64,000 bases of DNA, taken from positions 103 through 64,102 of the IMG/VR virus record IMGVR_UViG_3300020048_000138. The stretch is one strand, 5' to 3'. The notes below the pieces were generated by a model. That model did not search any database. It saw only the letters and a list, made by a program, of their open reading frames with translations, and was not told the DNA's origin. The position numbers and the translations under genes were made by a program. Origin of the DNA: a virus (taxonomy: Duplodnaviria > Caudoviricetes). Of this stretch, positions 1 through 64,000 are shown one piece after another (the stretch's first letter is position 1; each line of letters begins with the position of its first letter).

Positions 1-88
1 AGTGTTCTAATTTACACCAAAGGTACTCAGCCCCTTTTGTATAAATGTCATTTACATAACGGTCCAGTTGTGTTCCTTCAGGTAGCAT
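1..88 (-). CDS. Hypothetical protein, 5' part only (runs off the window edge)
   Basis: AAGGAGG SD upstream of ATG at 88; frame MLPEGTQLDRYVNDIYTKGAEYLWCKLEH stays open to the edge; the start overlaps the stop of the upstream gene. Confidence 0.6.
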   Translation of the reverse strand, partial: MLPEGTQLDRYVNDIYTKGAEYLWCKLEH

Positions 89-342
89 TAAACCCTCCTT
101 ACTGATTCTACGTTAGATTTACAAGTAAAACGACCCGTTAAAGTACCCATCTCGGCTAAATCAATGCTAGCATCCAGTGCGGTATGTCTGACCATTTCTT
201 TTTTAGCATTTTCAGCTACTTTATGGTCCTCGTCTTCTGTTAACATCCACAATTTGCCAAGTACGTCCTGTTTGTCAGATTCATTGTACTTAATCTGGCG
301 TCCTGCTTTAAGATGTGCTTTAAGTTCAGCTAATTCTCGCAT
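88..342 (-). CDS. Hypothetical protein
   Basis: Track ORF 88..381; in-frame ATG at 342 has a GGGAG SD and avoids overlap with the upstream gene. Confidence 0.6.
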   Translation of the reverse strand: MRELAELKAHLKAGRQIKYNESDKQDVLGKLWMLTEDEDHKVAENAKKEMVRHTALDASIDLAEMGTLTGRFTCKSNVESVRRV

Positions 343-343
343 G

Positions 344-556
344 TTATTTCTCCCACATAGCCTGTATAATTGATATTTCACCTTTAGCCCATCTGGACAA
401 GGTGTCTACTGCATTTGTACATTTATATGTCCATTTGTCTCGTTCTAATACTGCCTCGCCTATGAAACTATCGTAAAAGACCGCAACTAATGTGGCAGGC
501 AACATAATAATGAACAAAAGCAACAAAGAGATTGTAATTCGGATAAACTTTAGCAT
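344..556 (-). CDS. Small membrane protein
   Basis: Long N-terminal hydrophobic segment; tightly packed in the operon. Confidence 0.55.
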
Positions 557-1041
557 AAAATGGTCTCCATCCCTTGATTAGTGTACTTAAACACTGATAT
601 TTCAGCCGACCTGAACATATTAACTATGTCATTAACTTCATCGCCACCGTATTTGCCTTCAAATACAATAGATTTTACACCTGCATTTATAAGCATCTTG
701 GCACAGATTATACAAGGAAATGTAGTACAGTACAATGTACTACCAACTACAGATACGTCTTCTCGTGCAGCAAAAATAATACAATTCTGTTCAGCGTGAA
801 CACCACGACACAGTTCATGTCTTTCACCGGATGGTATATTGTTAATCATTCTGTAACATCCGACGTCTTCACAATGTGGTACGCCTTTCGGCGTACCATT
901 AAAACCGGTTGTAAGAATCACGTCATCTTTGACTAGGATAGCTCCTACTTGTCTTCTTAGACAAGTACTACGTTGAGCAATTAACCGTGCTATACTTATG
1001 TACAACTCAGTTTTGCTGATTCGTTTCTGTTGGTCCGTCAT
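550..1041 (-). CDS. dCMP deaminase (ComEB/DCTD family)
   Basis: [15 protein letters not shown] and PCIIC zinc-binding motifs; GGAGG SD. Confidence 0.95.
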
Positions 1042-1246
1042 TTACAACCTCCTTTTGTTTGAATATTACGGGACTTGCTTTTTCAAACGTTCTGCCGCCA
1101 GCATAGACAACAAAAACAACTGAAAAACAATCACAAAGTATTTTAAGCACATTTTCTTTGTTCAAGCATGTAGCTATAATTATTGCTATCATAAATAAAT
1201 AAAGAATGATGGGACGGGCCCACGATGTCAATCGACTTTCGCGCAT
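1007..1246 (-). CDS. Holin-like small membrane protein
   Basis: Two hydrophobic helices with WARP...YAGGRTFEK, resembling the GTA/3TM holin family. Confidence 0.5.
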
Positions 1247-1288
1247 ATAATTCCTCCTGTATCTGATTTATTATATCATAATAGAAGA

Positions 1289-1591
1289 CTAATTGGAATT
1301 TATTTCTTTACTGAGAGGAATACTTCTCGCGGAGGTAAAATCAATTACAAATTTGCCATCACGCAAGTACGATTTAAAAGTACAGAACAACTTTGTATTG
1401 CAGAACACTTCTACAACCTCGATTGCATCTGAGTTCGTTACATCATAATATGTTGTACGTGTTACGCTAGGTACCCCATGTTTTACTTTGTTAATTGCGC
1501 CCTCTATACACAACTCCATGCGTCTAACATAAGCTGGATGGTCATGTACTTCTGCTCTTGTCATTTCAGACAGTTTTTTAATTTTTTTCAT
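1289..1591 (-). CDS. Hypothetical protein
   Basis: ORF in operon with AGGAG SD. Confidence 0.6.
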   Translation of the reverse strand: MKKIKKLSEMTRAEVHDHPAYVRRMELCIEGAINKVKHGVPSVTRTTYYDVTNSDAIEVVEVFCNTKLFCTFKSYLRDGKFVIDFTSARSIPLSKEINSN

Positions 1592-2339
1592 TGTCTACTC
1601 CTAGCTCGACAAGGGTTTCAGTATTTTGTGATTCACCTTCAGCTATGTCCACATGTGTTACCATTTGCGTCTGTACATCCTCTGGCAGTCTGTCAGTTAC
1701 AACTATCTTAGCATTACCCATAGTTTCAGTTTTTTTAACAAGGGCTTCATAAAGAAACTTTATCATGTGCAGCATAACTTTACTTATAACCATAGGAAAA
1801 GAATGTACCTGTTCTTTGTAACCAAGTACTGGACAAGTTATGTATTTCTTATTCAAGCCTCCTTTTTCAACCTTATGAACTTTACCACAAACACATTTTA
1901 TGGCCTGGTGCTGTATAAAAACAAATTCTGATTTGAAATACGCGAAAAGACAAACACCAACGTAAGGGTGAGCCAGACCAGAAGGCAAGGTTAAGTACTC
2001 AGGAGTTTCAATAAGAACTTTAACCAGTTCTGAAGTCTTTGTATCGTAAGGTAATTTCAATTTGTCCAGCATGCCGTAAATAAGACCGTTTGCTTGTACT
2101 GCTTTCTTTGCTGCCATCTTTTCTATTAACTCTTTTTTCTGTTCTTCTGTCATGTTTTCTTTTTTAAGTGTCTGCATTTGTTTACTCCTTATTGTGCTTA
2201 CATTATCCACGTCTTTTACTAATCCGTTTAATTCTTTTTGCTCTACCATTTTACGCTCCTTTTCAGTTACATAACTAACTTCATCTACCCACCTCATGCC
2301 GTCTATTTCAACGAGTGAGTAATGCGGTCCGTGCGGCAT
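1578..2339 (-). CDS. Hypothetical Cys/His (zinc-binding?) protein, paralog of 2308..2934
   Basis: CLFAY...CVCGKVH...C motif; start uncertain. Confidence 0.65.
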   Translation of the reverse strand: MPHGPHYSLVEIDGMRWVDEVSYVTEKERKMVEQKELNGLVKDVDNVSTIRSKQMQTLKKENMTEEQKKELIEKMAAKKAVQANGLIYGMLDKLKLPYDTKTSELVKVLIETPEYLTLPSGLAHPYVGVCLFAYFKSEFVFIQHQAIKCVCGKVHKVEKGGLNKKYITCPVLGYKEQVHSFPMVISKVMLHMIKFLYEALVKKTETMGNAKIVVTDRLPEDVQTQMVTHVDIAEGESQNTETLVELGVDNEKN

Positions 2340-2934
2340 ACCATGTCTCCACTACTTTAGTATAGTCTATAATCCCTTTTGTTTGTATATACTCACAGTA
2401 AATCACAAACAATTGCATCGGTATAAAATCTTTTAGGCACTTCTTCCAGTTGTCAGCACTGATTTTATAGTCAAAATTTTTGCATACTAAAAATCTTTCA
2501 CCTGTAGAAGTTTTAACTGTCTTGTGGATTTCTCCACAAGCACAGTTAACTGTTCCTTTTTCTTCGTCATAGAACTCGCCTTGATGCCATGCGAATAAAG
2601 ACAACTCAGCTCTTGGACTAAGTTTATTCTTTGTAACATAAATATTATACAAAGGATTTTCCCAGAGTTTTATAATAAGTTTGTCTATAGTAACTTTATT
2701 TCTATCAGTAAACTCTAACTCTGTCAACATGTTGTCTAATGCCATGTATTTCTTTCTAAGTGCGTCAGACACCTTTTGGTTTACTTTCTCACTTATCTGC
2801 TCCATGGTCATCTTTAACTGTTTTTGTCTATTAGCATATACTTCTTCCATGTTGTCTTCTTTGATTCTTTTGGTTACACCAGCAATAACTAAAGCGGGTT
2901 GTAAATCTGTGACATAATGATATTTTACTTTCAT
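2308..2934 (-). CDS. Hypothetical Cys/His (zinc-binding?) protein, paralog of 1578..2339
   Basis: SLFAW...CACGEIH...C motif. Confidence 0.65.
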   Translation of the reverse strand: MKVKYHYVTDLQPALVIAGVTKRIKEDNMEEVYANRQKQLKMTMEQISEKVNQKVSDALRKKYMALDNMLTELEFTDRNKVTIDKLIIKLWENPLYNIYVTKNKLSPRAELSLFAWHQGEFYDEEKGTVNCACGEIHKTVKTSTGERFLVCKNFDYKISADNWKKCLKDFIPMQLFVIYCEYIQTKGIIDYTKVVETWYAARTALLTR

Positions 2935-2943
2935 ACATACCTC

Positions 2944-5712
2944 CTACAGTTTTATGTCACTGTAATTTATATTTGTGTTAGTCTGTATACTAGTAAGAAT
3001 CATGTTTATCATGGCTTCGTCAGTAGTTTTAGTTTTAAGCCATTTATCAAAGTCTTTTTTCTCACCCCATCTTTTTTCTGTAACTGAAGCATCTGCGTAT
3101 AATTTAACAGGAAAATTAGGCAGTGGTGGTTCTTCCATAATACCTTTCAGTACGTTTACAACCTTGATGATGATTCTTGGGTCGTTGTCGACTTCCATAA
3201 TTACTTCATCATGTATCTGTTGTATTTGGTCCACATGACCTGCTACAAAACAACAGTCTTCACCGAATGGCACGCCCTCTACATTATGCCTGTAAGTATC
3301 TCTTGCTATTAAGTCATATATTTTGTTCTGTGACTTTTTCATAATGTCTGCAGCTGAGCCCTGTACTGGTGTGTTTGCTGCTTTTCTTTCATCACTAGAC
3401 CGAAGACGTCGGTTAAGTGAGTTTATGTACATCAAGACTCTTTTATACCCAAAGATTGTTTCGGCTTGTCCAAATTTCCTAGCTCTTGCCGCTGCTGCTT
3501 TCTGGAAGACTGCTATGCCAGGAAAAGTCTTGTGAACAGCACTAACTATGTTCTCACAAAACTCAATAGTTTTTCGCATGTGCAATCTTTTAAAAGTTTT
3601 CTGTAATGACCTGGACGTACCACAGTAAGATATACCGAAGTTACCGTACTTAGCATGTCCTCTGTCACCTTTAGTTATTTGGTCTATTGGTTTGCCCGTC
3701 ATAGTGGCAGCAGTTCTAGCATGAAGGTCAGCTTTCTGGTCCAACACTTCTCTCATGTGTACATCTTTTGCTTGCCATGCCATAAGTCTTAATTCAAAAC
3801 CAGCATAGTCAATAAGTATCCATGCCTTACCTTCTGGTGCATGATATATGTGTTTTATGCCGAATGGGTCCGTGTCATCACGAGGCACGTTCTGGGAGTT
3901 AGGGCTACTTGCATTTAAACGGCCAGTATCAGTCCAAGGTGTGTAATGTGCATGTATTCTACCTGTTACAGGATGTACAAACTTTTCACGGCTATAAATG
4001 TGTGAAGTAAGAAGCACACAGTATTTTTGAACATCAGCAATTAAATCAAGGAGTCTAAGGGCATCCTTTTGAAAAGGTTTGTCTCTGTTTCTTATTTCAA
4101 ATGCTTTGCACTGGTCCGGTGTTTCTGGACCAGTTTCAGGTATTACTATGTCAACATAGCGTTCTTCACTTATATTTTCCAGTTTGTTTTCAAGTAGAAA
4201 CCGCATGTCAACCATTGCCTCTACGTCCATGTCAGGATTTCCAGTAGACTCAGACACTTCAACATAAGGACAACCCAGTATATCGTACAAGAAGTAACGA
4301 ACAGCTGTGTTCTTTCCGGTTTTTCCTGGGTCCATGTTTACTAAAGGTCCCCATATAGCACTATCTGCACCATCGTCACGAAGTGTCTTTGCCCACTCGT
4401 TTGCCATATCAATAACCTGTTCACGGGCATGGCTCAAAGCATATTCCACTTTGGTTCTAACTTCATTTGCTCTTTGTTTATCCCATGCAAAGCCGTGGTA
4501 CTCCATCTGTCCTATAACTCTTGAAAACGCCATTTCTACACCGTGTAACCATTCATTATAGTTACCGTACGGTCTAGTCCACTTAGTCACGGTTGTAGAA
4601 ATAACTTTGCCCTCGCTGTCTACAACCTCTTGTGTTTCTAACGGGTCCCGTTCAATGATGATTTGTTCGGCCAACTCTTTCCAGAACATGTAGTGCTGAA
4701 GTGAATAGTCAGAGTCTTCCGCTGAGTATTCAAGGGCTTCAGGTAAATCAGCCGACAATTCATTAAAGAAACTTACATTGTGTTCTTTCAACAAAGCTTC
4801 AAAGTTACTCATCTGTACGCCCAAGTATTGTTTTGTAGAGTCCTTCAAACCTTTACCTTTAATAGGGCTTATTTCATTTAGGTCTGTTGGTTTAATAATC
4901 TGTAGGGTTCTAACAAGTTGAACTAGAGGGTCAGCACAAGGAGGCTGGACGTAAAGTTTCAAATCACAAAGCATTTTCTGCTCAAATGGTAAGTTAAAAG
5001 CAATTTTAACCACTTTGTTATTGTTTAATATCATCTTGTTAAACAGGTTAAATACATTATTGCGACGGTCTACAGAAGCAAGATTCTGCTGGTAGTTAGT
5101 GCCTTCAACGTGGTCGATGAATACAACCGCGGCTTCATGTGGGTAAGCTGAAAATGACACTGTACAAATATGACCTCTGTGCGGGTCTAATGGAGCTCGC
5201 AGATAATAGTCATAAGCTTCCTGTTGTTTCTTTATAGTTGTTTTAAACAACTTTTCGTATTCTCTTGTAATAGATACACGCATGTTAGGATTTGCTGCTA
5301 GTGCTTCGTTCATATCCATTTTAAGTATTTCTTTTTCAGCTTCACACTCGTCTGCCATGTCTACATAGATTTTGTACGCTATGTCTTTAGGGCAGGTTTC
5401 AAAGTCAAAGCTACAATAACCAGACTGGATACATCTATCAAAGTAGTCTTTTAATGCTTGTTCAGTATTTACCTTAAAATAATTTTTAGGTTGTTGTACT
5501 GGCATAGTTGGCCATTTGTAAATCGGTTCTTTATACTTTCCTTTAAGACTCTGCCATACTGTAGCTGGGTCAGGGTTTATCTGCGGGTCAGGATTAGCAT
5601 TAGGATTATGCACTTTTTGTTCCGTTTTAATTGAACCTGCTTCTCTTTCTTTTTTCTGCTTACTTGCAAGTGATTCACCACTCGGAACATTGAAAATTGA
5701 ATTTAATTTCAT
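2944..5712 (-). CDS. polA: DNA polymerase family A with 3'-5' exonuclease domain
   Basis: ExoI DFET; TGRLNASSPNSQNVP; motif A IDYAGFELR; motif B AKYGNFGISY; NTPVQGSAADIMK; motif C QIHDE. Confidence 0.96.
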   Translation of the reverse strand: MKLNSIFNVPSGESLASKQKKEREAGSIKTEQKVHNPNANPDPQINPDPATVWQSLKGKYKEPIYKWPTMPVQQPKNYFKVNTEQALKDYFDRCIQSGYCSFDFETCPKDIAYKIYVDMADECEAEKEILKMDMNEALAANPNMRVSITREYEKLFKTTIKKQQEAYDYYLRAPLDPHRGHICTVSFSAYPHEAAVVFIDHVEGTNYQQNLASVDRRNNVFNLFNKMILNNNKVVKIAFNLPFEQKMLCDLKLYVQPPCADPLVQLVRTLQIIKPTDLNEISPIKGKGLKDSTKQYLGVQMSNFEALLKEHNVSFFNELSADLPEALEYSAEDSDYSLQHYMFWKELAEQIIIERDPLETQEVVDSEGKVISTTVTKWTRPYGNYNEWLHGVEMAFSRVIGQMEYHGFAWDKQRANEVRTKVEYALSHAREQVIDMANEWAKTLRDDGADSAIWGPLVNMDPGKTGKNTAVRYFLYDILGCPYVEVSESTGNPDMDVEAMVDMRFLLENKLENISEERYVDIVIPETGPETPDQCKAFEIRNRDKPFQKDALRLLDLIADVQKYCVLLTSHIYSREKFVHPVTGRIHAHYTPWTDTGRLNASSPNSQNVPRDDTDPFGIKHIYHAPEGKAWILIDYAGFELRLMAWQAKDVHMREVLDQKADLHARTAATMTGKPIDQITKGDRGHAKYGNFGISYCGTSRSLQKTFKRLHMRKTIEFCENIVSAVHKTFPGIAVFQKAAAARARKFGQAETIFGYKRVLMYINSLNRRLRSSDERKAANTPVQGSAADIMKKSQNKIYDLIARDTYRHNVEGVPFGEDCCFVAGHVDQIQQIHDEVIMEVDNDPRIIIKVVNVLKGIMEEPPLPNFPVKLYADASVTEKRWGEKKDFDKWLKTKTTDEAMINMILTSIQTNTNINYSDIKL

Positions 5713-5723
5713 ACGGCACTCCT

Positions 5724-6047
5724 TTAGTTGTGCATTAAAATAGTAATAAACTCCTGGTTGTTTTTAATGAAGTTTTTAAGTCCAAGTGTCATACCAACTA
5801 CCTGGGTCTCAGAGAGGTCTAAGTCAAGTTCGTGACTCAAAGCGTGTACGCATTCGTGCAATAAAATCTGGTTTTGTCTTGTAGGACTAACCTGGTTACT
5901 AACTACTATCTCCTGTGTATCATAATCCACTTTACCATAAAGCACACTTACTGAATTTGTTACCTTATCTGATTTGGTAACGGAATAAAGCATGCCTTCA
6001 CAATCAACGGTTGTAGGAAATTCGATTTTGTCAATCTTTTTGCTCAT
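5724..6047 (-). CDS. Small HExxH zinc metallopeptidase-like protein
   Basis: ILLHECVHAL motif. Confidence 0.6.
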   Translation of the reverse strand: MSKKIDKIEFPTTVDCEGMLYSVTKSDKVTNSVSVLYGKVDYDTQEIVVSNQVSPTRQNQILLHECVHALSHELDLDLSETQVVGMTLGLKNFIKNNQEFITILMHN

Positions 6048-6798
6048 TACTAGCTCCTTTCAAATATTGTTTGTAATTGTCAGCTAACATTGTTGACGCT
6101 TGTTTTAAGTTAGTGTATACCACATCTACCATGTCCTCAAATACTACTGGAAATAAATTATACATAATAGTAAATGCTTGTGTCATAAGTACCCGCATCT
6201 GTGGATGTGCTGCTTTATTATAAAAACTTCTTTGTCTAAATACTTCCCGCCATTGTCTTAAATTACAGGTCATATTTACTTCGGTCTTTAAGTTTGTAGG
6301 CAGTACACCCCGTGCTATTTCAGGTCTTATGCCAAGTTTAATAAGTTTCATATAAGCTAGTTCAGCTTGTGTCATAGCTTCCAGCCAGATTTCTACAACC
6401 TCGTTTATTGCTTCAGCAATTAACTCATTGGAACCAACTGGCACGTTATTCTGTATATTTTCAGCTAGTACAGAAATCATGTTTATTACACTAATTTCAT
6501 TAGCTTTACCGTAGTTACAGTAACGTGTTGACTCCTGAGAATAAGAAGCTAGTCTATGTCGTACTAACTCATGTGACACACCTCTGTCTTCAATAAACTT
6601 CAAGGACGCTGTTACATGTTCAAGTACAGACAAATGACCTCTTGCTATTAACATTTTGACAAATTTACCAGCTGAGTCTTCCGTTATCTTGTCCTCGGAC
6701 TTGTAACAAGTCCTGCCCATCTCTTCTATAACTTTATAAGCCATTTCTCCTGTTGGTCCATTGAACATAAATTTTACTGAAGGCTGTACAAGTTTCAT
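6031..6798 (-). CDS. thyX: FAD-dependent thymidylate synthase
   Basis: GHLSVLEH, SHELVRHRLASYSQESTRY (RHRx7S), ARGVLP, AHPQMR. Confidence 0.96.
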   Translation of the reverse strand: MKLVQPSVKFMFNGPTGEMAYKVIEEMGRTCYKSEDKITEDSAGKFVKMLIARGHLSVLEHVTASLKFIEDRGVSHELVRHRLASYSQESTRYCNYGKANEISVINMISVLAENIQNNVPVGSNELIAEAINEVVEIWLEAMTQAELAYMKLIKLGIRPEIARGVLPTNLKTEVNMTCNLRQWREVFRQRSFYNKAAHPQMRVLMTQAFTIMYNLFPVVFEDMVDVVYTNLKQASTMLADNYKQYLKGASNEQKD

Positions 6799-7082
6799 GC
6801 TTCACCACCATATCTAAAGTTTTTGTCGGACATGTCTTCAAGTGGGTCTTCATACTTTTGACATGCTAGTACACCTAAATCAAAAAAGCCATCTGCCATT
6901 TCTGTTATAAATGGACTTTTTATACCATTATTAACTTCGTTAAGTAAGTTTATACAGTAATTAAATCCATTTAAGAAATGTACTTGGTGAGTGTTTAGTT
7001 GTAGTTCTATCACTTTTGGTTTTTTATTACTCATGTTATATGTCCTGCTCGTCAAACATTTCCATTTGTTCATTTGTACCAC
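6795..7082 (-). CDS. Hypothetical protein
   Basis: ORF in operon; true start probably at MSNKKP. Confidence 0.5.
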   Translation of the reverse strand: MVQMNKWKCLTSRTYNMSNKKPKVIELQLNTHQVHFLNGFNYCINLLNEVNNGIKSPFITEMADGFFDLGVLACQKYEDPLEDMSDKNFRYGGEA

Positions 7083-7386
7083 ACATTACAACCATTTCTG
7101 GGTAAAGTGGGTCATCCATGTGTACTGTTATTTCTAACTCTTTTGTTCCGCAGTAAGACGCTAAATATTTTTCAGCTTTCCTTAACTTAAAACAGGAGGC
7201 GGCAGACTTCCAAAATGTGTTTTCATTTTTGTATGTTGGCGTTTGTTCCATTACTTTATAAAGTCTATAAAGTTTAGTAACATTACAGGAGGGTAATGTA
7301 CTAAGTGATATTATATACCCTGACCGTACGTCTTGTGCCAATAAAGTAGTGCTTATTAACAATAACATAAACATTATCTTTTTCAT
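7036..7386 (-). CDS. Hypothetical exported protein
   Basis: Signal-peptide-like N-terminus MKKIMFMLLLISTTLLA. Confidence 0.6.
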   Translation of the reverse strand: MKKIMFMLLLISTTLLAQDVRSGYIISLSTLPSCNVTKLYRLYKVMEQTPTYKNENTFWKSAASCFKLRKAEKYLASYCGTKELEITVHMDDPLYPEMVVMCGTNEQMEMFDEQDI

Positions 7387-7408
7387 CTTTCCGCCTCTCT
7401 ATAAATAA

Positions 7409-9337
7409 TTAATTTAAGTTATCCCCAGGATTATCCTTGTTCTCTCCTGTTATAGATTTGAATCTAGGGAGTGTCTGAATATTCGGATGCGAAAGAATGT
7501 AATCACCAAGAAACAATATATGAATATTGCTCTCGATAAATCTGGTGACTGCTTCTTCCGGAGTCCTTATAATCGGTTCCCCATGGGCATTAAATGACGT
7601 GTTTATAAATGCTGGTTTACCTGTCAATTTTTTGTACCTTATAAGGGCAGTGTAAATAAACGGATGGTCATCACGGCTTACAACCTGTGCTCTGACCGTG
7701 CCGTCAATATGGACAGCACCCGGACAAAGTTCTTTAAACAAGTCTGACGCTGTGAAATTTATGGTCATGTACTTCGCAGCTTCTTTTGTAACATCATTGT
7801 AGTCAAGAAACATATCTTTTGCATCAACATCACAAATAACAGGGGCAAATGGCATTGTTTCTGTTCTACCCAACTGTTTGTTTAACCAAAGACTTACATC
7901 TTTGTCAGTGCAATTAAAGTGTATAGACCTATTACAAAGAGCTCTAGGACCCCACTCCATAGGACCATTATAATTTGCTACAATATACCCATCATTTATT
8001 GCTTTTGCAAGTACAGATGCTTTGTCATCACATTTGGACAACATACAATTTGTAAGTCTGTGATAAGACCACTGTATTTCGTCATGGTAAGGATTATAGC
8101 CCATGTATATTGACTTTAATTCATTGTTACGAATATAAGTTGTATCAAACAACTGAGCAAATGCTGCTCCTACAGATGTACCACCATCGCCCATGTGAGG
8201 ACAAATCCAAAGTTTTTTAACATTTGGAAGTTTAGCGATTTTTTGATTTATAATCACATTTGCAAACAAGCCACCAGCAAGACAAACGTTTGTAGGTTTC
8301 TCACACTGTTCCATAAAAAACCGTATAAAGTCAACAGCCAGATTTTCTACAACCGTTTGAAGACTACATGCTATATCCGCTATGGTTTCCACGTCATGGC
8401 CTCTGTCGGCTAGTATTCTCTTAACAACCTGGAACACTTTTGCTTCATACTTTTCAAAAATGTCAAAGTCAATAATAGGACTTGTTTTCAATGTGGTATG
8501 GTTGGATTCCAGTCCTCTCACATAATCCATTATGCTTACAAAGTCCTGTATGTAAACTGGTTTACCACGGGCAGCGAGTCCTGTAAGTTTGCCTTCCTGT
8601 TCGTGCATCTTGTATCCGACAGCACCGGTTGTAAACTGGTACAACAAGCCAAGAGAACATGCTAAAGGCATTGTTTCTACTGTTCTAAACTTGTTTTCTC
8701 CTGGTTCCATTTCATGGAATGCTACTGAACGACCATCACCAAAACCGTCCATAGTAAATATCAAGCACTGTTCATCTAAAGGATAGTTAGATGTACCCCA
8801 AGCACTGAAGGCATGTGCTACGTGATGGTCAACTCTGATTATCTCAGGTAAATCGTATGTACCAAGTGCATGTCCTATTAAATGCTTTAATAAGTCAGAA
8901 CTCAGTTTAGAACCATAATTTGACTTCAAATGGTACGTGTAATAGTCTTTATCTGATTCACATTTGGTCCAGAACTCACCCACTTGTTCAAAAAATAATT
9001 TGTCTTCATCACTGGACATAGCTTCCATCATTTTTGCTATACGTATTTTGTTATAACGTATTAAGTCATACGCACATATATCAGCATAGTGTGAAAGAGC
9101 TATGGCATGAAGATTTTTCAAAGACAAGTTTGTTGTACTTAACACGTGGTTTATAGAGTGAAATGGAAACTCTTTTGTTTGTTTTGTTCTGTTATATCTT
9201 TCTTCATTTGTAGCACAAAGTAATCCATGTATATTAGATACTATAGCGGCACCTGAGTCAGAGCCTAGTGAAATACCTAATACATTAATACCTGAACTTG
9301 TAACCGGGATAACATGTAAACTCATACTGTCCTCCAT
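7409..9337 (-). CDS. O-carbamoyltransferase (NodU/CmcH/TobZ family)
   Basis: NEERYNRTK, HHVAHA, DGFGD, EGKLTGLAARG, LAGGLFANV, GDGGTSVGAA, EWGPRALCNRSI, MPFAP, HIDGTVRAQ, NTSFNAHGEPI. Confidence 0.95.
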   Translation of the reverse strand: MEDSMSLHVIPVTSSGINVLGISLGSDSGAAIVSNIHGLLCATNEERYNRTKQTKEFPFHSINHVLSTTNLSLKNLHAIALSHYADICAYDLIRYNKIRIAKMMEAMSSDEDKLFFEQVGEFWTKCESDKDYYTYHLKSNYGSKLSSDLLKHLIGHALGTYDLPEIIRVDHHVAHAFSAWGTSNYPLDEQCLIFTMDGFGDGRSVAFHEMEPGENKFRTVETMPLACSLGLLYQFTTGAVGYKMHEQEGKLTGLAARGKPVYIQDFVSIMDYVRGLESNHTTLKTSPIIDFDIFEKYEAKVFQVVKRILADRGHDVETIADIACSLQTVVENLAVDFIRFFMEQCEKPTNVCLAGGLFANVIINQKIAKLPNVKKLWICPHMGDGGTSVGAAFAQLFDTTYIRNNELKSIYMGYNPYHDEIQWSYHRLTNCMLSKCDDKASVLAKAINDGYIVANYNGPMEWGPRALCNRSIHFNCTDKDVSLWLNKQLGRTETMPFAPVICDVDAKDMFLDYNDVTKEAAKYMTINFTASDLFKELCPGAVHIDGTVRAQVVSRDDHPFIYTALIRYKKLTGKPAFINTSFNAHGEPIIRTPEEAVTRFIESNIHILFLGDYILSHPNIQTLPRFKSITGENKDNPGDNLN

Positions 9338-9579
9338 ACTTTATATTTTTTAATACTAGCAGGTCTTATTGAAATAGACTTGCCACAAACTACACAATCC
9401 TCCGTTATAGTGTCACAATCAGCAGAATCAGCATACGGTATATAGTCTTCAATTTTATTCATTTGTGCACTACTACACCATGGACATATTAAAACTGTAC
9501 CTTCATTAACTATAGTCATATTAAACTCCTGAACTACCAAGACCATTGTTACCACGTGTAGACATGTCTGCCCATACAA
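9322..9579 (-). CDS. Small zinc-finger protein
   Basis: CPWC...CVVC; likely start MTIVNEG near 9519. Confidence 0.55.
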   Translation of the reverse strand: MYGQTCLHVVTMVLVVQEFNMTIVNEGTVLICPWCSSAQMNKIEDYIPYADSADCDTITEDCVVCGKSISIRPASIKKYKVWRTV

Positions 9580-9979
9580 CGGGGTTTACAACCGCTATTG
9601 AATGGAAAACCATTTGACAAAGTCTATCATTTGCTTTAAAGGAGAAAGGAGTATCTGATAGGTTAACCAGTATGATAGAAAACTCTCCTGCGAAACTGGA
9701 GTCAATAGGTGCCATTACAGTGATAACGCCTTGTGAACCCACTGAACTTCTTGGGTATAGGTTAGCTTCATAACCGATAGGTACATCGACACTAAAGCCA
9801 GACTTAACCTTAAAGATTTTTCCTGGTTCTATTATGCCACCACAAGGCATGTACAAGTCTATGCCTGAATCATTACTGTAAGCTTTGCTTGGATAGTTTA
9901 CATCAGCATTATGTCTTACAAATACTACATCCATAACTTTTCTCCTATCTGCTCCATTAACCACATAGTAGATTGACAT
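9521..9979 (-). CDS. dut: Trimeric dUTPase-family nucleotidohydrolase
   Basis: DSGIDL, PRSS, APIDSSFAG, RLCQ, RGNNGLGSSG (motifs I-V, with III and V diverged). Confidence 0.88.
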   Translation of the reverse strand: MSIYYVVNGADRRKVMDVVFVRHNADVNYPSKAYSNDSGIDLYMPCGGIIEPGKIFKVKSGFSVDVPIGYEANLYPRSSVGSQGVITVMAPIDSSFAGEFSIILVNLSDTPFSFKANDRLCQMVFHSIAVVNPVVWADMSTRGNNGLGSSGV

Positions 9980-10968
9980 AGATATGGTTCAAGGTTCTCT
10001 AATGACTGTTTCATTAGTGTTTTTACCGCCTCTGGTTTATTTTTCTTATATGTCTTGTAACAAGCGTACAAAGCTAGTGTCATAGCTATATCTTTAGAAG
10101 CATTAGATTTTAAACCATTTATACCAAGTATTCTACCATACTGAACTGGGTCTACATGTTCTTGTAGTCTGTAGAACTCTTCAACATTACGAAGCAAAGA
10201 TAAGTCTGCCATAAAAGCACTATCATATACTATGTCTCTTTTGTAAGAGTCATACAAGTAGTTACTATTTGTTATTCTTACAACCTCGTCAGCAAGTTCA
10301 TAATCTTTTCTGTATATGTGAAAAGAACCGACTGTGTGATAATAAGCTCCACATTGTACTTTTAACTCATTTGCTATTATTTCCTGAAGTACAGTAAAGA
10401 AATAAACATCATAAGTAGTACCCCACACACAATCATTACTTCTCATTGTGACATGTTGTACTAATTTATTGTCACGGATAAAGAATTGTAAACAAAGTGT
10501 GCAAACTTCATCATTTGTGGGTACTTGATTTGGAGTGTGTAAATGAATTATAGCTTGCCTTGTAAATGGGTCATCTTTTAATTGCTGTATAACTCTTTTG
10601 AATTGGTTAAATTGAATTGTTAAATACTCAACACCTTTGAATATTCTGTGACCATAAGCACTATTTAATGTTTTACCGTCATCTGAGCATCTGTTCCATA
10701 CTTTAGAATAGTAAGAAATAAAGTCAAGTGAATTACTACCCAGAAAATACCAAAGCAATTCACCCGCCATGTAAAATGGATTAGGTTTACGAGCTTTATT
10801 AAACAGTATCCTGTCTCTGCAATTTGTAAAATTAAATGTATGACCTATTAACTCTTTACATTCAATCCCTCTTGGAAATACAACAGAACCTTTCCATTTC
10901 AAACATTCCAATGAATGTACATACGAATTACTAAAATTATCCATAACAACCTCACAAATTAAGTTCAA
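9925..10968 (-). CDS. Thymidylate-synthase homolog of the dCMP hydroxymethylase type (T4 gp42-like)
   Basis: GELLWY, SAYG, DEVCT in place of ThyA PCH, RSNDCVWGTTYD with Asp at the Asn177-equivalent site, GSFHIY. Confidence 0.88.
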   Translation of the reverse strand: MNLICEVVMDNFSNSYVHSLECLKWKGSVVFPRGIECKELIGHTFNFTNCRDRILFNKARKPNPFYMAGELLWYFLGSNSLDFISYYSKVWNRCSDDGKTLNSAYGHRIFKGVEYLTIQFNQFKRVIQQLKDDPFTRQAIIHLHTPNQVPTNDEVCTLCLQFFIRDNKLVQHVTMRSNDCVWGTTYDVYFFTVLQEIIANELKVQCGAYYHTVGSFHIYRKDYELADEVVRITNSNYLYDSYKRDIVYDSAFMADLSLLRNVEEFYRLQEHVDPVQYGRILGINGLKSNASKDIAMTLALYACYKTYKKNKPEAVKTLMKQSLENLEPYLCQSTMWLMEQIGEKLWM

Positions 10969-11425
10969 GTCGTATGTGTTTAACAGACGAAAATAAAAGT
11001 TCGTACGTATCTTTTATACGACATAGTTGTTCTTCGTTTACGTAGTCCTCTCCGCGGTCTCTAGCTCTAGCTACAAGTACTTCTTTTGTATTTGTAACAT
11101 GTATAATAAGACAAGTTAGTTCACTCATCCTTTCTTTTATTTTCATTACGTCCTCTGCATGAAGAGTGGTATTGCCACATCTTACAACCGTTGAATATAC
11201 AAATTCACTAAAGTAGAATCTATCCAAAATGATGTCGGACTCTTTAAGTATATTCATGTACGTATCAAGTATCGCTGGGTCATTTTGTGTTAAATGTTTA
11301 ACTGGAAAGTCTGTGATAAGATGCAACAGGTTGCAGACTGTCGTTTTTCCGGCACAGTCTGGTCCTTCTACGATAATAATTAACTTACTAAAATCAATCT
11401 CTAGCAGGGTGTTTAACATAGACAT
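10952..11425 (-). CDS. dNMP (thymidylate-kinase-like) kinase
   Basis: IIVEGPDCAGKTT P-loop; LDRFYFSEFVY. Confidence 0.85.
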   Translation of the reverse strand: MSMLNTLLEIDFSKLIIIVEGPDCAGKTTVCNLLHLITDFPVKHLTQNDPAILDTYMNILKESDIILDRFYFSEFVYSTVVRCGNTTLHAEDVMKIKERMSELTCLIIHVTNTKEVLVARARDRGEDYVNEEQLCRIKDTYELLFSSVKHIRLELNL

Positions 11426-11436
11426 GAGGCCTCCTT

Positions 11437-11466
11437 AAATAGTAAAGGGGAGTTAAAAACTCCCCT
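11437..11466 (-). terminator. Intrinsic terminator after 11490..12242
   Basis: AGGGGAGTT-AAA-AACTCCCCT hairpin with a T-rich tail on the minus strand. Confidence 0.7.
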
Positions 11467-11489
11467 ATAAGTATCACGTACTGTGTATG

Positions 11490-12242
11490 TTAAGCCTGAG
11501 GTGCAGGAGTAGCATCCGCAGCAGGAGCAACTGGTGCAGCAACTGGAGCCACCGGTCTTGCGGCGATTCTTTCAGCTTTGATTGCTGCTTTCTTTTCCTG
11601 AATTTCAGCTTCTGTGAATTTTGATGCAGAAATCATGTCACGGCGGTTGTTCTTAAGCTGGAAGTGAAGTGCCTGCTCATTAACACCCATTTTTTCAGCC
11701 ATAAGTTTTGCAATGTGTTCCACGCCTTTGTTAACCATCTCAGGGTCTGTGATAAGTGAACCATCTGGGTTCATGCAGAATGTGTAAGCGATTTTGCCTG
11801 CAGCTGAAAACTCTGAACAGAACACAAGGACACCGTTAGGGCCTGTGCATGTAGCTTTGTGAGTAGGATTTCCTCTGTAATTAAGCACAAGTTCGCCTTC
11901 GACTTTGAGGTTAGGGTCCTGTGTCACAGCAGCGATTGCATCCTGTTTAGCTTTCTTTGCAGCTTCACGTGCAGCATTCTTTTCTTCAGCTGTTTTTGCT
12001 TTGATTTCTTTGTCAGCTGTTTTAGCAACAGCTTTCTGTGCCTGAACTTCTTTTGAAGCTTCTTCTGAAATCTGTTCCGGTGACTCACCAGCTTCAAGAC
12101 CTCTGAAAAGTTTGTCGAACATGATTGCTTTAAGGCTTTTCACTTCTTCAGTACCAACAAATTTATACTGAGTCTTGTCGCCTTCCATTCCAATCACTTC
12201 AACTCTTTTGTTTGTTCTTTTTTCAATTCTTACGTCACTCAT
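11490..12242 (-). CDS. Ala/Lys-rich hypothetical protein, monocistronic
   Basis: Own promoter and terminator; AK-rich helical stretch and Ala/Pro tail. Confidence 0.8.
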   Translation of the reverse strand: MSDVRIEKRTNKRVEVIGMEGDKTQYKFVGTEEVKSLKAIMFDKLFRGLEAGESPEQISEEASKEVQAQKAVAKTADKEIKAKTAEEKNAAREAAKKAKQDAIAAVTQDPNLKVEGELVLNYRGNPTHKATCTGPNGVLVFCSEFSAAGKIAYTFCMNPDGSLITDPEMVNKGVEHIAKLMAEKMGVNEQALHFQLKNNRRDMISASKFTEAEIQEKKAAIKAERIAARPVAPVAAPVAPAADATPAPQA

Positions 12243-12312
12243 TTTGTCACTCCATTAATAACGGTTATTAGTAGGAAATTCACACCGCGTAAATTTCCAA
12301 TTTCCATGAATC

Positions 12313-12341
12313 ATTATATCCAATCTTTCGGACTTTTTCAA
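12313..12341 (-). promoter_or_regulatory. Sigma70-type promoter
   Basis: TTGAAA-17bp-TATAAT on the minus strand with an upstream A-tract. Confidence 0.75.
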
Positions 12342-12391
12342 TTTTTTTTTCCACTATTTTCAATTATTTTTCACTATATTATAATATATTC

Positions 12392-13048
12392 TTATTGTAA
12401 TGCCCATCTTAGTACGCCTAAGATGTTCACAGACTGCATATTAGTAATAGGGAAGTAACCAATAGCTTCACCCAGTATTATTTGGGCTGTATTGAAAGAG
12501 TGTTCATTGTCAATTGTGAAGTCCGCTTGAAAGTTAGCATAAGCTTCTGTATTTCTACAAAGTCTTTCTTTTATCATAGCATCAGTTGTTTTAACATCAT
12601 GTTTAAGTGTATATTCTTTAAACAATCTAGCTACTACTTCTTTCTCTGGTAACTTAACATGTACCGTAAAAATAGAATGTTTTAAGTTAGCTTTCTTTAA
12701 GTCTTCCACGCCTTTCGGGTCAACTACAAATACTGACACTACTTGTTTATCAAACTGGTTACGCATAACCCAGTAATAATGATGACCATACTTAGTAAAT
12801 GCTACTATGTTGTTACGTTCATACTCATACACGTATTTCCAGTATTCATCGTTTACATACGTATGGTCATTGTCGTCTTCATTTCTCTTAGCTCTTGTTG
12901 TATATGATTTTATACTTTCCGCAATGTTAGTTAAACCTGGTATAAGGGTTGTAGGATTATTAACAGCCGCATTTAATCTCATTACAAGATTCTCAGCTAC
13001 TGTACTTTTTCCTGTTCCTGATAAACCTACTAAACAAATTATTAACAT
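12392..13048 (-). CDS. Guanylate-kinase-like NMP kinase
   Basis: GLSGTGKST, SYTTRAKR, YGHHYY. Confidence 0.85.
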   Translation of the reverse strand: MLIICLVGLSGTGKSTVAENLVMRLNAAVNNPTTLIPGLTNIAESIKSYTTRAKRNEDDNDHTYVNDEYWKYVYEYERNNIVAFTKYGHHYYWVMRNQFDKQVVSVFVVDPKGVEDLKKANLKHSIFTVHVKLPEKEVVARLFKEYTLKHDVKTTDAMIKERLCRNTEAYANFQADFTIDNEHSFNTAQIILGEAIGYFPITNMQSVNILGVLRWALQ

Positions 13049-13057
13049 ATCAAACTC

Positions 13058-16000
13058 CTACATTAAATTGTCTTCATCATCAAACATACCAATAACAAAG
13101 CACTTTTCTATAAAAGCATTAAATCTAGCTGTCTTTTTATAACCCGCCGTTGTTTTATTTAACATTCTAACTTTAACTAAAGCCTGTATAAGTGTTTTAG
13201 AGTCCTCTTTTGACAGATTTAACATAGCTTCAATGTCACCAGCGTGTAAATAATTCTGCTTAGCAAATATGTCTATGAAGTTAGCAAAATCATTGTCATG
13301 CTTTAAGGATGGGCAATTTTCACTTAGAAACTGTCTTAACTTTGTAAACTGGTCGTCTGTTATAGTATCTTCATTAACTGCTAACTTTGTATAATAATTA
13401 AGTCCACAGGCAGAAGCATTATATAAACTTTTCAAGTACAAGTATATGTATTCTACATGCGTAACTTTTACAACCACTTTTGTGTCTTCGTTTACGCTGT
13501 GCAACAAAATTGCAAGAGCTGTAGAAAGTCTTAATACTTTGTTTCTTTCGTCGGAAGGTGACACTAAAGGAACGTCAGTTGCTTTACCGTATAATGCTGA
13601 TAACTTGGAAGACATCTCAAGGATAGTAGCAACAGTATCATCAGGGAATATTATGTCGTCAGGTGTTCTACTCCACGCAAACAACACACTATGCTTTAAT
13701 ACATTCTTTGTTATTTTCTGTGGATAGTCAGGTATTTTCAAATTGTACTTTGCTGTGTCAACATCAATAGCTTTCATAAAGACACCAAAATCAAACCGTC
13801 TTATGTCTTCATTATTAAACATGTCTTTTAATGAAGCACACCCTTGAGTATAATCAGCTAGTCTTTTACCTTTAGGTACGTTACCTGAAAGTACTGCACG
13901 AACTCTACATGACGTTTCAGCAGTAACTGCTCTTTTTACTTCAAGTTTTCCATCTGACCTAGCTAATGTCATTTGCCCATATTCTTCTTTAGGAATAGCA
14001 CTTGCTTCATCTACCCATATAAATTCTTTGTCTGCTAATGGCCAAGCACCCCATTGAATAAACCAAGACCCTGTACCGTGTTGTTCCATCTTATAAGTTA
14101 AACCTGTTCTTGATGTGGACTCAGCATTAACTCTGGAACCAAGACCACAGTGATTCATAAGTTTTTCTATAAGAGCTGATTTACCAGTTCCTGTGTCACC
14201 TACTACTATAAATTCCAACCAACCTCGTATAGGTGTAGTATCCCAAGGTACTTTAATACGTAAAGCTGAATGATAGGTAAGTAATAAGCCAAGAAGTACA
14301 TCGTCCCTTTCAATTATTTTTGTTACATTACATGTAAGGTCATTTATAATGTCTTCCAACTTTGCATTTATACTCTGGCTTGAGTCTTCTGTACATTGAA
14401 ATAACTGTAAATCAGCAAGTACTTCATCCGTAACAGTAAATGAATCTATAACATCTTGCAACGGTTTTATAGCGTTTACTAGGATTGTACTTTCCTGATT
14501 CTTAGGGTGAGGATATACAAAACCTTCAATCTCATAGTACTTGTTTTCAGTTATGTTCAAAGCACCCATTGAATAAACTTTACGAATAACATACTTACTA
14601 GTAGAGTCTAATCGCTCTGTTGTGTCAGTCATTGGTATAACTAACAACTCTTCCATGTTAACAGTGCTAAGAATAGTATACTCATATTTAATACAAGCAT
14701 TAACACCAGATAAGCCACGAATAACGGCTTTAATGTTATCATCACCTATACCACACATTTGTATAAGTTCTCTGTTTTGGGATGTTAACTCTTTATATGC
14801 TGTTCTGTTTGGTATATTGTACAAAGGACATCCAGCTTTCTTGCATTTAGAATAACACTTGTATTCTATCTTGGAAGGTACTATATAAGGTGTTTGTTTC
14901 TTTCCAGCTACCATAACTTTTGTACGAACTAATTTACCGGAGAAAGAAGCACTACCTGTATTACTTAAATGTAAGTCAGTCGCATCACCCACAGCTTCAC
15001 TTCTTTTTATACAAGGACATAATATACCTGCACAAGGTACTCTTGCATACTCTTCATCTTCATCAACTGGTTTTGGTCCATGCAAAGACCTAATCAAAGC
15101 ACAACCGAATTTATACTGGCCACCGTAAACGGCCCTTATAACATTAGCAGTTGAAGACAGTCTTACTCCAAGTTCAGACTCACCTAATGCAGATGTAAAT
15201 CTTGATACCCAGTCACAAAGAATGTCTCTTGCTTCGTCTTCACCGTATCCGGCTTCTTTGAAGTAACAAGCCAGTTGAACAGTTGCTTGGTTTCTGTCAC
15301 CGTCTTTTTTCCAACCGTTTTTGAATATGTCTTCTACACATACTGGCATGTTATCGTGAGAAAATAAAAACTCAGTAGAATTTGTTACATCTTTAAGTGC
15401 TGATATTTCTCTGTATTGTTTCTCATGTTGTTCATAGAAATTGATAGCTAACTGTCTTTTTCTGTTCTCTAACTTAAGTTGTGTATCAGTATATAAAGGT
15501 TTATGTCTTGGACTTTTAGCAAGTTCCATTATTTCGTCTGTTGTTAAGTCCTTTAATTCATCATAAGTTAATTCATACTTATATAAATTAGTTGAACCGT
15601 GTACACTATTATCAAGCCTTAACATTCTTCGTGCATTATACACGTTAAGGTCTACTGTTTTCAAAAGTAATGTTTTGTCTAGTTTGTATATTAAATAACC
15701 AGCTATGTGTTTATAAATTTTATGTAAATCTTTAGCTGGACTAATATCAAAAGCTTTATCAGCTACTAATAAATGATAACCACGTCTGCCTGAGAAACTA
15801 ATACGTAACTGTTCTTGTTTAATGTCTAAACCTAGGAAAAATTCCACAAGTTTAATCATACTGAAACGAGCACTTTCTACATCGTCTTTTGCGTCTAAGT
15901 CAAACCACAAAGGCGCTATATACTCTTCATCTTTAGTAGGAGTACTTGTCGCGAATTTCTGGATTGTAGCAAAACAATTAATGTTTTTAGCTGTCTTATA

Positions 16001-16102
16001 CTGGAATGTATCAAGTTGTTCTACATTTATTCTGGCCCAAGGTGTGTTTTGTTCATTAACTACGTGTGTAGTATCTACATAGACAAAATCTTTTTTACTC
16101 AT
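13058..16102 (-). CDS. Archaeo-eukaryotic primase fused to an MCM-like AAA+ helicase
   Basis: AEP motifs WFDLD and FSGRRGYH; Cys cluster; Walker A GDTGTGKS; WVDE; RRFD arginine finger; winged-helix-like C-terminus. Confidence 0.8.
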   Translation of the reverse strand: MSKKDFVYVDTTHVVNEQNTPWARINVEQLDTFQYKTAKNINCFATIQKFATSTPTKDEEYIAPLWFDLDAKDDVESARFSMIKLVEFFLGLDIKQEQLRISFSGRRGYHLLVADKAFDISPAKDLHKIYKHIAGYLIYKLDKTLLLKTVDLNVYNARRMLRLDNSVHGSTNLYKYELTYDELKDLTTDEIMELAKSPRHKPLYTDTQLKLENRKRQLAINFYEQHEKQYREISALKDVTNSTEFLFSHDNMPVCVEDIFKNGWKKDGDRNQATVQLACYFKEAGYGEDEARDILCDWVSRFTSALGESELGVRLSSTANVIRAVYGGQYKFGCALIRSLHGPKPVDEDEEYARVPCAGILCPCIKRSEAVGDATDLHLSNTGSASFSGKLVRTKVMVAGKKQTPYIVPSKIEYKCYSKCKKAGCPLYNIPNRTAYKELTSQNRELIQMCGIGDDNIKAVIRGLSGVNACIKYEYTILSTVNMEELLVIPMTDTTERLDSTSKYVIRKVYSMGALNITENKYYEIEGFVYPHPKNQESTILVNAIKPLQDVIDSFTVTDEVLADLQLFQCTEDSSQSINAKLEDIINDLTCNVTKIIERDDVLLGLLLTYHSALRIKVPWDTTPIRGWLEFIVVGDTGTGKSALIEKLMNHCGLGSRVNAESTSRTGLTYKMEQHGTGSWFIQWGAWPLADKEFIWVDEASAIPKEEYGQMTLARSDGKLEVKRAVTAETSCRVRAVLSGNVPKGKRLADYTQGCASLKDMFNNEDIRRFDFGVFMKAIDVDTAKYNLKIPDYPQKITKNVLKHSVLFAWSRTPDDIIFPDDTVATILEMSSKLSALYGKATDVPLVSPSDERNKVLRLSTALAILLHSVNEDTKVVVKVTHVEYIYLYLKSLYNASACGLNYYTKLAVNEDTITDDQFTKLRQFLSENCPSLKHDNDFANFIDIFAKQNYLHAGDIEAMLNLSKEDSKTLIQALVKVRMLNKTTAGYKKTARFNAFIEKCFVIGMFDDEDNLM

Positions 16103-16126
16103 TAGCCGCCTCTTAGTATAAAGTAC

Positions 16127-16146
16127 GGCCCTGGATAACCAGGGCC
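16127..16146 (-). terminator. Hairpin/terminator after 16155..16838
   Basis: GGCCCTGG-ATAA-CCAGGGCC perfect stem. Confidence 0.6.
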
Positions 16147-16154
16147 TTTAGCAA

Positions 16155-16838
16155 TTACTGTTGTAATGTATGTTTTGTTTCGTCAAACATCTCTACTGCA
16201 CTAAATTCGATTGCAATGTAGTTTTCTTTGTCTTTGTTCTGTTTGTCCACAGTTTTCAACCGTGTGATAACGCGGTTTACGCCTGTACCTTTTGGAATAC
16301 CGCGTGCTGCTTCTTTACCTGAATAAAGAGCATAAGCCCACTGTCCATAAGCGATTTTTGTTGTTGGTGCCATTCCGAGAATGTACACTTTAGGAGCATC
16401 TGTTAACAATGACGCCACTGGTACAACAAACGCCATGTAGCGAGACTGAATGTCAGACTCTTCGTAGTTGTCAGCTGACCCTGGGTTGTTCTCGCACCAC
16501 TCTTTGAAAGTCTCGATAGCTCTTTCTTTTGTAAGTTCAGACACGATAAGGTTGCCTTTTTCAGTTGTACCATCTTTTCCCCAGAGAGAAAAGCGCTCTT
16601 CACCTGACGCTATAACAACGTCAAGATTGTCACCGTAATTAAGGTCTGTATTGTCTTTGTCAACAAACTGACCTTTGGCATTAATACTAAGCCAGGTTGT
16701 AAGATGTACGAAGTCAAGTCCAAGGCCTTCATTCGCTATGAGGAAGTCATTTCTTCTTTTTTCAAACATAGCTGTGATAAAAGCCTGACTAGACTTTGCT
16801 ACTTCGTTCTTCTCAGTTTTTGTTACTTCGGTTGTCAT
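16155..16838 (-). CDS. Hypothetical protein, possibly a ssDNA-binding replication factor
   Basis: Position in the replication cluster and beta-rich pattern; function inferred only. Confidence 0.45.
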   Translation of the reverse strand: MTTEVTKTEKNEVAKSSQAFITAMFEKRRNDFLIANEGLGLDFVHLTTWLSINAKGQFVDKDNTDLNYGDNLDVVIASGEERFSLWGKDGTTEKGNLIVSELTKERAIETFKEWCENNPGSADNYEESDIQSRYMAFVVPVASLLTDAPKVYILGMAPTTKIAYGQWAYALYSGKEAARGIPKGTGVNRVITRLKTVDKQNKDKENYIAIEFSAVEMFDETKHTLQQ

Positions 16839-17095
16839 TGTTCACTCCTTAACATGTAGTTAATAATGTCCACTTTTGTGGTTCTATACGATTTTCTTTT
16901 AGCTGTTTCATCCAACACAAAACTGCTAATTGTGCCATCCTTCATAAGGTCACTTGCTGTTCTCTCACACACATCAAGAATGCTAGCTACATTTTCTATA
17001 TCCAGTGTAGGCGGATACTTGTCTAACATTCTTTCCAATTCCATTCTTTTTTCTTCAATACCCATGACTTTCTCCGTAAAATCCATTAAAATCAT
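16835..17095 (-). CDS. Excisionase/MerR-like helix-turn-helix protein
   Basis: YPPTLDIENVASILDVCERTASDLMKDG; probable start at MGIEE after a GGAG SD. Confidence 0.7.
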   Translation of the reverse strand: MILMDFTEKVMGIEEKRMELERMLDKYPPTLDIENVASILDVCERTASDLMKDGTISSFVLDETAKRKSYRTTKVDIINYMLRSEQ

Positions 17096-17104
17096 CTAAA
17101 TTCA

Positions 17105-17132
17105 ATTATATTCATTTATTTTCACTTATCAA
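17105..17132 (-). promoter_or_regulatory. Sigma70-type promoter (copy 1 of a duplicated promoter/leader)
   Basis: TTGATA-16bp-TATAAT; 17078-17123 is identical to 25721-25766. Confidence 0.75.
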
Positions 17133-17147
17133 ATTTTTTATATCCTA

Positions 17148-18836
17148 TTAGTAAAAAAATTTATTAAAGTTAGTAAACAAGTCATCAGATACCTCAGTTT
17201 TGTTTTTTATTCTTGCTGGCATGTTTAAATCTAATCGTGTATACACTTTACGTCTACTATAATATTGATGTTTACACATCTCCACTAAACTATCTACGTA
17301 GTCATACCATCTTGCTACTTTCTTAGGATTTAACGGGTCTGTACGCATAATGCGTCCTATCTCTTGCTCAGTACCACTACCGTCAGCTCTTTTATACTGG
17401 TCGCCTTTTTTAGGTGACACAGTATGTCCTATGTTTAAGTGAGGTATATCTAAACCTTCCTTAGCTAACCGGGTTGCAAATAGTATATGTACGTGTCTAT
17501 TAGCTACACGTTTTAATATAACTTCTCTCTGTGCTTTTGTTACATTAAGTTCAGAAAATTCTTCCTGTGTATAATTTTCTATTTGTACTTCCCACAATTT
17601 ACTTTTTTCATTTTGTCTATAATTAATACAAAGGTATTCAGCAAACATGCGTTTAGCTTCTGCTTCATCTTTTACTGGATGCCATTCTGTACGTATAAGG
17701 CCACCGTGAATAAGTTCTACAACCACACCTTTGTAGCCTTTGTCTGCAAGAACTTTAAGCAAACGCTTTTTCAAAGTAAAAGCATACTCTATAGACTCTG
17801 ACAGTACCATCTGATAATTGCCTGGTTGTATCTCTTTTATTATGTTGTCAATTATAAGTTCTTGTCTAGGTACATCACGTATTAAAGTTCTTACAAAATC
17901 ATGCCAGTTTAAGTTATCGTCACCTGTAAGTATAGCTCCTTGCTCTGTTTCTTTGTAGGATGTACTGTACTGGAACTTTGTAGGCACAAAAATAATCTCT
18001 GGTTTTATAAGTTGACTATCTTTGTACAGTTCCTGCCTGTCTATAGTATGAAGTATAGGACCCACTATGTCTGTTAAAAGAAAATCTTGTCTGTCTTTTC
18101 TTTCCTTTGTAGCTGTTAGACCAAGTATGTAGTGATACTTTAAGTTATATATAACTTCTGAAAAGAAAGGGGAGGGGGCATGGTGAACTTCATCTACTAT
18201 AACTACATTTATAAACTCATTAAGTTCTTTTAGTAAAGCTGGTCTTGCTTGTAATGTTTGAAATGTACATATTATAAATTTTTTGTCACCAAAACTTTGT
18301 TGGTTGTTGCCTATTCTACCTACTTTAATAGGGGACTTAAAAAACTTATTAAGTCGTTCTTCACATTGAGTTGCTAAGTCCAGTGTATGTGTTAACCATA
18401 AAGTTGGCATGTTTAATGAATACGCATAGTACAAGCCCAGTACAGTTTTGCCTGAACCAGCCGGCGCTATTACAACGCCGCTTCTTTCATAAATATCAGC
18501 AAAAGCGTTATCTTGATAATCACGAAGGTCAATCTCCATATTCCATTCAAAATCTAACAGTTGTCGACAAGGTAAATCCTCAGATAGACTATAATTAATA
18601 TTTTCTTTCTTCAAATGTGTCAATACATAATCCAAAGCTGTTTTAGGTAACTTAAGTACGCCATTACAGTAGTTAAATGTTTCTATAGTTTTGTCAATGC
18701 CCCATACACTTTTGTTACGTCTTTTGTTTTCTACGTACAAAGGGTTTTCTGTTGTATGCATGGCCTCAAAATGGCGTCTTTGCATGTAAGGTAAATCTGT
18801 AATTATTAAACAATTTGATACTGTAATGTGTGGCAT
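17148..18836 (-). CDS. SF2 DEAD/DEAH-box helicase (UvsW/XPB-like)
   Basis: LRDYQ, APAGSGKT, DEVHH, GLTAT, EGLDIP, QEIGRIMR. Confidence 0.93.
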   Translation of the reverse strand: MPHITVSNCLIITDLPYMQRRHFEAMHTTENPLYVENKRRNKSVWGIDKTIETFNYCNGVLKLPKTALDYVLTHLKKENINYSLSEDLPCRQLLDFEWNMEIDLRDYQDNAFADIYERSGVVIAPAGSGKTVLGLYYAYSLNMPTLWLTHTLDLATQCEERLNKFFKSPIKVGRIGNNQQSFGDKKFIICTFQTLQARPALLKELNEFINVVIVDEVHHAPSPFFSEVIYNLKYHYILGLTATKERKDRQDFLLTDIVGPILHTIDRQELYKDSQLIKPEIIFVPTKFQYSTSYKETEQGAILTGDDNLNWHDFVRTLIRDVPRQELIIDNIIKEIQPGNYQMVLSESIEYAFTLKKRLLKVLADKGYKGVVVELIHGGLIRTEWHPVKDEAEAKRMFAEYLCINYRQNEKSKLWEVQIENYTQEEFSELNVTKAQREVILKRVANRHVHILFATRLAKEGLDIPHLNIGHTVSPKKGDQYKRADGSGTEQEIGRIMRTDPLNPKKVARWYDYVDSLVEMCKHQYYSRRKVYTRLDLNMPARIKNKTEVSDDLFTNFNKFFY

Positions 18837-18837
18837 A

Positions 18838-19341
18838 CTAATCTCCTAAATATTCAACTATGTCATCAATACATGAAAAGTCTAAAAAACCACTATATGA
18901 ACAGTCTAATTGATACACTTTTAATAAACCTTGTTCAAACATGTGCAAAGGTATATTGTGTTTATGTAATTTTCGCATAGTCCTTACAAGTTCTTTTGCT
19001 CTTACACAATAATATTTGGCACCTGCTTTTGTATTAAAGTTTATTAATAAAATACCAACGTTATCTTTATGTTTAGTTTCAAACACTAACAAATTTTCTA
19101 ACTGTTCATTTTTTATAACATTTAAACCAATTGTGTCTGACGTTGTTTCTTTTACTTCACTAAGTATTCTATATTTTTCTGTAAGTATTATTTCGTCAGC
19201 TGGACTGTTTTGAAACAAACTATCTCTAAGTCGGCATCGCCACAAGTTGGGGACTAAGCCCCAACTCATAGCCACAAATGACTCAAAATCTTTACCGGAC
19301 TCAATAGCAGATTTACCTATTTCAGCACGAGTACGAGCCAT
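18838..19341 (-). CDS. PD-(D/E)xK nuclease, RecU-like Holliday junction resolvase
   Basis: GKDFE...PAD...EVKET. Confidence 0.7.
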   Translation of the reverse strand: MARTRAEIGKSAIESGKDFESFVAMSWGLVPNLWRCRLRDSLFQNSPADEIILTEKYRILSEVKETTSDTIGLNVIKNEQLENLLVFETKHKDNVGILLINFNTKAGAKYYCVRAKELVRTMRKLHKHNIPLHMFEQGLLKVYQLDCSYSGFLDFSCIDDIVEYLGD

Positions 19342-19352
19342 TATTAACCCCT

Positions 19353-20006
19353 TTAATTATATACAGTTGTGTTCTTTTTAACAAGTTCTTCAATTATTCC
19401 CTGTGATTCCATACAAGTACTAGCCATAACATCCGCTGCGTGAAATGCTGCCACTTCAGGTGTTGCTATACAAGCACCATAAAAATCAGCAACGTTCTGG
19501 GTTGTGGAAGGTCCCATGTGCCAGAATATACACTGTTTTTCATGCATAGTTAAAGGTATAAAATCCAACAACATAAGTACACTTTTAGCACCATGGCCAA
19601 ACGGTTCTGTATCAGTTACATACTCGTAACTAGGATAACTTTCCCACTTGTCATTAGCGTCTTTCCGCCAAGCTGTTCTTACTTTATAACGGCCTACTTT
19701 ACATATGTCATGTAACAATGGCACAATATTAACCATATCGTTACACTCTTTAGTGTCTTGTAACAAACCTATACTGTTTAAAGTTTGTACAAACAATGTT
19801 TGTGTAATAATGGAATGAGCTACAAGACCACCGTCATAAGCACTATGATATTTAGCGCTAGCTGGGTCTATGTAAAAAGAACTATTAGCAAGGTACTCTG
19901 TAAGTTTATCAATACCTGGACGTTGTACTGAAGCTAAATTGTCTACTACACGTTTTTTGTTAGCTTTAACAGTAGCTAAATGGGCTGTGAATTGTTCTGA
20001 GTACAT
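19353..20006 (-). CDS. HD-domain phosphohydrolase
   Basis: YHSAYDGGLVAHS, LLHDICK, FGHG, WHMG, HAAD. Confidence 0.88.
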   Translation of the reverse strand: MYSEQFTAHLATVKANKKRVVDNLASVQRPGIDKLTEYLANSSFYIDPASAKYHSAYDGGLVAHSIITQTLFVQTLNSIGLLQDTKECNDMVNIVPLLHDICKVGRYKVRTAWRKDANDKWESYPSYEYVTDTEPFGHGAKSVLMLLDFIPLTMHEKQCIFWHMGPSTTQNVADFYGACIATPEVAAFHAADVMASTCMESQGIIEELVKKNTTVYN

Positions 20007-20014
20007 TGTACCTC

Positions 20015-20683
20015 CTATGCTACGTAGTTAAAAATGGATGCAATTAATTTCTTTGAACTGTCCAACATATTTAGTTTGTACAGTAGGGTAGACCGTTCTG
20101 AGGACAACTGGGACAATTCCAATGTACATGCCTCTGACTCATGTTCAGCATTCGCTAAAGCTGCACGTTGAGGTGCTGCATAAGTTCTACGGTAAGCATC
20201 TCTTTCTCTATCGTTTTTAAGGACATAAAACTCAGGACTCATTACTGCTTCTGCTTCTGTTACCTTAACGGATGTTTCGCAGTCTTTGTAATTTTTTGCG
20301 GCTTTCTTTTTAGCTTCTGTTGCTCTTCTCAACAGAACATCATTATTGTCAAGGTGGTCAAACAAAGAAATTTCCTGGTCCATTAAACTGTGAATTGATG
20401 TTGGGTTAAGTAACTGTTCGTATCCAAGTTTTGGTTTTACTTTGTCAACTCCTACAACCTCTTTGAAAGCTTCCTTTACGGCATCGCGCCCGTTTATTTT
20501 TATAAGTTTTTCAATAGCTTCCGATGGAACACGTATATTAGATTCCAAAGCACTTACTTTAGAAGCTAAACCGGTAAATTCATTTAACAGTACTTCACTA
20601 AGGTCCTGCATTGCTTTTGTGTTTTTGGTAAGTGCTTCGTTCACTAGTTCAATAATACTAACTTCTTTTTTCTCTTCACTCAT
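20015..20683 (-). CDS. Hypothetical coiled-coil protein
   Basis: Long ORF with GGAGG SD in the recombination operon. Confidence 0.7.
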   Translation of the reverse strand: MSEEKKEVSIIELVNEALTKNTKAMQDLSEVLLNEFTGLASKVSALESNIRVPSEAIEKLIKINGRDAVKEAFKEVVGVDKVKPKLGYEQLLNPTSIHSLMDQEISLFDHLDNNDVLLRRATEAKKKAAKNYKDCETSVKVTEAEAVMSPEFYVLKNDRERDAYRRTYAAPQRAALANAEHESEACTLELSQLSSERSTLLYKLNMLDSSKKLIASIFNYVA

Positions 20684-20691
20684 GTTGCCTC

Positions 20692-21678
20692 CTACATTTT
20701 CTGTTTAAGTTTAGAAATAGCTATGTCTACTATTCTAGGTTCTATAAATTCAAGTTCAGCTATCTTTTGGATAATACTGAAAATGTCTATTCTTTCTACT
20801 TTACCGTCATACTTACTTTTTAATAGTGTTGAAAACTCGTCCATAGCATAGTTACGTTCACGTGTTTCGTCAATTTTAGTTCTGTCCAACACTTCATTAC
20901 CTGGAAATGCTGACTGTAAAATAACATCTTCCATAGTAGCAGTTTTGTACTTTATAGTACATATACTGACTTTTATCTTTCTACTTATCTCAGCGTTAGA
21001 TGCACTTGTTCTAAGAATAGAACCAGGGTTGCAATATGTTACACCATTATATTTCAATGTACCGTAACCAATATGGTCATGGCCAGTAACAACCATGTCA
21101 CAATTTGTTTTTACATCTTTTACTAAAGTATAAGTGTTAAAGGGTGGTTTATGTTCCAGCAACATACCATGTACTAAATGAACATTAAAACAATCAGACG
21201 GTAAATTAGCTTCACTATCTCGACTATATCCAAAACCGTCTTTGTCAATTTCATCACAAAAATGTTGACCTGACAAACAAACTTCATTTGGCATTTTACC
21301 AACTTTAAAGGCTTGTTTAGGACTTGTTATAACTATTAAGTTTTCCACAATTAAACTAAGTAAGTACAAAGAAGTTCTGTAATACGTTTTTATGTTCCAG
21401 TTAAACAAGTCGTGGTTTCCTGGTACAGTGTAAATAGGACATTTTATGTTTTCAAGTAGTTTGGCTGCGAACAATAATGTATTGTTATTCACTTGGCCAC
21501 TATTAAAAATGTCTCCAGTTATAGTAACAAAATCCACTTGGTGTTTACTACAAATGTCTCCTATTTCCATAAACTTAGCTGTAAGAGCTTCTTGTACTGG
21601 TGTTAATCTATGTTGTGGAGTACTTAATTGAATGTGTAAATCTCCTATAACCATAAACTTAGTCATGTCAATCCCCAT
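20692..21678 (-). CDS. sbcD: SbcD/Mre11-family metallophosphoesterase nuclease
   Basis: GDLH, GDIF, GNHD, HG, GHDH, NPGS. Confidence 0.92.
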   Translation of the reverse strand: MGIDMTKFMVIGDLHIQLSTPQHRLTPVQEALTAKFMEIGDICSKHQVDFVTITGDIFNSGQVNNNTLLFAAKLLENIKCPIYTVPGNHDLFNWNIKTYYRTSLYLLSLIVENLIVITSPKQAFKVGKMPNEVCLSGQHFCDEIDKDGFGYSRDSEANLPSDCFNVHLVHGMLLEHKPPFNTYTLVKDVKTNCDMVVTGHDHIGYGTLKYNGVTYCNPGSILRTSASNAEISRKIKVSICTIKYKTATMEDVILQSAFPGNEVLDRTKIDETRERNYAMDEFSTLLKSKYDGKVERIDIFSIIQKIAELEFIEPRIVDIAISKLKQKM

Positions 21679-22309
21679 AAGTTACAGTGGCTAAACCATT
21701 TTTCTTTGTTACACACAAAACATTATCGGACATGTCTGCTAACTCTGTGTGATGAGTTACAAGAATAACCTGCCGTTTAAACTTCTGTGCGTATTCTTTA
21801 AGAAAGAAGCCAAGATTAAGTATAGCAGTGCTGTCAATCATTTTACCAACTTCGTCCAGAAATATAGGACCTTCCACTTCAAGTTGTTCTATAATAGCAA
21901 GTTGAAGAGCTAGTGCTACAACCGTTATTTTGCCTCCGCCTTTGCCGGCAAACGGCTTTTTAAGTTGCACTTTAGCAAACCCGTCATCAAGCCAATAGTC
22001 CACTTCATGTTGGTTTCTACGGTCTTCCACTGTTATAGAAAACACGTGACTTCCCCCGTAAATAACATTAAGGGCTGACGACACTATGTTTTCTATATTC
22101 TGCTTAACTGTTGTTTTAGCATACTCTGATGTGTGCTTTAGAAGTATCTGTAATATATCATTGTCTTTTATGAATTGCTTATTTACAGACAGTTTTTCAC
22201 TATGGCCAGCCAAATCAGTTTGTAGCATACTACGTTCGCCTTCTTTTATGGCGAGACTACGACTAAGCATGTTAAGTTTCTCTTCTACCCGTTTAAGTTT
22301 TTCACTCAT
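21668..22309 (-). CDS. sbcC: SbcC/Rad50 ABC-ATPase, C-terminal half
   Basis: Signature-like GGGK, Walker B IFLDE, H-loop ILVTH; no Walker A. Confidence 0.85.
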   Translation of the reverse strand: MSEKLKRVEEKLNMLSRSLAIKEGERSMLQTDLAGHSEKLSVNKQFIKDNDILQILLKHTSEYAKTTVKQNIENIVSSALNVIYGGSHVFSITVEDRRNQHEVDYWLDDGFAKVQLKKPFAGKGGGKITVVALALQLAIIEQLEVEGPIFLDEVGKMIDSTAILNLGFFLKEYAQKFKRQVILVTHHTELADMSDNVLCVTKKNGLATVTYGD

Positions 22310-22548
22310 AACTTGTTAATCTCCAACGTGTCTTCTATGCTACGAAGCAGTGTTTCAAGTTCTGTATCAAGTGCCATAATGTCCTTCTCAATAGTTTCAG
22401 GACTTGTATTGGCATCTTTCATCTGTTTAAGTAATTCGTCCATGTCTTTTTTAGCTCTTTCAAGTCTTTCTTCAAACTGGATTTTAAGTTTCTTGGCTTC
22501 TTCAACTTTCTCTTTTGCCGCTTCAATTCTTTTTAAAGTGTCACTCAT
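22306..22548 (-). CDS. Small coiled-coil protein
   Basis: Continuous heptad pattern; abuts the SbcC C-terminal half. Confidence 0.7.
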   Translation of the reverse strand: MSDTLKRIEAAKEKVEEAKKLKIQFEERLERAKKDMDELLKQMKDANTSPETIEKDIMALDTELETLLRSIEDTLEINKL

Positions 22549-22557
22549 TTTTTCCTC

Positions 22558-23841
22558 CTACTTAAATTTAATAAACACAGGAAATCGTAAACTGTCTCCT
22601 GTATCTGTTACGCCTTGATATTTCACTTCTACTATTTTACCTTTTAATCTATGTCTTATTTTCCAAAGTTCAGCTCTCTGTTCATCATTAAAACCAGTGC
22701 CTACTTCACTTATAAATGACATACCGTCTATTTTTCCCATAACTTCTAAAGCACCTAACATGCCTTCATACTTGCCTTGACCTTCGTGTAACTCAGTGAT
22801 AGTTGCGTCTGTCTCCTTAAATATTTTGTACTTAAGTAGATAATCACTACGCTTATAGTCATAATGAACTGTAACATGTCTTAACATAACGCCTTCGTAG
22901 CCTTGCTTTACGTACTCAATACACAAGTCACGTATACCTTGTGGTACATTGTACACACGGGTATATTCTACAACCTCGATGTCCGGTATGTCCTTTAAGT
23001 CGTCTTTTATACAGTCCAGTATCTGTACCATTTCAATAGTTGATTTTATAGCAGGACTTGTGCAAGCAAATATAACATACTTAACAGCTTTCTCCTTGCT
23101 TGTTTTGTTCATTAGTTCACTCTGTATAGCCTGGAACTGTATGTCTTTAGTGTACATTTCACCGTCTAACATAAGTAAATCATACTTGTAACATATTTTA
23201 TCAAGTATATCTTTCTTGTGTTCCATTCCAGTGTATTTTTTATTGCCCCGTGTGTAGACTTCATTTGCCGCCCTTACGTAATAAGCTCTAAGCCCGTCCA
23301 TTTTAGGACTAGCAAAAAATACATCACCGTATTTTTGATGTTTAGCTGGGTTGTAAACATTAGCTAACTGAACCTGGAATACGCCTACGAAGTCTTCAGC
23401 GAATAAAGCTCTGTACGCTTTATTAGCTGTTTTATATGTAAAGTAACAAGGATTTTTAGCTAACACAAAGTTACACAAATCTACGACTTGTGTAGATTCA
23501 GCATATATAATAGAAGCAAACTCTTGTATAGCGTAAGTACCAGAAATTACTCTTTTAGACACTTTATCACAAAACTCAGGAAACGAAAAAGATGGTGCCT
23601 TTAATATATCCGTGTGATTAACACAGTATTCCATACTAGCATTTATACACTGACTTGAAAAATTACTAGTCCAATCAGGGTCTAAATAGTTATGTAACAA
23701 ACCTAATTCAATATCATTAGCTTTAAGAAAAAACTCTTTAAGCAAGTGTATCTGATAAGTAGATGCTGAACCGGCTTTGATGGATAATCTAAACAATTCA
23801 TGTAAATTGTCGTAGGTGCATGGTGTTTCTGCTTTTTGCAT
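22558..23841 (-). CDS. lig: ATP-dependent DNA ligase
   Basis: SPKMDGLR (KxDG), LDGEMY, YEGVML, LLKYK, OB-fold VGTGF...RFPVF. Confidence 0.95.
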   Translation of the reverse strand: MQKAETPCTYDNLHELFRLSIKAGSASTYQIHLLKEFFLKANDIELGLLHNYLDPDWTSNFSSQCINASMEYCVNHTDILKAPSFSFPEFCDKVSKRVISGTYAIQEFASIIYAESTQVVDLCNFVLAKNPCYFTYKTANKAYRALFAEDFVGVFQVQLANVYNPAKHQKYGDVFFASPKMDGLRAYYVRAANEVYTRGNKKYTGMEHKKDILDKICYKYDLLMLDGEMYTKDIQFQAIQSELMNKTSKEKAVKYVIFACTSPAIKSTIEMVQILDCIKDDLKDIPDIEVVEYTRVYNVPQGIRDLCIEYVKQGYEGVMLRHVTVHYDYKRSDYLLKYKIFKETDATITELHEGQGKYEGMLGALEVMGKIDGMSFISEVGTGFNDEQRAELWKIRHRLKGKIVEVKYQGVTDTGDSLRFPVFIKFK

Positions 23842-24173
23842 TAAACTTCCTCACAATATAGTATAATAACGCCTTTGTCGGCTAATTCATCCAATGTAAA
23901 CTCAAGTAAATGCTCACCATCAAAATAGTCGTCATAACCTTCCAGTACATGTTTTATAGCTAAGTACTTAGACGTAGCATTTATAACAACAGTTACTTCG
24001 GTACTACCATAATCTTCACTATACACTATTTTGAAATTTTTAGTTGTGGTTGTAGTATAGTCTTCCAGTTTAGTTTTGCAATAAGGACAAAACATAAATT
24101 TCAATACTCTGGAAAACATGTGATTGCATAAAGGACAATGTTTCATATTAAACTCCGTAGTGTTTACAACCAT
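23841..24173 (-). CDS. Small zinc-ribbon protein
   Basis: CPLC...CPYC; likely start MKHCPLC. Confidence 0.55.
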   Translation of the reverse strand: MVVNTTEFNMKHCPLCNHMFSRVLKFMFCPYCKTKLEDYTTTTTKNFKIVYSEDYGSTEVTVVINATSKYLAIKHVLEGYDDYFDGEHLLEFTLDELADKGVIILYCEEV

Positions 24174-25707
24174 CTATTGTAGTGTTACACAAAGGACATA
24201 CGCCAAGTTCTTTAAACATAACGTCTACTACTTGACTAAATTCCTGTACATTATTAGTGGCTATCTGGACTGTTTGCATGTATTCCTTAACCGCGTTGTC
24301 AGTTAACTTATGTTGTACTTTTAAAGTAGCCAATTTTTTATATGTATTAACTAAGTAGTCCAAATTATCAAGTCTTAAATTTATATGACTTGTGTATTGT
24401 GTTATGTAGTATTCACATTCCATAATGTCCCTAGTAACAAAATCATAACCAGCATCAGTATGTTGTAATGCCATACACTTATTATACTTAGTTATGTACT
24501 CAGCAATTTTATCCTGTAAACTAACCATGTTATTTAATGGTATCTGTTTATCAGTAAGTGTTTTTACTGTGTTATGTGTTTTAATATACTCACTACTAAG
24601 TTTCATGTATATATTTCTACCATTTAAAGCGTCTTTCACATGGTTAAGTGTATCAATCAAACTCAGTATATTATCTGTCACTTTAAGTTGTGATGTACAC
24701 CGACTTTCTGTTAAAAGCAATTCCTGCCTATTATGTTTCATAGTAACACACTTTTGTATAGTATTGTACATCTTTAGACCAATATACAAACTGTCTTCTT
24801 TTAAACTTATCTGTGTACATGCCCATACTTTCGGTTGTAAAGTGTTAGTAGTCAATACGCAGGTATTGTACTGACTACTAAACTTGGACAAACTTGTTAT
24901 TCGGACAAGTTTGTCCAGACACAAGGAGGCTATCCCGTGCAATTTGTCAACGTCCGGAAGACGATTCAACTTATCTTGTATGTCTTGTATATGACTTTTA
25001 TAAGTCTTCAACAAACCATTTAATCCATTTAATGTTGTTTGTTTGTCACTTACTAAGTAACATTTACGAACCAGTTCTTTACATTGTTTAACGCACTGTA
25101 ACTGGTTGTCTAAATTAGAATAAGCTTCTAACTTTGTATTTAATGCTGCAATAAAACTTTCAAGATTAGTATTCTCTCTTTTTATGTTGAAAGCGTCAGT
25201 AGACAATTCTTTTGCTGTGATGTCTACAACCTCAGTGTTTGCCAACCGTCCTAAAATAAAAGCGCCTGTGCTAGGAGCTTCAGACAACAGAAAAGGCATA
25301 TCCAACTGGAATACAAAATTAAGTTCAAGTTCAATAGAACCAAACTCATACACGTTCTGTATACCTAAACAAGCTCTTATCTCCTCTGGCATTTCTGTCT
25401 TAAAATACTTCTCGTCTTCTATTGTGTAGTAAGTCTGGCCATTAGCAGTTCTTGTCTTAGACATAGTTATTCCGTCTATAACCAACTCAACAGTTGTTTC
25501 TTTAGCTTCAACTGTTTTACCTTTATCAGTAACACATGTTCTGAACTTATCACCTTTAGGTTCACCCATAGAGAACCAGCGAATAGCATGTAATATACTG
25601 GACTTACCGGAATCATTAAAACCTGTGATACTGTTCAATCCATCTGTGAAATTAAACTCTGTGTCTAAATGACTCATAAATCCTTTTATTCTAACAACTT
25701 CCAACAT
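24148..25707 (-). CDS. sbcC: SbcC/Rad50 ABC-ATPase, N-terminal half with coiled coil and zinc hook
   Basis: Walker A GFNDSGKS, Q-loop FVFQLD, long coiled coil ending in CPLC. Confidence 0.88.
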   Translation of the reverse strand: MLEVVRIKGFMSHLDTEFNFTDGLNSITGFNDSGKSSILHAIRWFSMGEPKGDKFRTCVTDKGKTVEAKETTVELVIDGITMSKTRTANGQTYYTIEDEKYFKTEMPEEIRACLGIQNVYEFGSIELELNFVFQLDMPFLLSEAPSTGAFILGRLANTEVVDITAKELSTDAFNIKRENTNLESFIAALNTKLEAYSNLDNQLQCVKQCKELVRKCYLVSDKQTTLNGLNGLLKTYKSHIQDIQDKLNRLPDVDKLHGIASLCLDKLVRITSLSKFSSQYNTCVLTTNTLQPKVWACTQISLKEDSLYIGLKMYNTIQKCVTMKHNRQELLLTESRCTSQLKVTDNILSLIDTLNHVKDALNGRNIYMKLSSEYIKTHNTVKTLTDKQIPLNNMVSLQDKIAEYITKYNKCMALQHTDAGYDFVTRDIMECEYYITQYTSHINLRLDNLDYLVNTYKKLATLKVQHKLTDNAVKEYMQTVQIATNNVQEFSQVVDVMFKELGVCPLCNTTIDGCKHYGV

Positions 25708-25747
25708 GGCCTTTCTCCTGAAAATCCATTAAAATCATCTAAATTCA

Positions 25748-25775
25748 ATTATATTCATTTATTTTCCATTTTCAA
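25748..25775 (-). promoter_or_regulatory. Sigma70-type promoter (copy 2 of the duplicated promoter/leader)
   Basis: TTGAAA-16bp-TATAAT upstream of sbcC-N. Confidence 0.75.
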
Positions 25776-25880
25776 CTTTTTTTGATATAGAAGTATAAAT
25801 TAATTTTACGGCGGAAATTCTACAACCTCTTTAACTGGTTGTAGTGTACTTTTACACTTATAAAAATTACTATGGATTTC

Positions 25881-26000
25881 CATAAATCAAAAAATCAAAT
25901 ATAATGATATATATATAAAAATTGAAGGGGTATAGATATTTATAAATAATTATTTAGATAGAAAATTATATCCCTAGAAAAAAAAGAGGGGGGTGGAATT
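25881..26000. repeat. Arm A of a diverged long-range inverted repeat (partner 53421-53546)
   Basis: Reverse complement shares ACCCCCCTCTTTTTTTT, TATAAATATCwATACCCCTT and ATTATATTTGATTTT blocks with 53421-53546. Confidence 0.8.
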
Positions 26001-26214
26001 ATCGAGATTTTCAGAAAAAAGGTTGTTTCTAAAGTTAATAGAACTAGGAAGCACTCTTTAAGAGGTTGTAAACCCATCCAACCCTTGTCAACTCCAGTCT
26101 CCTACTTCCATTATCTATGAATACATACGGAAAATAAAAGATTATCAACTGTAAGAGAACTGTGCGAACATAAATGATAACTGGATTTATATATATTATA
26201 AGAAATCAGATATA

Positions 26215-26748
26215 TTATAGAAATTTCTCGAAAGTAAGTGTAATACTACTATTCAGATTTGTTTTTAACCATTCTCTGAACTTTTTCATGTTAATTAAAG
26301 GACATGATTTGTCCTTGTTAAGTTCATAATGGCCAACTACAGAGTCGACGTTTACAACCTCTTTGTGGGTTTGTAAAAGATTTGAAAGCAACTTCACAAG
26401 TGTTACCAGTTGTTTCTTAGTGTATTTACCTTTGCCAACAAGACAGATACCAATAGACTCTATATTGTGACCTTCCACGTGAGCACCTATCTCAGGAGAC
26501 TCGATAAAGTTATCGTTATCAATCAAACGACCATTTTCAAGTAAACCGTCAGACTCAGGAACAAACTGTTTGCTTGTAGTTGGATAACCATTACAAATAA
26601 CATAATGGTAGCCTATTGTTCTCCAACCGCGTGCTTTATGCCAGTCTGTGATAATTTTAGCATTACCGAAAGATGAATCACTGCAATGTATAACTATGTA
26701 TTTTATTTTCTTGTCTGTCATCGTATACCTCCTATATTTTTCCTTCAT
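26215..26748 (-). CDS. Endolysin, N-acetylmuramoyl-L-alanine amidase (Amidase_2, T7 lysozyme-like)
   Basis: IVIHCS, IGYHY, GAHVEGHN, GHYE...KSCP; likely start MTDKK. Confidence 0.92.
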   Translation of the reverse strand: MKEKYRRYTMTDKKIKYIVIHCSDSSFGNAKIITDWHKARGWRTIGYHYVICNGYPTTSKQFVPESDGLLENGRLIDNDNFIESPEIGAHVEGHNIESIGICLVGKGKYTKKQLVTLVKLLSNLLQTHKEVVNVDSVVGHYELNKDKSCPLINMKKFREWLKTNLNSSITLTFEKFL

Positions 26749-27382
26749 TATGTAACCTTATAAGTTCATTGTCTAGTTCGCCATTCATAGACTTACCTAC
26801 ACGTTCAATGTCAATCATGGTCCAGTGGAAGGCATGTAACATACCGTCTAAGATAGCTACTCGCTTGTCTGTATCGGTATAAAAGTCAGAAGTACAAATA
26901 AATTCTAAATATGCAATAGTAGAATCAATTTTTGGTTTGTGGAATGTGTAAAATCTAGTTATAAATACTTCAGGTACATGATACAACCGCCATTGTGTTT
27001 CGTAAGTTGTTATAATGTCGTTTACTAAGTCTCTCACTTTAGACACATTTAAACTATCTGAAGTTATACATGACTCTAAAATGTCACGTCCTGCTTCAAA
27101 CTTCTTAATCATGGCAAATGTCATAATCTTTTTACGTAGAGGGTTTTCAATTTGCAGATTAGGTATTTTATGTTCTATATAGTACTTCATTCTGCTCCAA
27201 AAAGGATGTGCATTTAAGTCAATTTTTTTACGACGTTTCTTGTACATGTAAATAAAATGACCAAACAGTGCAGTAGCTACGCCGACTAGACCAAGGGCAA
27301 GATAAGTATTGCCCTTGGCTATAACGGCACTAGTTACGGCAGAAAGAAAAGCTATAATGGCTACAACTATTTCTTTTGGCAT
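26732..27382 (-). CDS. Membrane protein, holin/antiholin candidate
   Basis: Two N-terminal hydrophobic helices followed by a basic patch; directly upstream of the endolysin. Confidence 0.45.
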   Translation of the reverse strand: MPKEIVVAIIAFLSAVTSAVIAKGNTYLALGLVGVATALFGHFIYMYKKRRKKIDLNAHPFWSRMKYYIEHKIPNLQIENPLRKKIMTFAMIKKFEAGRDILESCITSDSLNVSKVRDLVNDIITTYETQWRLYHVPEVFITRFYTFHKPKIDSTIAYLEFICTSDFYTDTDKRVAILDGMLHAFHWTMIDIERVGKSMNGELDNELIRLHNEGKI

Positions 27383-27390
27383 AAACTCTC

Positions 27391-28740
27391 CTATATGTAC
27401 CAGTCGTTAGTGAATATGACATCACTATCCACTTCAACCATGCCTTGCATATATTTAGCAGGTACTGTGTTAGCAAATCTGATAACAGTACCAACTAAAA
27501 AGTCGTCGTCGTAGGTAGGAACACCGCCAATTACATTGGGTCTAATGCATGCAAAGTTCTGTTGAACAGTAGGCAACCATGTCCATAAGTCCATAGTATA
27601 ACCTAAATAAGAACCTGTTACAAAGTATACGTATCCGTTTTTTACACCCAACACGCGTAAGGAACCTCTGTATTCAACAATACCACCAACACTAAACATG
27701 TCCATTAAAGCACCATGTAAAGGTGTAAATGCGTTAAGCTGAGCTCCTGGTGCTGAGGCATAAGCTTGGGTAAAGAATGGAAGTTTCCAGCACTTCAACT
27801 GAAGTTTGCCCGAATAGTTGTTACTTGAACCATCTACATCAAACTTATATTTGCTGAAAAAAGATGGTGTGTACACGTCTTCCCATGTACTATGCATTGT
27901 TACAGAAGTAGCAACACCCATTGTCTGCTGTATCCAAACAGTCTCAGTTGGTTCAGTAAGACCACCGTTTGTTTTAGGCAAGTTGTCAAGTTCTGTTACG
28001 TCTGAGTCATGGCATTTTATAAAGGTTGTTGTACCTTCATACACAGTGTTTTCATACACTTTTGCGTTACTCTGACTTATGTACAGACCAGTTGTCTGGC
28101 TTACACTAACTTTACCGAAGATACAGTTAGCTATTTCTATCAAACGACAATCATAAACTGCCATACCTTGGGTAGTACTTCTGAACTGGAAGTTACCTTG
28201 TATAAATATCTTTGCTGAGCAGTTTCTAACCTGGAATGTGGTTGCTACGTCTATAAGTCCTGATGACGCATAGATTTTAATGTAACCGCCGAAGAAGCCA
28301 AACAATTTCGGCAAGGTGACTCCTGACTCGGCATTTGCAACCGTAAGCGTGTAAGACGTACCATTAAGATTACGAGGAAGCGCGTTCACAAAGGTTGTAA
28401 GAGCTGCGATAGTAGCAAAGGACTGTGAAATAGTCATTGTAGCAACAGGATTAAGTCTTTGGTTAGCAATTGACGCATTCATTAAGTCTGTTAATGTGTC
28501 TAAGGAAGTGTCCAAAGCACTAATAGCTAAGTCTACGTCATTGTTAACAATTTCTTGTTCATCAAAAAAGTCACTAACAAAGTCTTCCCATTCTGTGATA
28601 CAAACAAGCATCCAGTTAAAATGGGCATAAGGAAAGTCTTCAACAACATAACCAGCTAATTTCTTAACTGAGTCAGGTTCACTTACTCTGGATGGGTCAG
28701 CTGGATTCCATCCTAGTTGTTTGATTGGTTTAGTAGCCAT
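27391..28740 (-). CDS. Tail fiber/spike protein
   Basis: Baseplate-anchor-type N-terminus, coiled segment and beta-helix-like region; follows the wedge gene. Confidence 0.7.
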   Translation of the reverse strand: MATKPIKQLGWNPADPSRVSEPDSVKKLAGYVVEDFPYAHFNWMLVCITEWEDFVSDFFDEQEIVNNDVDLAISALDTSLDTLTDLMNASIANQRLNPVATMTISQSFATIAALTTFVNALPRNLNGTSYTLTVANAESGVTLPKLFGFFGGYIKIYASSGLIDVATTFQVRNCSAKIFIQGNFQFRSTTQGMAVYDCRLIEIANCIFGKVSVSQTTGLYISQSNAKVYENTVYEGTTTFIKCHDSDVTELDNLPKTNGGLTEPTETVWIQQTMGVATSVTMHSTWEDVYTPSFFSKYKFDVDGSSNNYSGKLQLKCWKLPFFTQAYASAPGAQLNAFTPLHGALMDMFSVGGIVEYRGSLRVLGVKNGYVYFVTGSYLGYTMDLWTWLPTVQQNFACIRPNVIGGVPTYDDDFLVGTVIRFANTVPAKYMQGMVEVDSDVIFTNDWYI

Positions 28741-28749
28741 GCATACCTC

Positions 28750-29295
28750 CTAGTATACTTCTGAAAATTGACCGCCTTGCCCTGGTGTAGCTAAGTCGGC
28801 GAAACCTAAATAATTTGGATTTGGTTGACTTGTTAGTTCCGAAAAACCAAAAGTTAAATTAGAAGCAGGTACAATTGTATGAATGTCACCAACTCTTACG
28901 CCACCCATAACAGCGCCCTTTATAAGGTTACGTAGTTCTGACTTAGGATAAGTAATAGGCCAATTGTCCCACGTTGTGTATATTTCAATGTACATAGGAT
29001 ACAATTCTAAGTATACTACGTTGTTGTTCAAAAACAATTCAAGGGCTGTTAAAATGTCATCTACTGTACCACGTGAACTGATAGCAGCAGCTTTTGCTTT
29101 CAAAAATAGTCTATAAACGCTATCAGATAGACCGTTACGTGCCTGTACAAGAAACTCACCTATATAGTCCAGTTCCAAGCCTTCAGCTATATCAATAGAC
29201 ATTTTATGGTACATACTTAAACAAGCGTTGTCTATTTCTTGTAACTGGTTAACAAACATACCCGTCATAAAGTCCACTATTGCTATGCGACCCAT
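28750..29295 (-). CDS. Baseplate wedge protein (DUF2612-like)
   Basis: AEGLELDYIGEFL...DSVYRLFLKAK...FGF. Confidence 0.75.
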   Translation of the reverse strand: MGRIAIVDFMTGMFVNQLQEIDNACLSMYHKMSIDIAEGLELDYIGEFLVQARNGLSDSVYRLFLKAKAAAISSRGTVDDILTALELFLNNNVVYLELYPMYIEIYTTWDNWPITYPKSELRNLIKGAVMGGVRVGDIHTIVPASNLTFGFSELTSQPNPNYLGFADLATPGQGGQFSEVY

Positions 29296-29654
29296 TATAC
29301 AGCCTCCTTCTTGTTTTGGTAAAGTATACGCAAACTACCCGCGTAGTCCACAGGTTGCAAGTCGTCGAATACGCCTTCACCAGACAAAGTTGTCTGGGCT
29401 AGCGTATCGTAAGTTCCTGTGACAGCAAGCGGGAGTGACGTTACGCCATCTGCCACAGGAACAAACTTAGCCGTTATCTCTAAACTAGAGTCTACTACTA
29501 CTTCACTACCATTTGTGATTACTACATTACTACCTTCATATACGCCAGTAGCAACATGAGGTGTAGCAGCTTTATACCATACGCCTGTGTCAAGGTATAC
29601 CGCGTTATTTACACTAACTCCTGCATCAATTGTTTGGTTAATTAGTCTTGACAT
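29295..29654 (-). CDS. Virion-associated hypothetical protein
   Basis: AVYLDTGVWYKA motif resembling a region of the 1183-aa fiber. Confidence 0.55.
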   Translation of the reverse strand: MSRLINQTIDAGVSVNNAVYLDTGVWYKAATPHVATGVYEGSNVVITNGSEVVVDSSLEITAKFVPVADGVTSLPLAVTGTYDTLAQTTLSGEGVFDDLQPVDYAGSLRILYQNKKEAV

Positions 29655-30118
29655 CTACTAACCTCCCACTCACTTGTAAGAAAACAATCAACAAGCATAA
29701 GTTCACAAGGGGCTTCTTTTCCAGTAACACAATGTCTTACACCAAAACTATCAAGAGCAAACTTTATAACTTCTACACAGTTATACTGTTCTGTTCTATT
29801 TAAAGGCTTTTTAAGTATGTACGCTAAACTTCTCAAATAGTCATAATGTTTGTTTATAAGACTTAAAGAAGTCTCTAAAAGTACAAGTCTGGATTCAACA
29901 TTACGTACAAACTTAGTATACTTGACAGTGGAGTATATTTTTCGTTTATTAAACTCTACTATATCAAACATTTTAACACCTGTAAGTCTAGCTTCAATAA
30001 ACAACTTATCGCCTACAGATATGAATACATGGGAAACCGGCGAACCGGTTACCCATGATACTAATTTACCAAATAGTGTATCTGGTTTTTGAAAATAAAT
30101 AGTCAATGGGTCGTGCAT
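29642..30118 (-). CDS. Permuted papain-like amidase (YiiX/YebB, permuted NlpC/P60)
   Basis: SHVFI precedes YDY and YNCVE (His before Cys). Confidence 0.75.
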   Translation of the reverse strand: MHDPLTIYFQKPDTLFGKLVSWVTGSPVSHVFISVGDKLFIEARLTGVKMFDIVEFNKRKIYSTVKYTKFVRNVESRLVLLETSLSLINKHYDYLRSLAYILKKPLNRTEQYNCVEVIKFALDSFGVRHCVTGKEAPCELMLVDCFLTSEWEVSRCQD

Positions 30119-30119
30119 G

Positions 30120-30578
30120 TCAACCTCCTACAACCGCATTTTCTTCAGTCCACTTCCACTCAAGACACTCTGCTTGGTAGTCTTCTATGTTTGTGATAAT
30201 TGTTTCTAAGTTACTCAAAGAAACGGGGTGATAGTTATTGTGGTAGTCTTTAATAACTATACCGGTTGCTCCGTTTCTTTGAGCCCGCTTTAAACCAACA
30301 CTAAACAGGAGGTATGAACGCTCAGTGCAGTCGACGCGGATAGCACTACCAGATGCATCTTGTACTGTTGTTATGCACCCACTGTCTATCTTGGCTGCAT
30401 ACATTTCTTTTATTTCTTTCAACTGTTGTTGAACTATCTTATCCTTATCAATAACCCATTCAAGACTGTTAAGGTCGAATATGTGATTGATAGTTGGTCT
30501 ATTGTCTATTTTAATGTGGTCAGCATGTTGCTGGTCACCATTATAAACAATACCTGTATTTGTATCTACCCAAGCCAT
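30120..30578 (-). CDS. Tail fiber assembly protein (DUF4376-like)
   Basis: Follows the fiber gene; W...D...N.YHPVSL pattern. Confidence 0.6.
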   Translation of the reverse strand: MAWVDTNTGIVYNGDQQHADHIKIDNRPTINHIFDLNSLEWVIDKDKIVQQQLKEIKEMYAAKIDSGCITTVQDASGSAIRVDCTERSYLLFSVGLKRAQRNGATGIVIKDYHNNYHPVSLSNLETIITNIEDYQAECLEWKWTEENAVVGG

Positions 30579-30587
30579 AATTACCTC

Positions 30588-33500
30588 CTACCAACCTCTG
30601 TCAATTACTATTCTGTAGTAGTTAAAATCACTATTAACTACGTTTCTTGGTGCCCCAACTTCATACTCTGTTTTTATACAAGAGTTAGTGTCATACACAC
30701 TTGTGTCGCCAGTATATACTTTTATACGGTCATGGTCCACAGCTGTTAATCCGCCGAAACCATAATAAGTAGAATACGTATCTGTTATAAATGGTACAGG
30801 TCGCATTTCACCACTCTGTAAATCGTATGTCCAAAACAACTGAACATTGCGTGGGGCAAGGCCTAACAAGTTGTTAAATACGTAGTTAGAGTTTTCTGCT
30901 ACATAAAACCAATCTTGCATCTGCTGACCTTGGAAACTGTACGACTTATATGTACTTATGTCCAAGTCACCTACAGTCGCGTCGCCTACGAAAATAGTTG
31001 TTTCATTAACAAACTGAGTAGTACCGTAGTTGTATTTGTACATACGCATTTCAGATATGTCATATACATACTCAAACTTCTCGAGTAAGTCGAACGCATT
31101 CATTTCAAGGTTACCAGCACCAGAAGTAGCTGTTACTCGTATCTCATAGCCAAGGTAAGGCGTAGAGTTACTAAGTTTAAACATTTTCTTTTCTCTAGCT
31201 ATCCAGGAAGTGTAACCTGTAAAAATACCGTCTGACAAGTATTTGTGACATTTAACACCACTACCATTATCAGTAAACAGAACAGCAGCGCCTCCTGCAG
31301 TTAATGATACTTGGAATGTATCTGTTGTTTTGTTTATAATGTAGTAGTTAACGTTCGGGAAAAGTTCGGCTGGAAGTAAGTTACCATACAACTGTATTAT
31401 GTCACCATTGCTAAATCCATGGGCTGTACTTGTTATAAAATCAGTAGTACTGTTAGGAGTACATGTTTTTTCAGGTCCAAAGGCACCAAGTAGTACAAAT
31501 CTACTAGACTTGACAGAAGTACCGTTAGATGTAAAGTTAATGGCCACACCACCTAACGTTGCTGCTAATTTAAACGTGTTAGTAGCGGAGTCCCGTACAA
31601 AGTAATCAGTAAGAGCACTTAAACCAGAAGGAAATACACTAGCTGTTATTTGTACAATGTCGCCATTAGCATATCCATGACCATTGCATGTCATAGTATC
31701 ATTGGTATGGTCAGGTGTTAAAGTTTTGTCTGTGTCAATACCGTATACTTTAAAAGTAGCAGGTGCTCTAGTAGTTTGAGCTGACGCTCTCAAACAAAAC
31801 CGGTTTACAACCGCATAGGTTGGTAACATTGTGCGCAAATTTCCGCCCTGGGAGGCAGTGCCCCAAAATGATGTTGCAGACACGTCATATACGTTAAAAC
31901 CAGTTCCTGCACTTTCATTTGAAGCTGAAACTACAAATCCGTCCTGTGACGCAGCAAACATAATTGGCACCAATGATTTCTGGTCACATACAGTAGGTAC
32001 CATGGACAGAAGTGATTCTTTATTGTTTACATACAAAGGTCTTGCATTTGTTGTAAAGTACGTTAAAGCACCAACGCCTGTTCTTTTTATACCAAAATAG
32101 TGACGTGTGTTAGAAGGTAGTGAAGCCCAAGCGGCTGGTTGTGTAGCAGTAATAATAGTTTCAAAGTAGTCTTTATTAGCGTTAGCAAAAGCTAATACAA
32201 GTGGTTCATAAAGTGAAGCAAGAATACTAATCTGTTTAACAGTATACTTTGTAAGAAACGTAGGTTTACCGAATGTGTATGTATCCAAATTTGTTCTAGT
32301 TATGTTAGCAATACCACGTTCATTTTTTCCAGTTAGAATTGACTGTCTACGGGTAGCCGAGGATGATGCTACTATTTCAGGTATCTGGTCATCCAGAGTA
32401 TCGAAAGCTTTTTGGGCAGTATCATCTGCTGCCGACAATACATTAGTAAAACTAGAAGTGTCTGGTTGAATAGCACTGGCTGGATGTTGGTTTATACTGT
32501 CTCTTTCTGACAAAGTAGCATGAGAACTAGATGTAGTAAACTGTACGGCGCCTTCCCATATACGAGGATGTGCTGTACCGTTTGTTGTGCCCTGTTGAAT
32601 TACAATTTTACCAACATAAATAGCATGGGCAGTAACAGTAGTAGGAGGTGTAGGTAAACTTTCACCAAGAGCGGCAGCCGCTGTATCATACTGATTACCA
32701 TGTATATAGTAAGCATCATTGTCGGCTTCAACACCACGGAAAAAGTATTTAGCAACCCATTTACCTGACGCAAGACTTAGTCTATTTGTACCATTAGAAT
32801 AAAAGTCAGAATCATACAAGTTTACAGTGTTATTAAGCCAGTTACCACTAGACAAATAGTATTCGTACAATTCACCATCCGTACCAGCTACGTTAGCATC
32901 CAACTGGTTTAATGTAATACCAAACCAAGCAGACCCTGAACTTATTGTACTTATTCTAGTAGCTGCTGTTGATAAATTAAGGCCGGTTTGACGTTCCAGT
33001 CCATGAAGTGCTACATCTTTGAAATACAACTTGGCTTCAAGAGCTGTACCTGAGTTGTCGTAATTCATTACATGTAAATCAGTACCTTCACGTATAACTC
33101 TGTAAGTAGGTACACAAGTACCACATGTAAGAAACGAAGAAGGACTTTGTGTTACGACCCATTGTGGACTACCGTTGTTATAATCACTGTATACGTAGTT
33201 AACAGACTTGTCTACAAAAACTAAAGGACTACTGATAGGTGTTTTCATTTTAACAAGTAAACCACTTCCATCAAGACTTGTTAAGTAGTTAGCATAACCT
33301 ATGCTAGTTATGGACAAAGTCCCGTCTCCGTGGTCCGTAAAAGCTGGTAAAACAACCACGCCAATGTTGCCTATAAAAGAATCTAACTTAATATCCAAAA
33401 GTATAACACCATCAGTGTTGTTTAATCCAAAGCCCATAAACACGGCATGTGGAGTAGCTGTTAAAGTTAAAGCTACAGGGTCCCAGTAATATGCTACACC

Positions 33501-34139
33501 TGGCTGAATAAGGCTACTAATACCTGTAGTACAAACACCCTTAGTAATAACATTGTTTGTAGTACCTTGTCTTATACCTTGGGGAGGTTTAACACTTGTA
33601 CATGGTGCCCATGTATTAGCAGCGGAACTGTAAACAAAACCGTTGGATGGTACTGTATTAAACGTTTGACTTGCTATTATAATACTACTAAGTACGGATG
33701 AAGTACCTGTCATCATAGCAGTCCAAGAAGACCAACCTTCCCCGTTGTAGTAACGCATATAGCCACGAGATTCCGTGTCTCCTATAGCCAATGTGTAAGC
33801 CATCTGAACTATACGTGTATTATTACCTGACGGCATAACCCAAACCAAATAAGAGGTTGAAGGAGTGGCCTCAGGCGCATTAGCCATCGGTGTTACTTCC
33901 TGTGTTGATATGTTTTTATACAAACCACCAGCAGTAAGAGTATTAAAATTCTGGTCTGTTACTTCCCGCGCGTTACGGTTTGCAACCGCTGGATTCGTTA
34001 AAAATGCACTGGAACTACCCGCGGCTATAGTAGCAAAAGATATTCTTTTTACTATACCGTCAACAGAGTCCTTCATCAAGAACGTGTCACTTGGTGCTGG
34101 TGACGTTGACTTTAGCGTATAACTATCCCATAATGGCAT
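30588..34139 (-). CDS. Large tail fiber / receptor-binding protein
   Basis: 1183 aa, Thr/Ser/Gly-rich, gp53-like segment WSSWTAM, two internal HG..GD repeats, discoidin-like segment. Confidence 0.75.
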   Translation of the reverse strand: MPLWDSYTLKSTSPAPSDTFLMKDSVDGIVKRISFATIAAGSSSAFLTNPAVANRNAREVTDQNFNTLTAGGLYKNISTQEVTPMANAPEATPSTSYLVWVMPSGNNTRIVQMAYTLAIGDTESRGYMRYYNGEGWSSWTAMMTGTSSVLSSIIIASQTFNTVPSNGFVYSSAANTWAPCTSVKPPQGIRQGTTNNVITKGVCTTGISSLIQPGVAYYWDPVALTLTATPHAVFMGFGLNNTDGVILLDIKLDSFIGNIGVVVLPAFTDHGDGTLSITSIGYANYLTSLDGSGLLVKMKTPISSPLVFVDKSVNYVYSDYNNGSPQWVVTQSPSSFLTCGTCVPTYRVIREGTDLHVMNYDNSGTALEAKLYFKDVALHGLERQTGLNLSTAATRISTISSGSAWFGITLNQLDANVAGTDGELYEYYLSSGNWLNNTVNLYDSDFYSNGTNRLSLASGKWVAKYFFRGVEADNDAYYIHGNQYDTAAAALGESLPTPPTTVTAHAIYVGKIVIQQGTTNGTAHPRIWEGAVQFTTSSSHATLSERDSINQHPASAIQPDTSSFTNVLSAADDTAQKAFDTLDDQIPEIVASSSATRRQSILTGKNERGIANITRTNLDTYTFGKPTFLTKYTVKQISILASLYEPLVLAFANANKDYFETIITATQPAAWASLPSNTRHYFGIKRTGVGALTYFTTNARPLYVNNKESLLSMVPTVCDQKSLVPIMFAASQDGFVVSASNESAGTGFNVYDVSATSFWGTASQGGNLRTMLPTYAVVNRFCLRASAQTTRAPATFKVYGIDTDKTLTPDHTNDTMTCNGHGYANGDIVQITASVFPSGLSALTDYFVRDSATNTFKLAATLGGVAINFTSNGTSVKSSRFVLLGAFGPEKTCTPNSTTDFITSTAHGFSNGDIIQLYGNLLPAELFPNVNYYIINKTTDTFQVSLTAGGAAVLFTDNGSGVKCHKYLSDGIFTGYTSWIAREKKMFKLSNSTPYLGYEIRVTATSGAGNLEMNAFDLLEKFEYVYDISEMRMYKYNYGTTQFVNETTIFVGDATVGDLDISTYKSYSFQGQQMQDWFYVAENSNYVFNNLLGLAPRNVQLFWTYDLQSGEMRPVPFITDTYSTYYGFGGLTAVDHDRIKVYTGDTSVYDTNSCIKTEYEVGAPRNVVNSDFNYYRIVIDRGW

Positions 34140-34148
34140 ACATACCTC

Positions 34149-34553
34149 CTATATGTCAGTAGTTTGAAAAGGCTGTGAGTTATGGTCTAAAATTAACTCA
34201 CCATTTGTATCTTGTAAATATACATCATAAAAAATACCTACAGACAAGTTCCCTTCAGCTGTACCTACGCCAGCAATAATTCCGGTATTAGTTTTAGTTA
34301 ATGTACCGTCCGTATTAATGTAGTAAGTAGTTCCTGCTTCAAAACCTGCTTTAAGTGTTTTATTTACAGTTATTTCATTTTTGTAAACACTGTCAACTGG
34401 GTCTTTTAATGTAAATACACCACCTGCTGTAAGTTTTGTAAGTAATGCATTAGTATCACCTACGTTCTGGAAACGTAATGTTTTCAAAGCACTATGGTTT
34501 TTGGCTACTTTACCAAAAATAACAAAACCACTGGATGTAACAATACTTGCCAT
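34149..34553 (-). CDS. Virion-associated hypothetical protein
   Basis: GTTYYINTDGTLTKT motif similar to PGVAYYWDPVALTLT in the fiber. Confidence 0.55.
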   Translation of the reverse strand: MASIVTSSGFVIFGKVAKNHSALKTLRFQNVGDTNALLTKLTAGGVFTLKDPVDSVYKNEITVNKTLKAGFEAGTTYYINTDGTLTKTNTGIIAGVGTAEGNLSVGIFYDVYLQDTNGELILDHNSQPFQTTDI

Positions 34554-34561
34554 AATAACTC

Positions 34562-35788
34562 CTATACGTGGTCGTTAATAGTTATGTTACCAAGTGCCCA
34601 TGTGGACTTTTCAGGTTTAGCTACTAAACCGTCTTCAATGTCTATAAAGGTAACGCTAGGAGGATTTGTTACGCCTACTAAAGCAGCATTTATAGATATT
34701 ATGTTTTCGTTTTGTATCTGTGATGCTAAACCATTAAAGCCAAGTACATTAACGTCTTTTCCAACGCCAAGGGACATTCCCCACGCCTGGATAGAGGCTT
34801 TAATCGCGTCCTTTTCAACAGCTGTCAATAAAGATTTTACGGTAAGGTCAACAGACGCATAAATAGGCACATCAAGCGGTCTTGTAAAAGTAGCAATATG
34901 GGCTCTGTTTCTTCTGTCGTAAACAGTATAGTTAGGGGCAGAACCGTCACCATATATTGTAGCGCCAGCGCCATGTGCTGTAAATATAGTTTGTGCTATT
35001 TCCTGGTCTCTGGAATTAACAGGCGCGTCCTGTTGTTCTATTATAACTTCAATACTATGGGCTGGTCTACCTCTTGTATCTGTAACTGAACTGTCATTAT
35101 TTATACAGTCAATGTAAGTCAATGTAGGTTTAGTTTCGTCCTTGTTCAAATCCGTTAAAGCCTGTACAATGCCCCCTAACGTAGCAGCATTAACAATAGA
35201 TATATTGTCCTGTCTTCTAGTTTTAACGGCAGAATTTGTCTCTATGTCACGGCCAGGACTAACAGGATTAGGCTGTTCAATGGTTGTAATACCGTCTATA
35301 TAAGTTTCAATTGTAGTAACTGTGTCAGCTAAGCCTGTGTTAGGTCCAGTACTTGTACAAACAAAACTAGCTTCAACGTAACCCGCTATAGGGATAGTAT
35401 ACTCAATCTCTGTTACATACTTTATGTCAGGATTTATGTTAGATACTATAGTAAAACCTATAGGAATAACTATACCCACAGTGCTATTTATTTTTACTCC
35501 TACAATACGACTTGGTACTGCTTCCAGTCTTTTCATATTAATAAGAGCTATGAGTTCGTCCAAACTAACGTCTTCAGCAAATGTTATGCTTCTAGCATTA
35601 TACACAGCTTCAAGTACATTCCATAAGTCAGCTTCACGTTCAGACATGTTAAGCATAAACTGTCCATACAAAGTACGTTCATCGAATACAGCTTCACTGT
35701 CTATGACTAGTATAGTAGCTTTTATTTCATCTTGTATAACGGACATAGGCTTTTTAACAAAACCGTTTGGTGTACTACCGTAACTCAT
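34562..35788 (-). CDS. Baseplate J-like protein
   Basis: CTSTGPN, GRDIETNS, RPAHSIEVI. Confidence 0.9.
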   Translation of the reverse strand: MSYGSTPNGFVKKPMSVIQDEIKATILVIDSEAVFDERTLYGQFMLNMSEREADLWNVLEAVYNARSITFAEDVSLDELIALINMKRLEAVPSRIVGVKINSTVGIVIPIGFTIVSNINPDIKYVTEIEYTIPIAGYVEASFVCTSTGPNTGLADTVTTIETYIDGITTIEQPNPVSPGRDIETNSAVKTRRQDNISIVNAATLGGIVQALTDLNKDETKPTLTYIDCINNDSSVTDTRGRPAHSIEVIIEQQDAPVNSRDQEIAQTIFTAHGAGATIYGDGSAPNYTVYDRRNRAHIATFTRPLDVPIYASVDLTVKSLLTAVEKDAIKASIQAWGMSLGVGKDVNVLGFNGLASQIQNENIISINAALVGVTNPPSVTFIDIEDGLVAKPEKSTWALGNITINDHV

Positions 35789-36150
35789 ACCTGTACCTCC
35801 TCGCTGAATGATATAGGACCAAAGATTGTATCAACTTTAAATGTAACGTACAAACGTCTAAGTCTAGCATCTTTAGTCATATTAAAATTAATTATTTTAC
35901 GCACGCCCGGTACTTCACGTATTTCTTTCTTTAAGTAGTAAGACATACGACTAAATGACGCGGACTTTTCAAAAAATTCTGTCAAGTAAGGTATACCTAT
36001 AACAGTATTAAAAAAACTCTCCCCTTGAAAAGTTTGAAATCTTTGTTTAAGATGTTGCACAATAAAAGCACCATCCTGTACAGTTTTCAAGTCACCTTTT
36101 TCTGTTATAAGATAACCATTGTCTATGTCCATTTGTATATCTCTGTACAT
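35785..36150 (-). CDS. Baseplate wedge/sheath initiator (gp25/DUF2634-like)
   Basis: QRFQTFQGESFFNTVIGIPY...EVPGVRKI. Confidence 0.85.
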   Translation of the reverse strand: MYRDIQMDIDNGYLITEKGDLKTVQDGAFIVQHLKQRFQTFQGESFFNTVIGIPYLTEFFEKSASFSRMSYYLKKEIREVPGVRKIINFNMTKDARLRRLYVTFKVDTIFGPISFSEEVQV

Positions 36151-36158
36151 AGTACCTC

Positions 36159-36362
36159 CTAAGATATTGTTCCAGAACCAGGTCCAGAAACACCACCACC
36201 AGTTGTTACACCTGACACGGACGCAACTGCTACAACCGTGTTGGTTGTTAAATATGTAACTAAGGCATCGCCGAACTGTTTCCAGGATTCCACTGCCGTT
36301 GGTTCTGTTACGCCCATTCCTGTGGCGATTGCTAGACCCAACGCTTGCCCATTAAGTGCCAT
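36159..36362 (-). CDS. Small baseplate-associated protein (spike tip candidate)
   Basis: Gly-rich C-terminus; lies between the spike and gp25-like genes. Confidence 0.5.
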   Translation of the reverse strand: MALNGQALGLAIATGMGVTEPTAVESWKQFGDALVTYLTTNTVVAVASVSGVTTGGGVSGPGSGTIS

Positions 36363-36371
36363 GTTTGCCTC

Positions 36372-37049
36372 CTATACTTTTAATGTAGCCAGTTTAGTTT
36401 TAGCTGCGTTTAAAGCGACTAAAGTGTCTGGTGTGAACGGTTGTGGACCCATCATTGTTAGTGTTTTAGCACTTATTAAGTCCTGTATTAGTTCATCCAT
36501 AATGGCCAGTAACTCGTTAGTGTCATTTTTTATAGCAACTTTACCATTTTCTTTTAACTCGATTCTTACTTTGTCGTGTTGTATAATAACATCATCAGCA
36601 TTCACGTTACTAACAGCTAAACCGACTGGTAAACCACCAGGCATAAATATAGCGTCACTTAAACAATGGTGTCTAAAGTCATACACAGGATATGTTTCGC
36701 CTTTGCTTAATATATATTCCTCGATGGACCTACTTGTGAACAGGATTAAACCCTTGTCTCCAGTTTTCAATGGAAAATGAATAAAAGATTTACCTCCGTT
36801 AAACACAGGAAATACAACAAGTACATTAAATACTTGTTCCAATTCTTTAGTGTCCATTTGACCTGGGTCTACTTCTTCATTGTTTTCATTGTCGCCAATA
36901 GTATTAACTGGCAGTCTTTTCTTCATTAAAGGTTTAACAACAGCTATTTGTTTAGTAGCATCATAACTAACAATTTTGCCAGGTATAACTGTATGTACGT
37001 CAAGCAACATATCGTCAACTATGTCTTCAATAAGTTGTACTAAACTCAT
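36372..37049 (-). CDS. Baseplate central spike (gp45/gp138-like)
   Basis: VHTVIPGKIVSYD, FPLKTGD, RHHCLSDAIF. Confidence 0.88.
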   Translation of the reverse strand: MSLVQLIEDIVDDMLLDVHTVIPGKIVSYDATKQIAVVKPLMKKRLPVNTIGDNENNEEVDPGQMDTKELEQVFNVLVVFPVFNGGKSFIHFPLKTGDKGLILFTSRSIEEYILSKGETYPVYDFRHHCLSDAIFMPGGLPVGLAVSNVNADDVIIQHDKVRIELKENGKVAIKNDTNELLAIMDELIQDLISAKTLTMMGPQPFTPDTLVALNAAKTKLATLKV

Positions 37050-37891
37050 ACTAACTCCATTTTACATTTCCAGTTATCTTCAAAGTTACTACCGTTTATA
37101 CTAAGTTCACTTATTGTATAGTAGCCATTCAATGTTTCACAGTCCACTTCAATAATGTCACCCACTTTTAAGTTAGGATTAAGTACAGTATTAATTTCTA
37201 TTGTACCATTTGACTTAATAACTGGTGTACCAATCAAACCAGTGTTAGGTCCAAAACTAGCTGTTTTTCTAGTAGACTGTGTAATTTTCCACTTCTTAGG
37301 TGCTATTATCAAAGCTTTATCTTGTATGTAAACCTTGTAATTATATGGTTGTAAAAGACGGATAAGTATATTTATAACTCTATCCTGTTCTGTTAAACCA
37401 TTCTTCATAGTGTTATACAATGTTTTTGTATAAGCTTTTTTGGAAAATTCTGAAAATTCTTTGTCTACAGTAATACCAAGACTTTTAAGAACTTTTTTGC
37501 AGTCTTCTACAACCGTTCTGACCAAAGTACCGGGCGCGTAACTTTTTGACATAACCGCATTTTGTAGAGCATACTGTCCATCAAATGCTGTAATGTCCAC
37601 TACTGTGTCTACGCCTTGTTTCGACCAATTCATAGTGGCTACGTCGCCTATAAATAACACATTATGTAATTCTTCATAACCAGCGTCTATAACTATCTGT
37701 AAATCTTTAGCATTCTTTAAGTCATTGTAAGTATCAACTAACATATTGTATACTTTAAGTTTACATTCATTTGCAGCTTTCTCTGTATTTTTAACAATGT
37801 CAAAAGTTATATGTAAATTACGTATCTCTCGCCCAGCACCATTACGAGCACCTATGCTCACTGACATGTATTTACCGTAGTATAAAGTCAT
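37046..37891 (-). CDS. Baseplate hub protein
   Basis: KVYNM, IDAGY, FDG, TGLIGTP, LNPNLKVG. Confidence 0.82.
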   Translation of the reverse strand: MTLYYGKYMSVSIGARNGAGREIRNLHITFDIVKNTEKAANECKLKVYNMLVDTYNDLKNAKDLQIVIDAGYEELHNVLFIGDVATMNWSKQGVDTVVDITAFDGQYALQNAVMSKSYAPGTLVRTVVEDCKKVLKSLGITVDKEFSEFSKKAYTKTLYNTMKNGLTEQDRVINILIRLLQPYNYKVYIQDKALIIAPKKWKITQSTRKTASFGPNTGLIGTPVIKSNGTIEINTVLNPNLKVGDIIEVDCETLNGYYTISELSINGSNFEDNWKCKMELV

Positions 37892-38214
37892 TGTATAATA
37901 ACCTCATTATCAAAGTACAATTTACTATCAGCGCCTAGTGTCTCAAAGTTAGGTTCAACTAAAGACTTGCTATCATTCATTACAAACAACCAATAAGGGA
38001 ATAAGCCAGCCACAACTACATTCTGGATTAAAGGTGTATTAATTAACAACTTTATACCTGCATATAGTACTGTGCCATTAATATCCTTTATAGTCATAAA
38101 CCATCTATTTATACGGTCATTGTATTGAAACTCAAACAAATAAGTAGTTTCATCAATGTCCATAGAAAATTCAAACCAAGGACCTTGTACAGTTATAGGT
38201 ATTTCAATTAGCAT
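37888..38214 (-). CDS. Baseplate/tail protein (DUF6983-like)
   Basis: YNDRINRWFM...GIKL; conserved position after the tube initiator. Confidence 0.7.
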   Translation of the reverse strand: MLIEIPITVQGPWFEFSMDIDETTYLFEFQYNDRINRWFMTIKDINGTVLYAGIKLLINTPLIQNVVVAGLFPYWLFVMNDSKSLVEPNFETLGADSKLYFDNEVIIQ

Positions 38215-38222
38215 TTAACCTC

Positions 38223-38960
38223 CTATAAACCTACAGTAGTGCCAGCCGCTTTAGCTAACCCGTTCGCTATAACAGACCCTCTAGGGGTTTTAGCTTGCTG
38301 TTGAGCTTGTTTGCTTGCTGTTTTACTTTGTTTTTTTCCACCATTCTTTTTATTACCAGCTTTCTTTTTAAGTTCTGGTTTAGTCCTAGCCACCATGGAT
38401 GTTTCAGGCATATCAATTTCTTTAACAGAAACGAACTCCACTTCCTCTAGTGTCAAAGAGAATTTCAAACAATCCTGACTATCATCATCATAGTTAATAT
38501 CAATTCTAGTAGCTTTAAAAGGATAAAACAAGTCAAAACTTGTTTCAATACTTAATATAGCATTAGGTTCTAAAGCTGTGTATATGAAAGTTTTAGCTTC
38601 ATCTAAGTACTCATTAATTTCTTCAGGTGCTGCATCACCGCCTAACGATTTAGCTTGGTTTAAGGCAGATGTAGCTATATTAGCATAGTCTTCATAAGCT
38701 AAAGGTGACCCAGATACAAAACAGTCCAAGGTTATGTCTGTTGGTTGTTTTTCTGAGTGGTCTATAAAGGACTCCCCGAATTCCTTAGGGTGTTTTGATA
38801 CTTTCTGACTAAGTTTTATCTGCTCAGACAATGTTACGTCAACTTCAAACACAAGTATTGCATTATCATAAGAACGTTCAGGAAAATCTTGTGCGACAAA
38901 TATAGCCATTACACATCTTTTTTCTGCGAATATGTCAGATAAAAAAGCTGAAAATGTCAT
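38223..38960 (-). CDS. Tail tube initiator-like baseplate protein
   Basis: SKHPKEFG...DHSEKQP; follows the tape measure gene. Confidence 0.7.
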   Translation of the reverse strand: MTFSAFLSDIFAEKRCVMAIFVAQDFPERSYDNAILVFEVDVTLSEQIKLSQKVSKHPKEFGESFIDHSEKQPTDITLDCFVSGSPLAYEDYANIATSALNQAKSLGGDAAPEEINEYLDEAKTFIYTALEPNAILSIETSFDLFYPFKATRIDINYDDDSQDCLKFSLTLEEVEFVSVKEIDMPETSMVARTKPELKKKAGNKKNGGKKQSKTASKQAQQQAKTPRGSVIANGLAKAAGTTVGL

Positions 38961-38963
38961 AGT

Positions 38964-40811
38964 TTAGCTCCTTTTTGCTTGTCCTTTATTAGACGTTTTC
39001 TGCATGTTGGCGTCTTTTAAAGCTTTGTCTAATGCTAGTTTTGTAGCGCGTTCTACGTCCTGTGGATTACCACCATTTATTGTCTGTTGTAATGTAATAG
39101 TATTAGTTTGACTAGACTGACTATTAGATATAGTAGGTGAAGGCACAGCAAAATTATAAGGTAATGGTTTGTCGCCCATAACACTGTTAAATACAGTCGG
39201 ACCTGCAAAGTCCATACCGCCTATATTTTTAAAAGCATTAAATGCTCCTGCCGCCATTTTATATATAGAACTATCAGAAATTTTGTTCTTGAATGCGTCC
39301 CACTTTTCAGATAACCAATTCATAAAGTTTACAAAAGTAGTAGACCAATAATCAATAATACTGTTTAAGTTAAAGTTCTCTAAGCCAAATAGTGACGCGA
39401 TGCCTTTTACAACCAGGTCGATTGTATTAAGTATTGCCGCGTGTAATTGACTGAAGTCAAATGTGAAAAGAGCTCGAACTAAACCAGCTATAAATTCACC
39501 AGCAAGTCTAAGCATTTCAATAAATATGTAACCCGCTGCTGAATTTTCATGCCACCATTTAGTAACAGAGTCTGCTTCAGGGTCTGTGAAAAATGTAAAC
39601 ACGTCTTCTATGTAAAGTATAATAGCAAGTAAAGCTGCACCAAATAAGAATATACCACCAAGTCCAACTGTGAAGAATGAACCTATAGCCGTAAATCCAT
39701 TAACAACTGTAGCTAAAGCCTGGAAACCACTCATAGCACCCATAGCTGCACCAAGTTGCCACAAACGGGTTGTAAGCATACCTATGCCGAGTGCTATAGC
39801 ACTACCTGTTAAAAGAATGAATGCATCATAAATACCATTAATAGCGCCCTTTATCAATTCTCCATTGTCTACAAACCACTGTAAGTCGTCTGCTAATTTA
39901 CCTAGTATATCTACAAACAAAGTAAATAAATCAAAACCTCGTTCCAGCATAGTTAAGAATATGTCAGCGATTTTGTCACCGTTTTGGTTCATGTATTCTA
40001 ACACTTTAGCAAGGTATGGTTTTAATTTCTCATTTAAGGCTATACCAACTTTTCTAGCTATCAATTCCCATGTTTCAGCTATTGCCTGAAGTCTACCACC
40101 CGTTGTTTTAGACTTTGTGTCAGTCATATTGAAAAACATGCCACCCGCTGAAGTCATTCGTTTAAAAGCTTCAGTTACCATATCAGCTGAAATTCTACGA
40201 CCAGATATATCAGCTTTTATCTGTTGAGCAGTTTTACCTGTCATCTTAGATAACTCAGCTAATATAGGTACACCGCCCGTTATAAAGTCTCTAAGTTCTC
40301 TACCCGTTAAAACACCAGCTGATAAAACCTGTCCATAGTTTAAAGCTAGTCTTTTAAAGGTTAGATTTGGTAGTGCCGCCGTTATATCGCCAAGCATCTG
40401 CATTGTTGTTATAATGTTGTCAGCAGGAGTTCCCATAGCAAGAAGCATAGACGCATTAGATTCTACTTCGCGAATGCTGAATGCTGATTCTACTGCTAAC
40501 TTATTAAGGTCTTTCAGCATTTTAGCGGCTTTAGACTCGGACCCTAACATAACAGTAAAACTAGCCATAGCTGTTTCTTGTGCAGCTCCAGCTTCTACAA
40601 AATAACCAAATGCGTCTACAACACCTTGAATTGTATTTTTTAGAGTATAATAAGCATAACGTAACATATTAAGTTTGTTAACAGCACTAATAACACTAAT
40701 GTCGTCTACCATTTTATTAAACTTATGTATAGTACCTGTAGTGTCTTGAAGTGACGTAGCGTCCACTTTGAACATTATGTTTACTACTACATCTCTTAGT
40801 GTTAAAGTCAT
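38964..40811 (-). CDS. Tape measure protein
   Basis: Tape_meas-like N-terminus (MLGSESKA...NYGQV...ELRDF...GVPI) and hydrophobic C-terminal part. Confidence 0.92.
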   Translation of the reverse strand: MTLTLRDVVVNIMFKVDATSLQDTTGTIHKFNKMVDDISVISAVNKLNMLRYAYYTLKNTIQGVVDAFGYFVEAGAAQETAMASFTVMLGSESKAAKMLKDLNKLAVESAFSIREVESNASMLLAMGTPADNIITTMQMLGDITAALPNLTFKRLALNYGQVLSAGVLTGRELRDFITGGVPILAELSKMTGKTAQQIKADISGRRISADMVTEAFKRMTSAGGMFFNMTDTKSKTTGGRLQAIAETWELIARKVGIALNEKLKPYLAKVLEYMNQNGDKIADIFLTMLERGFDLFTLFVDILGKLADDLQWFVDNGELIKGAINGIYDAFILLTGSAIALGIGMLTTRLWQLGAAMGAMSGFQALATVVNGFTAIGSFFTVGLGGIFLFGAALLAIILYIEDVFTFFTDPEADSVTKWWHENSAAGYIFIEMLRLAGEFIAGLVRALFTFDFSQLHAAILNTIDLVVKGIASLFGLENFNLNSIIDYWSTTFVNFMNWLSEKWDAFKNKISDSSIYKMAAGAFNAFKNIGGMDFAGPTVFNSVMGDKPLPYNFAVPSPTISNSQSSQTNTITLQQTINGGNPQDVERATKLALDKALKDANMQKTSNKGQAKRS

Positions 40812-40822
40812 TAATGACTCCC

Positions 40823-40981
40823 TTAATCGTTCTGTTTACTATAAAACGCATTAGCTTCAGCCTGTATGTCCAAAGCCTCATGCGCATCCATTAAATCACA
40901 TAAAGTCCAATGCGTATCCAGTTCTTTAAGAGTAACCATTCCGGCTAGAATGGGTCTCCATATAAACATAGATATTGTCAT
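40823..40981 (-). CDS. Second tail assembly chaperone ORF (52 aa, missing from the ORF track)
   Basis: MTISMFIWRPILAGMVTLKELDTHWTLCDLMDAHEALD...; lies in the -1 frame of the upstream chaperone with an ATGA overlap. Confidence 0.8.
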   Translation of the reverse strand: MTISMFIWRPILAGMVTLKELDTHWTLCDLMDAHEALDIQAEANAFYSKQND

Positions 40982-41442
40982 TTCTCCTGGGTTAAAACTG
41001 GAGCCGGTGTCACTGCTTGAAGAAGCTCTAACCCTACGTCGAAAAAATTTGAGTAGTAATGTTTTGCTGCTTCATACAATAATTTGTACATAGCCATAAG
41101 TTTATTGTTAAAAATAATGTCTATGTTGTCTTTAACATTGCCCTTACCGGTACAAACACACGCAGAAAAAAGTGTATCAATAATAGGGTCAACTACGTCT
41201 GGTTTCATGCAGGCCATAATAGCTTTCACTATTTCTTTTACTACGTCCATTTTCTGCGAATTAGCCGTAAGTTTAGTCAAATCAATTTTAGCATTGTCCA
41301 AATTGTCAATCAATGGTTGTCCTAAAATACCTGATATAAGTACCAGAACTTTAGTTAACTCACGAGGGGAAACATTGTAAAATGTGTAAGTATCACCATC
41401 AATTATAACTTGATGATTTGCTGTGTTCTGTGTAACGCTCAT
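40978..41442 (-). CDS. Tail assembly chaperone
   Basis: Between the tube and tape measure genes; slippery site near the 3' end. Confidence 0.78.
   Translation of the reverse strand: MSVTQNTANHQVIIDGDTYTFYNVSPRELTKVLVLISGILGQPLIDNLDNAKIDLTKLTANSQKMDVVKEIVKAIMACMKPDVVDPIIDTLFSACVCTGKGNVKDNIDIIFNNKLMAMYKLLYEAAKHYYSNFFDVGLELLQAVTPAPVLTQEK
41041..41050 (-). promoter_or_regulatory. Predicted -1 ribosomal frameshift site
   Basis: Minus strand TCA AAT TTT TTC contains A AAT TTT and T TTT TTC heptamers; the -1 frame is open into 40823..40981. Confidence 0.65.
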
Positions 41443-41454
41443 AAGTACCTCCTC

Positions 41455-41880
41455 TTATGAAAATAAGTCTGTAATAGAATCAAGGACACTTGTACCACCG
41501 ACTACATTAACAAGTATAAGTCCTTTTATTACCCATTGTCTATCCTCAACGGACTTTGCATAAGTAGCTGTAGGCATTCTGGTAATAACACCTTTAGTCA
41601 TAATATGCAATGAAACACCGTTTGTGTCAATAACAGCTACAGGTATTACGCCCCCGACAAGTAAGTTTACACCAAGAAGTAAATTAAGATTACTAGTTTG
41701 TGGCATATCCACAGTAATTGTACCTTCTACAACCTTCTTTTTGTTTCTGGACAATTCACCGTGCGTGCCTTTTACTATTTTATTACGGTCTTCTGTTTCT
41801 ACCGTAATTTTATTAAAAGTGTACAGTGGAGCAACTCCAGCTAACATAAACACTTTGGCGGGGGCGTAAGTATGTATCAT
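41455..41880 (-). CDS. Tail tube protein paralog 2 (DUF3277-like)
   Basis: HTYAPAKV...ITVDMPQTS...EDRQWVI. Confidence 0.8.
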   Translation of the reverse strand: MIHTYAPAKVFMLAGVAPLYTFNKITVETEDRNKIVKGTHGELSRNKKKVVEGTITVDMPQTSNLNLLLGVNLLVGGVIPVAVIDTNGVSLHIMTKGVITRMPTATYAKSVEDRQWVIKGLILVNVVGGTSVLDSITDLFS

Positions 41881-41889
41881 TTCTACTCC

Positions 41890-42330
41890 TTATACGTTGC
41901 CTTCCAGGCCTCTTTCATTTAGTTGACCTACAAAAACCCATGAACGGTCTGTAACAGAAGCTTCATAACTGTTGCCAGGTCGTTTCTGTGGTGTTCCTTC
42001 AGACATAACATCTCTTGAACCACCCAGATTATCTGTTACGGTAACACTTGCAAATCTTTCATTTGCAGGTTTAGTTATGTCATTGTAGTTGTCACGAATT
42101 GACTTGTATAATGCTGTCAGTTTTGAATTTTTCAAAGCAGTCTGAGGTAAATCAATAGTGATTTTACCATTTTCATTGTGCTTGATAGTTCTTGTCGGTT
42201 CACCAGTAGTCGCAGCAGACATTTCTACTCCGTCCTCGTCGTCTTCAATAGTAACTTTTGTAAACTGGTCTATAATAAAACCATTTACAATAACAGATAC
42301 TTCTTTCGGTGAGTATGTTCTTGTACTCAT
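41890..42330 (-). CDS. Tail tube protein paralog 1 (DUF3277-like)
   Basis: RTYSPKEV...ITIDLPQTA...TDRSWVF. Confidence 0.85.
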   Translation of the reverse strand: MSTRTYSPKEVSVIVNGFIIDQFTKVTIEDDEDGVEMSAATTGEPTRTIKHNENGKITIDLPQTALKNSKLTALYKSIRDNYNDITKPANERFASVTVTDNLGGSRDVMSEGTPQKRPGNSYEASVTDRSWVFVGQLNERGLEGNV

Positions 42331-42340
42331 AAATACCTCC

Positions 42341-43711
42341 TTAGTAACTTACGCTGCCGTCAATGTACACTTTTTTAATTCCGCCTTTAAGCTTAGCTTT
42401 AAACTTTACGTTTCTGAGTATACGAGCAGTTTTGTCAGCTGTAGGCACATCCTTTGCTTTAGGCGCAGATACCACAATGGAACTCTGCAAAATAAGGTTG
42501 GAACCTACACCATAAATAATAAGACCGTTAAACACAGTCGCTTTTATTACGTCAATGCCTGGGTCATCAAATGGCAACTTTTCTTCAGGCACAATGGTAC
42601 CAAATATTAACTCAGCCAAACGGGCTTTAAGGTACATGATGCCAGTTGTGTCATCAGCAAATTCGCCATCACCCATAACTCCGTCCTGCATCATATTGTA
42701 ACCATTACTTTCTTCATAAAAGTTACAATTTTTTGTACGAAGGTAAGAACGCTGTGTTGAATTGAAACTAGACACAAGAACGCCAGCCAACTGTCTAAAG
42801 TAGTAAGTTGAAGACCCTGGAGTCTTTGTCAACTGTAACCCAAGGATAGCAGCCGCTGTTTTGTTATCAGCTGTGTGGGAGTAAATACAGAATGTGTGAC
42901 CAAGACTAGCTGCTTTAAGCTTACTAGGCAAGTCAGCAGGTGTACCAGAATTGTAAGTAGCGGCAAGAATTGTAGCATCATTGGAAACATAAGCAAAAAT
43001 CTTGTCATCAGCTTCAACAGCCTGAGCAAGCGCGTAAGCGTCTGTATCATCAAATGCGGTTGTAATAACAACACCAAAAAACTTGTCGTTAGCTTCTTTT
43101 ACAGCAGAATAACCTGCAGTAATAGTTTCTGTAGCAGAACCGTAAGTAATTACAGTTACGCTTCCAACCGTTGTAGGTGAAAGACTGTTACTTGTAACAG
43201 AAAGAGTCGCTTTTGCGGCACTTGCGTCCGCACCTGTAAACTCGACATAAAAACCAGCTGCAGCAGTTGTTCCGCCAACAGTACCAGTTGTTACAGTAAC
43301 TTCAGCTATACCAGTAAGAGCTTCAAGTGCTGCTTTAATTTCAGCAAATGTATCGTCCCAGTTAATTGCTGCAGTTTCTTCTGCACCAAATGTAAGTTTA
43401 AATGTACCACTTGTAGGTATAACAGTAAATGCAACAAGTTGTTTCGCATTCTGGTTTTTAAGAATACGACCGACAAGAAATTTTTCAGGTTGTCTGGACT
43501 GACTCATTGCAGCCAAAGCATTTTTGTAAACGTCACTTGCGTCACTTATACCAGCACTAAGAAGTTCATCAGGACTGGTGAACTCTCTTACTCTGTCTTC
43601 CCACAAAGTGATTTCATCCAAAATACAAGTAGTACCAAAATCTGCCACGTTAAAACGTACAGTTTCATTGGTAATGTTAACAACTACTGTATCTTTGATA
43701 GTCGCTGTCAT
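42341..43711 (-). CDS. Tail sheath protein (DUF3383-like)
   Basis: Large ORF before the tube genes; C-terminal NCNFY...GEFAD...KLPFDDPG. Confidence 0.88.
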   Translation of the reverse strand: MTATIKDTVVVNITNETVRFNVADFGTTCILDEITLWEDRVREFTSPDELLSAGISDASDVYKNALAAMSQSRQPEKFLVGRILKNQNAKQLVAFTVIPTSGTFKLTFGAEETAAINWDDTFAEIKAALEALTGIAEVTVTTGTVGGTTAAAGFYVEFTGADASAAKATLSVTSNSLSPTTVGSVTVITYGSATETITAGYSAVKEANDKFFGVVITTAFDDTDAYALAQAVEADDKIFAYVSNDATILAATYNSGTPADLPSKLKAASLGHTFCIYSHTADNKTAAAILGLQLTKTPGSSTYYFRQLAGVLVSSFNSTQRSYLRTKNCNFYEESNGYNMMQDGVMGDGEFADDTTGIMYLKARLAELIFGTIVPEEKLPFDDPGIDVIKATVFNGLIIYGVGSNLILQSSIVVSAPKAKDVPTADKTARILRNVKFKAKLKGGIKKVYIDGSVSY

Positions 43712-43722
43712 TGTTACCTCCT

Positions 43723-44220
43723 TTAGGGTTCGTAAATAATTTTATCTACGTGTTCAATAATACCACGGGATGTTTCAACAGTTGTCTTAGACCCGAATCT
43801 AAAGTCAACATTAGAAACATACTCAAATTTATCTCCGATAGGTCTACGAGCTGAACCAATACCAATAGTTTGCATACAAGAAAGACCTTGTGTATACAAA
43901 TTTTCCTTGTACGGGTTCAAATATGAGGACCTGTCAATGTTATTCGCTATTACATCTGCATCAACGTCACTAACAGCAACACATCGTAGGTCAAAAAACT
44001 CTGTGAAATCCGCGTTCCAAGTACCATCGTCTTTCGCATCGTTGTAGCTCTGCTCCGGCATGTGTGTAGCACGTCTAGGTTTAATTACCATTAAACTTAC
44101 AAAAGGTTTAACAGGCCTAATGTTAGCTTCATTAGTCCAAAATACTTGTATGGATGGCCCTACTATACTTGATACCCATGCATAAATAGCATCCATTTCT
44201 ATGTTAGTTAAACCGTACAT
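43723..44220 (-). CDS. Neck/tail terminator protein
   Basis: RPVKPFVSL; position before the sheath. Confidence 0.7.
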   Translation of the reverse strand: MYGLTNIEMDAIYAWVSSIVGPSIQVFWTNEANIRPVKPFVSLMVIKPRRATHMPEQSYNDAKDDGTWNADFTEFFDLRCVAVSDVDADVIANNIDRSSYLNPYKENLYTQGLSCMQTIGIGSARRPIGDKFEYVSNVDFRFGSKTTVETSRGIIEHVDKIIYEP

Positions 44221-44567
44221 TAATCCTCCATACTAACTAAGACATATCTGTAATGTCTAGCTGTAGGTACAAATTTACTATAGTCACTAAGTCTCATTAC
44301 TTTGTACTTTTTATTTTCCCACACAACTACATCAAGTTCGTTTAATTTAATAGTAGTATACAGTTTCTTGTAACTTTTGTGTGAGTTACCGTCTACAACC
44401 AGGTTTATTCTGTCTAACGCCTCCGGTGCAAATTCAGACAAATCTACTGGCATTATGCAGCCTCTGTATACAAATGTACCTATTAGTGTTTTTACTAAAC
44501 GGCCATTAACATAAGTTTCATAGTACTTAAGCACTAGTATTTGTTCATTTTCTAACAAACGCCTCAT
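44220..44567 (-). CDS. Head closure/stopper protein
   Basis: DVVVWENKKYKV pattern; position in the neck cluster. Confidence 0.65.
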   Translation of the reverse strand: MRRLLENEQILVLKYYETYVNGRLVKTLIGTFVYRGCIMPVDLSEFAPEALDRINLVVDGNSHKSYKKLYTTIKLNELDVVVWENKKYKVMRLSDYSKFVPTARHYRYVLVSMED

Positions 44568-45058
44568 ACATTACTCCCTTGTATTGTCTGATACGTTATA
44601 GCATTCAACATGTCATCAGTCCATCTAAGTACGTGTGGGTTTTTTATGCCTTCCCGTTTCTTCCTGTCCACTGTTTCTGGTGCATTCGGTAAAGCCCAGT
44701 TATCAGCATCTTTTATTTTATTCTTTACCATTTTAACGTACCGTTTACCAAGTGCTTTTAAAGCTGGCTTTAACTTAAATGTATCAAACTTTGGGTCTGT
44801 AAACACACTGTCAAATATACGTTGTACTTCCTCTTCGTCACTAAACGCTTCTGTTAGAAAAGGTCTAGCAGGTACATTCTGCTCAGGGTTTCCTACTTCA
44901 GCTGTATAAGCTTTAATAGCATTCTCCGTGTCATTAATAATACCAACTTTTATGCCACACTTGTCAGAATGTATAAGTTCAGCTATAATTTTATTAGCGG
45001 CACTTGGCATTAACACTGACTTAACAGTGATTGTTACACTCTCTAAACCTTTTACCAT
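44564..45058 (-). CDS. Neck/tail completion protein (HK97 gp10-like)
   Basis: VPARPFL, PNAPETVDRK, VLRWTDDMLNAITY. Confidence 0.75.
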   Translation of the reverse strand: MVKGLESVTITVKSVLMPSAANKIIAELIHSDKCGIKVGIINDTENAIKAYTAEVGNPEQNVPARPFLTEAFSDEEEVQRIFDSVFTDPKFDTFKLKPALKALGKRYVKMVKNKIKDADNWALPNAPETVDRKKREGIKNPHVLRWTDDMLNAITYQTIQGSNV

Positions 45059-45699
45059 TATAGAAACGTAAAGTAATGACGTTTATAAATGTCCCAGTAT
45101 ATTTCACCGTACTTAGTACTGGAAAATATGTTCTGGTCCGGTGTAGCCATAATCATTGAAGCACCTGTTCTGTACTGTACGTCACCAACTATATCCCATC
45201 TAGCTGAGTTTAACGGTGAAGCACTAGTTTCATCGGCTGACACAGTAAGAATGTGTGCCATTAAATATCTCTGGGCTCTTTCTTGTTCTGTACTAAACAC
45301 TTCTTCCGTACACACAAGAATGACGTCCGCCAAAATAAGATTAAATAAGTCATCACCAGGATAAGAAGGTTGAACAACTGTTTCCGAAAGATATGCGTGA
45401 TAGGCATAAGAAAAGGTGATAGGAGGATTCGCTGCAGTTAACAAGAGCGTCCCGTTTCCATTGTTCAATTTAGTAACAAGAGTACTAAGCATTGCGTCGT
45501 ATAGTCCGCTTATTATCTCTTGTGCCGTTGTTCCAACGCCTGATGTATAACTGTACGAAGTGCCGTTTACGGCGATAAAATATACAGTGTTATCCATTAC
45601 AGTAACTACTGAAAATAATACGGCCAATTGCGTATTAACTACTTTAGGAGCTAACTCAGGTGCTATTAAAAGCACATTATTTTTTGTTGTATTGCTCAT
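45058..45699 (-). CDS. Head-tail adaptor (DUF4054-like C-terminus)
   Basis: RYLMAHIL...GDVQY...STKYGEIYW. Confidence 0.75.
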   Translation of the reverse strand: MSNTTKNNVLLIAPELAPKVVNTQLAVLFSVVTVMDNTVYFIAVNGTSYSYTSGVGTTAQEIISGLYDAMLSTLVTKLNNGNGTLLLTAANPPITFSYAYHAYLSETVVQPSYPGDDLFNLILADVILVCTEEVFSTEQERAQRYLMAHILTVSADETSASPLNSARWDIVGDVQYRTGASMIMATPDQNIFSSTKYGEIYWDIYKRHYFTFL

Positions 45700-46003
45700 T
45701 AGTGTCCTTCTTAAAATGTTGCTCTAAACATACATAGTAAGACTTCATAGTTTCTCTATGAAGTTTAAATTCAACCAAACAATCCAGTAACACAGTAAAC
45801 TTTTCCATATCAGTTTCAGCATACTGTAAATCATCACAAGTAGGATAATTCACTGGTTTGATACACGTGTTTATCGGTTCTTTATAAACCGGTATATACT
45901 CTTTTTGGACTGTACTACAACTAATAATTAGTAGTGAGTATAGTGCCAATACGAAGCCATATTGCATCAAACTTCTGCTCCTGTTTAGCTTTGTTAACCG
46001 CAT
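45677..46003 (-). CDS. o-spanin (Rz1-like lipoprotein)
   Basis: Lipobox LLIISC; probable start MQYGF at 45967; overlaps the i-spanin. Confidence 0.7.
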   Translation of the reverse strand: MRLTKLNRSRSLMQYGFVLALYSLLIISCSTVQKEYIPVYKEPINTCIKPVNYPTCDDLQYAETDMEKFTVLLDCLVEFKLHRETMKSYYVCLEQHFKKDTNEQYNKK

Positions 46004-46328
46004 CTTTATTGCTTTTCAGTTCATTTGGTTTCTTGTTGTAAATGCTAGTATTCTTTGCAGCATTTACTTGGCCAGCTTTTAAACCTTCTTCATACTTTAT
46101 GTTTATCTGTTCAAGCATACCACTTTTTATCTTTTCTTTGTCTAAATCACACTGTGTTTCAGTAGTCTTGACTTTAAGTTCAAGATTCACTATATCAGTT
46201 TTCAACGACCCATTAATGTAGCCTAATATACAAACTGTAACAAATAAACTTACTATTACAAACAGTGTTATAAAAATAACTTTATTTTTTATAGCTTCCA
46301 TAAAAAGTCCTATACCAAAAAATCCCAT
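45921..46328 (-). CDS. i-spanin (Rz-like)
   Basis: N-terminal transmembrane helix followed by coiled coil. Confidence 0.7.
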   Translation of the reverse strand: MGFFGIGLFMEAIKNKVIFITLFVIVSLFVTVCILGYINGSLKTDIVNLELKVKTTETQCDLDKEKIKSGMLEQINIKYEEGLKAGQVNAAKNTSIYNKKPNELKSNKDAVNKAKQEQKFDAIWLRIGTILTTNY

Positions 46329-46341
46329 AAAACCTCCAAGT

Positions 46342-46363
46342 GAAGGGGACTTTCGTCCCCTTC
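46342..46363 (-). terminator. Intrinsic terminator after the capsid genes
   Basis: GAAGGGGAC-GAAA-GTCCCCTTC on the minus strand (GNRA loop). Confidence 0.75.
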
Positions 46364-46369
46364 TATTTG

Positions 46370-47347
46370 TTATGGTGTAGCATTCTTTGTAAGAGTCAGT
46401 GCACTTACTGTCTCATTACCAGCCGCGTCTACAACCTTCAGAGAAAGTGTAAACTCAGCATCTTCCTGGATACCAGCCCAACCGTTAAGTGAACTGATAA
46501 GGTCTGTTGAAGTTACAGCCGTGTATGCACCAGCTCCAACTTTAGCAGTAGCAGTACCTTCATTTTTAGTGAAAGTTAACTGTTCTGTACCATCAACACT
46601 TGCGTCGTCTGCTGGGTTTGTAATAGCAACAACTGGAGCCACTGTATCTTTTGTAAGATTCAATGTAGTAGTTGCTGTATTGCCTGCAGTGTCTGTTGCT
46701 TTAACTGACAATACAATAGCGCCCTGACCTGCCGCTGCAAAACCAGACAATGTACTAAACAAAGCACCCGTTGTAACAGTAGCATAAGCTGCGTTACCTA
46801 CTTTAGCCTGTACTGTAGCAGTTTCATCTACAGTAAAAGTAAGTGCTGTAGCGTTTCTTACATAACCATTGTCGGACGGTGTTGCTATAGTAAGACCAGG
46901 TGCGTCTGTGTCTCTTGTAAATGTAACTGATTCAGTGGTTGTAGCACCAAAGTCATCTGTTACTTTTACTTCAAGTGTAACTTCACCATCGCTCGCTTCA
47001 GCCCATCCACTTATAGTACTAAGAGCGTCTTCGTTTTCAACGTCTGCAAATGCTTCACTACCAAACCTTGCTTCGACTGTACCATTACTTATTGTAAAGG
47101 ATAGCAATGCACTTCCGTTAGATACGTCCCCAGCACCCGGACTAACAATCGTTAGTTCAGGCGCTACTGGTGGAGCCCAGTCTTCAGGACGACTTATTTC
47201 TTCAACGTTTAGTGTAGAAGCAAGGGCGGACTGGATTGTACCATTTCCAGTTGAGTAGTAAGTATTTTTAAACTGTGCTACTACAGAGTTTGTAACGTAC
47301 ACAGTTAAGTTTGGATACTTAGTACATCTGTAAAATTTGTTAGCCAT
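46370..47347 (-). CDS. Ig-like-domain head decoration protein (Hoc-like)
   Basis: Three ~85-aa repeats bounded by D..AP.L/V.I..P and VTDD/ATDT/VVDA-AGN motifs. Confidence 0.75.
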   Translation of the reverse strand: MANKFYRCTKYPNLTVYVTNSVVAQFKNTYYSTGNGTIQSALASTLNVEEISRPEDWAPPVAPELTIVSPGAGDVSNGSALLSFTISNGTVEARFGSEAFADVENEDALSTISGWAEASDGEVTLEVKVTDDFGATTTESVTFTRDTDAPGLTIATPSDNGYVRNATALTFTVDETATVQAKVGNAAYATVTTGALFSTLSGFAAAGQGAIVLSVKATDTAGNTATTTLNLTKDTVAPVVAITNPADDASVDGTEQLTFTKNEGTATAKVGAGAYTAVTSTDLISSLNGWAGIQEDAEFTLSLKVVDAAGNETVSALTLTKNATP

Positions 47348-47361
47348 ATCCGCCTCCTAAA

Positions 47362-48450
47362 TTACCAGGTTTTCTTAAGGTTAAATGCTCTTGCATGAGC
47401 TTCCTGCTGGAGAAGTTCAAATGTGAACTCACCAACAAGTGTACCTGTGGTTTTGTCACCACTTGGTCCCATGTAAGTGAAGAACCAGTTACGGCCCTTA
47501 AGAGGTTTTACGGTCATACGGTTTATGTCTATAAAGTAGAGTTCATCCGGACGAAGGTTTGCATTTGTTACGACATCAAACTGACCGAAATCAGTAAGAA
47601 TCTGGTTTACGTTAACGCCAGTAACATTGTCTGAACGAGGAATAACAAGTTTGCCATCGTTCAATGTACTGATTTTTCTTTTCTGCATTGTGGAAGAAAC
47701 GAATTTGTAGTTTCCGCCTGTAGCAAAACCACCAGCATCAATAACACTCTGCACCATATCGTTAAGGATACGTGAAGAAATGTCATTTCCGCTACCGTTA
47801 CTTACGTTTGAAGTAAGCCAATAACGAAGTCCGCCCATCTGACTGGTGTTTCCAGCTCTGTAACGCTGACCGTTAATAAGGGCTTTTTCAAGCTGAAGGG
47901 AAAGTTCGATAACTTTTTTCTGCTTCTCAGTTTCAATAAGGTTGTCCATACCGTACTGGTCAATCGCCTGAGCAGTGCCTGTAACTTCCACAGTATCGTC
48001 AAAAATCTGTGTGTAGTTAAACTTGTTAACTCTCTGTTTGTAGCGAGCCGCACGTGCATTTGCACCTTCTACGCCTTCAGTGAAACAAATTTCAACCTGA
48101 GCGCCACTGTCGTGTGTAGCAGCAGTTGTGCCTGCATAGCCTCTTGTGATAGTAAGAACGTTTGTAGCAATGTTCGATACAAGACACATTTCATCGTCAA
48201 TACGAATAACATGTCCGATTCTGAACATTGAACCGTCTGCTACAGTACAACCACCTGTACTAAGCATGCCAGCTGCGAGTACAGACTGAAAACCAAACAT
48301 TGAGTCTTCATTCCACTCGTGATTTGTGTTACCAGTTTCAGGACCAAAACCTAAAAGTGAAATCATAGGTATTACATGGGGCTGAAGTAAAAGCATTTCA
48401 TCTACTACGGAAAGTTTCTTTCCAATCAGTTCTGATGTGTAAATCGGCAT
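47362..48450 (-). CDS. Major capsid protein (DUF5309/SU10-like)
   Basis: FNYTQIFDDTVEVTGTAQA, MGGL, GEFTFE; optimized codons; follows the scaffold. Confidence 0.9.
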   Translation of the reverse strand: MPIYTSELIGKKLSVVDEMLLLQPHVIPMISLLGFGPETGNTNHEWNEDSMFGFQSVLAAGMLSTGGCTVADGSMFRIGHVIRIDDEMCLVSNIATNVLTITRGYAGTTAATHDSGAQVEICFTEGVEGANARAARYKQRVNKFNYTQIFDDTVEVTGTAQAIDQYGMDNLIETEKQKKVIELSLQLEKALINGQRYRAGNTSQMGGLRYWLTSNVSNGSGNDISSRILNDMVQSVIDAGGFATGGNYKFVSSTMQKRKISTLNDGKLVIPRSDNVTGVNVNQILTDFGQFDVVTNANLRPDELYFIDINRMTVKPLKGRNWFFTYMGPSGDKTTGTLVGEFTFELLQQEAHARAFNLKKTW

Positions 48451-48464
48451 TGTTTTCCTCCTGT

Positions 48465-49154
48465 TTATTTTTTCTGTGCTTCGAACTCACGTTTAGCAAG
48501 AGCATATTCAGTTCTTGCTTGAACAGTGCCAAGTTCACGCGCACGCTTTTCCAACACTTTTATTTTATCCTCGGTGACTGTGTCACCAGGATTTCCACCT
48601 GTTTTGTCTTTGCCAGGAACATAACCCTGTTCTTTGATGAAAGCCTCTACATACGCATTTGTGGTGGTATTGTACAGTTCTTTAAATGAATCAACAGCAG
48701 GTTTAAGTTCTTCAAAGGATGTACCTTTAAAAAATGTAGCAAATGATACGGGGAGCTTTTGTTCAGACAAATACTTAAGTACTGCTACTTCAGTATCTTT
48801 CTGCTTTTCACGAAGTTCAAGCCCTTCCTGTTTTTTCTGTAGCTCAATGAATTTCTTTTCTGACTCTGTCAGTTCAGGTTTAAGCTTCTTTGTAATAGCT
48901 TCTTCAGCCTTGGAAACTTCCTCGGAAATAATACTTGGAAGTTTGTCCTTCTTAAAGTTTTCAATAGCCGTTGTAATACCCTGTGAAACTCTCTTGTCTG
49001 CAGTTTGACTAAGGAATTTTTTACCGTCCTCATGTTCTTCAACAAGTTTTATAGCTGAGGTTATAGGTACGAATTTAAGTAATTCGCCCTGGACTTCAGG
49101 TAAATCCTTGCTTGTAGAAATAAGTTCAAACGCTTTTTTCAGTTCTTCGTTCAT
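48465..49154 (-). CDS. Capsid scaffolding protein (DUF4355-like)
   Basis: Charged coiled coil, ADKRVSQGI; between portal and capsid. Confidence 0.82.
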   Translation of the reverse strand: MNEELKKAFELISTSKDLPEVQGELLKFVPITSAIKLVEEHEDGKKFLSQTADKRVSQGITTAIENFKKDKLPSIISEEVSKAEEAITKKLKPELTESEKKFIELQKKQEGLELREKQKDTEVAVLKYLSEQKLPVSFATFFKGTSFEELKPAVDSFKELYNTTTNAYVEAFIKEQGYVPGKDKTGGNPGDTVTEDKIKVLEKRARELGTVQARTEYALAKREFEAQKK

Positions 49155-50740
49155 TCTGTGCTCCTTTTTTCTTTTGCCCTCGCTGTTCTCTTTTTAGATT
49201 CCGGCGAGTTCGTTGTTTTATCATCATTAACCGCACCGTCTTCCAAGTCTTTCATTGGAGCAACGGTCTTGTTTTCTTTGCCCATTGTATTTATTCCAGT
49301 TTCCTCATTTTCGTGCAGTTCACGTATATACGCATCATGCTCAATGTCGGCATCAGGAATAAAGGAGGCTACACTCATTCTCGTCTTTGTTGACACGTTT
49401 CCTTTCAGTTCCGTCTGGATTCGTGCTTCCTCCAACATATTTATAGGAATGTTTCTTGTCCACTGTTTGTGTACTTCGTAAGGGTCCAACATTATGTTTT
49501 TTATTGCCCAGAAAGTACTTAATGTTTTCCACATGTAGGTGTCTGCTGAGTCAAATTTAACTTCAAGAACTTTACATTTTTCTTCAAGTTGAGTTAACTT
49601 GTATTTAATAGCTACACCGGAAAGGTTACCATAAAAGTTTTCATCTTTGAAGTTAACAGACTTGGAAAAACGAATAATGTTTGTTTCAAGTTTGTCAAGC
49701 AAGGACATTATAGAGTCTATATCAACTTTCTTAGTAATAAACTCCACTTTCCCATCTCTTGTCATTTCAAACATACCTGTTTGACGAAGTTTGTCCATGT
49801 CAGCTTTAGTAGCTTTCAAACCGTACAAAGCAATATAGGCAAGTCGGAACTGTTCCATCTCAGAAGACAAGTCAGAAAGTACTTTATCATAAGTATCAAT
49901 AAGTTGGTATATTTTAGCACAATCTCCTTGTCTTTCATTATTATTACGAAACTCAAACAAAGGCACTGTTTTAAACATGTGCTTACGTGGGTTCTTAGCA
50001 ATAAAGGTTGTAGGTGCTAATAAACCACTTTCGTCAGCTAAAAAGTGATACACATAAGTTTCATCATATAGGTCAACAGCTAATCTGTTTTCTACTTCAA
50101 TGGAAGCTACTTTCTTGTTTCTACCGTTGTACTTCGTGCTAGCTACTTTCTGATAATAGTATCTGATAGAACAAGCAAGTGTTTTAGACAAGTCTTTGTA
50201 TATAAAAATAGTTTCCCATGGGTCGACGTTTACAACCTCGGGCTTTCCTTCCATGTTTATGTGCATAAGACGCGCACTTGTACCACAGATTGAAGACATT
50301 TTAACAGTTTCCATGTTAAGGTCTACCAAGTCATTTTCAAGACCAAACCGACGTACTTTATTGGTTATGTCGATATAAGAGTCTACTTTCTGTGTTTTAA
50401 GATAGTCCTTTATAGGAATGTCTATAGGTTTAACTGTGTAAGTTATAGGTATACCAGCCATGTAACCTTGTTTTGTGTCAATAATTTCAGACATAAAACT
50501 GTTATTTATCTGGTTGTTTATTTTCATAAAGTCAGGAAGTTCACGTGAAAATATAGGAGTGTCACCTAAAGATGCTTGGTAACGACCATACGCAGCCTTA
50601 TATGTAGCATGAGTTGCTGCATGCTTTGCTATAATAGCTTTAAGTATATAGTCTACGTCATTAACTAAAGTACTTTCAATAGTACAGTCATAATCTATAA
50701 TTTCTTTTTTAAGTACCTGTAACAGTTCATTAGGTATCAT
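49151..50740 (-). CDS. Portal protein (SPP1 gp6-like)
   Basis: VPLFEFRNN...GD...LIDTYD, NLSGVAIKYK. Confidence 0.93.
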   Translation of the reverse strand: MIPNELLQVLKKEIIDYDCTIESTLVNDVDYILKAIIAKHAATHATYKAAYGRYQASLGDTPIFSRELPDFMKINNQINNSFMSEIIDTKQGYMAGIPITYTVKPIDIPIKDYLKTQKVDSYIDITNKVRRFGLENDLVDLNMETVKMSSICGTSARLMHINMEGKPEVVNVDPWETIFIYKDLSKTLACSIRYYYQKVASTKYNGRNKKVASIEVENRLAVDLYDETYVYHFLADESGLLAPTTFIAKNPRKHMFKTVPLFEFRNNNERQGDCAKIYQLIDTYDKVLSDLSSEMEQFRLAYIALYGLKATKADMDKLRQTGMFEMTRDGKVEFITKKVDIDSIMSLLDKLETNIIRFSKSVNFKDENFYGNLSGVAIKYKLTQLEEKCKVLEVKFDSADTYMWKTLSTFWAIKNIMLDPYEVHKQWTRNIPINMLEEARIQTELKGNVSTKTRMSVASFIPDADIEHDAYIRELHENEETGINTMGKENKTVAPMKDLEDGAVNDDKTTNSPESKKRTARAKEKRSTE

Positions 50741-52137
50741 GCCACACTCCGTGTCATAGGAATTATTATGCCTGAGTCGTCTTCATCAATGCCTGCAAGT
50801 TTAGTAACACCCCAAACACAAGCGTCAAGTCTATTAGGTGACTTATCACCAGGTACCCATTCAGTAAGCTCTTCTTCAAGTTTAGCAAGTACGCCAACGT
50901 GATGAACTTTGCCTTGTTCATACAAAGCCGCCACTGGTTCTGCTCTTGTGTACTTATCACGTGACGCAAATACTTTCTCTACCGGTACATAAGGGTCTAT
51001 CAAGTTAATAACGGTACTAACTAAGTCACCGCCATTATTAACTTCAGCTACCACTTTGTTGGCTCTGTGTCTATGAAAAAGCATTATTACTTTTCTAGCC
51101 CAAGCATCAGCTCCTAACTTCTCGCTCTCATCATTAAGTACATAGTATTGGTTATCGTCTGACTCACCACAAATAATAATTCCAGTTTCATCAGACTTGT
51201 CTTTGTTAGTAACGGCAGGGTCAACTGATACATAAAGTTTACGTAAAGTAGGAGCAACCATAACTCTGTACTTGTCAAGTGTTTCAGTTTTCCACAAAGC
51301 GCCGATAACATCACCAAGTATTTCGGCATGTAATTCCTGTCTGCCGAGTCTTGTACCTTCATACTTTTTAATTACGCGCTTAATAAAGGACGTAGCCAAG
51401 TTAGAAATGTTCTCGTAAGAACTTCCGCTTGTCAAAAATACATCGTTATCTTTTATTAAGTCCTTAATTAAAGGTTTAGGCTGAGGTGTTGTCGTAACAA
51501 TCGCCTGCGGTAAAGCGCCAAGTCTCAACCCCATTTCAAAGTTGTCCCATGCTTCCTGCATAGCCTTAAATTTTACAAGTTCATCTACCCAGCCCTTTTC
51601 ATGCTGTGGACCACGTAACTGGTCCGGTTCATCGCCCGAGTAAAGGTAAGCGACGGCTCCGTTTGGCCATTCTACAACCCTTCGTGATGCGATATAACGT
51701 GGTTTGTTATAAGAAGGCGAACAAGTAATAATACCAGACTCACCTTCCAACATTACATCACGAACGTCAGGAGTTGTTTGCCCTATCAAGGCGAAACGGG
51801 AAGCACCCTTTATAGTCGATGGTGATTCCACTCTTTTGGATGGATTTTGCCACCGGATAATGGCCTCCGCTCCAGTTCTAGTTTTACCAAACCCTCGTCC
51901 TGCCAATATAAGCCAGATAAACCATTGTCCTGGCGGTATTTGCTGTTTAGGTCTACCCCAAAAGTCCCAATCACAATTGAGTTGCTCAATTTCAGACTGG
52001 TCATAACCTACCAATAGTTCTTTTCTAGCCTCCACGTCCAATTCTGCAACCTTCTCTGCCATAGAAAGGCCACTACGTGTATCCATAGTAGGCCCATTCG
52101 GCTTAATAGATTTGTCAGAATTAACATGGTTAAGCAT
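50737..52137 (-). CDS. terL: Terminase large subunit
   Basis: GRGFGKT, LRGPQ, WVDE, VTTTP, VSVDP, SPNRLDA. Confidence 0.96.
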   Translation of the reverse strand: MLNHVNSDKSIKPNGPTMDTRSGLSMAEKVAELDVEARKELLVGYDQSEIEQLNCDWDFWGRPKQQIPPGQWFIWLILAGRGFGKTRTGAEAIIRWQNPSKRVESPSTIKGASRFALIGQTTPDVRDVMLEGESGIITCSPSYNKPRYIASRRVVEWPNGAVAYLYSGDEPDQLRGPQHEKGWVDELVKFKAMQEAWDNFEMGLRLGALPQAIVTTTPQPKPLIKDLIKDNDVFLTSGSSYENISNLATSFIKRVIKKYEGTRLGRQELHAEILGDVIGALWKTETLDKYRVMVAPTLRKLYVSVDPAVTNKDKSDETGIIICGESDDNQYYVLNDESEKLGADAWARKVIMLFHRHRANKVVAEVNNGGDLVSTVINLIDPYVPVEKVFASRDKYTRAEPVAALYEQGKVHHVGVLAKLEEELTEWVPGDKSPNRLDACVWGVTKLAGIDEDDSGIIIPMTRSVA

Positions 52138-52149
52138 TATGTCTTACCC

Positions 52150-52929
52150 TTACTCAGTCTCTGTTGTTGTATTTGTGTTAGCGGCGCCCAAGTCTCTCTT
52201 TTTAAGTACTTCATCCAGTCTGTTGTGAAGTACGTCAAGCGGAGACATAGCCACTTCAATTGCTTTTCCGTCACGGCCAGATATTTCCAGTCTGTCCTTA
52301 AATATACCCAAATATTTACCAAGATTTTCCAGTGCACGTATTTTGTCATGTAACTTTATCTTAACAGACCCGTCACGTGACGATGATATTTCACAAATGG
52401 CACGTCTCGCATTCTCGTCTATGTTACCAGATGACTTCAAACTAACATTTTTGCCATCAAATTCAACAAACTGACATACATCAGCAAAACCGATTATAGC
52501 AAGTTCCTTAATTACGTCATCAGCACGCACCAAAGACTCATCACGAAGTTCAGCAAGCATTTTAGAAATGTAAGCCTTACAGTGCGGCCTCCCCAGGATT
52601 TGCAACGCTGTTCGTTCAATTACACCGGCACGGTCACAAGCTGTTGACATATTGAAGCAGGAAGCGACATATTCGTCCAGGAATATCTTTTCAACTGGTG
52701 ACGGTTCTTTGAAGGACAGTTCAGTTAAAAGGTATTCGCCTCCACGTCTTATAATTTCAGCTTGGACTTTTTCAGATGCCAGAGTTTTCAAGCCAGCGTA
52801 TTCAGCATTGTAAACTTCTTTACCCGCTTTACGGCCTTCTGGTTCTTTGTGGAAAAGATACAAGTCAATAAACTCAGCCTCTTTAGGACTAAGTGGTTTT
52901 GAGTTCTGACCGTACGCTGTTGATGCCAT
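52150..52929 (-). CDS. terS: Terminase small subunit
   Basis: VIKELAIIGFAD...KIKLHDKIRALENLGKYLG; directly upstream of terL. Confidence 0.85.
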   Translation of the reverse strand: MASTAYGQNSKPLSPKEAEFIDLYLFHKEPEGRKAGKEVYNAEYAGLKTLASEKVQAEIIRRGGEYLLTELSFKEPSPVEKIFLDEYVASCFNMSTACDRAGVIERTALQILGRPHCKAYISKMLAELRDESLVRADDVIKELAIIGFADVCQFVEFDGKNVSLKSSGNIDENARRAICEISSSRDGSVKIKLHDKIRALENLGKYLGIFKDRLEISGRDGKAIEVAMSPLDVLHNRLDEVLKKRDLGAANTNTTTETE

Positions 52930-53264
52930 TCTGTTTTCTCCTTATTGACCGTTGACCTTAACATTATACCCTAGGGGTATACGAATGTCAAATATATTTT
53001 TACATTTTTCCCTATAAATTAAAATATATTTTACCTCAGGGAAATCATTTATAATTAAGATGTTGTTGATAAATGTCTCTATACGGATGTATTTATTGGA
53101 TTTAACAGATTGCGGACTGTTGTTAACTGTGGAGAACATAAGGATGACTTAAAATCCTTTATTCTTCTTAATATACGCGGGAGGGAATTATTAAGGGATA
53201 AGTAGGTGGGGATAATAAAAAGGGGACCTGACCGGTAAAATACAACTAGCATAAGTACAGTAGC

Positions 53265-53353
53265 GCCTCGTGCTTCCTGTGTCCAGATGTAAAAGGTAAC
53301 CTTGCCAGTAAAATTAAACCTTACTTAGTAAAGCACTGCCTCGTGCTTCCTGT
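53265..53353. repeat. 16-bp direct repeat upstream of terS
   Basis: GCCTCGTGCTTCCTGT at 53265-53280 and 53338-53353. Confidence 0.8.
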
Positions 53354-53420
53354 TTCCAACCCAGTGGGCAGTGATAAGGCGTGAAACGCTCCTCAACTAG
53401 GGATTTCCGAAAAAACGAAA

Positions 53421-53546
53421 TATCAGACCCCCCTCTTTTTTTTTCCTGGCCTAATTTCTTTTATAAAATATATTTATATAAATATCAATACCCCTTAATT
53501 TTTTTATATATAGAATTATATTTGATTTTCTTGATTAGATAAGTTC
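53421..53546. repeat. Arm B of the diverged long-range inverted repeat
   Basis: Matches the reverse complement of 25881-26000. Confidence 0.8.
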
Positions 53547-53567
53547 ATTGTATTTAATGTAATATTA

Positions 53568-53662
53568 TGGAATATAGTGGAACACAATGGAACACAATGG
53601 ATTCCTCCGAGGGTATACGTATTATAATTGAATTTAATGGAACAGGATGGAATATAATGGAA
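53568..53662 (+). repeat. 10-bp-phased TGGAA repeat array
   Basis: TGGA at 53568, 53578, 53588, 53598, 53638, 53648 and 53658. Confidence 0.8.
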
Positions 53663-54374
53663 ATACTAAGTTTTTTTCACAATGACTTGGGTTCAAAATG
53701 GATTTTCAAAAGATTGAAGGCCCCCTTCGTCAAAATTTCAAAATTATATATTTGCCATTTTACAAAATACTTGCCCGTACGGTTCAGTAAATCTGCACAC
53801 CCCTCATTTCGGAAAAGTTGTGTATTTTTCAACGTCACTTTCCGTGTCTACAACCCTTAAACACCATTCAAAGAGGTTGTAAGAGGCCGTACTTTTGCAA
53901 AAAAACTCAAAACACTGTGTGGTTAAGAAAGCCAGTGAGTCCCATGTAACTCTAACAATACCTAAACTATTCTACTTTTAGTTTTTTGAACTTAAAAGTT
54001 TTTTGTTCAAAAAGTTTTTTAATTAAAAGGTTTTTAAGTTAAAAGTTTTTTGAATTAAAAAATTAAATGTTCAAATTAATTATAATTCGATTATTTTTAA
54101 TAGTTAATAAAGATTTTTTATTTTATATTTGATTTAATTATTTATAATAATCATTAGAATATTTTTATTTAATATTAAATTAGATTATTTAGAATAAGGA
54201 TTAAACAATTTATATTTAATAATTAATTATATTATTTATAATAGAGATTAAACATTTTATATTTAATACTAAAATAGATTATTTTTAATTGTTATTAGAA
54301 TATTTATATAAAATAATAAATTAGAATAGATTTAATATTGATTAGAAATTTTAGATTGATTGATTGATTTTAGA

Positions 54375-54908
54375 TTATCTTGAAATAATAGATTGATAAA
54401 CAACCTGCAAAAGATTAAATATATCATCATCATTAAAATGATTTTCAATGATAAAATTATGATAAAATTCTGCTAAATTTTCTTGACTTTCTAAGAAGTT
54501 TTCAAGATTAGAAATATCTAAAGATTTTTCTAAATCAATATTGATTAGAGAATAAATATCAAAAATAACCTCTAAATCAGATTTATTGAGATTTTCATAT
54601 AATTTCTGATAATCAGCTTTTATTTCTCTATTGTTTTCTAATTCTTCATTGAAAATGTCAAGATATTCTTTAGAATTTTCAAAATCATTATAAAAAATTT
54701 GAGATAGATAAAACATATTATTATTTTGATAATTGATAATTCTCATATTAGCAAAATCTTTATCTTTTTGAATATAGAGCAAAATTCTTTTTTCTGTTTT
54801 ATTTTGCTCTAAAAAATCATCATAATAAGAAACTTCAATTTCAATCTTTTCAATTTCATAATTTTCAACATTTTTAATTTCATTCGATAAAATTTCAATT
54901 TTCTGCAT
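54375..54908 (-). CDS. Acidic hypothetical protein (DNA-mimic candidate)
   Basis: GAGAGG SD; 37 D/E versus 16 K/R; no Gly, Pro, Trp or Cys. Confidence 0.7.
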   Translation of the reverse strand: MQKIEILSNEIKNVENYEIEKIEIEVSYYDDFLEQNKTEKRILLYIQKDKDFANMRIINYQNNNMFYLSQIFYNDFENSKEYLDIFNEELENNREIKADYQKLYENLNKSDLEVIFDIYSLINIDLEKSLDISNLENFLESQENLAEFYHNFIIENHFNDDDIFNLLQVVYQSIISR

Positions 54909-55432
54909 AATAAACCTCTCAGATAAGAATTAATAAAACAACAAAAATCATTAGATTATATAATATTTTTTAATAAAAAGAAAGAAAATAATTAAAATTT
55001 ATAAAAATACTCCATATTTTCAAAGATTCTATTTTCTTTCAAAATATCTTGAATAGCTCTAAAACGAATAGATTTTAATTCTATTGAATAAAGATGATTT
55101 TTAATATTAAGATATTAATCTAATCATTTTCGTTTAACCTTGCTTAATTCTGAGATTCAAATTTTTTCTTGACTTTTGAAAATTTTTTATGATGAAAAAT
55201 AATATTCAAGAAAACTTGACTTTTTTATAAATATTTCTCAGAAAAATCAATTTTATAAAAACACCATAGATTTTTATTTATATTTTTATTTTATAAAAAA
55301 ATTAAAAAATATCTTTACTTTTATATATTTTTATGATATATTTCTTTAGTTCTTTTGAAACTGAAACAGAGATTTTGCGATTCTAACCAGATAAGCATAA
55401 AAATTAAAAAGAAAAAATAAAATTCTTTTTTA

Positions 55433-55461
55433 TTGCTTTTTATGAAAAAATCGTTTATAAT
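55433..55461 (+). promoter_or_regulatory. Sigma70-type promoter for the plus-strand early genes
   Basis: TTGCTT-17bp-TATAAT; chance matches are likely in such AT-rich DNA. Confidence 0.5.
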
Positions 55462-55743
55462 CTCAATAGAGAATTGAAAATTTCAATTTCTCTTTTCTAG
55501 TTCTTTGAAATTTTAAGAATTGATTTTTATTTCTGAATTTTTCAAGATTTTGAAAACCTCTGAAAAATCTGAAATTTTGAATTTTTGAAATTATTTTTTT
55601 AATTTTGAATTTTTGAAATTTTTTTAACGGTTTTTCAGATACTTCTTGAAAACCAGAAATAAATTAACCCTGAAACCAAGTTCGGTGACGGTTACCGGTA
55701 AGGCTACCGGAACCGGTTACCGAACTCACTATAGGAGGCTACC

Positions 55744-56046
55744 ATGCAAACTACAGAAGTTAAATCAGGCAAAGGGTTCAAAATCACTACTGACCTCGGA
55801 ACCGGTCATCAGGTGGTAACTGTGATGAAGGCTGACCTCAAGGGCATCGCCTACACCCAGGCTATCGGAACCGGTTTTGATAAAGGTCACCAGAACAAAG
55901 GTCTGGTATTCCTAAGTCAGGTGGTTAAGGAACTATTAGGATTAGAGGTGGACCTGAATGCTGAAAGAAAGGCAGCGATTCAGAGACTCAGAGCGGCAGA
56001 CCAGTCAGCCATCATCAGCGACGAGCTGGCTTCGATGGCTCACTAG
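55744..56046 (+). CDS. Hypothetical early protein, paralog of 57725..58177
   Basis: GGAGG SD; DLKGIA...QNKGLVFLSQ...EVDLNAER. Confidence 0.8.
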   Translation: MQTTEVKSGKGFKITTDLGTGHQVVTVMKADLKGIAYTQAIGTGFDKGHQNKGLVFLSQVVKELLGLEVDLNAERKAAIQRLRAADQSAIISDELASMAH

Positions 56047-56718
56047 AACCAGGGGCCAGTCGCCCCTTAAGGTCAGGGTTACAACCCCTGGACTTAAGAA
56101 GCGGTTGGAGACCACAGGCGATGACCAGTGACCAGCTGACTCCCGATTCCAGTCATATCTGGAGGCAGGAGACAGATGGCCGACGAGTCCAGGTGGCAGA
56201 CTGCAGGCCAGGTGACAGATGGCAGGAGAAATGATTGAACTGGTTCATCACTAGAGCGCCCACAGTTGACAACTGTTGACGAATCGGGTGAGGCCAGGTG
56301 ATTCCTAGGTCTTTGACAATCGAGCAGCGGGAAGGTCAGCCAAAAACCTGGCTACCTCTAAAGAAACTTACTGGGTGACCCTATATGTGGGGGTCCCGGC
56401 CACTGGGTCATCGAAAAATTTCATCAAATTTCTCGAAGTAGGACCCAGGAAGCAGTAACCAGCTACTCGCTATCGGCGAGCCAGTTACCTGTAAAGGTGA
56501 CCAGTAAAGGCCAACAGTTATCTCTAAAAGATGACCTCCAGCCTCCTACCGGCAATCGGTTACCAGCAAGTTTCAAAAAGAAAGGTATAGTAAAGCCCCT
56601 CCTAACAAACCCCTTGACCTGGTATAGGTCAAGGGTCAGCTATGGAGCCTACAGTCCCCTTTGGTGATTCAACCAAAGGAGGTTGTAGACCCTATAACTT
56701 AGAACAAGGAGGCACCAA
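56047..56718 (+). ncRNA. Candidate structured non-coding RNA or regulatory DNA
   Basis: ~670 nt GC-rich gap with no ORF of 60 aa or more and many long hairpins. Confidence 0.35.
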
Positions 56719-57150
56719 ATGGTAAGAATGACACTTGAAGAAATGGCCAACTGTTTAGAATCTAAACCCGATGTGTTTAAAGTCCCATCAGGAAAACCTA
56801 AACTTACCAAGGCCGGCCGAGACCGTCAGAAAGCACACTATGCAGACCGAGCAGACATCTGCCGAGTCCTAGCCAAGTACCTCATAATCCTAAAGGTGAA
56901 CTTTCACCTGGATTATAAGACTACAACAATGTGGATTGACTCAGTGCGAGTCACTGAAGGCATCCTTCAGTTCACCCATAGTGAGGTTGTAAACAGCGAA
57001 GAACCTGTCGACCATATCACTATGTTACTCAGAATGGCCGATGCCTATGATGACTGCTATGAGTCTGTTAATTCAGTCGAAAACATGTTTTACAACCTTG
57101 ATGTTGATTATGACATGCAAGACTTTATCGGTCACAAGAAAGAGCTTTAG
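56719..57150 (+). CDS. Hypothetical protein
   Basis: AAGGAGG SD; followed by a hairpin. Confidence 0.75.
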   Translation: MVRMTLEEMANCLESKPDVFKVPSGKPKLTKAGRDRQKAHYADRADICRVLAKYLIILKVNFHLDYKTTTMWIDSVRVTEGILQFTHSEVVNSEEPVDHITMLLRMADAYDDCYESVNSVENMFYNLDVDYDMQDFIGHKKEL

Positions 57151-57157
57151 ATTTATC

Positions 57158-57181
57158 GAGTCCATTGGCAACAATGGGCTC
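57158..57181 (+). terminator. Hairpin (terminator or processing site)
   Basis: GAGTCCATTG-GCAA-CAATGGGCTC. Confidence 0.55.
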
Positions 57182-57217
57182 TATTGAGTCCAAAGTGGGC
57201 TACTAAAGGAGGCGATT

Positions 57218-57571
57218 ATGTTAAAAATTACTATGGCTATGACAGGAATTATGTTTGTCGGTTTAATCACACTTTGTGCCAACTATGCTAGTGCAGCAGA
57301 CGAAGCACTTGATGAGGTTGTAAGCGGTTGTGAGGAATCTTGTGGCAACTTTCCTGGAGCACAGTTCAATGAGTGCTTTCAGCAGTGTGTTGAAGCTGGT
57401 GGACCTGGGGAATCAGACTGGGAGCCAGAAATTGACTGTGATGAGTGCTACGAATGTAAGTGTGTAGGTGAGTGTACCTATGACAACATGACCTGTGAAT
57501 TTCAGCACACAGATACTTGTGTTGAGAATTGTTTAGTTGATGGCGAAGACATTTATGGTGACTGGGAATAG
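57218..57571 (+). CDS. Secreted Cys-rich acidic protein
   Basis: Signal peptide ending ASA|A; 12 Cys in the mature part, several as CxxxC. Confidence 0.75.
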   Translation: MLKITMAMTGIMFVGLITLCANYASAADEALDEVVSGCEESCGNFPGAQFNECFQQCVEAGGPGESDWEPEIDCDECYECKCVGECTYDNMTCEFQHTDTCVENCLVDGEDIYGDWE

Positions 57572-57586
57572 ATTCGACTTACTGTG

Positions 57587-57611
57587 CCCTGTGGAATTAA
57601 ATTCTACAGGG
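57587..57611 (+). terminator. Hairpin (terminator or processing site)
   Basis: CCCTGTGGAAT-TAA-ATTCTACAGGG. Confidence 0.55.
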
Positions 57612-57645
57612 TACGAATAAGTTGAAATTTAAGTACAGAAAAGTC

Positions 57646-57674
57646 TTGATTTTGATTTCAACTGGGTGTATAAT
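57646..57674 (+). promoter_or_regulatory. Sigma70-type promoter
   Basis: TTGATT-17bp-TATAAT upstream of 57725. Confidence 0.7.
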
Positions 57675-57724
57675 ATAAAAAGATGATACGAAATTCGGTT
57701 TGTATTATCTAGTTAACTTAATGA

Positions 57725-58177
57725 ATGGAGGCTACTATGTCAAAAAAGAACACAAAAAACCAAGTGAACACAGTTGTTGAGTCTACCCCTGAAATGGTTC
57801 TTGAATCAACAGAGGTTGTAGAAGTGTCTGTAAGGGACCTTGTGAAAAAGGAAGCAGAGACAGTAAGCATTAACCTGGAGGCAGGAAAGTACAAGATTTC
57901 TGACAAATCGGTGATTTACAAAAGAGGCAAGGCTTGGACGATTGACACCACCATAGACGAAAAGAATGTGGTTGGTTCAGTACTCAAAGATGACCTTAAA
58001 GGAATAGCAAGGACCTACTGGGTGGGTGGTGAAAAAGCCTACCAGAACAAAGGTTTGGTCTATCTCAGTCAGATTATTAAGGCCCTTCTTAATGTAGAGG
58101 TTGATTTGAACCATGAAAGGCAGATAGCAAGAGAGTTCATAAGGTTACATGAAAGTGAATTGACATTTAATCAGTAG
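57725..58177 (+). CDS. Hypothetical early protein, paralog of 55744..56046
   Basis: DLKGIA...QNKGLVYLSQ...EVDLNHER. Confidence 0.8.
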   Translation: MEATMSKKNTKNQVNTVVESTPEMVLESTEVVEVSVRDLVKKEAETVSINLEAGKYKISDKSVIYKRGKAWTIDTTIDEKNVVGSVLKDDLKGIARTYWVGGEKAYQNKGLVYLSQIIKALLNVEVDLNHERQIAREFIRLHESELTFNQ

Positions 58178-58185
58178 AGTGTTAT

Positions 58186-58207
58186 GCCTCATTAGTGATA
58201 ATGGGGC
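58186..58207 (+). terminator. Hairpin (terminator or processing site)
   Basis: GCCTCATTA-GTGA-TAATGGGGC. Confidence 0.5.
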
Positions 58208-58219
58208 TCATAGACTTTA

Positions 58220-58690
58220 TTGGCTATTAAGGAGGCTATTATGATTACTAAGTTTGGTTCTCAAATTCGCAAGGCTATGAATTGCGAGCAGTGCTATGAG
58301 TGGAATGGTGGGTGCATCAGCCTAGACGAAGCCTGCAACAAGAATGGGTCGTCTACAACCCTGTTAACCGAGGCATTAAGACTGGCAACAGCTAATGGCT
58401 ACGGTGTGATACTTGGAGGAAAGAATCTGATAGCAAGACACCGGGTGGATGGAGACTTGAACTTCCAGTATGTTACCAGTGCCATCTATTGGTTCACTCT
58501 TTACAACCACTTTAAAGAGGTTGAAGGAGTCGAGAAGTTGGAGAAAGGAGGCAAGAACTGGCAACTGTGTTGGAAATGCACAGACATACTGGATGGATAC
58601 TTTGAAGGTGACCAACAGACAATAATTCCTTGCTCTTTACCTGAACTTGATGACGAACTCATCAACAAGGCTATGGTGATATTTAAGTGA
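58220..58690 (+). CDS. Hypothetical protein
   Basis: Probable start MITKF after AAGGAGG; CxxC motifs. Confidence 0.7.
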   Translation: MAIKEAIMITKFGSQIRKAMNCEQCYEWNGGCISLDEACNKNGSSTTLLTEALRLATANGYGVILGGKNLIARHRVDGDLNFQYVTSAIYWFTLYNHFKEVEGVEKLEKGGKNWQLCWKCTDILDGYFEGDQQTIIPCSLPELDDELINKAMVIFK

Positions 58691-58698
58691 CTTGCACC

Positions 58699-58723
58699 GT
58701 GTTAACTCTGTTTGAGTTAACAC
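58699..58723 (+). terminator. Hairpin
   Basis: GTGTTAACTC-TGTTT-GAGTTAACAC. Confidence 0.5.
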
Positions 58724-58765
58724 CATGGAGGTTGCATAAGGTAACCACTTTATTAATTTTGTTAC

Positions 58766-59161
58766 ATGGAGACTACTATGGGAAGACAATCAAAAGACCT
58801 TTTTACATCAAAGAACCTGCTTGTTGAAGTGTTTAAAGGAGCAGGAGCCAAGACAAGGGAGTTGTGTAGAGATGCTTCAAAACCCGCTTTGAATGCCACT
58901 CTTTCGCTGGCATTACTTAAAGGCGATAAAGATGCAGTTAAAGCCCTTATTAACAAAGGGGCAGAGATTGACGAGCAGGCAACATTTCTTGCTTGTGCCT
59001 CTGGCAACCTTGGTATAGTTGAGATGTTTGATGACCGTTATGCGGAGTTCACAGAAGACGATGTGAAAGTGGCTAAACTTAATGGTTATATGGACATTGC
59101 AGACTTTGTACAGGAGAGACTGGACGCTGAAGAAAGAAGAGCGAAGGACCTTATTAAGTAA
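58766..59161 (+). CDS. Ankyrin-repeat-like protein
   Basis: ALLKGDKDAVKALINKGAEID, ACASGNLGIVEMF, AKLNGYMDIADFV. Confidence 0.7.
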   Translation: METTMGRQSKDLFTSKNLLVEVFKGAGAKTRELCRDASKPALNATLSLALLKGDKDAVKALINKGAEIDEQATFLACASGNLGIVEMFDDRYAEFTEDDVKVAKLNGYMDIADFVQERLDAEERRAKDLIK

Positions 59162-59166
59162 GCTGA

Positions 59167-59197
59167 TTCAATGGCGGGTATTACAACCGCCATTGAA
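59167..59197 (+). terminator. Hairpin overlapping the genome-wide octamer
   Basis: TTCAATGGCGG-9nt-CCGCCATTGAA. Confidence 0.55.
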
Positions 59198-59209
59198 ATG
59201 AACTGACTT

Positions 59210-59581
59210 ATGGAGGTAAACATGGAAGAAAGTTATGCGATGATTAAAGAATTTAGTACATCAAAACTGAGTATGATTGACAGTTACAGACTTAAGGATC
59301 GTATCAAAGACGCTTCTATGAAAATAGCTGTGGCTAAGCGTATCTTAGTTACAGAAGAGCCTATGTGGATAAAGATTGTATGGGTTGACAACAGTGTTTG
59401 GAAAGCCCCTATATTATTTACAAACTGGGCTTTGGTTTACTTGTATATGCTTAATATTGACGCTATGGAAGCCGAAAGCAAGAAACAAAGTGTAGACGCT
59501 ACCAAAATATGGACTCTATACTACACTTTCGTGTATCCTGGTTTTTTAATGTCCTTTGAAAACTTTATAAAAAGAGGTTAA
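59210..59581 (+). CDS. Hypothetical protein
   Basis: GGAGG SD before MEESY. Confidence 0.65.
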   Translation: MEVNMEESYAMIKEFSTSKLSMIDSYRLKDRIKDASMKIAVAKRILVTEEPMWIKIVWVDNSVWKAPILFTNWALVYLYMLNIDAMEAESKKQSVDATKIWTLYYTFVYPGFLMSFENFIKRG

Positions 59582-59683
59582 CCATGGGTAAAAAAGTAGT
59601 AATCGTTACAGTGGTCTACGTAGTAGACACAATGGGTGAAGCACAGAATGTACTCGATGAGGTTGTAGGCGTATGCGGGCCTT

Positions 59684-59878
59684 ATGAAAAGGCTAACCTA
59701 CAAGAATCGTATGTTTACTAAAATCAAGAACCTGGTATTACTTTATTTAATGCTACTGTTTATGTGGCATGTAGTACCACTTTTACCGGGTGGTTTGTTG
59801 GTTAGGGCTTTATTTATTTGGCTTACGGTTACTGCTTTAGTTAGTTTTACTAAGTTAATATTAAACAGGAGAAGTTAA
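59684..59878 (+). CDS. Small two-helix membrane protein
   Basis: Two hydrophobic segments. Confidence 0.55.
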   Translation: MKRLTYKNRMFTKIKNLVLLYLMLLFMWHVVPLLPGGLLVRALFIWLTVTALVSFTKLILNRRS

Positions 59879-60169
59879 ATGGTCACTTTAGAGATTAAAA
59901 GGCTTGCGGCTATTGCTGCAACCAAAATGAATTTAGACCTGTCAACAATAGAAGAGTTAATAAGTGAAGACTTAAACGTGTTCATACACTGTGAAGGTAA
60001 ACTTTTACAGGACTATTCTATTGACTTGTTTATACAAAATACCCCACATTGTTCTACATGTGGATCCTACAAAGTAGAGATACATAACATGACTATGTCA
60101 GAAGAATTTGACTCTGGCACAGAAGTTATGGTATGTGAATGTGGTAAGTCATCAAGTTTTGGAGGTTAA
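59879..60169 (+). CDS. Hypothetical zinc-ribbon protein
   Basis: CSTC...CEC; AGGAG SD. Confidence 0.6.
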   Translation: MVTLEIKRLAAIAATKMNLDLSTIEELISEDLNVFIHCEGKLLQDYSIDLFIQNTPHCSTCGSYKVEIHNMTMSEEFDSGTEVMVCECGKSSSFGG

Positions 60170-60584
60170 CATGAACAAACGAGAAGCGATTGAATGTATG
60201 GTGTCTTTAGCAAAAGACACAGAAACAGAACTGGATTGTATAGGCGCTTTGTGCTTAGCTTGTGAAGACAACACAGAATGCCCGTGTCATTTAGTACCAG
60301 AAGAGTGTGTAAACTATGTCAGTGATATTACTGACATATTTGAACTACTTAATGAAACTATTAAAGTTGTTGCTGATAAAATACAACTGGAATCATTGTA
60401 TGTTGTATGGTCACGATTGGATACAGAATCAGCCGAGTGGGTAAAGCACTCAGTACAGTATACAATATCTGACGCTTGGGCTGACGGTAAAATATTAGTT
60501 GACTATTCCCCTAGTGAAGTAAGTTCCATATCATACCTTATAAATGACTTGGTGGATTGGTACCATGAAGAACGTAGTAAGTAG
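60108..60584 (+). CDS. Hypothetical protein
   Basis: Probable start MNKRE at 60171 after GGAGG. Confidence 0.65.
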   Translation: MTLAQKLWYVNVVSHQVLEVNMNKREAIECMVSLAKDTETELDCIGALCLACEDNTECPCHLVPEECVNYVSDITDIFELLNETIKVVADKIQLESLYVVWSRLDTESAEWVKHSVQYTISDAWADGKILVDYSPSEVSSISYLINDLVDWYHEERSK

Positions 60585-60589
60585 CCTCC

Positions 60590-60620
60590 AGGGGACTCTT
60601 TTTGAGTCCCCTATTTTTTT
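60590..60620 (+). terminator. Intrinsic terminator
   Basis: AGGGGACTC-T6-GAGTCCCCT followed by a T-tract. Confidence 0.75.
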
Positions 60621-60732
60621 AAGTTGGCACTATGGTTACAATAAAGCGGTTGTAAAATCCATTCAACTTATAGAAGCATACCAACAGTCTGAACCAACTA
60701 TGCTTATAATGCAAATACTTAACATGAGGTAC

Positions 60733-60957
60733 ATGACAGAAGACAATTACCATGTAAAAGTACCTCGTTGTATATGTAAGTGGGATTCACAACGCAGTAA
60801 GTATGTGGAATATTACAACCCTCGATGTATATTAAACAATGCTCAGTATGGTGGAGCTTATTACGGATTTACAATAGTTCTTAAAGTACTAGCAAATCAC
60901 GGGTATTATGCTTCCGTACTAAAAGATGGAGAAGTTCAACCAGTTATTTATAGGTGA
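60733..60957 (+). CDS. Hypothetical protein
   Basis: Track ORF 60544..60957; start moved to ATG 60733 (GAGG SD), past the terminator. Confidence 0.5.
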   Translation: MTEDNYHVKVPRCICKWDSQRSKYVEYYNPRCILNNAQYGGAYYGFTIVLKVLANHGYYASVLKDGEVQPVIYR

Positions 60958-61172
60958 CAATCATGCAACAATTCGTACAATTTACACAAAAAGATGGTAC
61001 AATTATATCTGGTAAATCTAATGCTAAAATATACTTTAAGCAAAACAAGAACTTATTTCTTGTTTGGATTAACCACATTATGTACATACTGTCAGCGTCA
61101 GAGAAAGAAACATTTCACTGTATACGTCAACCAAAATCAAGTCCAACTCCGGACAAACAATCATTAAAGTAA
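60954..61172 (+). CDS. Hypothetical protein
   Basis: Last plus-strand ORF before the convergence region. Confidence 0.5.
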   Translation: MTIMQQFVQFTQKDGTIISGKSNAKIYFKQNKNLFLVWINHIMYILSASEKETFHCIRQPKSSPTPDKQSLK

Positions 61173-61391
61173 GTTCTCCACAGTTTCCATTAAATTCTCT
61201 CCGGATATAGATATTCATTATCACCAAGTTTTTCAATATATCTAAACTGTGTGATACTGTTATTTATACCATGATTTAATTATTCAATGATTTCAAGGGG
61301 TTATGGGAAGTTCTCCACAGTTTATCTCCATTTCAATCCATATTGAGATATTCGTGAGAATGACTTCGTTCACTGTGGATGAACTGTGGAA
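61171..61391. repeat. CCACAGT motif cluster (DnaA-box-like) at the strand convergence point
   Basis: AAGTTCTCCACAGTTT at 61171 and 61308; reverse ACTGTGGA copies at 61372 and 61383. Confidence 0.65.
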
Positions 61392-61458
61392 TCCATTTTT
61401 TAACCCTAAAATGATTATTTTCTATAAAATGGGATATTTTAGACAGATTTATTGAAAG

Positions 61459-61704
61459 TTATTTGATAGTTGCGACTACTTTGCCTTTAAATAAAATATC
61501 CATAGTTGACGGATTCAGCATGTACTCTTCTGTACCATCCTTGAATATCATCCACTTTGTTATAGGTCCTGCTTTTTTCATAAAGTCATATATTTCCTGG
61601 ATACAACCGACAGGTCTTTTTGTGCCTTCCATTACAAATTCTCTTTGTAACAATGGCGTTGTGTTTTTACCGTAAGGTACTCTTATGAATACATGCGCTT
61701 CCAT
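61459..61704 (-). CDS. Hypothetical protein
   Basis: ORF in the minus-strand operon. Confidence 0.6.
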   Translation of the reverse strand: MEAHVFIRVPYGKNTTPLLQREFVMEGTKRPVGCIQEIYDFMKKAGPITKWMIFKDGTEEYMLNPSTMDILFKGKVVATIK

Positions 61705-62186
61705 TAGATACCTTCTTTATTAAGTTCGTTTATTACATAATTAACGCCTTTGTTCCATGCTTTCAACAAAAGGTTTTTAACGTATGTACTATCCATTTGA
61801 CCTATATTGTTTCCGTAAGAGTCTGTGCCTATAGCTTTATACAATTGGTTATAATTGGTAAACATAATCTTACATGCTAAATCTGTCTGCCATCCAATGT
61901 CATCTTTTACGTCGCCCCACGTTTTTTGTCTTATCTGGAAAATGCCTTTCTCTGAGTCTTTACCAATTGCGCTTGGGTTTAAAGTAGATTCTTTCTTGGC
62001 CACTTCCCACAACACGTCAACAAAAGAAACTTTGTTAATAACACACGCGTTAATTTCTGTTACCAATTCTTTGTACTGTGTTTCTGTTAAGTTTGGGTTG
62101 ATTTTCTGCGCTTTCTTCAAAGACATAGCGTCGGCCATCAAAGCGGTTGTAAACACGACAATAAATAATAATACAATAAACTTCAT
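61704..62186 (-). CDS. Exported lytic transglycosylase (SLT)-like protein
   Basis: Signal peptide; AKKESTLNPSAIG...GIFQI. Confidence 0.7.
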   Translation of the reverse strand: MKFIVLLFIVVFTTALMADAMSLKKAQKINPNLTETQYKELVTEINACVINKVSFVDVLWEVAKKESTLNPSAIGKDSEKGIFQIRQKTWGDVKDDIGWQTDLACKIMFTNYNQLYKAIGTDSYGNNIGQMDSTYVKNLLLKAWNKGVNYVINELNKEGI

Positions 62187-62195
62187 CTTGTCCTC

Positions 62196-62384
62196 CTAAA
62201 TAATTGTTACGCCATTTGAACTAAGTACTACTTCCTTTAGACTGCCTCTGTCATCTGTCCTTAGAATAACCTGCTCATTTTCCAGGAGCATTTCTATACA
62301 TTGAATTAAGGCATCAGTCACCAGACACGGGGTAGTATTTTCGATGTACGATGTTAACTGTTGTTTTTGTTGTTCAGTTAGCAT
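62196..62384 (-). CDS. Hypothetical protein
   Basis: AAGGAG SD. Confidence 0.6.
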   Translation of the reverse strand: MLTEQQKQQLTSYIENTTPCLVTDALIQCIEMLLENEQVILRTDDRGSLKEVVLSSNGVTII

Positions 62385-62501
62385 TAGTTCTCCTTTTGTT
62401 GTTCTTTGATTTGTAATACTAAGCCTGGGCCATCCAGTATTAAATCAAAGTCAGTTTTAATTTCGTACTTCTCTTTAAGTACTTCTTTTAACTCGTCAAA
62501 G

Positions 62502-62795
62502 TCAATTCTTTTTAACAACATTTTTCTTACCTTTTGTCTTTTTGTCCATGCGAGGATTCCAGTACTTGATTGTATAATCAGTACGTTTCCAACCGTTTAA
62601 TTGTTCAATGTGCTCTTGCACATCGGTTAACTGTATTTTGCCTTCAATAAACACCTCCATAAATTGTTTATAATCTACTAAGTCATAGTGAGCTTGATTG
62701 CCGAACATTTCCAACCGCACGAAGTTCCTTACTTGTTCACACCATACTGTCATTCTGGAAGTAGGACACGTCAGATTACAAAATACTATTTTCAT
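62502..62795 (-). CDS. Hypothetical protein
   Basis: GAGGAG SD. Confidence 0.6.
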   Translation of the reverse strand: MKIVFCNLTCPTSRMTVWCEQVRNFVRLEMFGNQAHYDLVDYKQFMEVFIEGKIQLTDVQEHIEQLNGWKRTDYTIKYWNPRMDKKTKGKKNVVKKN

Positions 62796-62807
62796 TTCGT
62801 TAACTCC

Positions 62808-63011
62808 TCACTTTAACTGTGTATTATTGTTGCCGTATACTATTGCATACATAGGCAACATGGCTAAAAAAGTGATAAAGTTGGCAACAAACCATAATAA
62901 TATGTCACCTATTACATAATTAGTTAATGGACCACTAATTAAATTAATAAGTACAATTAGACAACTAGTAAGTATTGCTACAATTAGTGTACCGATACAT
63001 AATTGCCTCAT
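62808..63011 (-). CDS. Small two-helix membrane protein
   Basis: Two hydrophobic segments. Confidence 0.55.
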   Translation of the reverse strand: MRQLCIGTLIVAILTSCLIVLINLISGPLTNYVIGDILLWFVANFITFLAMLPMYAIVYGNNNTQLK

Positions 63012-63316
63012 TTCACAACCTGCGCATGGAAATCTTTAACGGCTTCGTCTGTGCTTAAACTTATAAGGTCCAAGTTTATGTACCTGTCTCCACCTTCTGC
63101 TTTTATAAAGTAACAAACCTGTATGGTATGTTCACCGGAAGCCCTTGTCTTTGTAATACGAATTGATGTCCAATGCTTAAAGTTCTGTATTTCTATACCT
63201 TTGTCAACTATATAAAACTCTTTGTCTGCACCGATTAAATCAAGTGCTTGTTCTTTAGTTATCATCTGTTGCCCCCAGTTTACCGTAGACTTGCATAACC
63301 GACTCGGGTGACGCAC
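63008..63316 (-). CDS. Hypothetical protein
   Basis: Probable start MITKEQ. Confidence 0.55.
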   Translation of the reverse strand: MRHPSRLCKSTVNWGQQMITKEQALDLIGADKEFYIVDKGIEIQNFKHWTSIRITKTRASGEHTIQVCYFIKAEGGDRYINLDLISLSTDEAVKDFHAQVVK

Positions 63317-63926
63317 TACTACTGTAGTTAATTATACTTTTAAAGTTTCTGTGAGTTTCTTCCATATAAGCCTGCAGCATACCATTAACATAGTCCTCTA
63401 TCTTTTCAGCAAGTTTAGGTGGTACAATTTTACGTATATTTACGTTGTTTACATTAATGCTTAAAGTATATGCACTTAATGTGTTTACTACTTTAACGTG
63501 GTGGTCCAGAAGCTTTTGTAAGTTGTCTGCATTTTCTTTTTGTACTTTTATAAGCATTTCCATTTCCAGTTGCTTCTCTGTTTTTAATGCCTCTTTAGGT
63601 TCTTCCTTACTATCAAGTACTAAATTATATTCTACCGTAATGGCATGAATACAAGGACCTTGTATCATTTGGTCATGCTTTTTATTTAGAAAGTATTTTG
63701 CGGCATTTAAAGCTAACTGAGGTGTACATGTTGCTTTTTCATAACCCTCTGCAAAACAATCTTCACAGCGTAAATTAGTTCTTTTTGTACAGATTCCTTT
63801 TGTATTAATAATGTTTAATGCCGCTTTTATTTTAACAATGTCATCAGGCATAAAGTACTTGTCAAATACTTCTTGTTCCATAGTGGACAAGACTTGGTAA
63901 GCAGGAGACTGTGTAAAATATTCCAT
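63255..63926 (-). CDS. Hypothetical protein
   Basis: GGAG SD; Cys motif and coiled coil. Confidence 0.65.
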   Translation of the reverse strand: MEYFTQSPAYQVLSTMEQEVFDKYFMPDDIVKIKAALNIINTKGICTKRTNLRCEDCFAEGYEKATCTPQLALNAAKYFLNKKHDQMIQGPCIHAITVEYNLVLDSKEEPKEALKTEKQLEMEMLIKVQKENADNLQKLLDHHVKVVNTLSAYTLSINVNNVNIRKIVPPKLAEKIEDYVNGMLQAYMEETHRNFKSIINYSSSASPESVMQVYGKLGATDDN

Positions 63927-64000
63927 TTGTTACTCCATAGGCTTAAGGTTAGCATTATGTATATTGTTGTACGTCTCAAGCGTACAGTATACAACCTGAT

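Follow-up and report, generated by a model that had tools for sequence, protein, structure and literature searches.

The window, by which we mean the whole stretch of 64,000 nucleotides that was analysed, comes from an uncultured 64-kb tailed phage in which the word GGTTGTA(A/G), written GGTTGTAR below, occurs on both strands about once per kb. The heptamer GGTTGTA is found 28 times on the + strand of the window, and TACAACC, which marks the copies on the - strand, is found 42 times; a sequence-only reading of this DNA had estimated about 27 and about 40. The match extends to GGTTGTAR/YTACAACC in 64 of these 70 heptamers (the earlier estimate was about 63 of about 67), the next base being A in 35 copies, G in 29, T in 5 and C in 1. 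All of the example coordinates in that reading proved to be correct. Against the 70 heptamers observed, Markov models predict 12.8 (order 2) or 24.5 (order 4) for both strands, and the heptamer reversed without complementing, used as a control, has 2+2 copies in the window. Ranked by z-score, the word comes first among the 7-, 8- and 9-mers of the window, and its single-mismatch variants are all at or below expectation there.

Most of the GGTTGTAR copies (56 of 64) lie within genes. Sense copies on the - strand have the form GGTTGTAA at 3156..3163 (in the DNA polymerase gene), 7086..7093, 7678..7685, 9586..9593, 10278..10285, 11182..11189, 13468..13475 (the only copy in the primase gene), 24164..24171, 26352..26359 (in the amidase gene), 31805..31812, 39407..39414 and 50230..50237, and the form GGTTGTAG at 1411..1418 (reading Val-Val), 4620..4627, 6393..6400, 8347..8354, 17717..17724, 20452..20459, 21916..21923, 22968..22975, 25224..25231, 30128..30135, 36230..36237, 37507..37514, 41727..41734, 44393..44400, 46429..46436 and 51672..51679. 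On the + strand, sense copies are located at 56985..56992, 57316..57323 and 60648..60655 (GGTTGTAA) and at 57814..57821 (GGTTGTAG). Antisense copies on the + strand are GGTTGTAA at 907..914, 2897..2904, 8627..8634, 16695..16702, 23349..23356, 24833..24840, 28393..28400, 35282..35289, 37347..37354, 39768..39775, 43058..43065 and 62145..62152, and GGTTGTAG at 4591..4598 (forming a convergent pair with the copy at 4620), 6009..6016, 12947..12954, 24048..24055, 46937..46944 and 50006..50013; those on the - strand are GGTTGTAA at 57090..57097, 58501..58508 and 60813..60820, and GGTTGTAG at 58353..58360. A - strand GGTTGTAA copy at 1042..1049 overlaps a Shine-Dalgarno sequence (GGAGG) before the ATG at 1041. 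Intergenic copies of GGTTGTAA are found at 26064..26071 (+), 56079..56086 (-) and 59181..59188 (-), and of GGTTGTAG at 56681..56688 (+, overlapping a GGAGG) and 59661..59668 (+). Finally, an inverted pair is present in each of the large intergenic regions on either side of the virion module: GGTTGTAG at 25820..25827 (-) with GGTTGTAG at 25837..25844 (+), separated by a 9-bp spacer, and GGTTGTAG at 53848..53855 (-) with GGTTGTAA at 53875..53882 (+), separated by 19 bp.

The sequence-only reading held that codon bias alone was unlikely to explain the excess, and this is borne out. Genes contain 38 sense and 24 antisense copies, as against roughly 6+6 in codon-preserving shuffles; with three codon-aware shuffles, sense copies number 5.5-6.2 and antisense copies 4.1-9.9, and no more than 15 and 21, respectively, are reached in 500 runs, so that the count is not reproduced. 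Where the amino-acid context permits the word in sense, it is present in 32 of 75 cases (43%) versus 2.7 expected (3.6%), and where the context permits it in antisense, in 15 of 53 (28%) versus 0.8 expected (1.6%). These observed-to-expected ratios of 12 and 18 indicate that both orientations are equally selected. The excess is written in synonymous codons: Val-Val and Thr-Thr dipeptides are not enriched in the window, while the codon pairs GTT-GTA (43 versus 19.8 expected) and ACA-ACC (19 versus 4.6) are. The word does occur in both orientations, as had been claimed, but it does not use all frames freely, since 34 of 37 sense copies share the frame xxG GTT GTA Rxx (Val-Val); among antisense copies, 15 of 24 read nYT ACA ACC (Thr-Thr). 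The remaining sense frames would require Gly-Cys or an in-frame TAA or TAG, which accounts for the predominance of one frame. Frame preference thus reflects a limit that coding sets on a word acting at the DNA level, and is not the source of the excess. Moreover, the copies share a flank preference, R-N-GGTTGTA-R-R-M, in which positions -2, +1 and +2 are alike whether a copy is sense, antisense or intergenic.

Sites are spaced by 1.7 kb on average on the - strand and 2.4 kb on the + strand. Compared with sites redrawn among amino-acid-compatible positions, this spacing is more even on each strand taken separately (coefficient of variation, CV, P=0.003 for - and P=0.04 for +), and strands alternate more often than by chance (40 switches versus 33, P=0.03). 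When both strands are pooled, evenness is not significant (CV P=0.13), and the three close pairs of sites are as many as chance gives (P=0.6). The evidence on spacing comes from a few tests, whose P values range from 0.003 to 0.04. We also compared sites with one close relative of 87% nucleotide identity, L009. Here, 10 of the 12 compared sites are identical (39407, 41727, 43058, 44393, 46429, 50006, 50230, 51672, 53848 and 53875), versus 40% of all 8-mers (P=0.003). Conservation at synonymous positions, which had been proposed as a check, points the same way: third codon positions are 91% identical within sites versus 73% elsewhere (P=0.018). This comparison indicates purifying selection on the sites. 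The two sites lost in L009 are both on the + strand, at 39768 and 46937; for the latter, L009 has a new + site approximately 0.9 kb away, opposite position 47809 of the window.

No enrichment of the word is seen in about 45 related phages, or in three phages whose primase is homologous. Two genomes whose primase-MCM protein is 54% identical, phBC6A51 and contig L012, are without any comparable word, and vB_BboS-125, also at 54%, has only an excess of CGCCGTA that is weak and ambiguous. We sampled 406 Bacilli genomes as candidate hosts, a set that may not include the phage's own host: in 5 Bacillales genomes the 8-mer occurs at 0.05 per kb, below the reversed control, and in the other 401 the 10-mer never exceeds about 3x its control. 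As an enriched word it is absent from relatives and sampled candidate hosts, and it is not host-derived as far as tested.

Given this lack of enrichment in relatives, in phages with primase homologues and in Bacilli genomes, and given the enrichment through synonymous codons in both orientations, the exactness, the common flanks, the conservation in a relative and the evenness on each strand, GGTTGTAR is a lineage-specific recognition word that is selected on the DNA itself and read strand by strand throughout the genome. The original idea of a dispersed recognition site is thus strongly supported at this general level. We infer that the reader of the word is encoded by the phage. Nothing links the word to any of the ORFs formerly suggested as binders (11490, 16835, 55744 and 57725), and relatives that do not have the word still conserve ORF 16835 (HTH_17) together with the genes next to it. 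Among the specific roles put forward in the sequence-only reading, primase sites and a Chi-like signal are viable and fit the per-strand spacing, while T5-type nicks fit less well, because they are known on one strand and selection here is equal on both.

A Chi-like signal would act on a translocating helicase-nuclease (host AddAB or RecBCD, or a phage enzyme) that reads it on one strand, and would switch this enzyme from degradation to recombination, protecting and recombining phage DNA from either entry end. If the DNA is to be protected from ends that lie at random and face both ways, even spacing in each orientation would be an advantage, and the exactness of the word is suitable. Moreover, the window has no recognisable recombinase or inhibitor of RecBCD/AddAB, and phages of that class accumulate Chi. 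Indeed, in the Chi-rich phages P1, the lambdoid LLS and Pseudomonas phage relatives, an exact octamer is likewise the most frequent 8-mer, at about 1 per 1-2 kb, read on one strand and positively selected rather than due to codon usage (PMC12315714). However, that octamer is the host's Chi and abundant in the host. A functional Chi is expected to be abundant in the host genome, so the counts of the 8-mer (5 Bacillales genomes) and of the 10-mer (401 Bacilli genomes) weigh against this explanation. LLS sites are also strongly co-oriented (20/23) and clustered at one end, whereas sites in the window are equally selected both ways and evenly spread. The known Chi words of Bacilli (AGCGG, GCGCGTG and GAAGCGG) are unrelated to GGTTGTAR and not enriched in the window, and we know of no Chi-like control of SbcCD-type nucleases. 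On balance we consider a Chi-like role unlikely. Alternatively, a sequence-specific DNA-binding protein of the phage might read the site on duplex DNA as a monomer, e.g., for silencing in the manner of stoperators, for organising the genome or for marking phage DNA. A single monomer would fit an asymmetric site of about 10-12 bp whose preferences extend into the flanks, there are many small early ORFs without a recognisable family, and the inverted pairs in the large intergenic regions are in keeping with such a protein. There is also a precedent in cluster A mycobacteriophages, where the phage-encoded L5 (gp71)/TipsytheTRex repressor binds more than 20 asymmetric, lineage-specific 13-mers scattered genome-wide (PMC9283540). 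However, these stoperators tolerate variation, are mainly intergenic and are co-oriented with transcription, whereas our word is exact, mostly within genes and equal in both orientations; transcription-factor sites would not usually lack enriched near-cognate variants. Evenness that appears per strand and is not significant after pooling is not what one expects of a duplex binder, and the close pairs are only as numerous as by chance. Stoperators belong to temperate phages, while no integrase or repressor was seen in the window and the wholesale replacement of C, which appears to give way to a modified base in this phage's DNA, points to a lytic phage. A role of this kind is, in our estimation, distinctly unlikely.

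Exact 8-mer specificity also resembles enzyme recognition, and the word could be where a site-specific nickase or an enzyme that modifies DNA acts, producing T5-like interruptions or motif-specific methylation or hypermodification. The phage has an ATP-dependent ligase and a rich set of nucleotide- and DNA-modification genes, including those for a P-loop kinase-like protein and a carbamoyltransferase, and T5 virion DNA similarly has a short consensus recognised at many places. However, T5 nicks are few and confined to one strand, and the word is on both. The window has no recognisable nickase or methyltransferase, and an enzyme's target needs neither enrichment nor even spacing. We consider this explanation quite improbable. 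Finally, the over-represented octamers known in phages are mostly host words, and the phage might merely mirror a host genome saturated with an uptake sequence- or HIP1-like word. A frequency of about 1 per kb, both orientations, lineage-specific "dialects" and placement within genes in frames yielding tolerable peptides are all features of the USS of Pasteurellaceae and the DUS of Neisseriaceae (PMC1939737). In addition, the amidase has its nearest named homologues in non-Bacilli MAGs. However, USS and DUS are features of bacterial genomes tied to competence pili, whereas the carrier here is a phage, and the word is enriched in none of the 406 Bacilli genomes. The closest cultured relatives of the phage infect Bacillales, which are not known to have sequence-specific DNA uptake, and passive mirroring does not foresee per-strand evenness inside a 64-kb phage. 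We regard this possibility as very doubtful.

The likeliest role, which we propose tentatively and by analogy, is that GGTTGTAR may be the template recognition and start site of the phage's own primase. The candidate reader is a 1014-aa protein (13058..16102, - strand) that fuses an AEP primase to an MCM-type helicase. It has PHROG matches to primase and helicase, Pfam matches to DNA_primase_S (67-201), weakly to the PriL-like DNA_primase_lrg (189-298) and to MCM (582-773), and matches to MCM structures in the PDB; it is 54% identical to the proteins of Bacillus phages vB_BboS-125 and phBC6A51 (BcMCM). We infer the following course of priming. The primase would bind GGTTGTAR on the single-stranded template and begin the primer inside the word, e.g., opposite T6, yielding 5'-ACAACC, and the 3' A-R-(R-M) would stay uncopied as "cryptic" bases. 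Approximately one site per 2 kb per strand could then set the size of Okazaki fragments for either fork direction. Under the primase reading, equal enrichment on both strands requires forks in both directions, which we assume. On the strand that is read the word has no C, and the phage appears to replace C with a modified base; T4 primase uses GTT and not GCT on hydroxymethyl-C DNA.

Several observations temper the primase reading. A C-free trinucleotide would do for priming, so 8-10 nt is longer than priming calls for, and no co-variation links primase and word. The lack of a comparable word in phages with a 54% identical primase-MCM also counts against this reading. The candidate enzyme belongs to the BcMCM type (PriS-like plus MCM) and is not NrS-1-like, and its specificity for the word is putative. 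A simple GTCC/oligo-T template supports priming by BcMCM itself (PMC3273815), and a long recognition site is therefore not a trait of the family. The precedent in favour is the AEP primase-polymerase of phage NrS-1, which recognises GTG(A/G) in addition to the 8-nt template word 5'-TTTGGTTA-3', together with pRN1 ORF904, which recognises GTG (PMC8718748). Because the NrS-1 genome, by the account of these authors, has far fewer copies of TTTGGTTA than of GTG (PMC8718748), this precedent does not itself form a genome-wide grid, in contrast to the grid of about 1 per kb in the window. Nonetheless, the NrS-1 word, like GGTTGTAR, is G/T-rich, C-free and ends in A. The NrS-1 site is asymmetric and is recognised while the template is single-stranded, the primer beginning at the word or beside it, and both phages encode an AEP-type primase that is fused to, or works with, a helicase.

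On the + strand of the window we count 42 copies of TACAACC and 28 of GGTTGTA, and 64 of these 70 heptamer copies extend to GGTTGTAR; the reversed word, used as a control, occurs 2+2 times. Markov models (orders 2–4) place a word containing GGTTGTA first among the 7-, 8- and 9-mers. The sequence-only reading had considered codon bias alone an unlikely cause, and had proposed comparing k-mer counts with Markov and codon-shuffled null models. Three shuffles were performed, exchanging synonymous codons across genes, permuting codon order within genes, or exchanging synonymous codons with the next base kept. All of them fall short: there are 38 sense and 24 antisense genic copies versus 5.5–6.2 and 4.1–9.9, respectively, after shuffling, and no shuffled run (0/500) reached the observed counts, as that reading had anticipated. 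The codon pair GTT-GTA is observed 43 times versus 19.8 expected, and ACA-ACC 19 times versus 4.6 expected, despite ACC being a rare codon. Val-Val and Thr-Thr dipeptides are not over-used in the window's proteins.

We also counted every protein-compatible place for the word in the sense frame and in the main antisense frame. The word fills 32 of the 75 compatible places in the former (2.7 expected) and 15 of 53 in the latter (0.8 expected), and thus as many as 43% of the contexts in which codons permit it. Because the ratio of observed to expected is roughly equal in the two orientations (12 sense, 18 antisense), we infer selection on silent positions that acts about equally both ways. Together with the three shuffles, these counts rule out codon or dipeptide bias as the cause. 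The earlier description of the word as occurring in different frames holds for the antisense copies, which use all three frames (Thr-Thr being the commonest), but not for the sense copies, 34/37 of which are in the frame xxG GTT GTA Rxx. This is the one affordable sense frame, since the other two encode Gly-Cys or contain TAA/TAG.

The seven core positions are exact, in that all 21 one-mismatch variants (21/21) occur at or below expectation, which rules out a degenerate motif. Position 8 is A or G, and in the two positions after it R is favoured, then A/C. Upstream, a purine is favoured at position -2, and the 5' flank has many A and few G residues. These flank preferences are identical across sense, antisense and intergenic copies, and therefore belong to the site rather than to codons. 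On the written strand, the nine positions of GGTTGTA-R-R contain no C.

Conservation at synonymous positions, which had also been proposed as a check, is apparent in a close relative contig (L009) that is 87% identical in nucleotide sequence over window positions 38.5–54.3 kb and has 11 octamers in 16 kb. In the shared region, 10 of 12 sites are identical in this contig, versus 40% of all 8-mers (P=0.003), and third codon positions are 91% identical within sites versus 73% elsewhere (P=0.018). The + strand site at 46937 is lost in L009, which has a new + strand site 0.9 kb away.

The GGTTGTAR copies are distributed over both strands, with 27 on the + strand (mean spacing 2.4 kb) and 37 on the - strand (1.7 kb), and both strands carry copies in every 8-kb bin. 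No regional switch in the orientation of these 27 and 37 copies is seen across the window. When both strands are pooled, the spacing is approximately random (CV 0.85, P=0.13). We evaluated evenness on each strand with a null model in which the realised sites are redrawn among amino-acid-compatible positions. Per-strand spacing is more even than chance (CV P=0.003 for the - strand and P=0.04 for the + strand), the widest gaps are small (P=0.04 and 0.10), and neighbouring sites switch strand 40 times versus 33 expected (P=0.03); this evidence is moderate, resting on a handful of tests. The pattern suggests that the reader distinguishes the strand on which the word lies and requires sites along both strands. 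There are three close inverted pairs, and the large intergenic regions on either side of the virion module contain two of them; three is the number expected by chance, which argues against a dimeric operator. Most copies (56/64) are genic, and the 8 intergenic copies represent an about 2-fold excess that is not significant.

Searches among relatives indicate how widely the word is shared. The nearest cultured relatives infect Bacillales: the capsid protein of Sporosarcina phage Lietuvens is 47% identical to the window's, and the primase-MCM proteins of Bacillus phages vB_BboS-125 and phBC6A51 are 54% identical, in a syntenic replication module. Capsid homologues at about 50% identity belong to prophages of Paenibacillus, Lysinibacillus, Bacillus and related genera. 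In about 45 loci with this level of capsid identity, including some complete 57–66 kb genomes with terminal repeats, the word occurs at 0–0.2 copies/kb and no other word is equally strong; CTGCAGA, in two of the capsid-related loci, has only 20–22 copies per ~62-kb genome. Lietuvens has 2 copies of the word in 50 kb. These low counts argue against a word common to these capsid relatives. One capsid-related 17-kb contig (L031, IMGVR_UViG_3300001533_001435) contains the 9-mer CCTTAATCC 61 times and related words 40–60 times, which is probably a dense repeat array.

A link between the word and the primase family is likewise not supported. Neither phBC6A51 nor L012, a contig whose primase-MCM is also 54% identical, has a comparable word. 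The case of vB_BboS-125 (record positions 8529–58528) is ambiguous: CGCCGTA, which ends in GTA as the window's word does, is present in 57 copies in 50 kb, with counts of 32+22 versus 11+8 in codon-shuffled sequence, an approximately 3-fold excess in both orientations. We give this excess little weight because many other words are inflated in that genome (those containing CTGCAG, CAGCTG or CCTGG). A scan of IMG/VR for CTACAACC-N5-30-GGTTGTAG yielded no enriched locus among the 80 in the matches listed, and no closer relatives were found among viral and metagenome contigs using the DNA polymerase, the carbamoyltransferase and an amidase homologue. Two contigs of 21,160 and 27,314 bases encode an amidase 80–81% identical to the window's, and one of them also encodes a capsid protein at an identity of at least 90%. 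A full-text search of the literature for the word returned nothing relevant. The word thus appears to be private to one phage lineage, which also appears to hypermodify its cytosines.

With many exact copies on both strands, even on each strand and confined to one phage lineage, the data call for positive selection. It is rare, and informative, for selection on silent codon positions to maintain an exact word across a whole genome. A DNA-reading machine came to light through Chi, another through uptake sequences and another through stoperators, and the present word is a handle for finding its reader. Private, hyper-abundant octamers recur in other phages (TGTGGTTA, TGCCCGCG, GTGTCGA, TGCAAGCA and GYCCGAGAG), with putative readers at best, and the phenomenon may be general and is under-described. 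What this phage newly adds is evenness along each strand and an association with cytosine modification.

The window is almost the whole of a 64,102-base IMG/VR virus contig. The genes of the first ~53 kb are on the - strand, those between 55.7 and 61.2 kb are on the + strand, and those beyond are again on the - strand. As annotated, the virion genes (terminase small and large subunits, portal, SU10-type capsid protein, sheath, tape measure and baseplate proteins) show a contractile-tailed phage. A replication and recombination block encodes a family A DNA polymerase, an SF2 helicase, a RecU-like resolvase, SbcD, a split SbcC, an ATP-dependent ligase and a 1014-aa AEP primase fused to an MCM-type helicase (13058–16102, - strand). 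A nucleotide block encodes dCMP deaminase, ThyX, a thymidylate-synthase homologue, a dUTPase/dCTPase-like enzyme, dNMP kinases and a NodU-type carbamoyltransferase, genes that together suggest modified cytosine in the phage DNA. The T4-like cytosine-replacement set, at 550–1041 and 6031–13048, includes two P-loop dNMP-kinase-like proteins and a 642-aa NodU/CmcH-type carbamoyltransferase, and this combination suggests a carbamoylated hydroxymethyl-pyrimidine in the DNA.

Two known kinds of system would suit a strand-specific reader that acts over the whole genome: lagging-strand primases and Chi-type control of translocating nucleases. We tentatively favour the phage's own AEP primase-MCM helicase as the reader of GGTTGTAR. 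The phage has the gene; another phage AEP primase-polymerase, NrS-1, recognises an 8-nt template word, TTTGGTTA, and also GTG(A/G) (PMC8718748); the per-strand spacing of 1.7–2.4 kb is on the Okazaki scale, with sites on every lagging-strand template; a word free of C would stay readable in C-modified DNA; and no enriched host was found. The NrS-1 word resembles GGTTGTAR in composition and ending (PMC8718748). However, unlike the window's word, it has not been described as enriched in its own genome. The phBC6A51 homologue, BcMCM, primes on GTCC (PMC3273815), and the word does not co-vary with the primase across phBC6A51, L012 and vB_BboS-125; these observations also count against the primase. 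A more speculative proposal is that recoding of silent codon positions by the phage would lay a genome-wide grid of primase start sites, a C-free word of 8–10 nt every ~2 kb per strand, because the AEP primase-MCM would require a long template word that remains readable where every cytosine is hypermodified. Initiation of Okazaki fragments would then be a sequence-programmed event written in the genome and, if the primase is the reader, this would be the first demonstration of a genome that programs where its lagging strands start.

Among published precedents for phage octamers, the best is that of a Chi-like signal read by a translocating nuclease, as in P1 and the lambdoid LLS group (PMC12315714). 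We nevertheless consider this reading unlikely, since the copies lack an orientation bias and no enriched host was found. In five Bacillales genomes with related prophages, the octamer occurs at 0.05/kb, which is under its reversed control and ~18 times less dense than in the phage. The 10-mer GAGGTTGTAR, present in 18 copies in the window, never exceeds its control by more than ~3-fold in 401 Bacilli genomes drawn evenly from the class, and the window shows no enrichment of the Chi words known from Bacilli. The same searches bear on passive mirroring of a host word, which we regard as quite improbable. The window does resemble genomes with USS/DUS-type words in having ~1 copy/kb, both orientations, and frames set by tolerable peptides, but the 406 Bacilli genomes searched contain no hyper-abundance of the word. 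These Bacilli genomes make a host-derived word unlikely, although the phage's own host may lie outside this sample. The nearest named homologues of the amidase are from Desulfobacterales, Bacteroidales and other non-Bacilli MAGs, which makes the assignment to a Bacillales host insecure.

The reader is unlikely to be a stoperator-type protein that binds duplex DNA (PMC9283540). Stoperators are co-oriented with transcription and are placed mainly at promoters and in short intergenic gaps, whereas the two orientations here are equally selected and the copies are mostly genic. The window has no recognisable repressor or integrase, but the contig may be incomplete. It is also quite unlikely that the copies are T5-type nick sites or modification sites; among ~60 window ORFs scanned with Pfam and PHROG there was neither a nickase nor a methyltransferase, and no protein stood out as a specific binder.

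CheckV estimates the completeness of the contig at 60%. Relatives that share its capsid type have complete genomes of 57–66 kb with direct terminal repeats, and the virion, lysis, replication and early modules are already complete in the window, so the contig may be nearly complete. The lysis amidase (26215–26748) is a single-domain Amidase_2 protein that has no wall-binding domain. The SbcC/Rad50-like ATPase (21668–25707) is divided into an N-terminal gene (24148–25707) and a C-terminal gene (21668–22309), between which lie the ATP-dependent ligase and two small ORFs; phBC6A51 and vB_BboS-125 are annotated with the same split, without a ligase between the halves. An AT-rich island between divergent gene blocks (53883–56078; GC 30% over 52–56 kb) has zero copies of the word in its 2.2 kb, and is adjoined by TGGAA repeats in 10-bp phase at 53568–53662. 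After GGTTGTAR, the next most over-represented words in the window are AGGAGG, TAGGAGG and AGGAGGC, showing strong Shine-Dalgarno use, and several intergenic GGTTGTAR copies overlap Shine-Dalgarno-like GAGG/GGAGG, e.g., at 1042 and 56681.

Follow-up and report, generated by a model that had tools for sequence, protein, structure and literature searches.

The DNA of this phage probably carries 5-carbamoyloxymethyl-dC, made by a T4-like pre-replicative replacement of cytosine in which a carbamoyl cap takes the place of the sugar. The first-pass annotation had proposed this base, and at the sequence level it is supported by the residues of a thymidylate synthase (TS) homologue, by conserved gene linkage and by published chemistry. 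We consider it the best reading because the TS homologue carries the expected marks, its linkage to the carbamoyltransferase is conserved, and Gln234 and Gly25 of the latter are shared with other TS-linked enzymes. The window, which is the whole stretch of 64,000 nt analysed here, comes from an IMG/VR contig of an uncultured tailed phage estimated to be about 60% complete, with about 40% of the genome missing.

The five genes reported earlier between positions 7409 and 11425 were all found there on the minus strand, where they form a tightly coupled operon with ThyX and dCMP deaminase genes nearby. Gene starts were refined by reading the DNA upstream of each ORF. The start codon of the TS homologue is preceded by GAGG and that of the dUTPase-family gene by AGGAG, while the zinc-ribbon ATG lies 1 nt past the dUTPase stop and 6 nt downstream of AGGAG. 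The start of the carbamoyltransferase follows GGAGG and overlaps the zinc-ribbon stop in an ATGA, by which the two genes are translationally coupled; an in-frame ATG is also present at 9337.

Features of the modification locus and its surroundings, with domain, profile or motif evidence
Feature	Position	Strand	Evidence
dNMP kinase, P-loop, thymidylate-kinase-like, 157 aa	10952..11425	-	PF02223 (28.1 bits; cut-off 27), phrog_761 (E 3.5e-17)
Predicted TS-fold deoxycytidylate 5-hydroxymethylase, 339 aa from ATG 10944	9925..10944 (ORF 9925-10968)	-	PF00303 (E 9e-28), phrog_5131 (E 7e-58)
Trimeric dUTPase-family dNTP pyrophosphatase, 137 aa from ATG 9934	9521..9934 (ORF 9521-9979)	-	PF00692 (E 2e-19)
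Zinc-ribbon protein CPWC...CVVC, 65 aa	9322..9519 (ORF 9322-9579)	-	CxxC...CxxC
NodU/CmcH/TobZ-family O-carbamoyltransferase, 638 aa from ATG 9325	7409..9325 (ORF 7409-9337)	-	PF02543 (E 8e-36) + PF16861 (E 9e-44)
ThyX flavin-dependent thymidylate synthase	6031..6798	-	PF02511 (E 8.5e-42), RHRxxS
dCMP deaminase	550..1041	-	PF00383 (E 1.2e-21), HAE + PCxxC
Second P-loop nucleotide kinase, guanylate-kinase-like, 218 aa	12392..13048	-	phrog_1815 (E 5e-21)
orf250, conserved 250-aa protein between the two kinases	11490..12242	-	homologues, AlphaFold model
Terminator-like hairpin between orf250 and the kinase gene	11446..11466	-	consensus scan

The motifs DEVCT and RSNDCVWGTTYD, which the first-pass annotation had read in the TS homologue, were both located there. 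Its top solved match is the CMP hydroxymethylase MilA of mildiomycin biosynthesis (PDB 5b6d, 5jnh; E 2.5e-36), with which it shares the catalytic Cys/Glu/Asp/His/Tyr set, whereas T4 gp42 is more distant (E 1e-12). Numbered from ATG 10944, the protein possesses Glu62, Ser95/Tyr97, Arg129, Asp145, Cys148, Arg168-Ser169, Asp171, Asp179 and His209/Tyr211. Every active-site residue of gp42 has its match, with identical numbering at Asp145, Cys148, Ser169, Asp171 and Asp179. An Asp at the position of ThyA Asn177 is a cytosine signature, and a Ser/Arg pair marks deoxyribose users and an Ala/Lys pair ribose users (PMC5175136). An Asp at Cys-3 together with Ser separates hydroxymethylases from methylating TS enzymes (PMC6400193). 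In addition to its catalytic Cys the window protein has both Asp residues and the deoxyribose pair (Ser169/Arg129), while in the dUMP hydroxymethylase of SP10 position 177 is Asn. The earlier assignment to dCMP by analogy with gp42 is borne out in that the cytosine, hydroxymethylase and deoxyribose signatures are all present. The protein thus shows all the marks published for deoxycytidylate hydroxymethylases, and is predicted to act as one. It is very improbable that it is a dCMP methyltransferase forming 5mC or a CMP-specific enzyme, either of which would leave no hydroxyl acceptor in the DNA. The Asp at 177 alone also occurs in the 5mC enzyme of XP12, and MilA prefers ribo-CMP; however, the Asp145/Ser95 signature is present where XP12 has Asn and E. 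coli ThyA Leu at Cys-3, the Ser/Arg pair replaces Ala176/Lys133 of MilA, and an O-carbamoyltransferase partner requires a hydroxyl group.

The pairing of the carbamoyltransferase with a TS homologue of this type is conserved across 76 related loci. Among these phage and metagenome loci, which are a biased sample since the patterns used to collect them came from this carbamoyltransferase family, both Asp residues were found in 72 of 72 alignable TS homologues. Within IMG/VR, a TS homologue lies within 7 kb in 68 of the 74 loci with a related carbamoyltransferase (both Asp in 68/68). The nearest metagenome relatives also have both residues in the four TS homologues recovered, locus L082 being too short to show one, whereas no TS gene was found nearby in 58 more distant metagenome homologues. 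Locus L081 is syntenic with the window from the kinase through ThyX.

The solved relatives of the carbamoyltransferase are all O-carbamoyltransferases, with NovN, GdmN and TobZ as the best matches. The metal ligands His171/His175/Asp197/Asp384 and the motifs GPRAL, HxDGTxRxQ and NTSFN are kept. The first-pass annotation had pointed to phage carbamoyltransferases acting on 5hmC in the MetaGPA study (Yang et al., eLife 2021; PMC8670742); that study indeed reports one, found through the same co-occurrence with TS, which carbamoylates 5hmdC in single-stranded DNA and 5hmdCTP, and not 5mdCTP or 5hmdUTP. In our tree the window enzyme falls into a TS-linked clade B (99% support), a branch without a tested member. 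Its identity to clade A, whose motifs match the tested enzyme, is about 24-27%, a figure that refers to the clade and not to the full-length published sequence. The two TS-linked clades meet at a polytomy in the free tree, and constraining them together gave a likelihood 31 log units above it (p-AU 0.82). Gly25, His83, Gln234 and Cys468 are common to the window enzyme, clade A and the published enzyme. Gln234 occurs in 100% of both TS-linked clades and in none of 40 unlinked enzymes, and is visible in the sequence of the published active enzyme; Gly25 is likewise missing from the unlinked enzymes.

We therefore propose the window enzyme as a 5-hydroxymethylcytosine carbamoyltransferase; since the tested enzyme matches another clade, to which the window enzyme is about 25% identical, the acceptor is inferred from the gene context and from the signature residues that both share. 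There is a small chance that the DNA contains plain 5hmC and that the enzyme modifies a metabolite of the free nucleotide pool, RNA or a glycan. Secondary metabolites and glycans are the usual targets of the family, the cyanophage copies adjoin glycosyltransferases, and the tested enzyme, itself distant from this one, also takes RNA and free nucleotides in vitro (PMC8670742). Against this stand the strict linkage of the clade to a cytosine hydroxymethylase, with carbamoyltransferases lacking a TS neighbour on separate branches, the common signature residues, and the translational coupling of the gene within a nucleotide operon.

The other genes fit a nucleotide pathway around 5-carbamoyloxymethyl-dC. 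The dNMP kinase, which among solved structures is closest to SPbeta YorR (E 2e-8), is proposed to turn 5hm-dCMP into the diphosphate. In both clades of carbamoyltransferases its homologues are neighbours of the TS(Asp) gene, and in loci L003 and L010 a kinase homologue is joined to the TS homologue as a C-terminal fusion. Membership of the pyrophosphatase in the dUTPase family is certain (PDB dUTPases E 2e-15; five of five motifs). The aromatic residue of motif V is replaced by Leu here and in L081. The dUTPase-like proteins look canonical in most related loci. Among TS-linked loci, this family and the MazG/PRA-PH-type pyrophosphatases are almost mutually exclusive. A role as dCTPase may be possible, with motifs that look like those of an ordinary dUTPase. 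The ThyX earlier named as a separate source of dTMP has its domain and motif, and its gene directly follows the carbamoyltransferase in L081 and L082. The dCMP deaminase, a gene new to this analysis, may feed dUMP to ThyX; in the MetaGPA network its domain co-occurs with the TS and carbamoyltransferase domains (PMC8670742).

The zinc ribbon had been counted as part of the pathway, but it is not conserved in modules of this kind. It gave no match in Pfam or PHROG, is missing from L081, and has no conserved counterpart beside the carbamoyltransferase in 137 loci; in four of these an ORF with two CxxC motifs lies within 3 kb and is unrelated. The zinc ribbon is thus lineage-specific. Calling the pathway complete-looking was too strong: all five genes are present, but the zinc ribbon is lineage-specific, a dCTPase and the exclusion of dCTP are putative, and the contig is about 60% complete.

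The missing 40% of the genome may encode further modifying enzymes. It is unlikely, though somewhat less so than the other alternatives, that 5-hydroxymethyl-dC is made and the carbamate is not its final form, with enzymes of the missing genome or neighbours (zinc ribbon, orf250, orf116, orf95) adding to or replacing the carbamoyl group, or that only a fraction of sites is modified. Besides the incomplete contig, several conserved or coupled ORFs of the block are without assignable function. However, the core is the same in L081, which lacks the zinc ribbon, orf116 and orf95; the window yielded neither a second TS-fold gene nor another transferase, and a domain scan of about 50 ORFs found no glycosyltransferase, as in the first reading. 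For orf250, only three close homologues besides that in L081 were found. Its AlphaFold model (pLDDT 74.8) combines a long helix with a C-terminal beta/alpha domain, and a fold search gave no convincing match (Z 6.2 or less). The second kinase, with weak matches to PDB guanylate kinases, is syntenic in L081 and is part of the conserved nucleotide block. The hairpin, from a consensus scan only, has a 9-bp G+C-rich stem and a T-rich tail; the region contains no more sites of this kind than shuffled sequence leads one to expect.

Phage T4 makes hydroxymethylcytosine with the gp56 dCTPase, gp42 dCMP hydroxymethylase, gp1 dNMP kinase and cd dCMP deaminase, and glucosylates it with alpha- and beta-glucosyltransferases. 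The window would share a pre-replicative TS-fold hydroxymethylase, kinase and deaminase followed by hydroxyl decoration. It differs in the C-terminal extension of about 115 aa on the TS homologue, in a thymidylate-kinase/YorR-like kinase outside the gp1 family, and in dTMP from ThyX instead of ThyA; neither a gp56-type dCTPase nor a glucosyltransferase was found in the window. Like the MetaGPA route, it has a two-domain NodU/TobZ-type carbamoyltransferase next to a TS homologue whose residue at the Asn177 position is Asp, on a tailed-phage contig with dCMP deaminase and dNTP pyrophosphatase. Unlike that route, it keeps the standard HxDGTxRxQ, which is remodelled in clade A, uses a trimeric dUTPase-family enzyme instead of a PRA-PH/MazG type, and has a zinc-ribbon gene inserted ahead of the carbamoyltransferase. 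Xanthomonas phage Xp15 (L031), of clade A, has carbamoyltransferase, pyrophosphatase, dNMP kinase and TS(Asp) genes in this order. The modules of cultured clade-A phages are unlike that of the window in gene order, in the type of pyrophosphatase and in the clade of the carbamoyltransferase; two further such phages, HHU4 and Effie of Acinetobacter, are known here as carbamoyltransferase matches alone. The MetaGPA study was the only paper on this modification that our literature search returned, so that no account of the DNA chemistry of Xp15, HHU4 or Effie came to light.

From these genes we infer the following route, in which each enzymatic activity, the stage at which the carbamoyl group is added and the degree to which cytosine is replaced are putative. 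The TS-fold enzyme would convert dCMP to 5-hydroxymethyl-dCMP with methylene-tetrahydrofolate, Cys148 attacking C6, Asp179 reading cytosine and the Asp145/Ser95 pair holding the water molecule for hydration of the exocyclic methylene. The adjoining P-loop kinase and a host NDP kinase would then yield 5hm-dCTP, which the phage family-A polymerase would incorporate into DNA. The YrdC-like half of the carbamoyltransferase would form carbamoyl-AMP from carbamoyl phosphate and ATP, and the Kae1-like half would move the carbamoyl group onto the 5-CH2OH oxygen to give 5-carbamoyloxymethyl-dC; the substrate could be 5hm-dCTP or single-stranded DNA. The deaminase and ThyX would keep dTMP synthesis independent, and the dUTPase-family enzyme would supply dUMP, exclude uracil and perhaps also hydrolyse dCTP. 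The gene set has been published before, and to this known system the window adds one more clear-cut case.

All five genes that the first-pass annotation had described as contiguous, for a dNMP kinase, a thymidylate synthase (TS) homologue, a dUTPase-family protein, a small zinc ribbon and a carbamoyltransferase, were found in the window, with domain scores far above chance and the zinc ribbon as a CxxC...CxxC mini-ORF. The separate ThyX claimed alongside them was recovered as well. The DNA junctions show that the five-gene set is a tightly coupled operon. The start codon of the TS gene is ATG 10944, with GAGG ahead, 7 nt past the kinase stop, and that of the dUTPase gene is ATG 9934 behind AGGAG. 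The zinc-ribbon gene, again preceded by AGGAG, begins 1 nt past the dUTPase stop, and its own stop forms an ATGA overlap with the carbamoyltransferase start (ATG 9325, GGAGG ahead). The TS and carbamoyltransferase genes thus belong to one operon, with ~600 bp between them.

Positions in the window and identifying matches of the genes, ORFs and segments discussed
Feature	Position	Strand	Match or property
dNMP kinase		(-)	PF02223 and phrog_761
TS homologue	9925-10944	(-)	PF00303, 97.6 bits (cut-off 24.3), E 9e-28
dUTPase-family protein	9521-9934	(-)	PF00692, E 2e-19
Zinc-ribbon mini-ORF	ATG 9519	(-)	CxxC...CxxC
Carbamoyltransferase	7409-9325	(-)	PF02543, 124.6 bits, E 8e-36; PF16861, 149.4 bits, E 9e-44
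Small inserted ORF	7036-7386	(-)
Small inserted ORF	6795-7082	(-)
ThyX	downstream of carbamoyltransferase		E 8.5e-42
107-aa ORF	5724-6047	(-)	HExxH-like motif; phrog_1233 (unknown function)
dCMP deaminase	550-1041		intact HAE and PCxxC motifs
orf250	11490-12242	(-)	250 aa
HD-motif protein	19353-20006	(-)	H...HD...D; phrog_28876 'metal-dependent phosphohydrolase', E 2e-41
Low-G+C segment	54001-56000		G+C drop to 22% across ~2 kb
Plus-strand segment	56000-61000	(+)	genes turn to plus strand; G+C up to 45%, positive GC skew

The best solved relative of the TS homologue is the CMP hydroxymethylase MilA (E 2.5e-36), and T4 gp42 and canonical thymidylate synthases match it at E ~1e-12 to 1e-17. The protein was aligned with T4 gp42, E. 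coli ThyA, the SP10 dUMP hydroxymethylase, phage G gp319 and the XP12 enzyme. Its catalytic Cys148 and Glu62, numbered from ATG 10944, align with Cys148/Glu60 of T4 and Cys146/Glu58 of E. coli. The position of ThyA Asn177 is taken by Asp179 within a TTYDV motif, which agrees with the Asp, and the putative dCMP specificity, proposed for this protein before. Asn occupies this position in E. coli ThyA and the SP10 enzyme, and Asp in T4 gp42 and MilA; Asp at MilA 186 / T4 179 denotes cytosine users and Asn uracil users (PMC5175136). The window protein also possesses Asp145-x-x-Cys148 and Ser95-x-Tyr97. Hydroxymethylases are distinguished from methylating enzymes by an Asp at Cys-3 plus a Ser that holds the substrate water, the TS enzymes having Leu (PMC6400193); in our alignment the Cys-3 residue is Leu in E. 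coli ThyA and Asn in the XP12 5mC enzyme. In the sugar pocket, Ser169 and Arg129 align with Ala176 and Lys133 of MilA, and deoxyribose users are marked by this Ser and Arg, with Ala176/Lys133 present in MilA and BcmA (PMC5175136). The residue numbers of Asp145, Cys148, Ser169, Asp171 and Asp179 are identical to those of T4 gp42. Since the cytosine, hydroxymethylase and deoxyribose residues are all matched, the TS homologue is very probably a dCMP 5-hydroxymethylase. No second, degenerate TS-fold gene was detected in the window: a TS profile search with filters off gave no such match at E below 10, and Pfam and PHROG showed none among the neighbouring ORFs. None was seen beside the clade-B carbamoyltransferases (described below) that were inspected either.

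The closest relative of this protein in a cultured phage is gp319 of jumbo phage G (locus L079, gp313-gp319), with 40% identity and Asp both at the Asn177 position and at Cys-3. Genes annotated as alpha-glucosyltransferase and dCMP deaminase lie near gp319, which suggests that phage G uses a glucosyl-hmC route.

The carbamoyltransferase of the window contains both the Kae1-like Carbam_trans_N and the YrdC-like Carbam_trans_C domains, and its solved relatives are exclusively O-carbamoyltransferases, namely NovN, GdmN and TobZ (E 1e-27 to 3e-41). The metal ligands His171, His175, Asp197 and Asp384 and the carbamoyl-AMP motifs GPRAL, HIDGTVRAQ and NTSFN are invariant in the homologue alignments. 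Its closest relatives (P0003 and P0004) are 83% and 70% identical to it, and a large family of relatives with 33-42% identity, on contigs of 40-55 kb, was present in the protein database. No relative above 30% identity was found in cultured phages. A viral scan with the single protein as query returned no match; with the alignment as query, a total of 74 IMG/VR loci with a related carbamoyltransferase were obtained. In 68 of the 74, the carbamoyltransferase has a TS homologue no more than 7 kb away, and all 68 of these homologues have Asp both at the Asn177 position and at Cys-3. Five closer relatives, 37-42% identical, came from a scan of metagenome contigs. A TS gene with Asp at the Asn177 position adjoins four of them, and the fifth (L082) is on a contig too short to show a TS gene, though dUTPase and ThyX genes are present on it. 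In the same scan, 58 more distant homologues had no TS gene nearby. Taken together, the Asp-type TS is linked to the carbamoyltransferase in 72/72 related loci with an alignable TS homologue. One of the loci, L081, repeats the gene order of the window: primase, guanylate-kinase-like kinase, orf250, dNMP kinase, Asp-type TS, dUTPase, carbamoyltransferase, ThyX, a small ORF and DNA polymerase. It is without the zinc ribbon, orf116 and orf95.

A maximum-likelihood tree was constructed from 109 carbamoyltransferases. Clade A comprises 42 proteins, all TS-linked, including those of loci L037, L069 and L049 and of Xanthomonas phage Xp15. Clade B (SH-aLRT 99) has 26 members including the window protein, 23 of them TS-linked and three on short contigs. 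The tree also holds 40 enzymes without a TS gene nearby, and in the free tree the two clades and the unlinked groups join at a polytomy. When clades A and B were constrained together, the log-likelihood was 31 units above that of the quick free tree (p-AU 0.82), and a single TS-linked group is thus mildly favoured by the sequences. Within the YrdC-like domain, the H-x-D-G-T-x-R-x-Q motif is kept in clade B and in the unlinked enzymes. The motif, otherwise invariant, has been remodelled in clade-A enzymes, e.g. those of L037, L069 and L031, by an insertion and loss of DGT.

A tested 5hmC carbamoyltransferase is known from the MetaGPA study, in which carbamoyltransferase domains were enriched in cytosine-modified phage contigs and co-occurred with Asp177 TS homologues in modified contigs only, as well as with PRA-PH and dCMP deaminase domains (PMC8670742). 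Of the 62 carbamoyltransferases in that study, 17 came from modified contigs. The purified enzyme carbamoylates 5hmdC in ssDNA to nearly 100% and 5hmdCTP to ~60%, and 5mdCTP and 5hmdUTP were not converted (PMC8670742). Production of 5-carbamoyloxymethylcytosine was shown for this one enzyme, from one sewage contig (PMC8670742). Our literature search on the modified base returned the MetaGPA study only, and no phage reported with the modification shown in its DNA. We placed the tested enzyme by five short published motifs; these match L037, L069 and L049 in clade A, and the window enzyme belongs to clade B. A column-by-column contrast of clades A and B with the 40 unlinked enzymes then revealed residues specific for the TS-linked proteins.

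Residues distinguishing TS-linked from unlinked carbamoyltransferases (window numbering)
Residue	Clade A	Clade B	Unlinked
Gln234	100%	100%	0%
Gly25	95%	88%	0%
His83	100%	85%	0%
Cys468 (Gly of GPRAL-G)	90%	58%	0%; Gly in 39/40

All four residues are present in the window enzyme, and the published sequence of the tested enzyme shows the matching motifs. The residues common to clade A, clade B and the tested enzyme are the main support on which we infer that 5hmC carbamoyltransferase function extends to clade B. The differential residues reported by MetaGPA correspond to TobZ positions W408, G421 and R423 (PMC8670742), and the Cys468 column may be the G421 position.

The dNMP kinase belongs to the conserved core, for clade-A loci have a homologue of the window kinase (profile E 9e-10) immediately ahead of TS, and in some loci the kinase is fused to TS. 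Profile matches in L007 and L013 extend over a long ORF similar to such fusions. The fusion itself, at the C-terminus of the Asp-type TS, was observed at L003:8753-10264 and L010:8900-10381, whereas the window has kinase and TS as two neighbouring genes.

The second module ORF of clade A, found past the kinase, is a PRA-PH/MazG-type pyrophosphatase (PF01503), and a dUTPase_2/MazG-like gene directly precedes the carbamoyltransferase in four clade-B loci. Pyrophosphatases were tallied in 76 TS-linked loci, of which the window is one, and in 62 loci without a TS link. The MazG type was found in 32 linked loci and the trimeric dUTPase type in 23, with both in only two; either type was present in 1/62 unlinked loci. 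This near-exclusive alternation suggests that the two types fill one role, which by analogy with T4 gp56 would be the hydrolysis of dCTP/dUTP. In T4-type cytosine replacement, the gp56 dCTPase removes dCTP and supplies dCMP, and the dCTP-pyrophosphatases of T4 and of MetaGPA-type modules are all-alpha proteins of the MazG/PRA-PH type.

In the window, the only module candidate for the dCTPase role is the trimeric dUTPase-family protein. All five of its motifs are dUTPase-like (SGIDL, PRSS, IDSSFAGE, DRLCQ and RGNNGLGSSG), among them motif III with the catalytic Asp and the P-loop-like motif V, and the trimeric proteins in linked loci have ordinary dUTPase motifs. The aromatic residue of motif V is Phe in other linked loci and replaced by Leu only in the window and L081. 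That a trimeric dUTPase-fold enzyme with this Leu took over the dCTP-pyrophosphatase job in the window lineage is a rather unlikely proposal; if true, it would mean that the trimeric dUTPase fold has gained a new base specificity, and the pathway of clade-B modules would have been assembled separately. We also considered the motifs as a guide to dUTP versus dCTP specificity, and they give no discrimination. Another dCTPase candidate is the HD-type phosphohydrolase, which gave no Pfam or PDB sequence match and could be a nucleotide hydrolase for pool control.

Several further ORFs accompany the module. The zinc ribbon seems to be a genuine gene, as it is translationally coupled. It was rejected as a conserved part of the module: L081 and L082 lack it, and a survey of 137 loci revealed no comparable conserved ORF in the vicinity of the carbamoyltransferase. 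The orf250 gene, located between the two kinase genes and conserved in the nearest relatives, L081 among them, has only three close homologues among 5.8 billion proteins. Its predicted model, of middling confidence, displays a long helix rich in Lys, Glu and Ala, a small C-terminal domain of beta/alpha type and a tail rich in Pro and Ala; fold search gave nothing above Z 6.2, the matches being mostly to the long helix, and an Atlas search gave no usable match. The two small inserted ORFs lie between the carbamoyltransferase and ThyX genes, whose counterparts in L081 and L082 are immediate neighbours, and the 116-aa protein of this insertion has a signal-peptide-like hydrophobic N-terminal stretch. 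The 107-aa ORF sits between ThyX and DNA polymerase, and L081 has a small ORF in the same place.

The window covers nearly the whole of a 64,102-bp IMG/VR viral contig, with CheckV completeness of ~60%. Among the ~50 ORFs scanned from this partial contig there is no glycosyltransferase acting on 5hmC, in line with the first-pass annotation. Portal, large and small terminase subunits, tail sheath, tape measure and baseplate proteins are encoded, together with a replication block of family-A DNA polymerase, primase-helicase, helicase, ligase and SbcCD-like nuclease. Almost every gene in the first ~54 kb lies on the minus strand. The ORFs of the plus-strand segment gave no Pfam match, and the count of promoter-like sites in the region was not above shuffled expectation. 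Bacillus phages vB_BboS-125 and phBC6A51 have primases with 54% identity to that of the window, and this similarity and the G+C content of 37% suggest a Firmicutes host. The phage is probably a Firmicutes-type myovirus. A blastn search of the module region against phage records returned no match.

The earlier interpretation of the locus as a carbamoylated-5hmC pathway is supported by the signature residues and the TS linkage, all read from sequence, and the window system would follow a route already known, that of 5hmC plus a carbamoyl group. It is a fresh example in a clade without a tested member and with a different pyrophosphatase partner: MetaGPA-type modules carry a PRA-PH/MazG-type enzyme, whereas the window carries a trimeric dUTPase-family protein. 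The known picture of the pathway is unchanged by the window, its clade, the signature and the core data. What is added is a compact, well-defined module from a probable Firmicutes-type myovirus, and evidence for clade B as a second large TS-linked carbamoyltransferase clade. Gln234 and Gly25 provide a simple signature by which enzymes linked to a hydroxymethylase can be told from other family members, and the conserved core is outlined as carbamoyltransferase, Asp-type TS, dNMP kinase and a dNTP pyrophosphatase of interchangeable type. These results are of use for annotation and for the choice of enzymes in DNA-labelling or sequencing chemistry.

Follow-up and report, generated by a model that had tools for sequence, protein, structure and literature searches.

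Organization of the locus

The window analyzed here is a stretch of 64,000 nucleotides from a myophage genome that is represented by one 64,102-bp contig, with genes for sheath, baseplate, portal and terminase. Minus-strand genes extend to terS (52150-52929), and plus-strand orphan genes begin at 55744. Between them lies an island of very low GC content (53990-55650), in which three parts share one unusual composition: a 385-bp repeat block, a leftward gene that we call ORF177, and a gene-free stretch of about 740 bp. The features of the island and its borders are the following.

53976..54060, no strand: left edge array of five 16-bp units TAAAAGTTTTTTGAAY (A4-5 G T5-6 motif), units in register
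54079..54357, no strand: 47-bp tandem array, about 5.9 copies, 8-10% GC (repeat search, nearest-neighbour stability)
54337..54397, no strand: repeat of 18 bp, rich in GATT and with (GATT)4, in 3.3 copies; it overlaps ORF177 at the 3' end (Tandem Repeats Finder)
54375..54908, minus strand: ORF177, encoding a 177-aa acidic orphan protein (ORF, simulations, homolog)
54915..54960, minus strand: start signals of ORF177, with a GAGAGG ribosome-binding site (54915-54920) and a TATAAT (54955-54960) (sequence reading)
54909..55650, no strand: gene-free stretch, about 740 bp, 17% GC, between diverging genes (composition, frame scan)
55176..55203, plus strand: candidate rightward promoter TTGAAA-16-AATAAT, 10/12 (consensus match only)
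55314..55342, plus strand: TTTACT-17-TATATT, a candidate rightward promoter that has a TG extension; TAGTTCTTTTGAAA follows (promoter scan, sequence reading)
55433..55461, plus strand: candidate rightward promoter TTGCTT-17-TATAAT, 9/12 (sequence reading; below scan thresholds)
55468..55493: 26-bp palindrome AGAGAATTGAAAATTTCAATTTCTCT, after the 55433-55461 candidate, followed by a second TAGTTCTTTGAAA (sequence reading)
55570..55625, no strand: right edge repeats TGAAATTTTGAATTTT, period 16 in 3.6 copies and a 28-bp unit in 1.9 copies (Tandem Repeats Finder)
55679..55726, plus strand: GC-rich hairpin at the right boundary (RNA folding)
55744..56046, plus strand: ORF100, 49% GC, with which the rightward orphan ("early") block begins (ORF, homologs)

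The preliminary description of this DNA had placed a divergent transcription start at the island. Gene orientation does switch here. Since the island itself contains a minus-strand gene (54375-54908), the divergence is properly placed between 54908 and 55744. The early genes directly 3' of the island have 41-49% GC, and ORF100 has homologs in other metagenomes with 91, 86, 67 and 65% identity.

Nucleotide enzymes are encoded in a T4-like set, with dCMP deaminase, a ThyA-like hydroxymethylase candidate, a dUTPase/dCTPase-like enzyme and kinases, as is a NodU-like carbamoyltransferase, whose relatives in GenBank phages are only 24-30% identical and for which no counterpart was found in viral contigs. 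By their predicted functions, these are genes for hydroxymethyl- or carbamoyl-cytosine DNA modification. We read the phage as virulent; no lysogeny genes were seen among the PHROG matches. A primase-helicase of 1014 aa (13058-16102) is encoded 38 kb from the island. Its best matches are Bacillus phage proteins, one of them annotated "MCM domain family", and by these matches a Bacillota host is only hinted at. The contig ends show no terminal repeat. As a frame is continuous across the joined ends, the data suggest that the genome is circularly permuted and packaged by the headful mechanism, without a fixed leading end.

Base composition and dinucleotide statistics

The island has 16.4% GC (134 G, 139 C), compared to a genome average of 36.7%, and is the only stretch of the genome below 22% GC in 300-bp windows, all such windows starting between 53901 and 55401. 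The lowest 300-bp window (8.7% GC) starts at 54051, and for 54121-54360, where about 9% had been reported, we measured 8.8%. The dinucleotide composition is equally distinctive. AC/GT occurs at 0.41 of expectation (47 observed, 114 expected) and GA/TC at 1.68 (191 observed, 114 expected); the other ratios are 0.49 for CC/GG, 0.68 for TA and 1.18 for AA/TT. Not one of 2000 mononucleotide shuffles of the island reached the AC/GT value, and none of 2000 reached the GA/TC value. In the 245 other 500-bp windows of the genome, AC/GT is 1.20±0.14 (minimum 0.78) and GA/TC 0.83±0.13 (maximum 1.22), and neither depends much on GC content (r = -0.20 and r = +0.09, respectively). The shuffles and the near absence of a GC correlation in the other windows together show that the dinucleotide pattern does not follow from low GC; the opposite outcome had been named in advance as refuting the initial observation.

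The reported near-loss of GT/AC and the preference of the remaining G and C for GA/TC contexts are thus confirmed by the sliding-window statistics. The claimed purge of GG/CC holds for ORF177 (2 observed, 10 expected); in the non-coding parts the shortage is not significant. The tetramer GTAC is indeed absent from the island and occurs 356 times elsewhere, but given the dinucleotides of the island only 0.2 occurrences are expected, so that its absence carries no extra information. A simpler description of the pattern is that the G and C of the island are embedded in purine or pyrimidine runs.

The pattern is not uniform across the island. The gene-free stretch (AC/GT 0.43, GA/TC 1.67, TA 0.59) has the same odd composition as ORF177, so that one common signature is seen in the coding part and the right non-coding part, whereas the biases of the left non-coding part are weak (AC/GT 0.73, GA/TC 1.40). 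The edges of the island are sharp in composition. Its dinucleotide-signature distance from the core genome is 340, compared to 66±23 (maximum 114) for 31 equal-size core windows; the neighbouring early block is also off (48% GC, distance 146). TpA steps are scarce in the island (198 versus 289±10), A-tracts are enriched (48% versus 38%), and the words AACTA (3 versus 8.3), TACTA (1 versus 8.3) and ATATA (18 versus 42) fall below expectation. An origin of the G and C by random transitions in an AT background was considered and rejected: it predicts about 111 AC/GT steps by hand calculation, compared to the 47 observed, and also equal numbers of GA and AG, which were counted 191 and 133 times. 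The composition of the island is a maintained state and not a by-product of low GC.

Among restriction-site words, GATC is missing from the island (5.0 expected, P 0.006), but it is avoided throughout the genome (2 observed, about 214 expected). TTTAAA is also absent from the island, where 6.0-11.6 occurrences are expected, and none of 1000 simulations was as low (at 11.6 expected). Restriction-site avoidance is therefore mostly genome-wide, and specific to the island only for TTTAAA.

The repeat block

The short repeats mentioned in the preliminary description are real and larger than it had stated: the left edge array (period 16, 5.1 copies, 53980-54060 according to Tandem Repeats Finder), the 47-bp array with 5.9 copies, and the 16- and 28-bp repeats at 55570-55625. 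The two copies of GATTAAACAwTTTATATTTAATA that had been noted are two units of the 47-bp array, and the AATTTTGAATTTTTGAAATT pair corresponds to the right edge repeats. The left non-coding block of 385 bp has 10% GC, with 32 G and 8 C on the plus strand. Nowhere in the genome is the duplex less stable than in the 47-bp array of this block (-0.91 versus -1.258±0.074 kcal/mol per bp by nearest-neighbour calculation), and the least stable 100-bp window genome-wide starts inside it, at 54211. The array may have been mis-sized by assembly.

A 10-11-bp helical phasing of A-tracts was looked for in the island and not found, so that strong intrinsic curvature is not supported. A reading of the left block as a Rho-loading (rut) site was dismissed on account of irregular UC spacing, and the RNA fold of 53632-54010 is no better than that of shuffled sequences (z 0.13). 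As a side observation, ATGGAA repeats phased at 10 bp lie at 53567-53662, 330 bp from the island, and represent a candidate packaging site; amid them, a TATAAT at 53623-53628 is oriented towards the left block.

ORF177

ORF177 is a real gene. Its stop-free frame of 184 codons exceeds anything seen in 1000 Markov simulations (61.7±11.7, maximum 109), it is preceded by start signals, and a homolog differs from it by in-frame indels. A good -35 hexamer to accompany the TATAAT is not present. The predicted protein is strongly acidic (pI 4.28; 37 D+E, 16 K+R, net charge about -21) and contains no Gly, Pro, Cys or Trp. GC content at codon positions 1, 2 and 3 is 35, 11 and 12%.

Among 5.8 billion proteins searched, the sole homolog is P0002, with 61-68% identity; a search of 1.84 billion representatives matched ORF177 only to itself. 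Although it has diverged by 32-39%, P0002 still lacks Gly, Pro and Cys (FYMINK 0.46). ORF177 evolves fast: it is 61% identical to its homolog whereas the neighbouring ORF100 is 91% identical to its counterpart, probably in the same relative. Searches for a family or fold with Pfam, PHROGs, PDB sequence search, exhaustive HMMER, ESM Atlas and Foldseek returned nothing usable. In Pfam at E-values up to 10, there were four sub-threshold matches, none of ArdA or Ocr type; a PDB profile search gave nothing relevant; and the AlphaFold model, which is weak (pLDDT 60.5), had 0 Foldseek matches in the PDB at E<=0.001. No recognisable DNA-binding or replication domain was seen in the protein, tblastn found no match in GenBank phages, and no copy was found in viral contigs. 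Two apparent matches in metagenome contigs were discarded as spurious, being patterns in an unrelated 195-aa protein in DNA of ordinary GC content.

The gene-free stretch and the right boundary

No stop-free frame in 54909-55650 is longer than 66 codons. Strong sigma-70 matches are few in the island, and in the promoter scan only one rightward site in the gene-free stretch reaches 10/12. Promoter-like sites are in modest excess across the region (30 versus 18.6±4.1). TTGACT hexamers at 55169 and 55216 have no usable -10 hexamer at a distance of 16-18 bp. By comparison, a host-type promoter match in DNA of ordinary GC content, TTGACA-17-TATAAT at 52991-52963, is consensus-like and contains C and G.

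The hairpin at the right boundary lies directly 5' of an AGGAGG ribosome-binding site (55733-55738) and the ATG at 55744. The segment 55640-55760 folds at -38.8 kcal/mol (z -4.39), and none of 200 shuffles folds as well. A string at 55722-55738 resembles a T7 promoter, which we take as coincidence, since no T7-like RNA polymerase family is present among the PHROG matches. A tRNA search found none, and the single Rfam match is a chance-level miRNA outside the island.

Conservation in relatives

The island is real and conserved in relatives. Contig L001, from an independent data set, matches window positions 53400-54299 at 87.65%. The match is collinear through the left junction and 310 bp into the island, and the contig ends inside the 47-bp array. 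This speaks against the suspicion that the island is an assembly chimera. The 16-bp array has kept its copy number and phase in L001. The 47-bp array is only about 70-80% identical and thus diverges faster than its flanks. GC content of the left block is 10.2% in one lineage and 12.0% in the other, with turnover either way: 16 differences are AT-to-GC and 10 are GC-to-AT. G/C positions of the left block are conserved less often (22/33) than A/T positions (245/291), which makes the G and C unlike individually selected contacts.

On the right side, P0002 and P0003, the 91% identical homolog of ORF100, are each found on one 3133-bp contig from the same sources. This suggests that a third relative has conserved the order ORF177-spacer-ORF100, and the right junction is supported through the matching length of these contigs. 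The comparison with relatives that the preliminary description had called for thus located the left part in L001 and an ORF177 homolog in one further relative; for the right part, gene order is only probably conserved.

A protein search found no ORF177 homolog for the relatives carrying P0004-P0006, near and distant DNA searches of the island gave no match in GenBank phages, and a conserved 22-nt flank word led only to L001 in viral contigs. Among the best 80 of 568 confirmed TerL-related loci, L001 is the one close relative; none of the others, which are distant (TerL identity <=57%), has a drop in GC of this size (0.23 at most). Searches with ORF100 and with its family alignment found nothing in viral contigs, bacterial genome contigs or GenBank phages. 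A mobility gene or terminal repeats were not seen around the island.

Discussion

AT-rich repeat islands at the switch between early and late genes are a common sight in phages, where the usual interpretation is that of a promoter hub or an origin. Most probably, the island belongs to this familiar kind, as an early control or unwinding region, and it is unusual mainly by its extreme composition. Our model, to which we assign an even chance, is a two-way early control locus of a virulent myophage, combined with an unwinding element or origin. Host RNA polymerase would start in both directions from the gene-free stretch, which should carry host-type promoters for the leftward ORF177 and for the rightward orphan operon. 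The repeat block would serve as unwinding element, possibly as a transcription-assisted or repeat-bound origin; it may also act as a barrier that separates early leftward transcription from the late packaging genes, which lie on the same strand. As far as the sequence goes, the unwinding element that had been proposed as one of several alternatives agrees with the position of the least stable DNA at the switch of transcription direction. Support for the promoters is thin, with one rightward site at 10/12 and a modest excess of promoter-like sites.

One of the closest parallels is T4, which like this phage belongs to the cytosine-modifying class. [quoted passage not shown] The island shares with them an A+T-rich putative unwinding element and its location at a strand switch (54908-55744). 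The T4 minimal origins are given there as about 100 bp (PMC3016281), compared to 385 bp of tandem repeats in a protein-encoding island of 1.66 kb, and no MotA-type promoter was identified in the island, whose origin function is putative.

If the island were an origin proper, its 16-bp and 47-bp repeats would bind an initiator, such as the primase/MCM-type helicase, and the ultra-AT core would open. This narrower reading is possible, though we hold it with less confidence. The Rep/ori system of SaPIs combines iterons and an AT-rich origin bound by a self-loading helicase, and the island likewise has direct-repeat arrays (16-bp, 47-bp and 18-bp) that flank or fill the most meltable DNA of the genome, in a phage that encodes a 1014-aa primase-helicase; it also sits at a transcription switch, like the T4 origins, and the G excess on the plus strand of the left block (32 G, 8 C) could favour an R-loop under rightward transcription. 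However, no initiator or rep gene lies next to the repeats, ORF177 being acidic and without family or fold match. Moreover, the repeats are long, AT-rich and poorly conserved (about 70-80% for the 47-bp units), their periods of 16 and 47 bp are non-integer helical turns, and the two-sided symmetry of iterons is not seen. Cumulative GC skew tracks gene orientation and cannot separate an origin from transcription. A foreign cassette, in which the gene and its flanks came from a very AT-rich donor and kept the donor signature, has a similarly tentative standing. Its composition would then be uninformative on function here; as a claim on origin, it is compatible with our model of an early control locus. 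Morons are AT-rich accessory gene cassettes of phages, and the island resembles them in its atypical composition (signature distance 340 versus 66±23, GC 16.4% versus 36.7%), its sharp boundaries, the signature common to ORF177 and the right non-coding part, an orphan gene with a single homolog in 5.8 billion proteins and its own start signals, and a place between functional modules. The deviating early block is also what would be expected of a mosaic accessory region. On the other hand, searches for relatives of ORF177 or the island DNA revealed no donor, lysogeny and mobility genes and terminal repeats were not seen, and at least one diverged relative, probably two, also carries the island. 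There has been no drift towards 37% GC (10.2% versus 12.0%, with two-way turnover), and the diverged P0002 still lacks Gly, Pro and Cys.

Two further readings that had been offered at the outset appear improbable to us. According to one, the island is a leading region that is injected first, as in T7 or T5, and kept free of restriction sites. In a fuller form of this reading, it would also drive the first anti-defence gene, with ORF177 as an Ocr-like acidic protein. The T7 internalisation signal is described as about 850 bp of non-coding DNA at the leading end with three strong promoters, A1-A3, followed by ocr (PMC11863960). Like it, the island is an AT-rich stretch 5' of early genes and beside a small, acidic, early-looking gene; ORF177 (net charge about -21) evolves fast, some restriction words are absent (GATC and TTTAAA), and the candidate packaging site is 330 bp away. 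Unlike the T7 signal at its fixed genome end, the island belongs to a genome whose ends are probably permuted, it contains a 177-codon gene and weak promoter matches, and this gene points away from the early operon. GATC avoidance is genome-wide, and ORF177 has no sequence or fold similarity to DNA mimics, its model being poor. The other reading, which we also regard as unlikely, holds that cytosine in this phage is bulky by modification and that the first promoters and gene are kept nearly C-free for unmodified host machinery. The predicted cytosine-modification enzymes, including the NodU-like carbamoyltransferase, fit this proposal, 5-hydroxymethylcytosine carbamoyltransferase being a published phage enzyme (PMC8670742). 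So does the composition of the island, with 8% C, 8% G and, over the 385 nt of the left block, no more than 8 C on the plus strand. Yet the rightward early genes start at 49% GC right after the island, and consensus-like host promoters elsewhere in the genome hold C and G and have C-rich spacers. In T4, every C is modified and ordinary early promoters are nevertheless in use. That the island is an assembly artefact, or a chimera formed at an AT-rich repeat of low coverage, is very improbable. Assemblers do break in the 47-bp array, since L001 ends there, and tandem arrays can be mis-sized. Against this stand the collinear independent contig, the presence of homologs of ORF177 and of ORF100, in each case on a single contig of 3133 bp from the same sources, an intact ORF177 with start signals, and one run, possibly of the source sample, in which 95% of the words sampled from 52000-58000 are present.

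Rok is described as preferring TpA-rich sequences of the AACTA, TACTA and ATATA type (PMC6212790, PMC8476142). The island is TpA-poor, rich in A-tracts and short of Rok-preferred words, and in this it resembles "self" DNA disfavoured by silencers (Rok, H-NS, MvaT), a likeness of sequence only, as natural AT-rich DNA is commonly depleted of TpA. It is conceivable, but in our estimate rather unlikely, that a phage that replaces all its cytosine keeps 1.66 kb nearly free of modified bases and purged of flexible TpA-rich and AACTA/TACTA-type sequences gripped by silencers and of AT-only restriction words. If so, host RNA polymerase and the replication machinery would find in the incoming genome an entry point that is unsilenced, uncut and easily melted, and AT-only words such as TTTAAA would be sites that cytosine modification cannot protect.

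The island is a clean and extreme example of its kind, as its composition does not follow from low GC, is at equilibrium in diverged relatives and spans a protein-coding gene. If it were only a foreign cassette, it would be of local interest. If its composition is selected, be it for meltability, escape from silencers or loss of modification-independent restriction words, it would be a tractable case for DNA-level constraints in the control regions of cytosine-modified phages. The amino-acid make-up of ORF177 is bent by this composition, under a pressure strong enough to remove Gly, Pro, Cys and Trp from the protein.

Composition of the island

The ultra-AT island (53990-55650) has a GC content of 16.4%, and of 8.8% at 54121-54360, in agreement with the preliminary description, and all 300-bp windows below 22% GC lie at this single place in the genome. 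The reported loss of AC/GT and retention of GA/TC (observed/expected 0.41 and 1.68) are also real, and low GC does not explain them: none of 2000 shuffles was as extreme, and 245 other 500-bp windows (AC/GT 1.20±0.14, GA/TC 0.83±0.13) showed almost no dependence on GC. The Karlin-type signature distance between the island and the core genome is 340, compared with 66±23 for core windows (maximum 114, n=31). The purge of GG/CC is significant within ORF177, the leftward gene of the island, and only there; GTAC is indeed absent, which, with 0.2 sites expected, carries no information beyond the dinucleotides.

A more economical description of this composition is that the island makes far fewer switches between purines and pyrimidines (640 vs 830±20 predicted from composition; mean run 2.59, against 1.83-2.24 in 32 other windows). 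G is placed within A-runs and C within T-runs, TpA steps are rare (198 vs 289±10), A-tracts cover 48% of the island (vs 38±2%), and, of the 134 G, 96 are followed by A and 18 by T. Random transitions in an AT-only background, considered as the source of G/C in a hand calculation from the island counts, did not reproduce the pattern.

GATC has 2 sites in the 64,102 bp of the genome (59297 and 60063), against about 214 expected by composition and 85 by a Markov estimate, a deficit indicative of strong selection by a host system that reads GATC. The lack of GATC in the GA/TC-rich island, where 5.0 sites are expected (P 0.006), belongs to this genome-wide trait. TTTAAA is the sole absentee among 36 AT-only hexamer classes in the island (0 vs 11.6 in a dinucleotide simulation, none of whose 1000 runs went so low, or vs 6.0 by the highest-order estimate); outside the island there are 48 copies, with 63-78 expected. 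This absence, the only island-specific hint of site avoidance, could equally stem from a general avoidance of TpA steps.

Genome and gene layout

The window comprises nearly all of one 64,102-bp contig (GC 36.7%). When the contig ends are joined, an open frame without stops runs across them, and a search there found no terminal repeat; the genome is therefore probably a complete, circularly permuted one. Among 89 ORFs selected greedily, PHROG scans identified the gene set of a contractile-tailed phage (sheath, baseplate, tape measure, portal, major head proteins) and a suite of nucleotide enzymes resembling that of T4: dCMP deaminase, kinases, a dUTPase/dCTPase-like protein and two thymidylate-synthase-like proteins, along with a NodU-like carbamoyltransferase of 642 aa. 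Integrase and repressor families had no match. These enzymes may be read as the published carbamoylation route of 5-hydroxymethylcytosine (PMC8670742). The best matches of the 1014-aa primase-helicase (13058-16102) are Bacillus phage proteins (54% identity), one of which carries the annotation 'MCM domain family'; combined with the strong ribosome-binding sites and the sigma-A-like promoters, these matches hint at a Bacillota host.

Minus-strand genes extend to 52929, and a plus-strand block of orphan ("early") genes runs from 55744 on. The early block (55651-59200) exceeds the genome in GC (48%, then 41%), with GC3 of 36-54% in the first four early genes compared, and is off-signature too (distance 146 and 118 vs 66±23); the 54-59 kb region as a whole is compositionally mosaic.

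Features of the island and its surroundings
50737-52137, minus: TerL, in the minus-strand gene block (PHROG scan)
52150-52929, minus: TerS, in the same block (PHROG scan)
53976-54060: five 16-bp units, A4-5 G T5-6, at the left edge of the island
54079-54357: array of 5.9 copies of a 47-bp repeat
54375-54908, minus: ORF177; its start signals are the ribosome-binding site GAGAGG and, about 47 nt before the ATG, a TATAAT hexamer
Overlapping the end of ORF177: GATT-rich repeat
742 bp right of ORF177: gene-free; holds promoter-like sites facing either way, a TAGTTCTTT(T)GAAA box in two copies and a 26-bp palindrome
55570-55625: right-hand repeats
55679-55726: GC-rich hairpin (-38.8 kcal/mol, z -4.39) directly before the AGGAGG and ATG of ORF100, the first early gene

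Both copies of the first repeat pair in the preliminary description proved to be units of the 47-bp array. The non-coding left block (385 bp, 16-bp and 47-bp repeats) is the genome's least stable duplex, and separates ORF177 from the late packaging genes, both being encoded on the minus strand. Promoter-like sites number 30 (vs 18.6±4.1 in shuffles), with one rightward site having 10/12 consensus matches. Near the hairpin and the AGGAGG, the string GAACTCACTATAGGAGG (55722-55738) is similar to a T7-class promoter core; this likeness is probably coincidence, since no single-subunit RNA polymerase family was matched among the 89 ORFs of the PHROG scan. An 18-nt segment of the hairpin (55701-55718) is repeated with 1 mismatch inside ORF100 (55859-55876).

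ORF177 is a real gene. Its stop-free frame spans 184 codons, against at most 109 when the island was simulated 1000 times with a Markov model, and a homolog, P0002, has 61-68% identity with in-frame indels. The protein is acidic (pI 4.28), is devoid of Gly, Pro, Cys and Trp, and has FYMINK and GARP values of 0.49 and 0.04 (0.24-0.36 and 0.15-0.26 in 14 other genes compared), an amino-acid bias common to P0002. Family, structure and atlas searches with it gave no lead; its predicted structural model is weak.

Conservation in relatives

A relative's contig from another data set (L001, also L009) matches positions 53400-54299 at 87.65% and stops within the 47-bp array. Because the match spans the left junction and ends in the array, this junction is independently attested, which speaks against an assembly chimera there, and assemblers do break inside the array. 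The left part of the island is present in the relative, with aligned left-block GC contents of 10.2% here and 12.0% there. Changes in the block run in both directions (16 AT-to-GC, 10 GC-to-AT), the commonest difference class is A-to-T plus T-to-A (30 of 57), and fewer G/C positions (22/33) than A/T positions (245/291) are conserved. Subject to uncertain alignment within repeats, the composition looks like a maintained equilibrium, not decay or drift back.

ORF100 has homologs with 91, 86, 67 and 65% identity. The closest of these and P0002 each come from a single 3133-bp contig of the same sources, very probably one and the same; if so, the right-hand gene order is confirmed, and ORF177 diverges much faster than its neighbor ORF100.

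Possible roles of the island

The rightward orphan genes require promoters upstream of 55744, and the promoter of ORF177 must lie to its right. As the gene-free 742 bp are the only place for both, we infer that they harbor promoters for both directions, the consensus evidence being modest. This need, the least stable duplex and the position by the late packaging genes together suggest that the island is a two-way early control region, whose repeat block may be either a barrier or an unwinding element, the latter possibly an origin. The nearest precedent is provided by the T4 origins: in their minimal forms, oriF and oriG each pair a promoter with an unwinding element rich in A+T, and the active T4 origins are located where the transcribed strand switches (PMC3016281).

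An iteron-type origin, with repeats read by the phage's primase/MCM-like helicase, is a live alternative to this control region, against which speak the poor conservation of the repeats and the lack of an adjacent initiator gene. The preliminary description had considered, besides unwinding, a first-injected leading region and a C-poor zone for host RNA polymerase. The T7 picture of a leading region, in which three strong promoters form a non-coding array at a fixed end (PMC11863960), does not fit the island, and the need for a C-poor zone is called into question by the adjoining early gene at 49% GC and by consensus-like promoters elsewhere that contain C. The atypical dinucleotide signature speaks for a foreign cassette, but the persistence of the island at equilibrium in relatives, and the failure to find a donor, argue against its recent arrival.

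Rok, H-NS and MvaT prefer TpA steps, AACTA, TACTA and ATATA and disfavor A-tracts (PMC6212790, PMC8476142); the features depleted in the island (TpA, AACTA, TACTA, ATATA) are exactly those that these proteins prefer. Outside the island, AACTA (205 vs 223) and TACTA (260 vs 223) are not depleted. On the boldest reading, the phage would modify its cytosines and might keep a control island that is 'bare but unsilenceable'.

Neighboring elements

Left of the island, gene-free 53400-53990 is about 92-98% conserved relative to L001 in long runs, above the genes (87%), and indels break its 97-codon frame, making it a constrained non-coding element; its RNA fold is no better than shuffles. Two sets of 10-bp-phased (A/G)TGGAA repeats (53567-53601 and 53623-53662; 3.5 copies in one, 4 in the other) lie on either side of GGATTCCTCCGAGGGTATACGTATTATAAT, some 640 bp upstream of terS. 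Almost identical in the relative, they are candidates for an array of activator sites or for a packaging (pac) site. The two large intergenic regions are linked by a 54-bp inverted paralog, 91% identical (53477-53529 and 25891-25944), and each has a divergent GGTTGTAR pair (53848/53875 and 25820/25837). This word occurs 64 times on both strands of the whole window (6.3±2.4 in shuffles), mostly within genes; its 2.2-kb gap at the island is not unusual. Upstream of terS, a perfect TTGACA-17-TATAAT (52963-52991, minus), conserved in L001, has in its spacer an operator-like palindrome, TATACCCCTAGGGTATA.

Between early genes, 56047-56718 (about 670 bp) is GC-rich (48-60%), with no ORF above 57 codons and a fold z of -2.1. 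It contains the word CAGGAAGCA at 56446 (+), which recurs in inverted orientation at 53271 and at 53344; four repeats of this kind lie upstream of terS in L001. ORF100 (55744-56046) and the C-terminal half of ORF150 (57725-58177) share the stretch LKGIA..QNKGLV.LSQ..K.LL..EVDLN.ER and look like paralogs. A 144-aa relative, P0007 (47% identity), is encoded, like the ORF100 homolog P0005, on a 6435-bp public contig.
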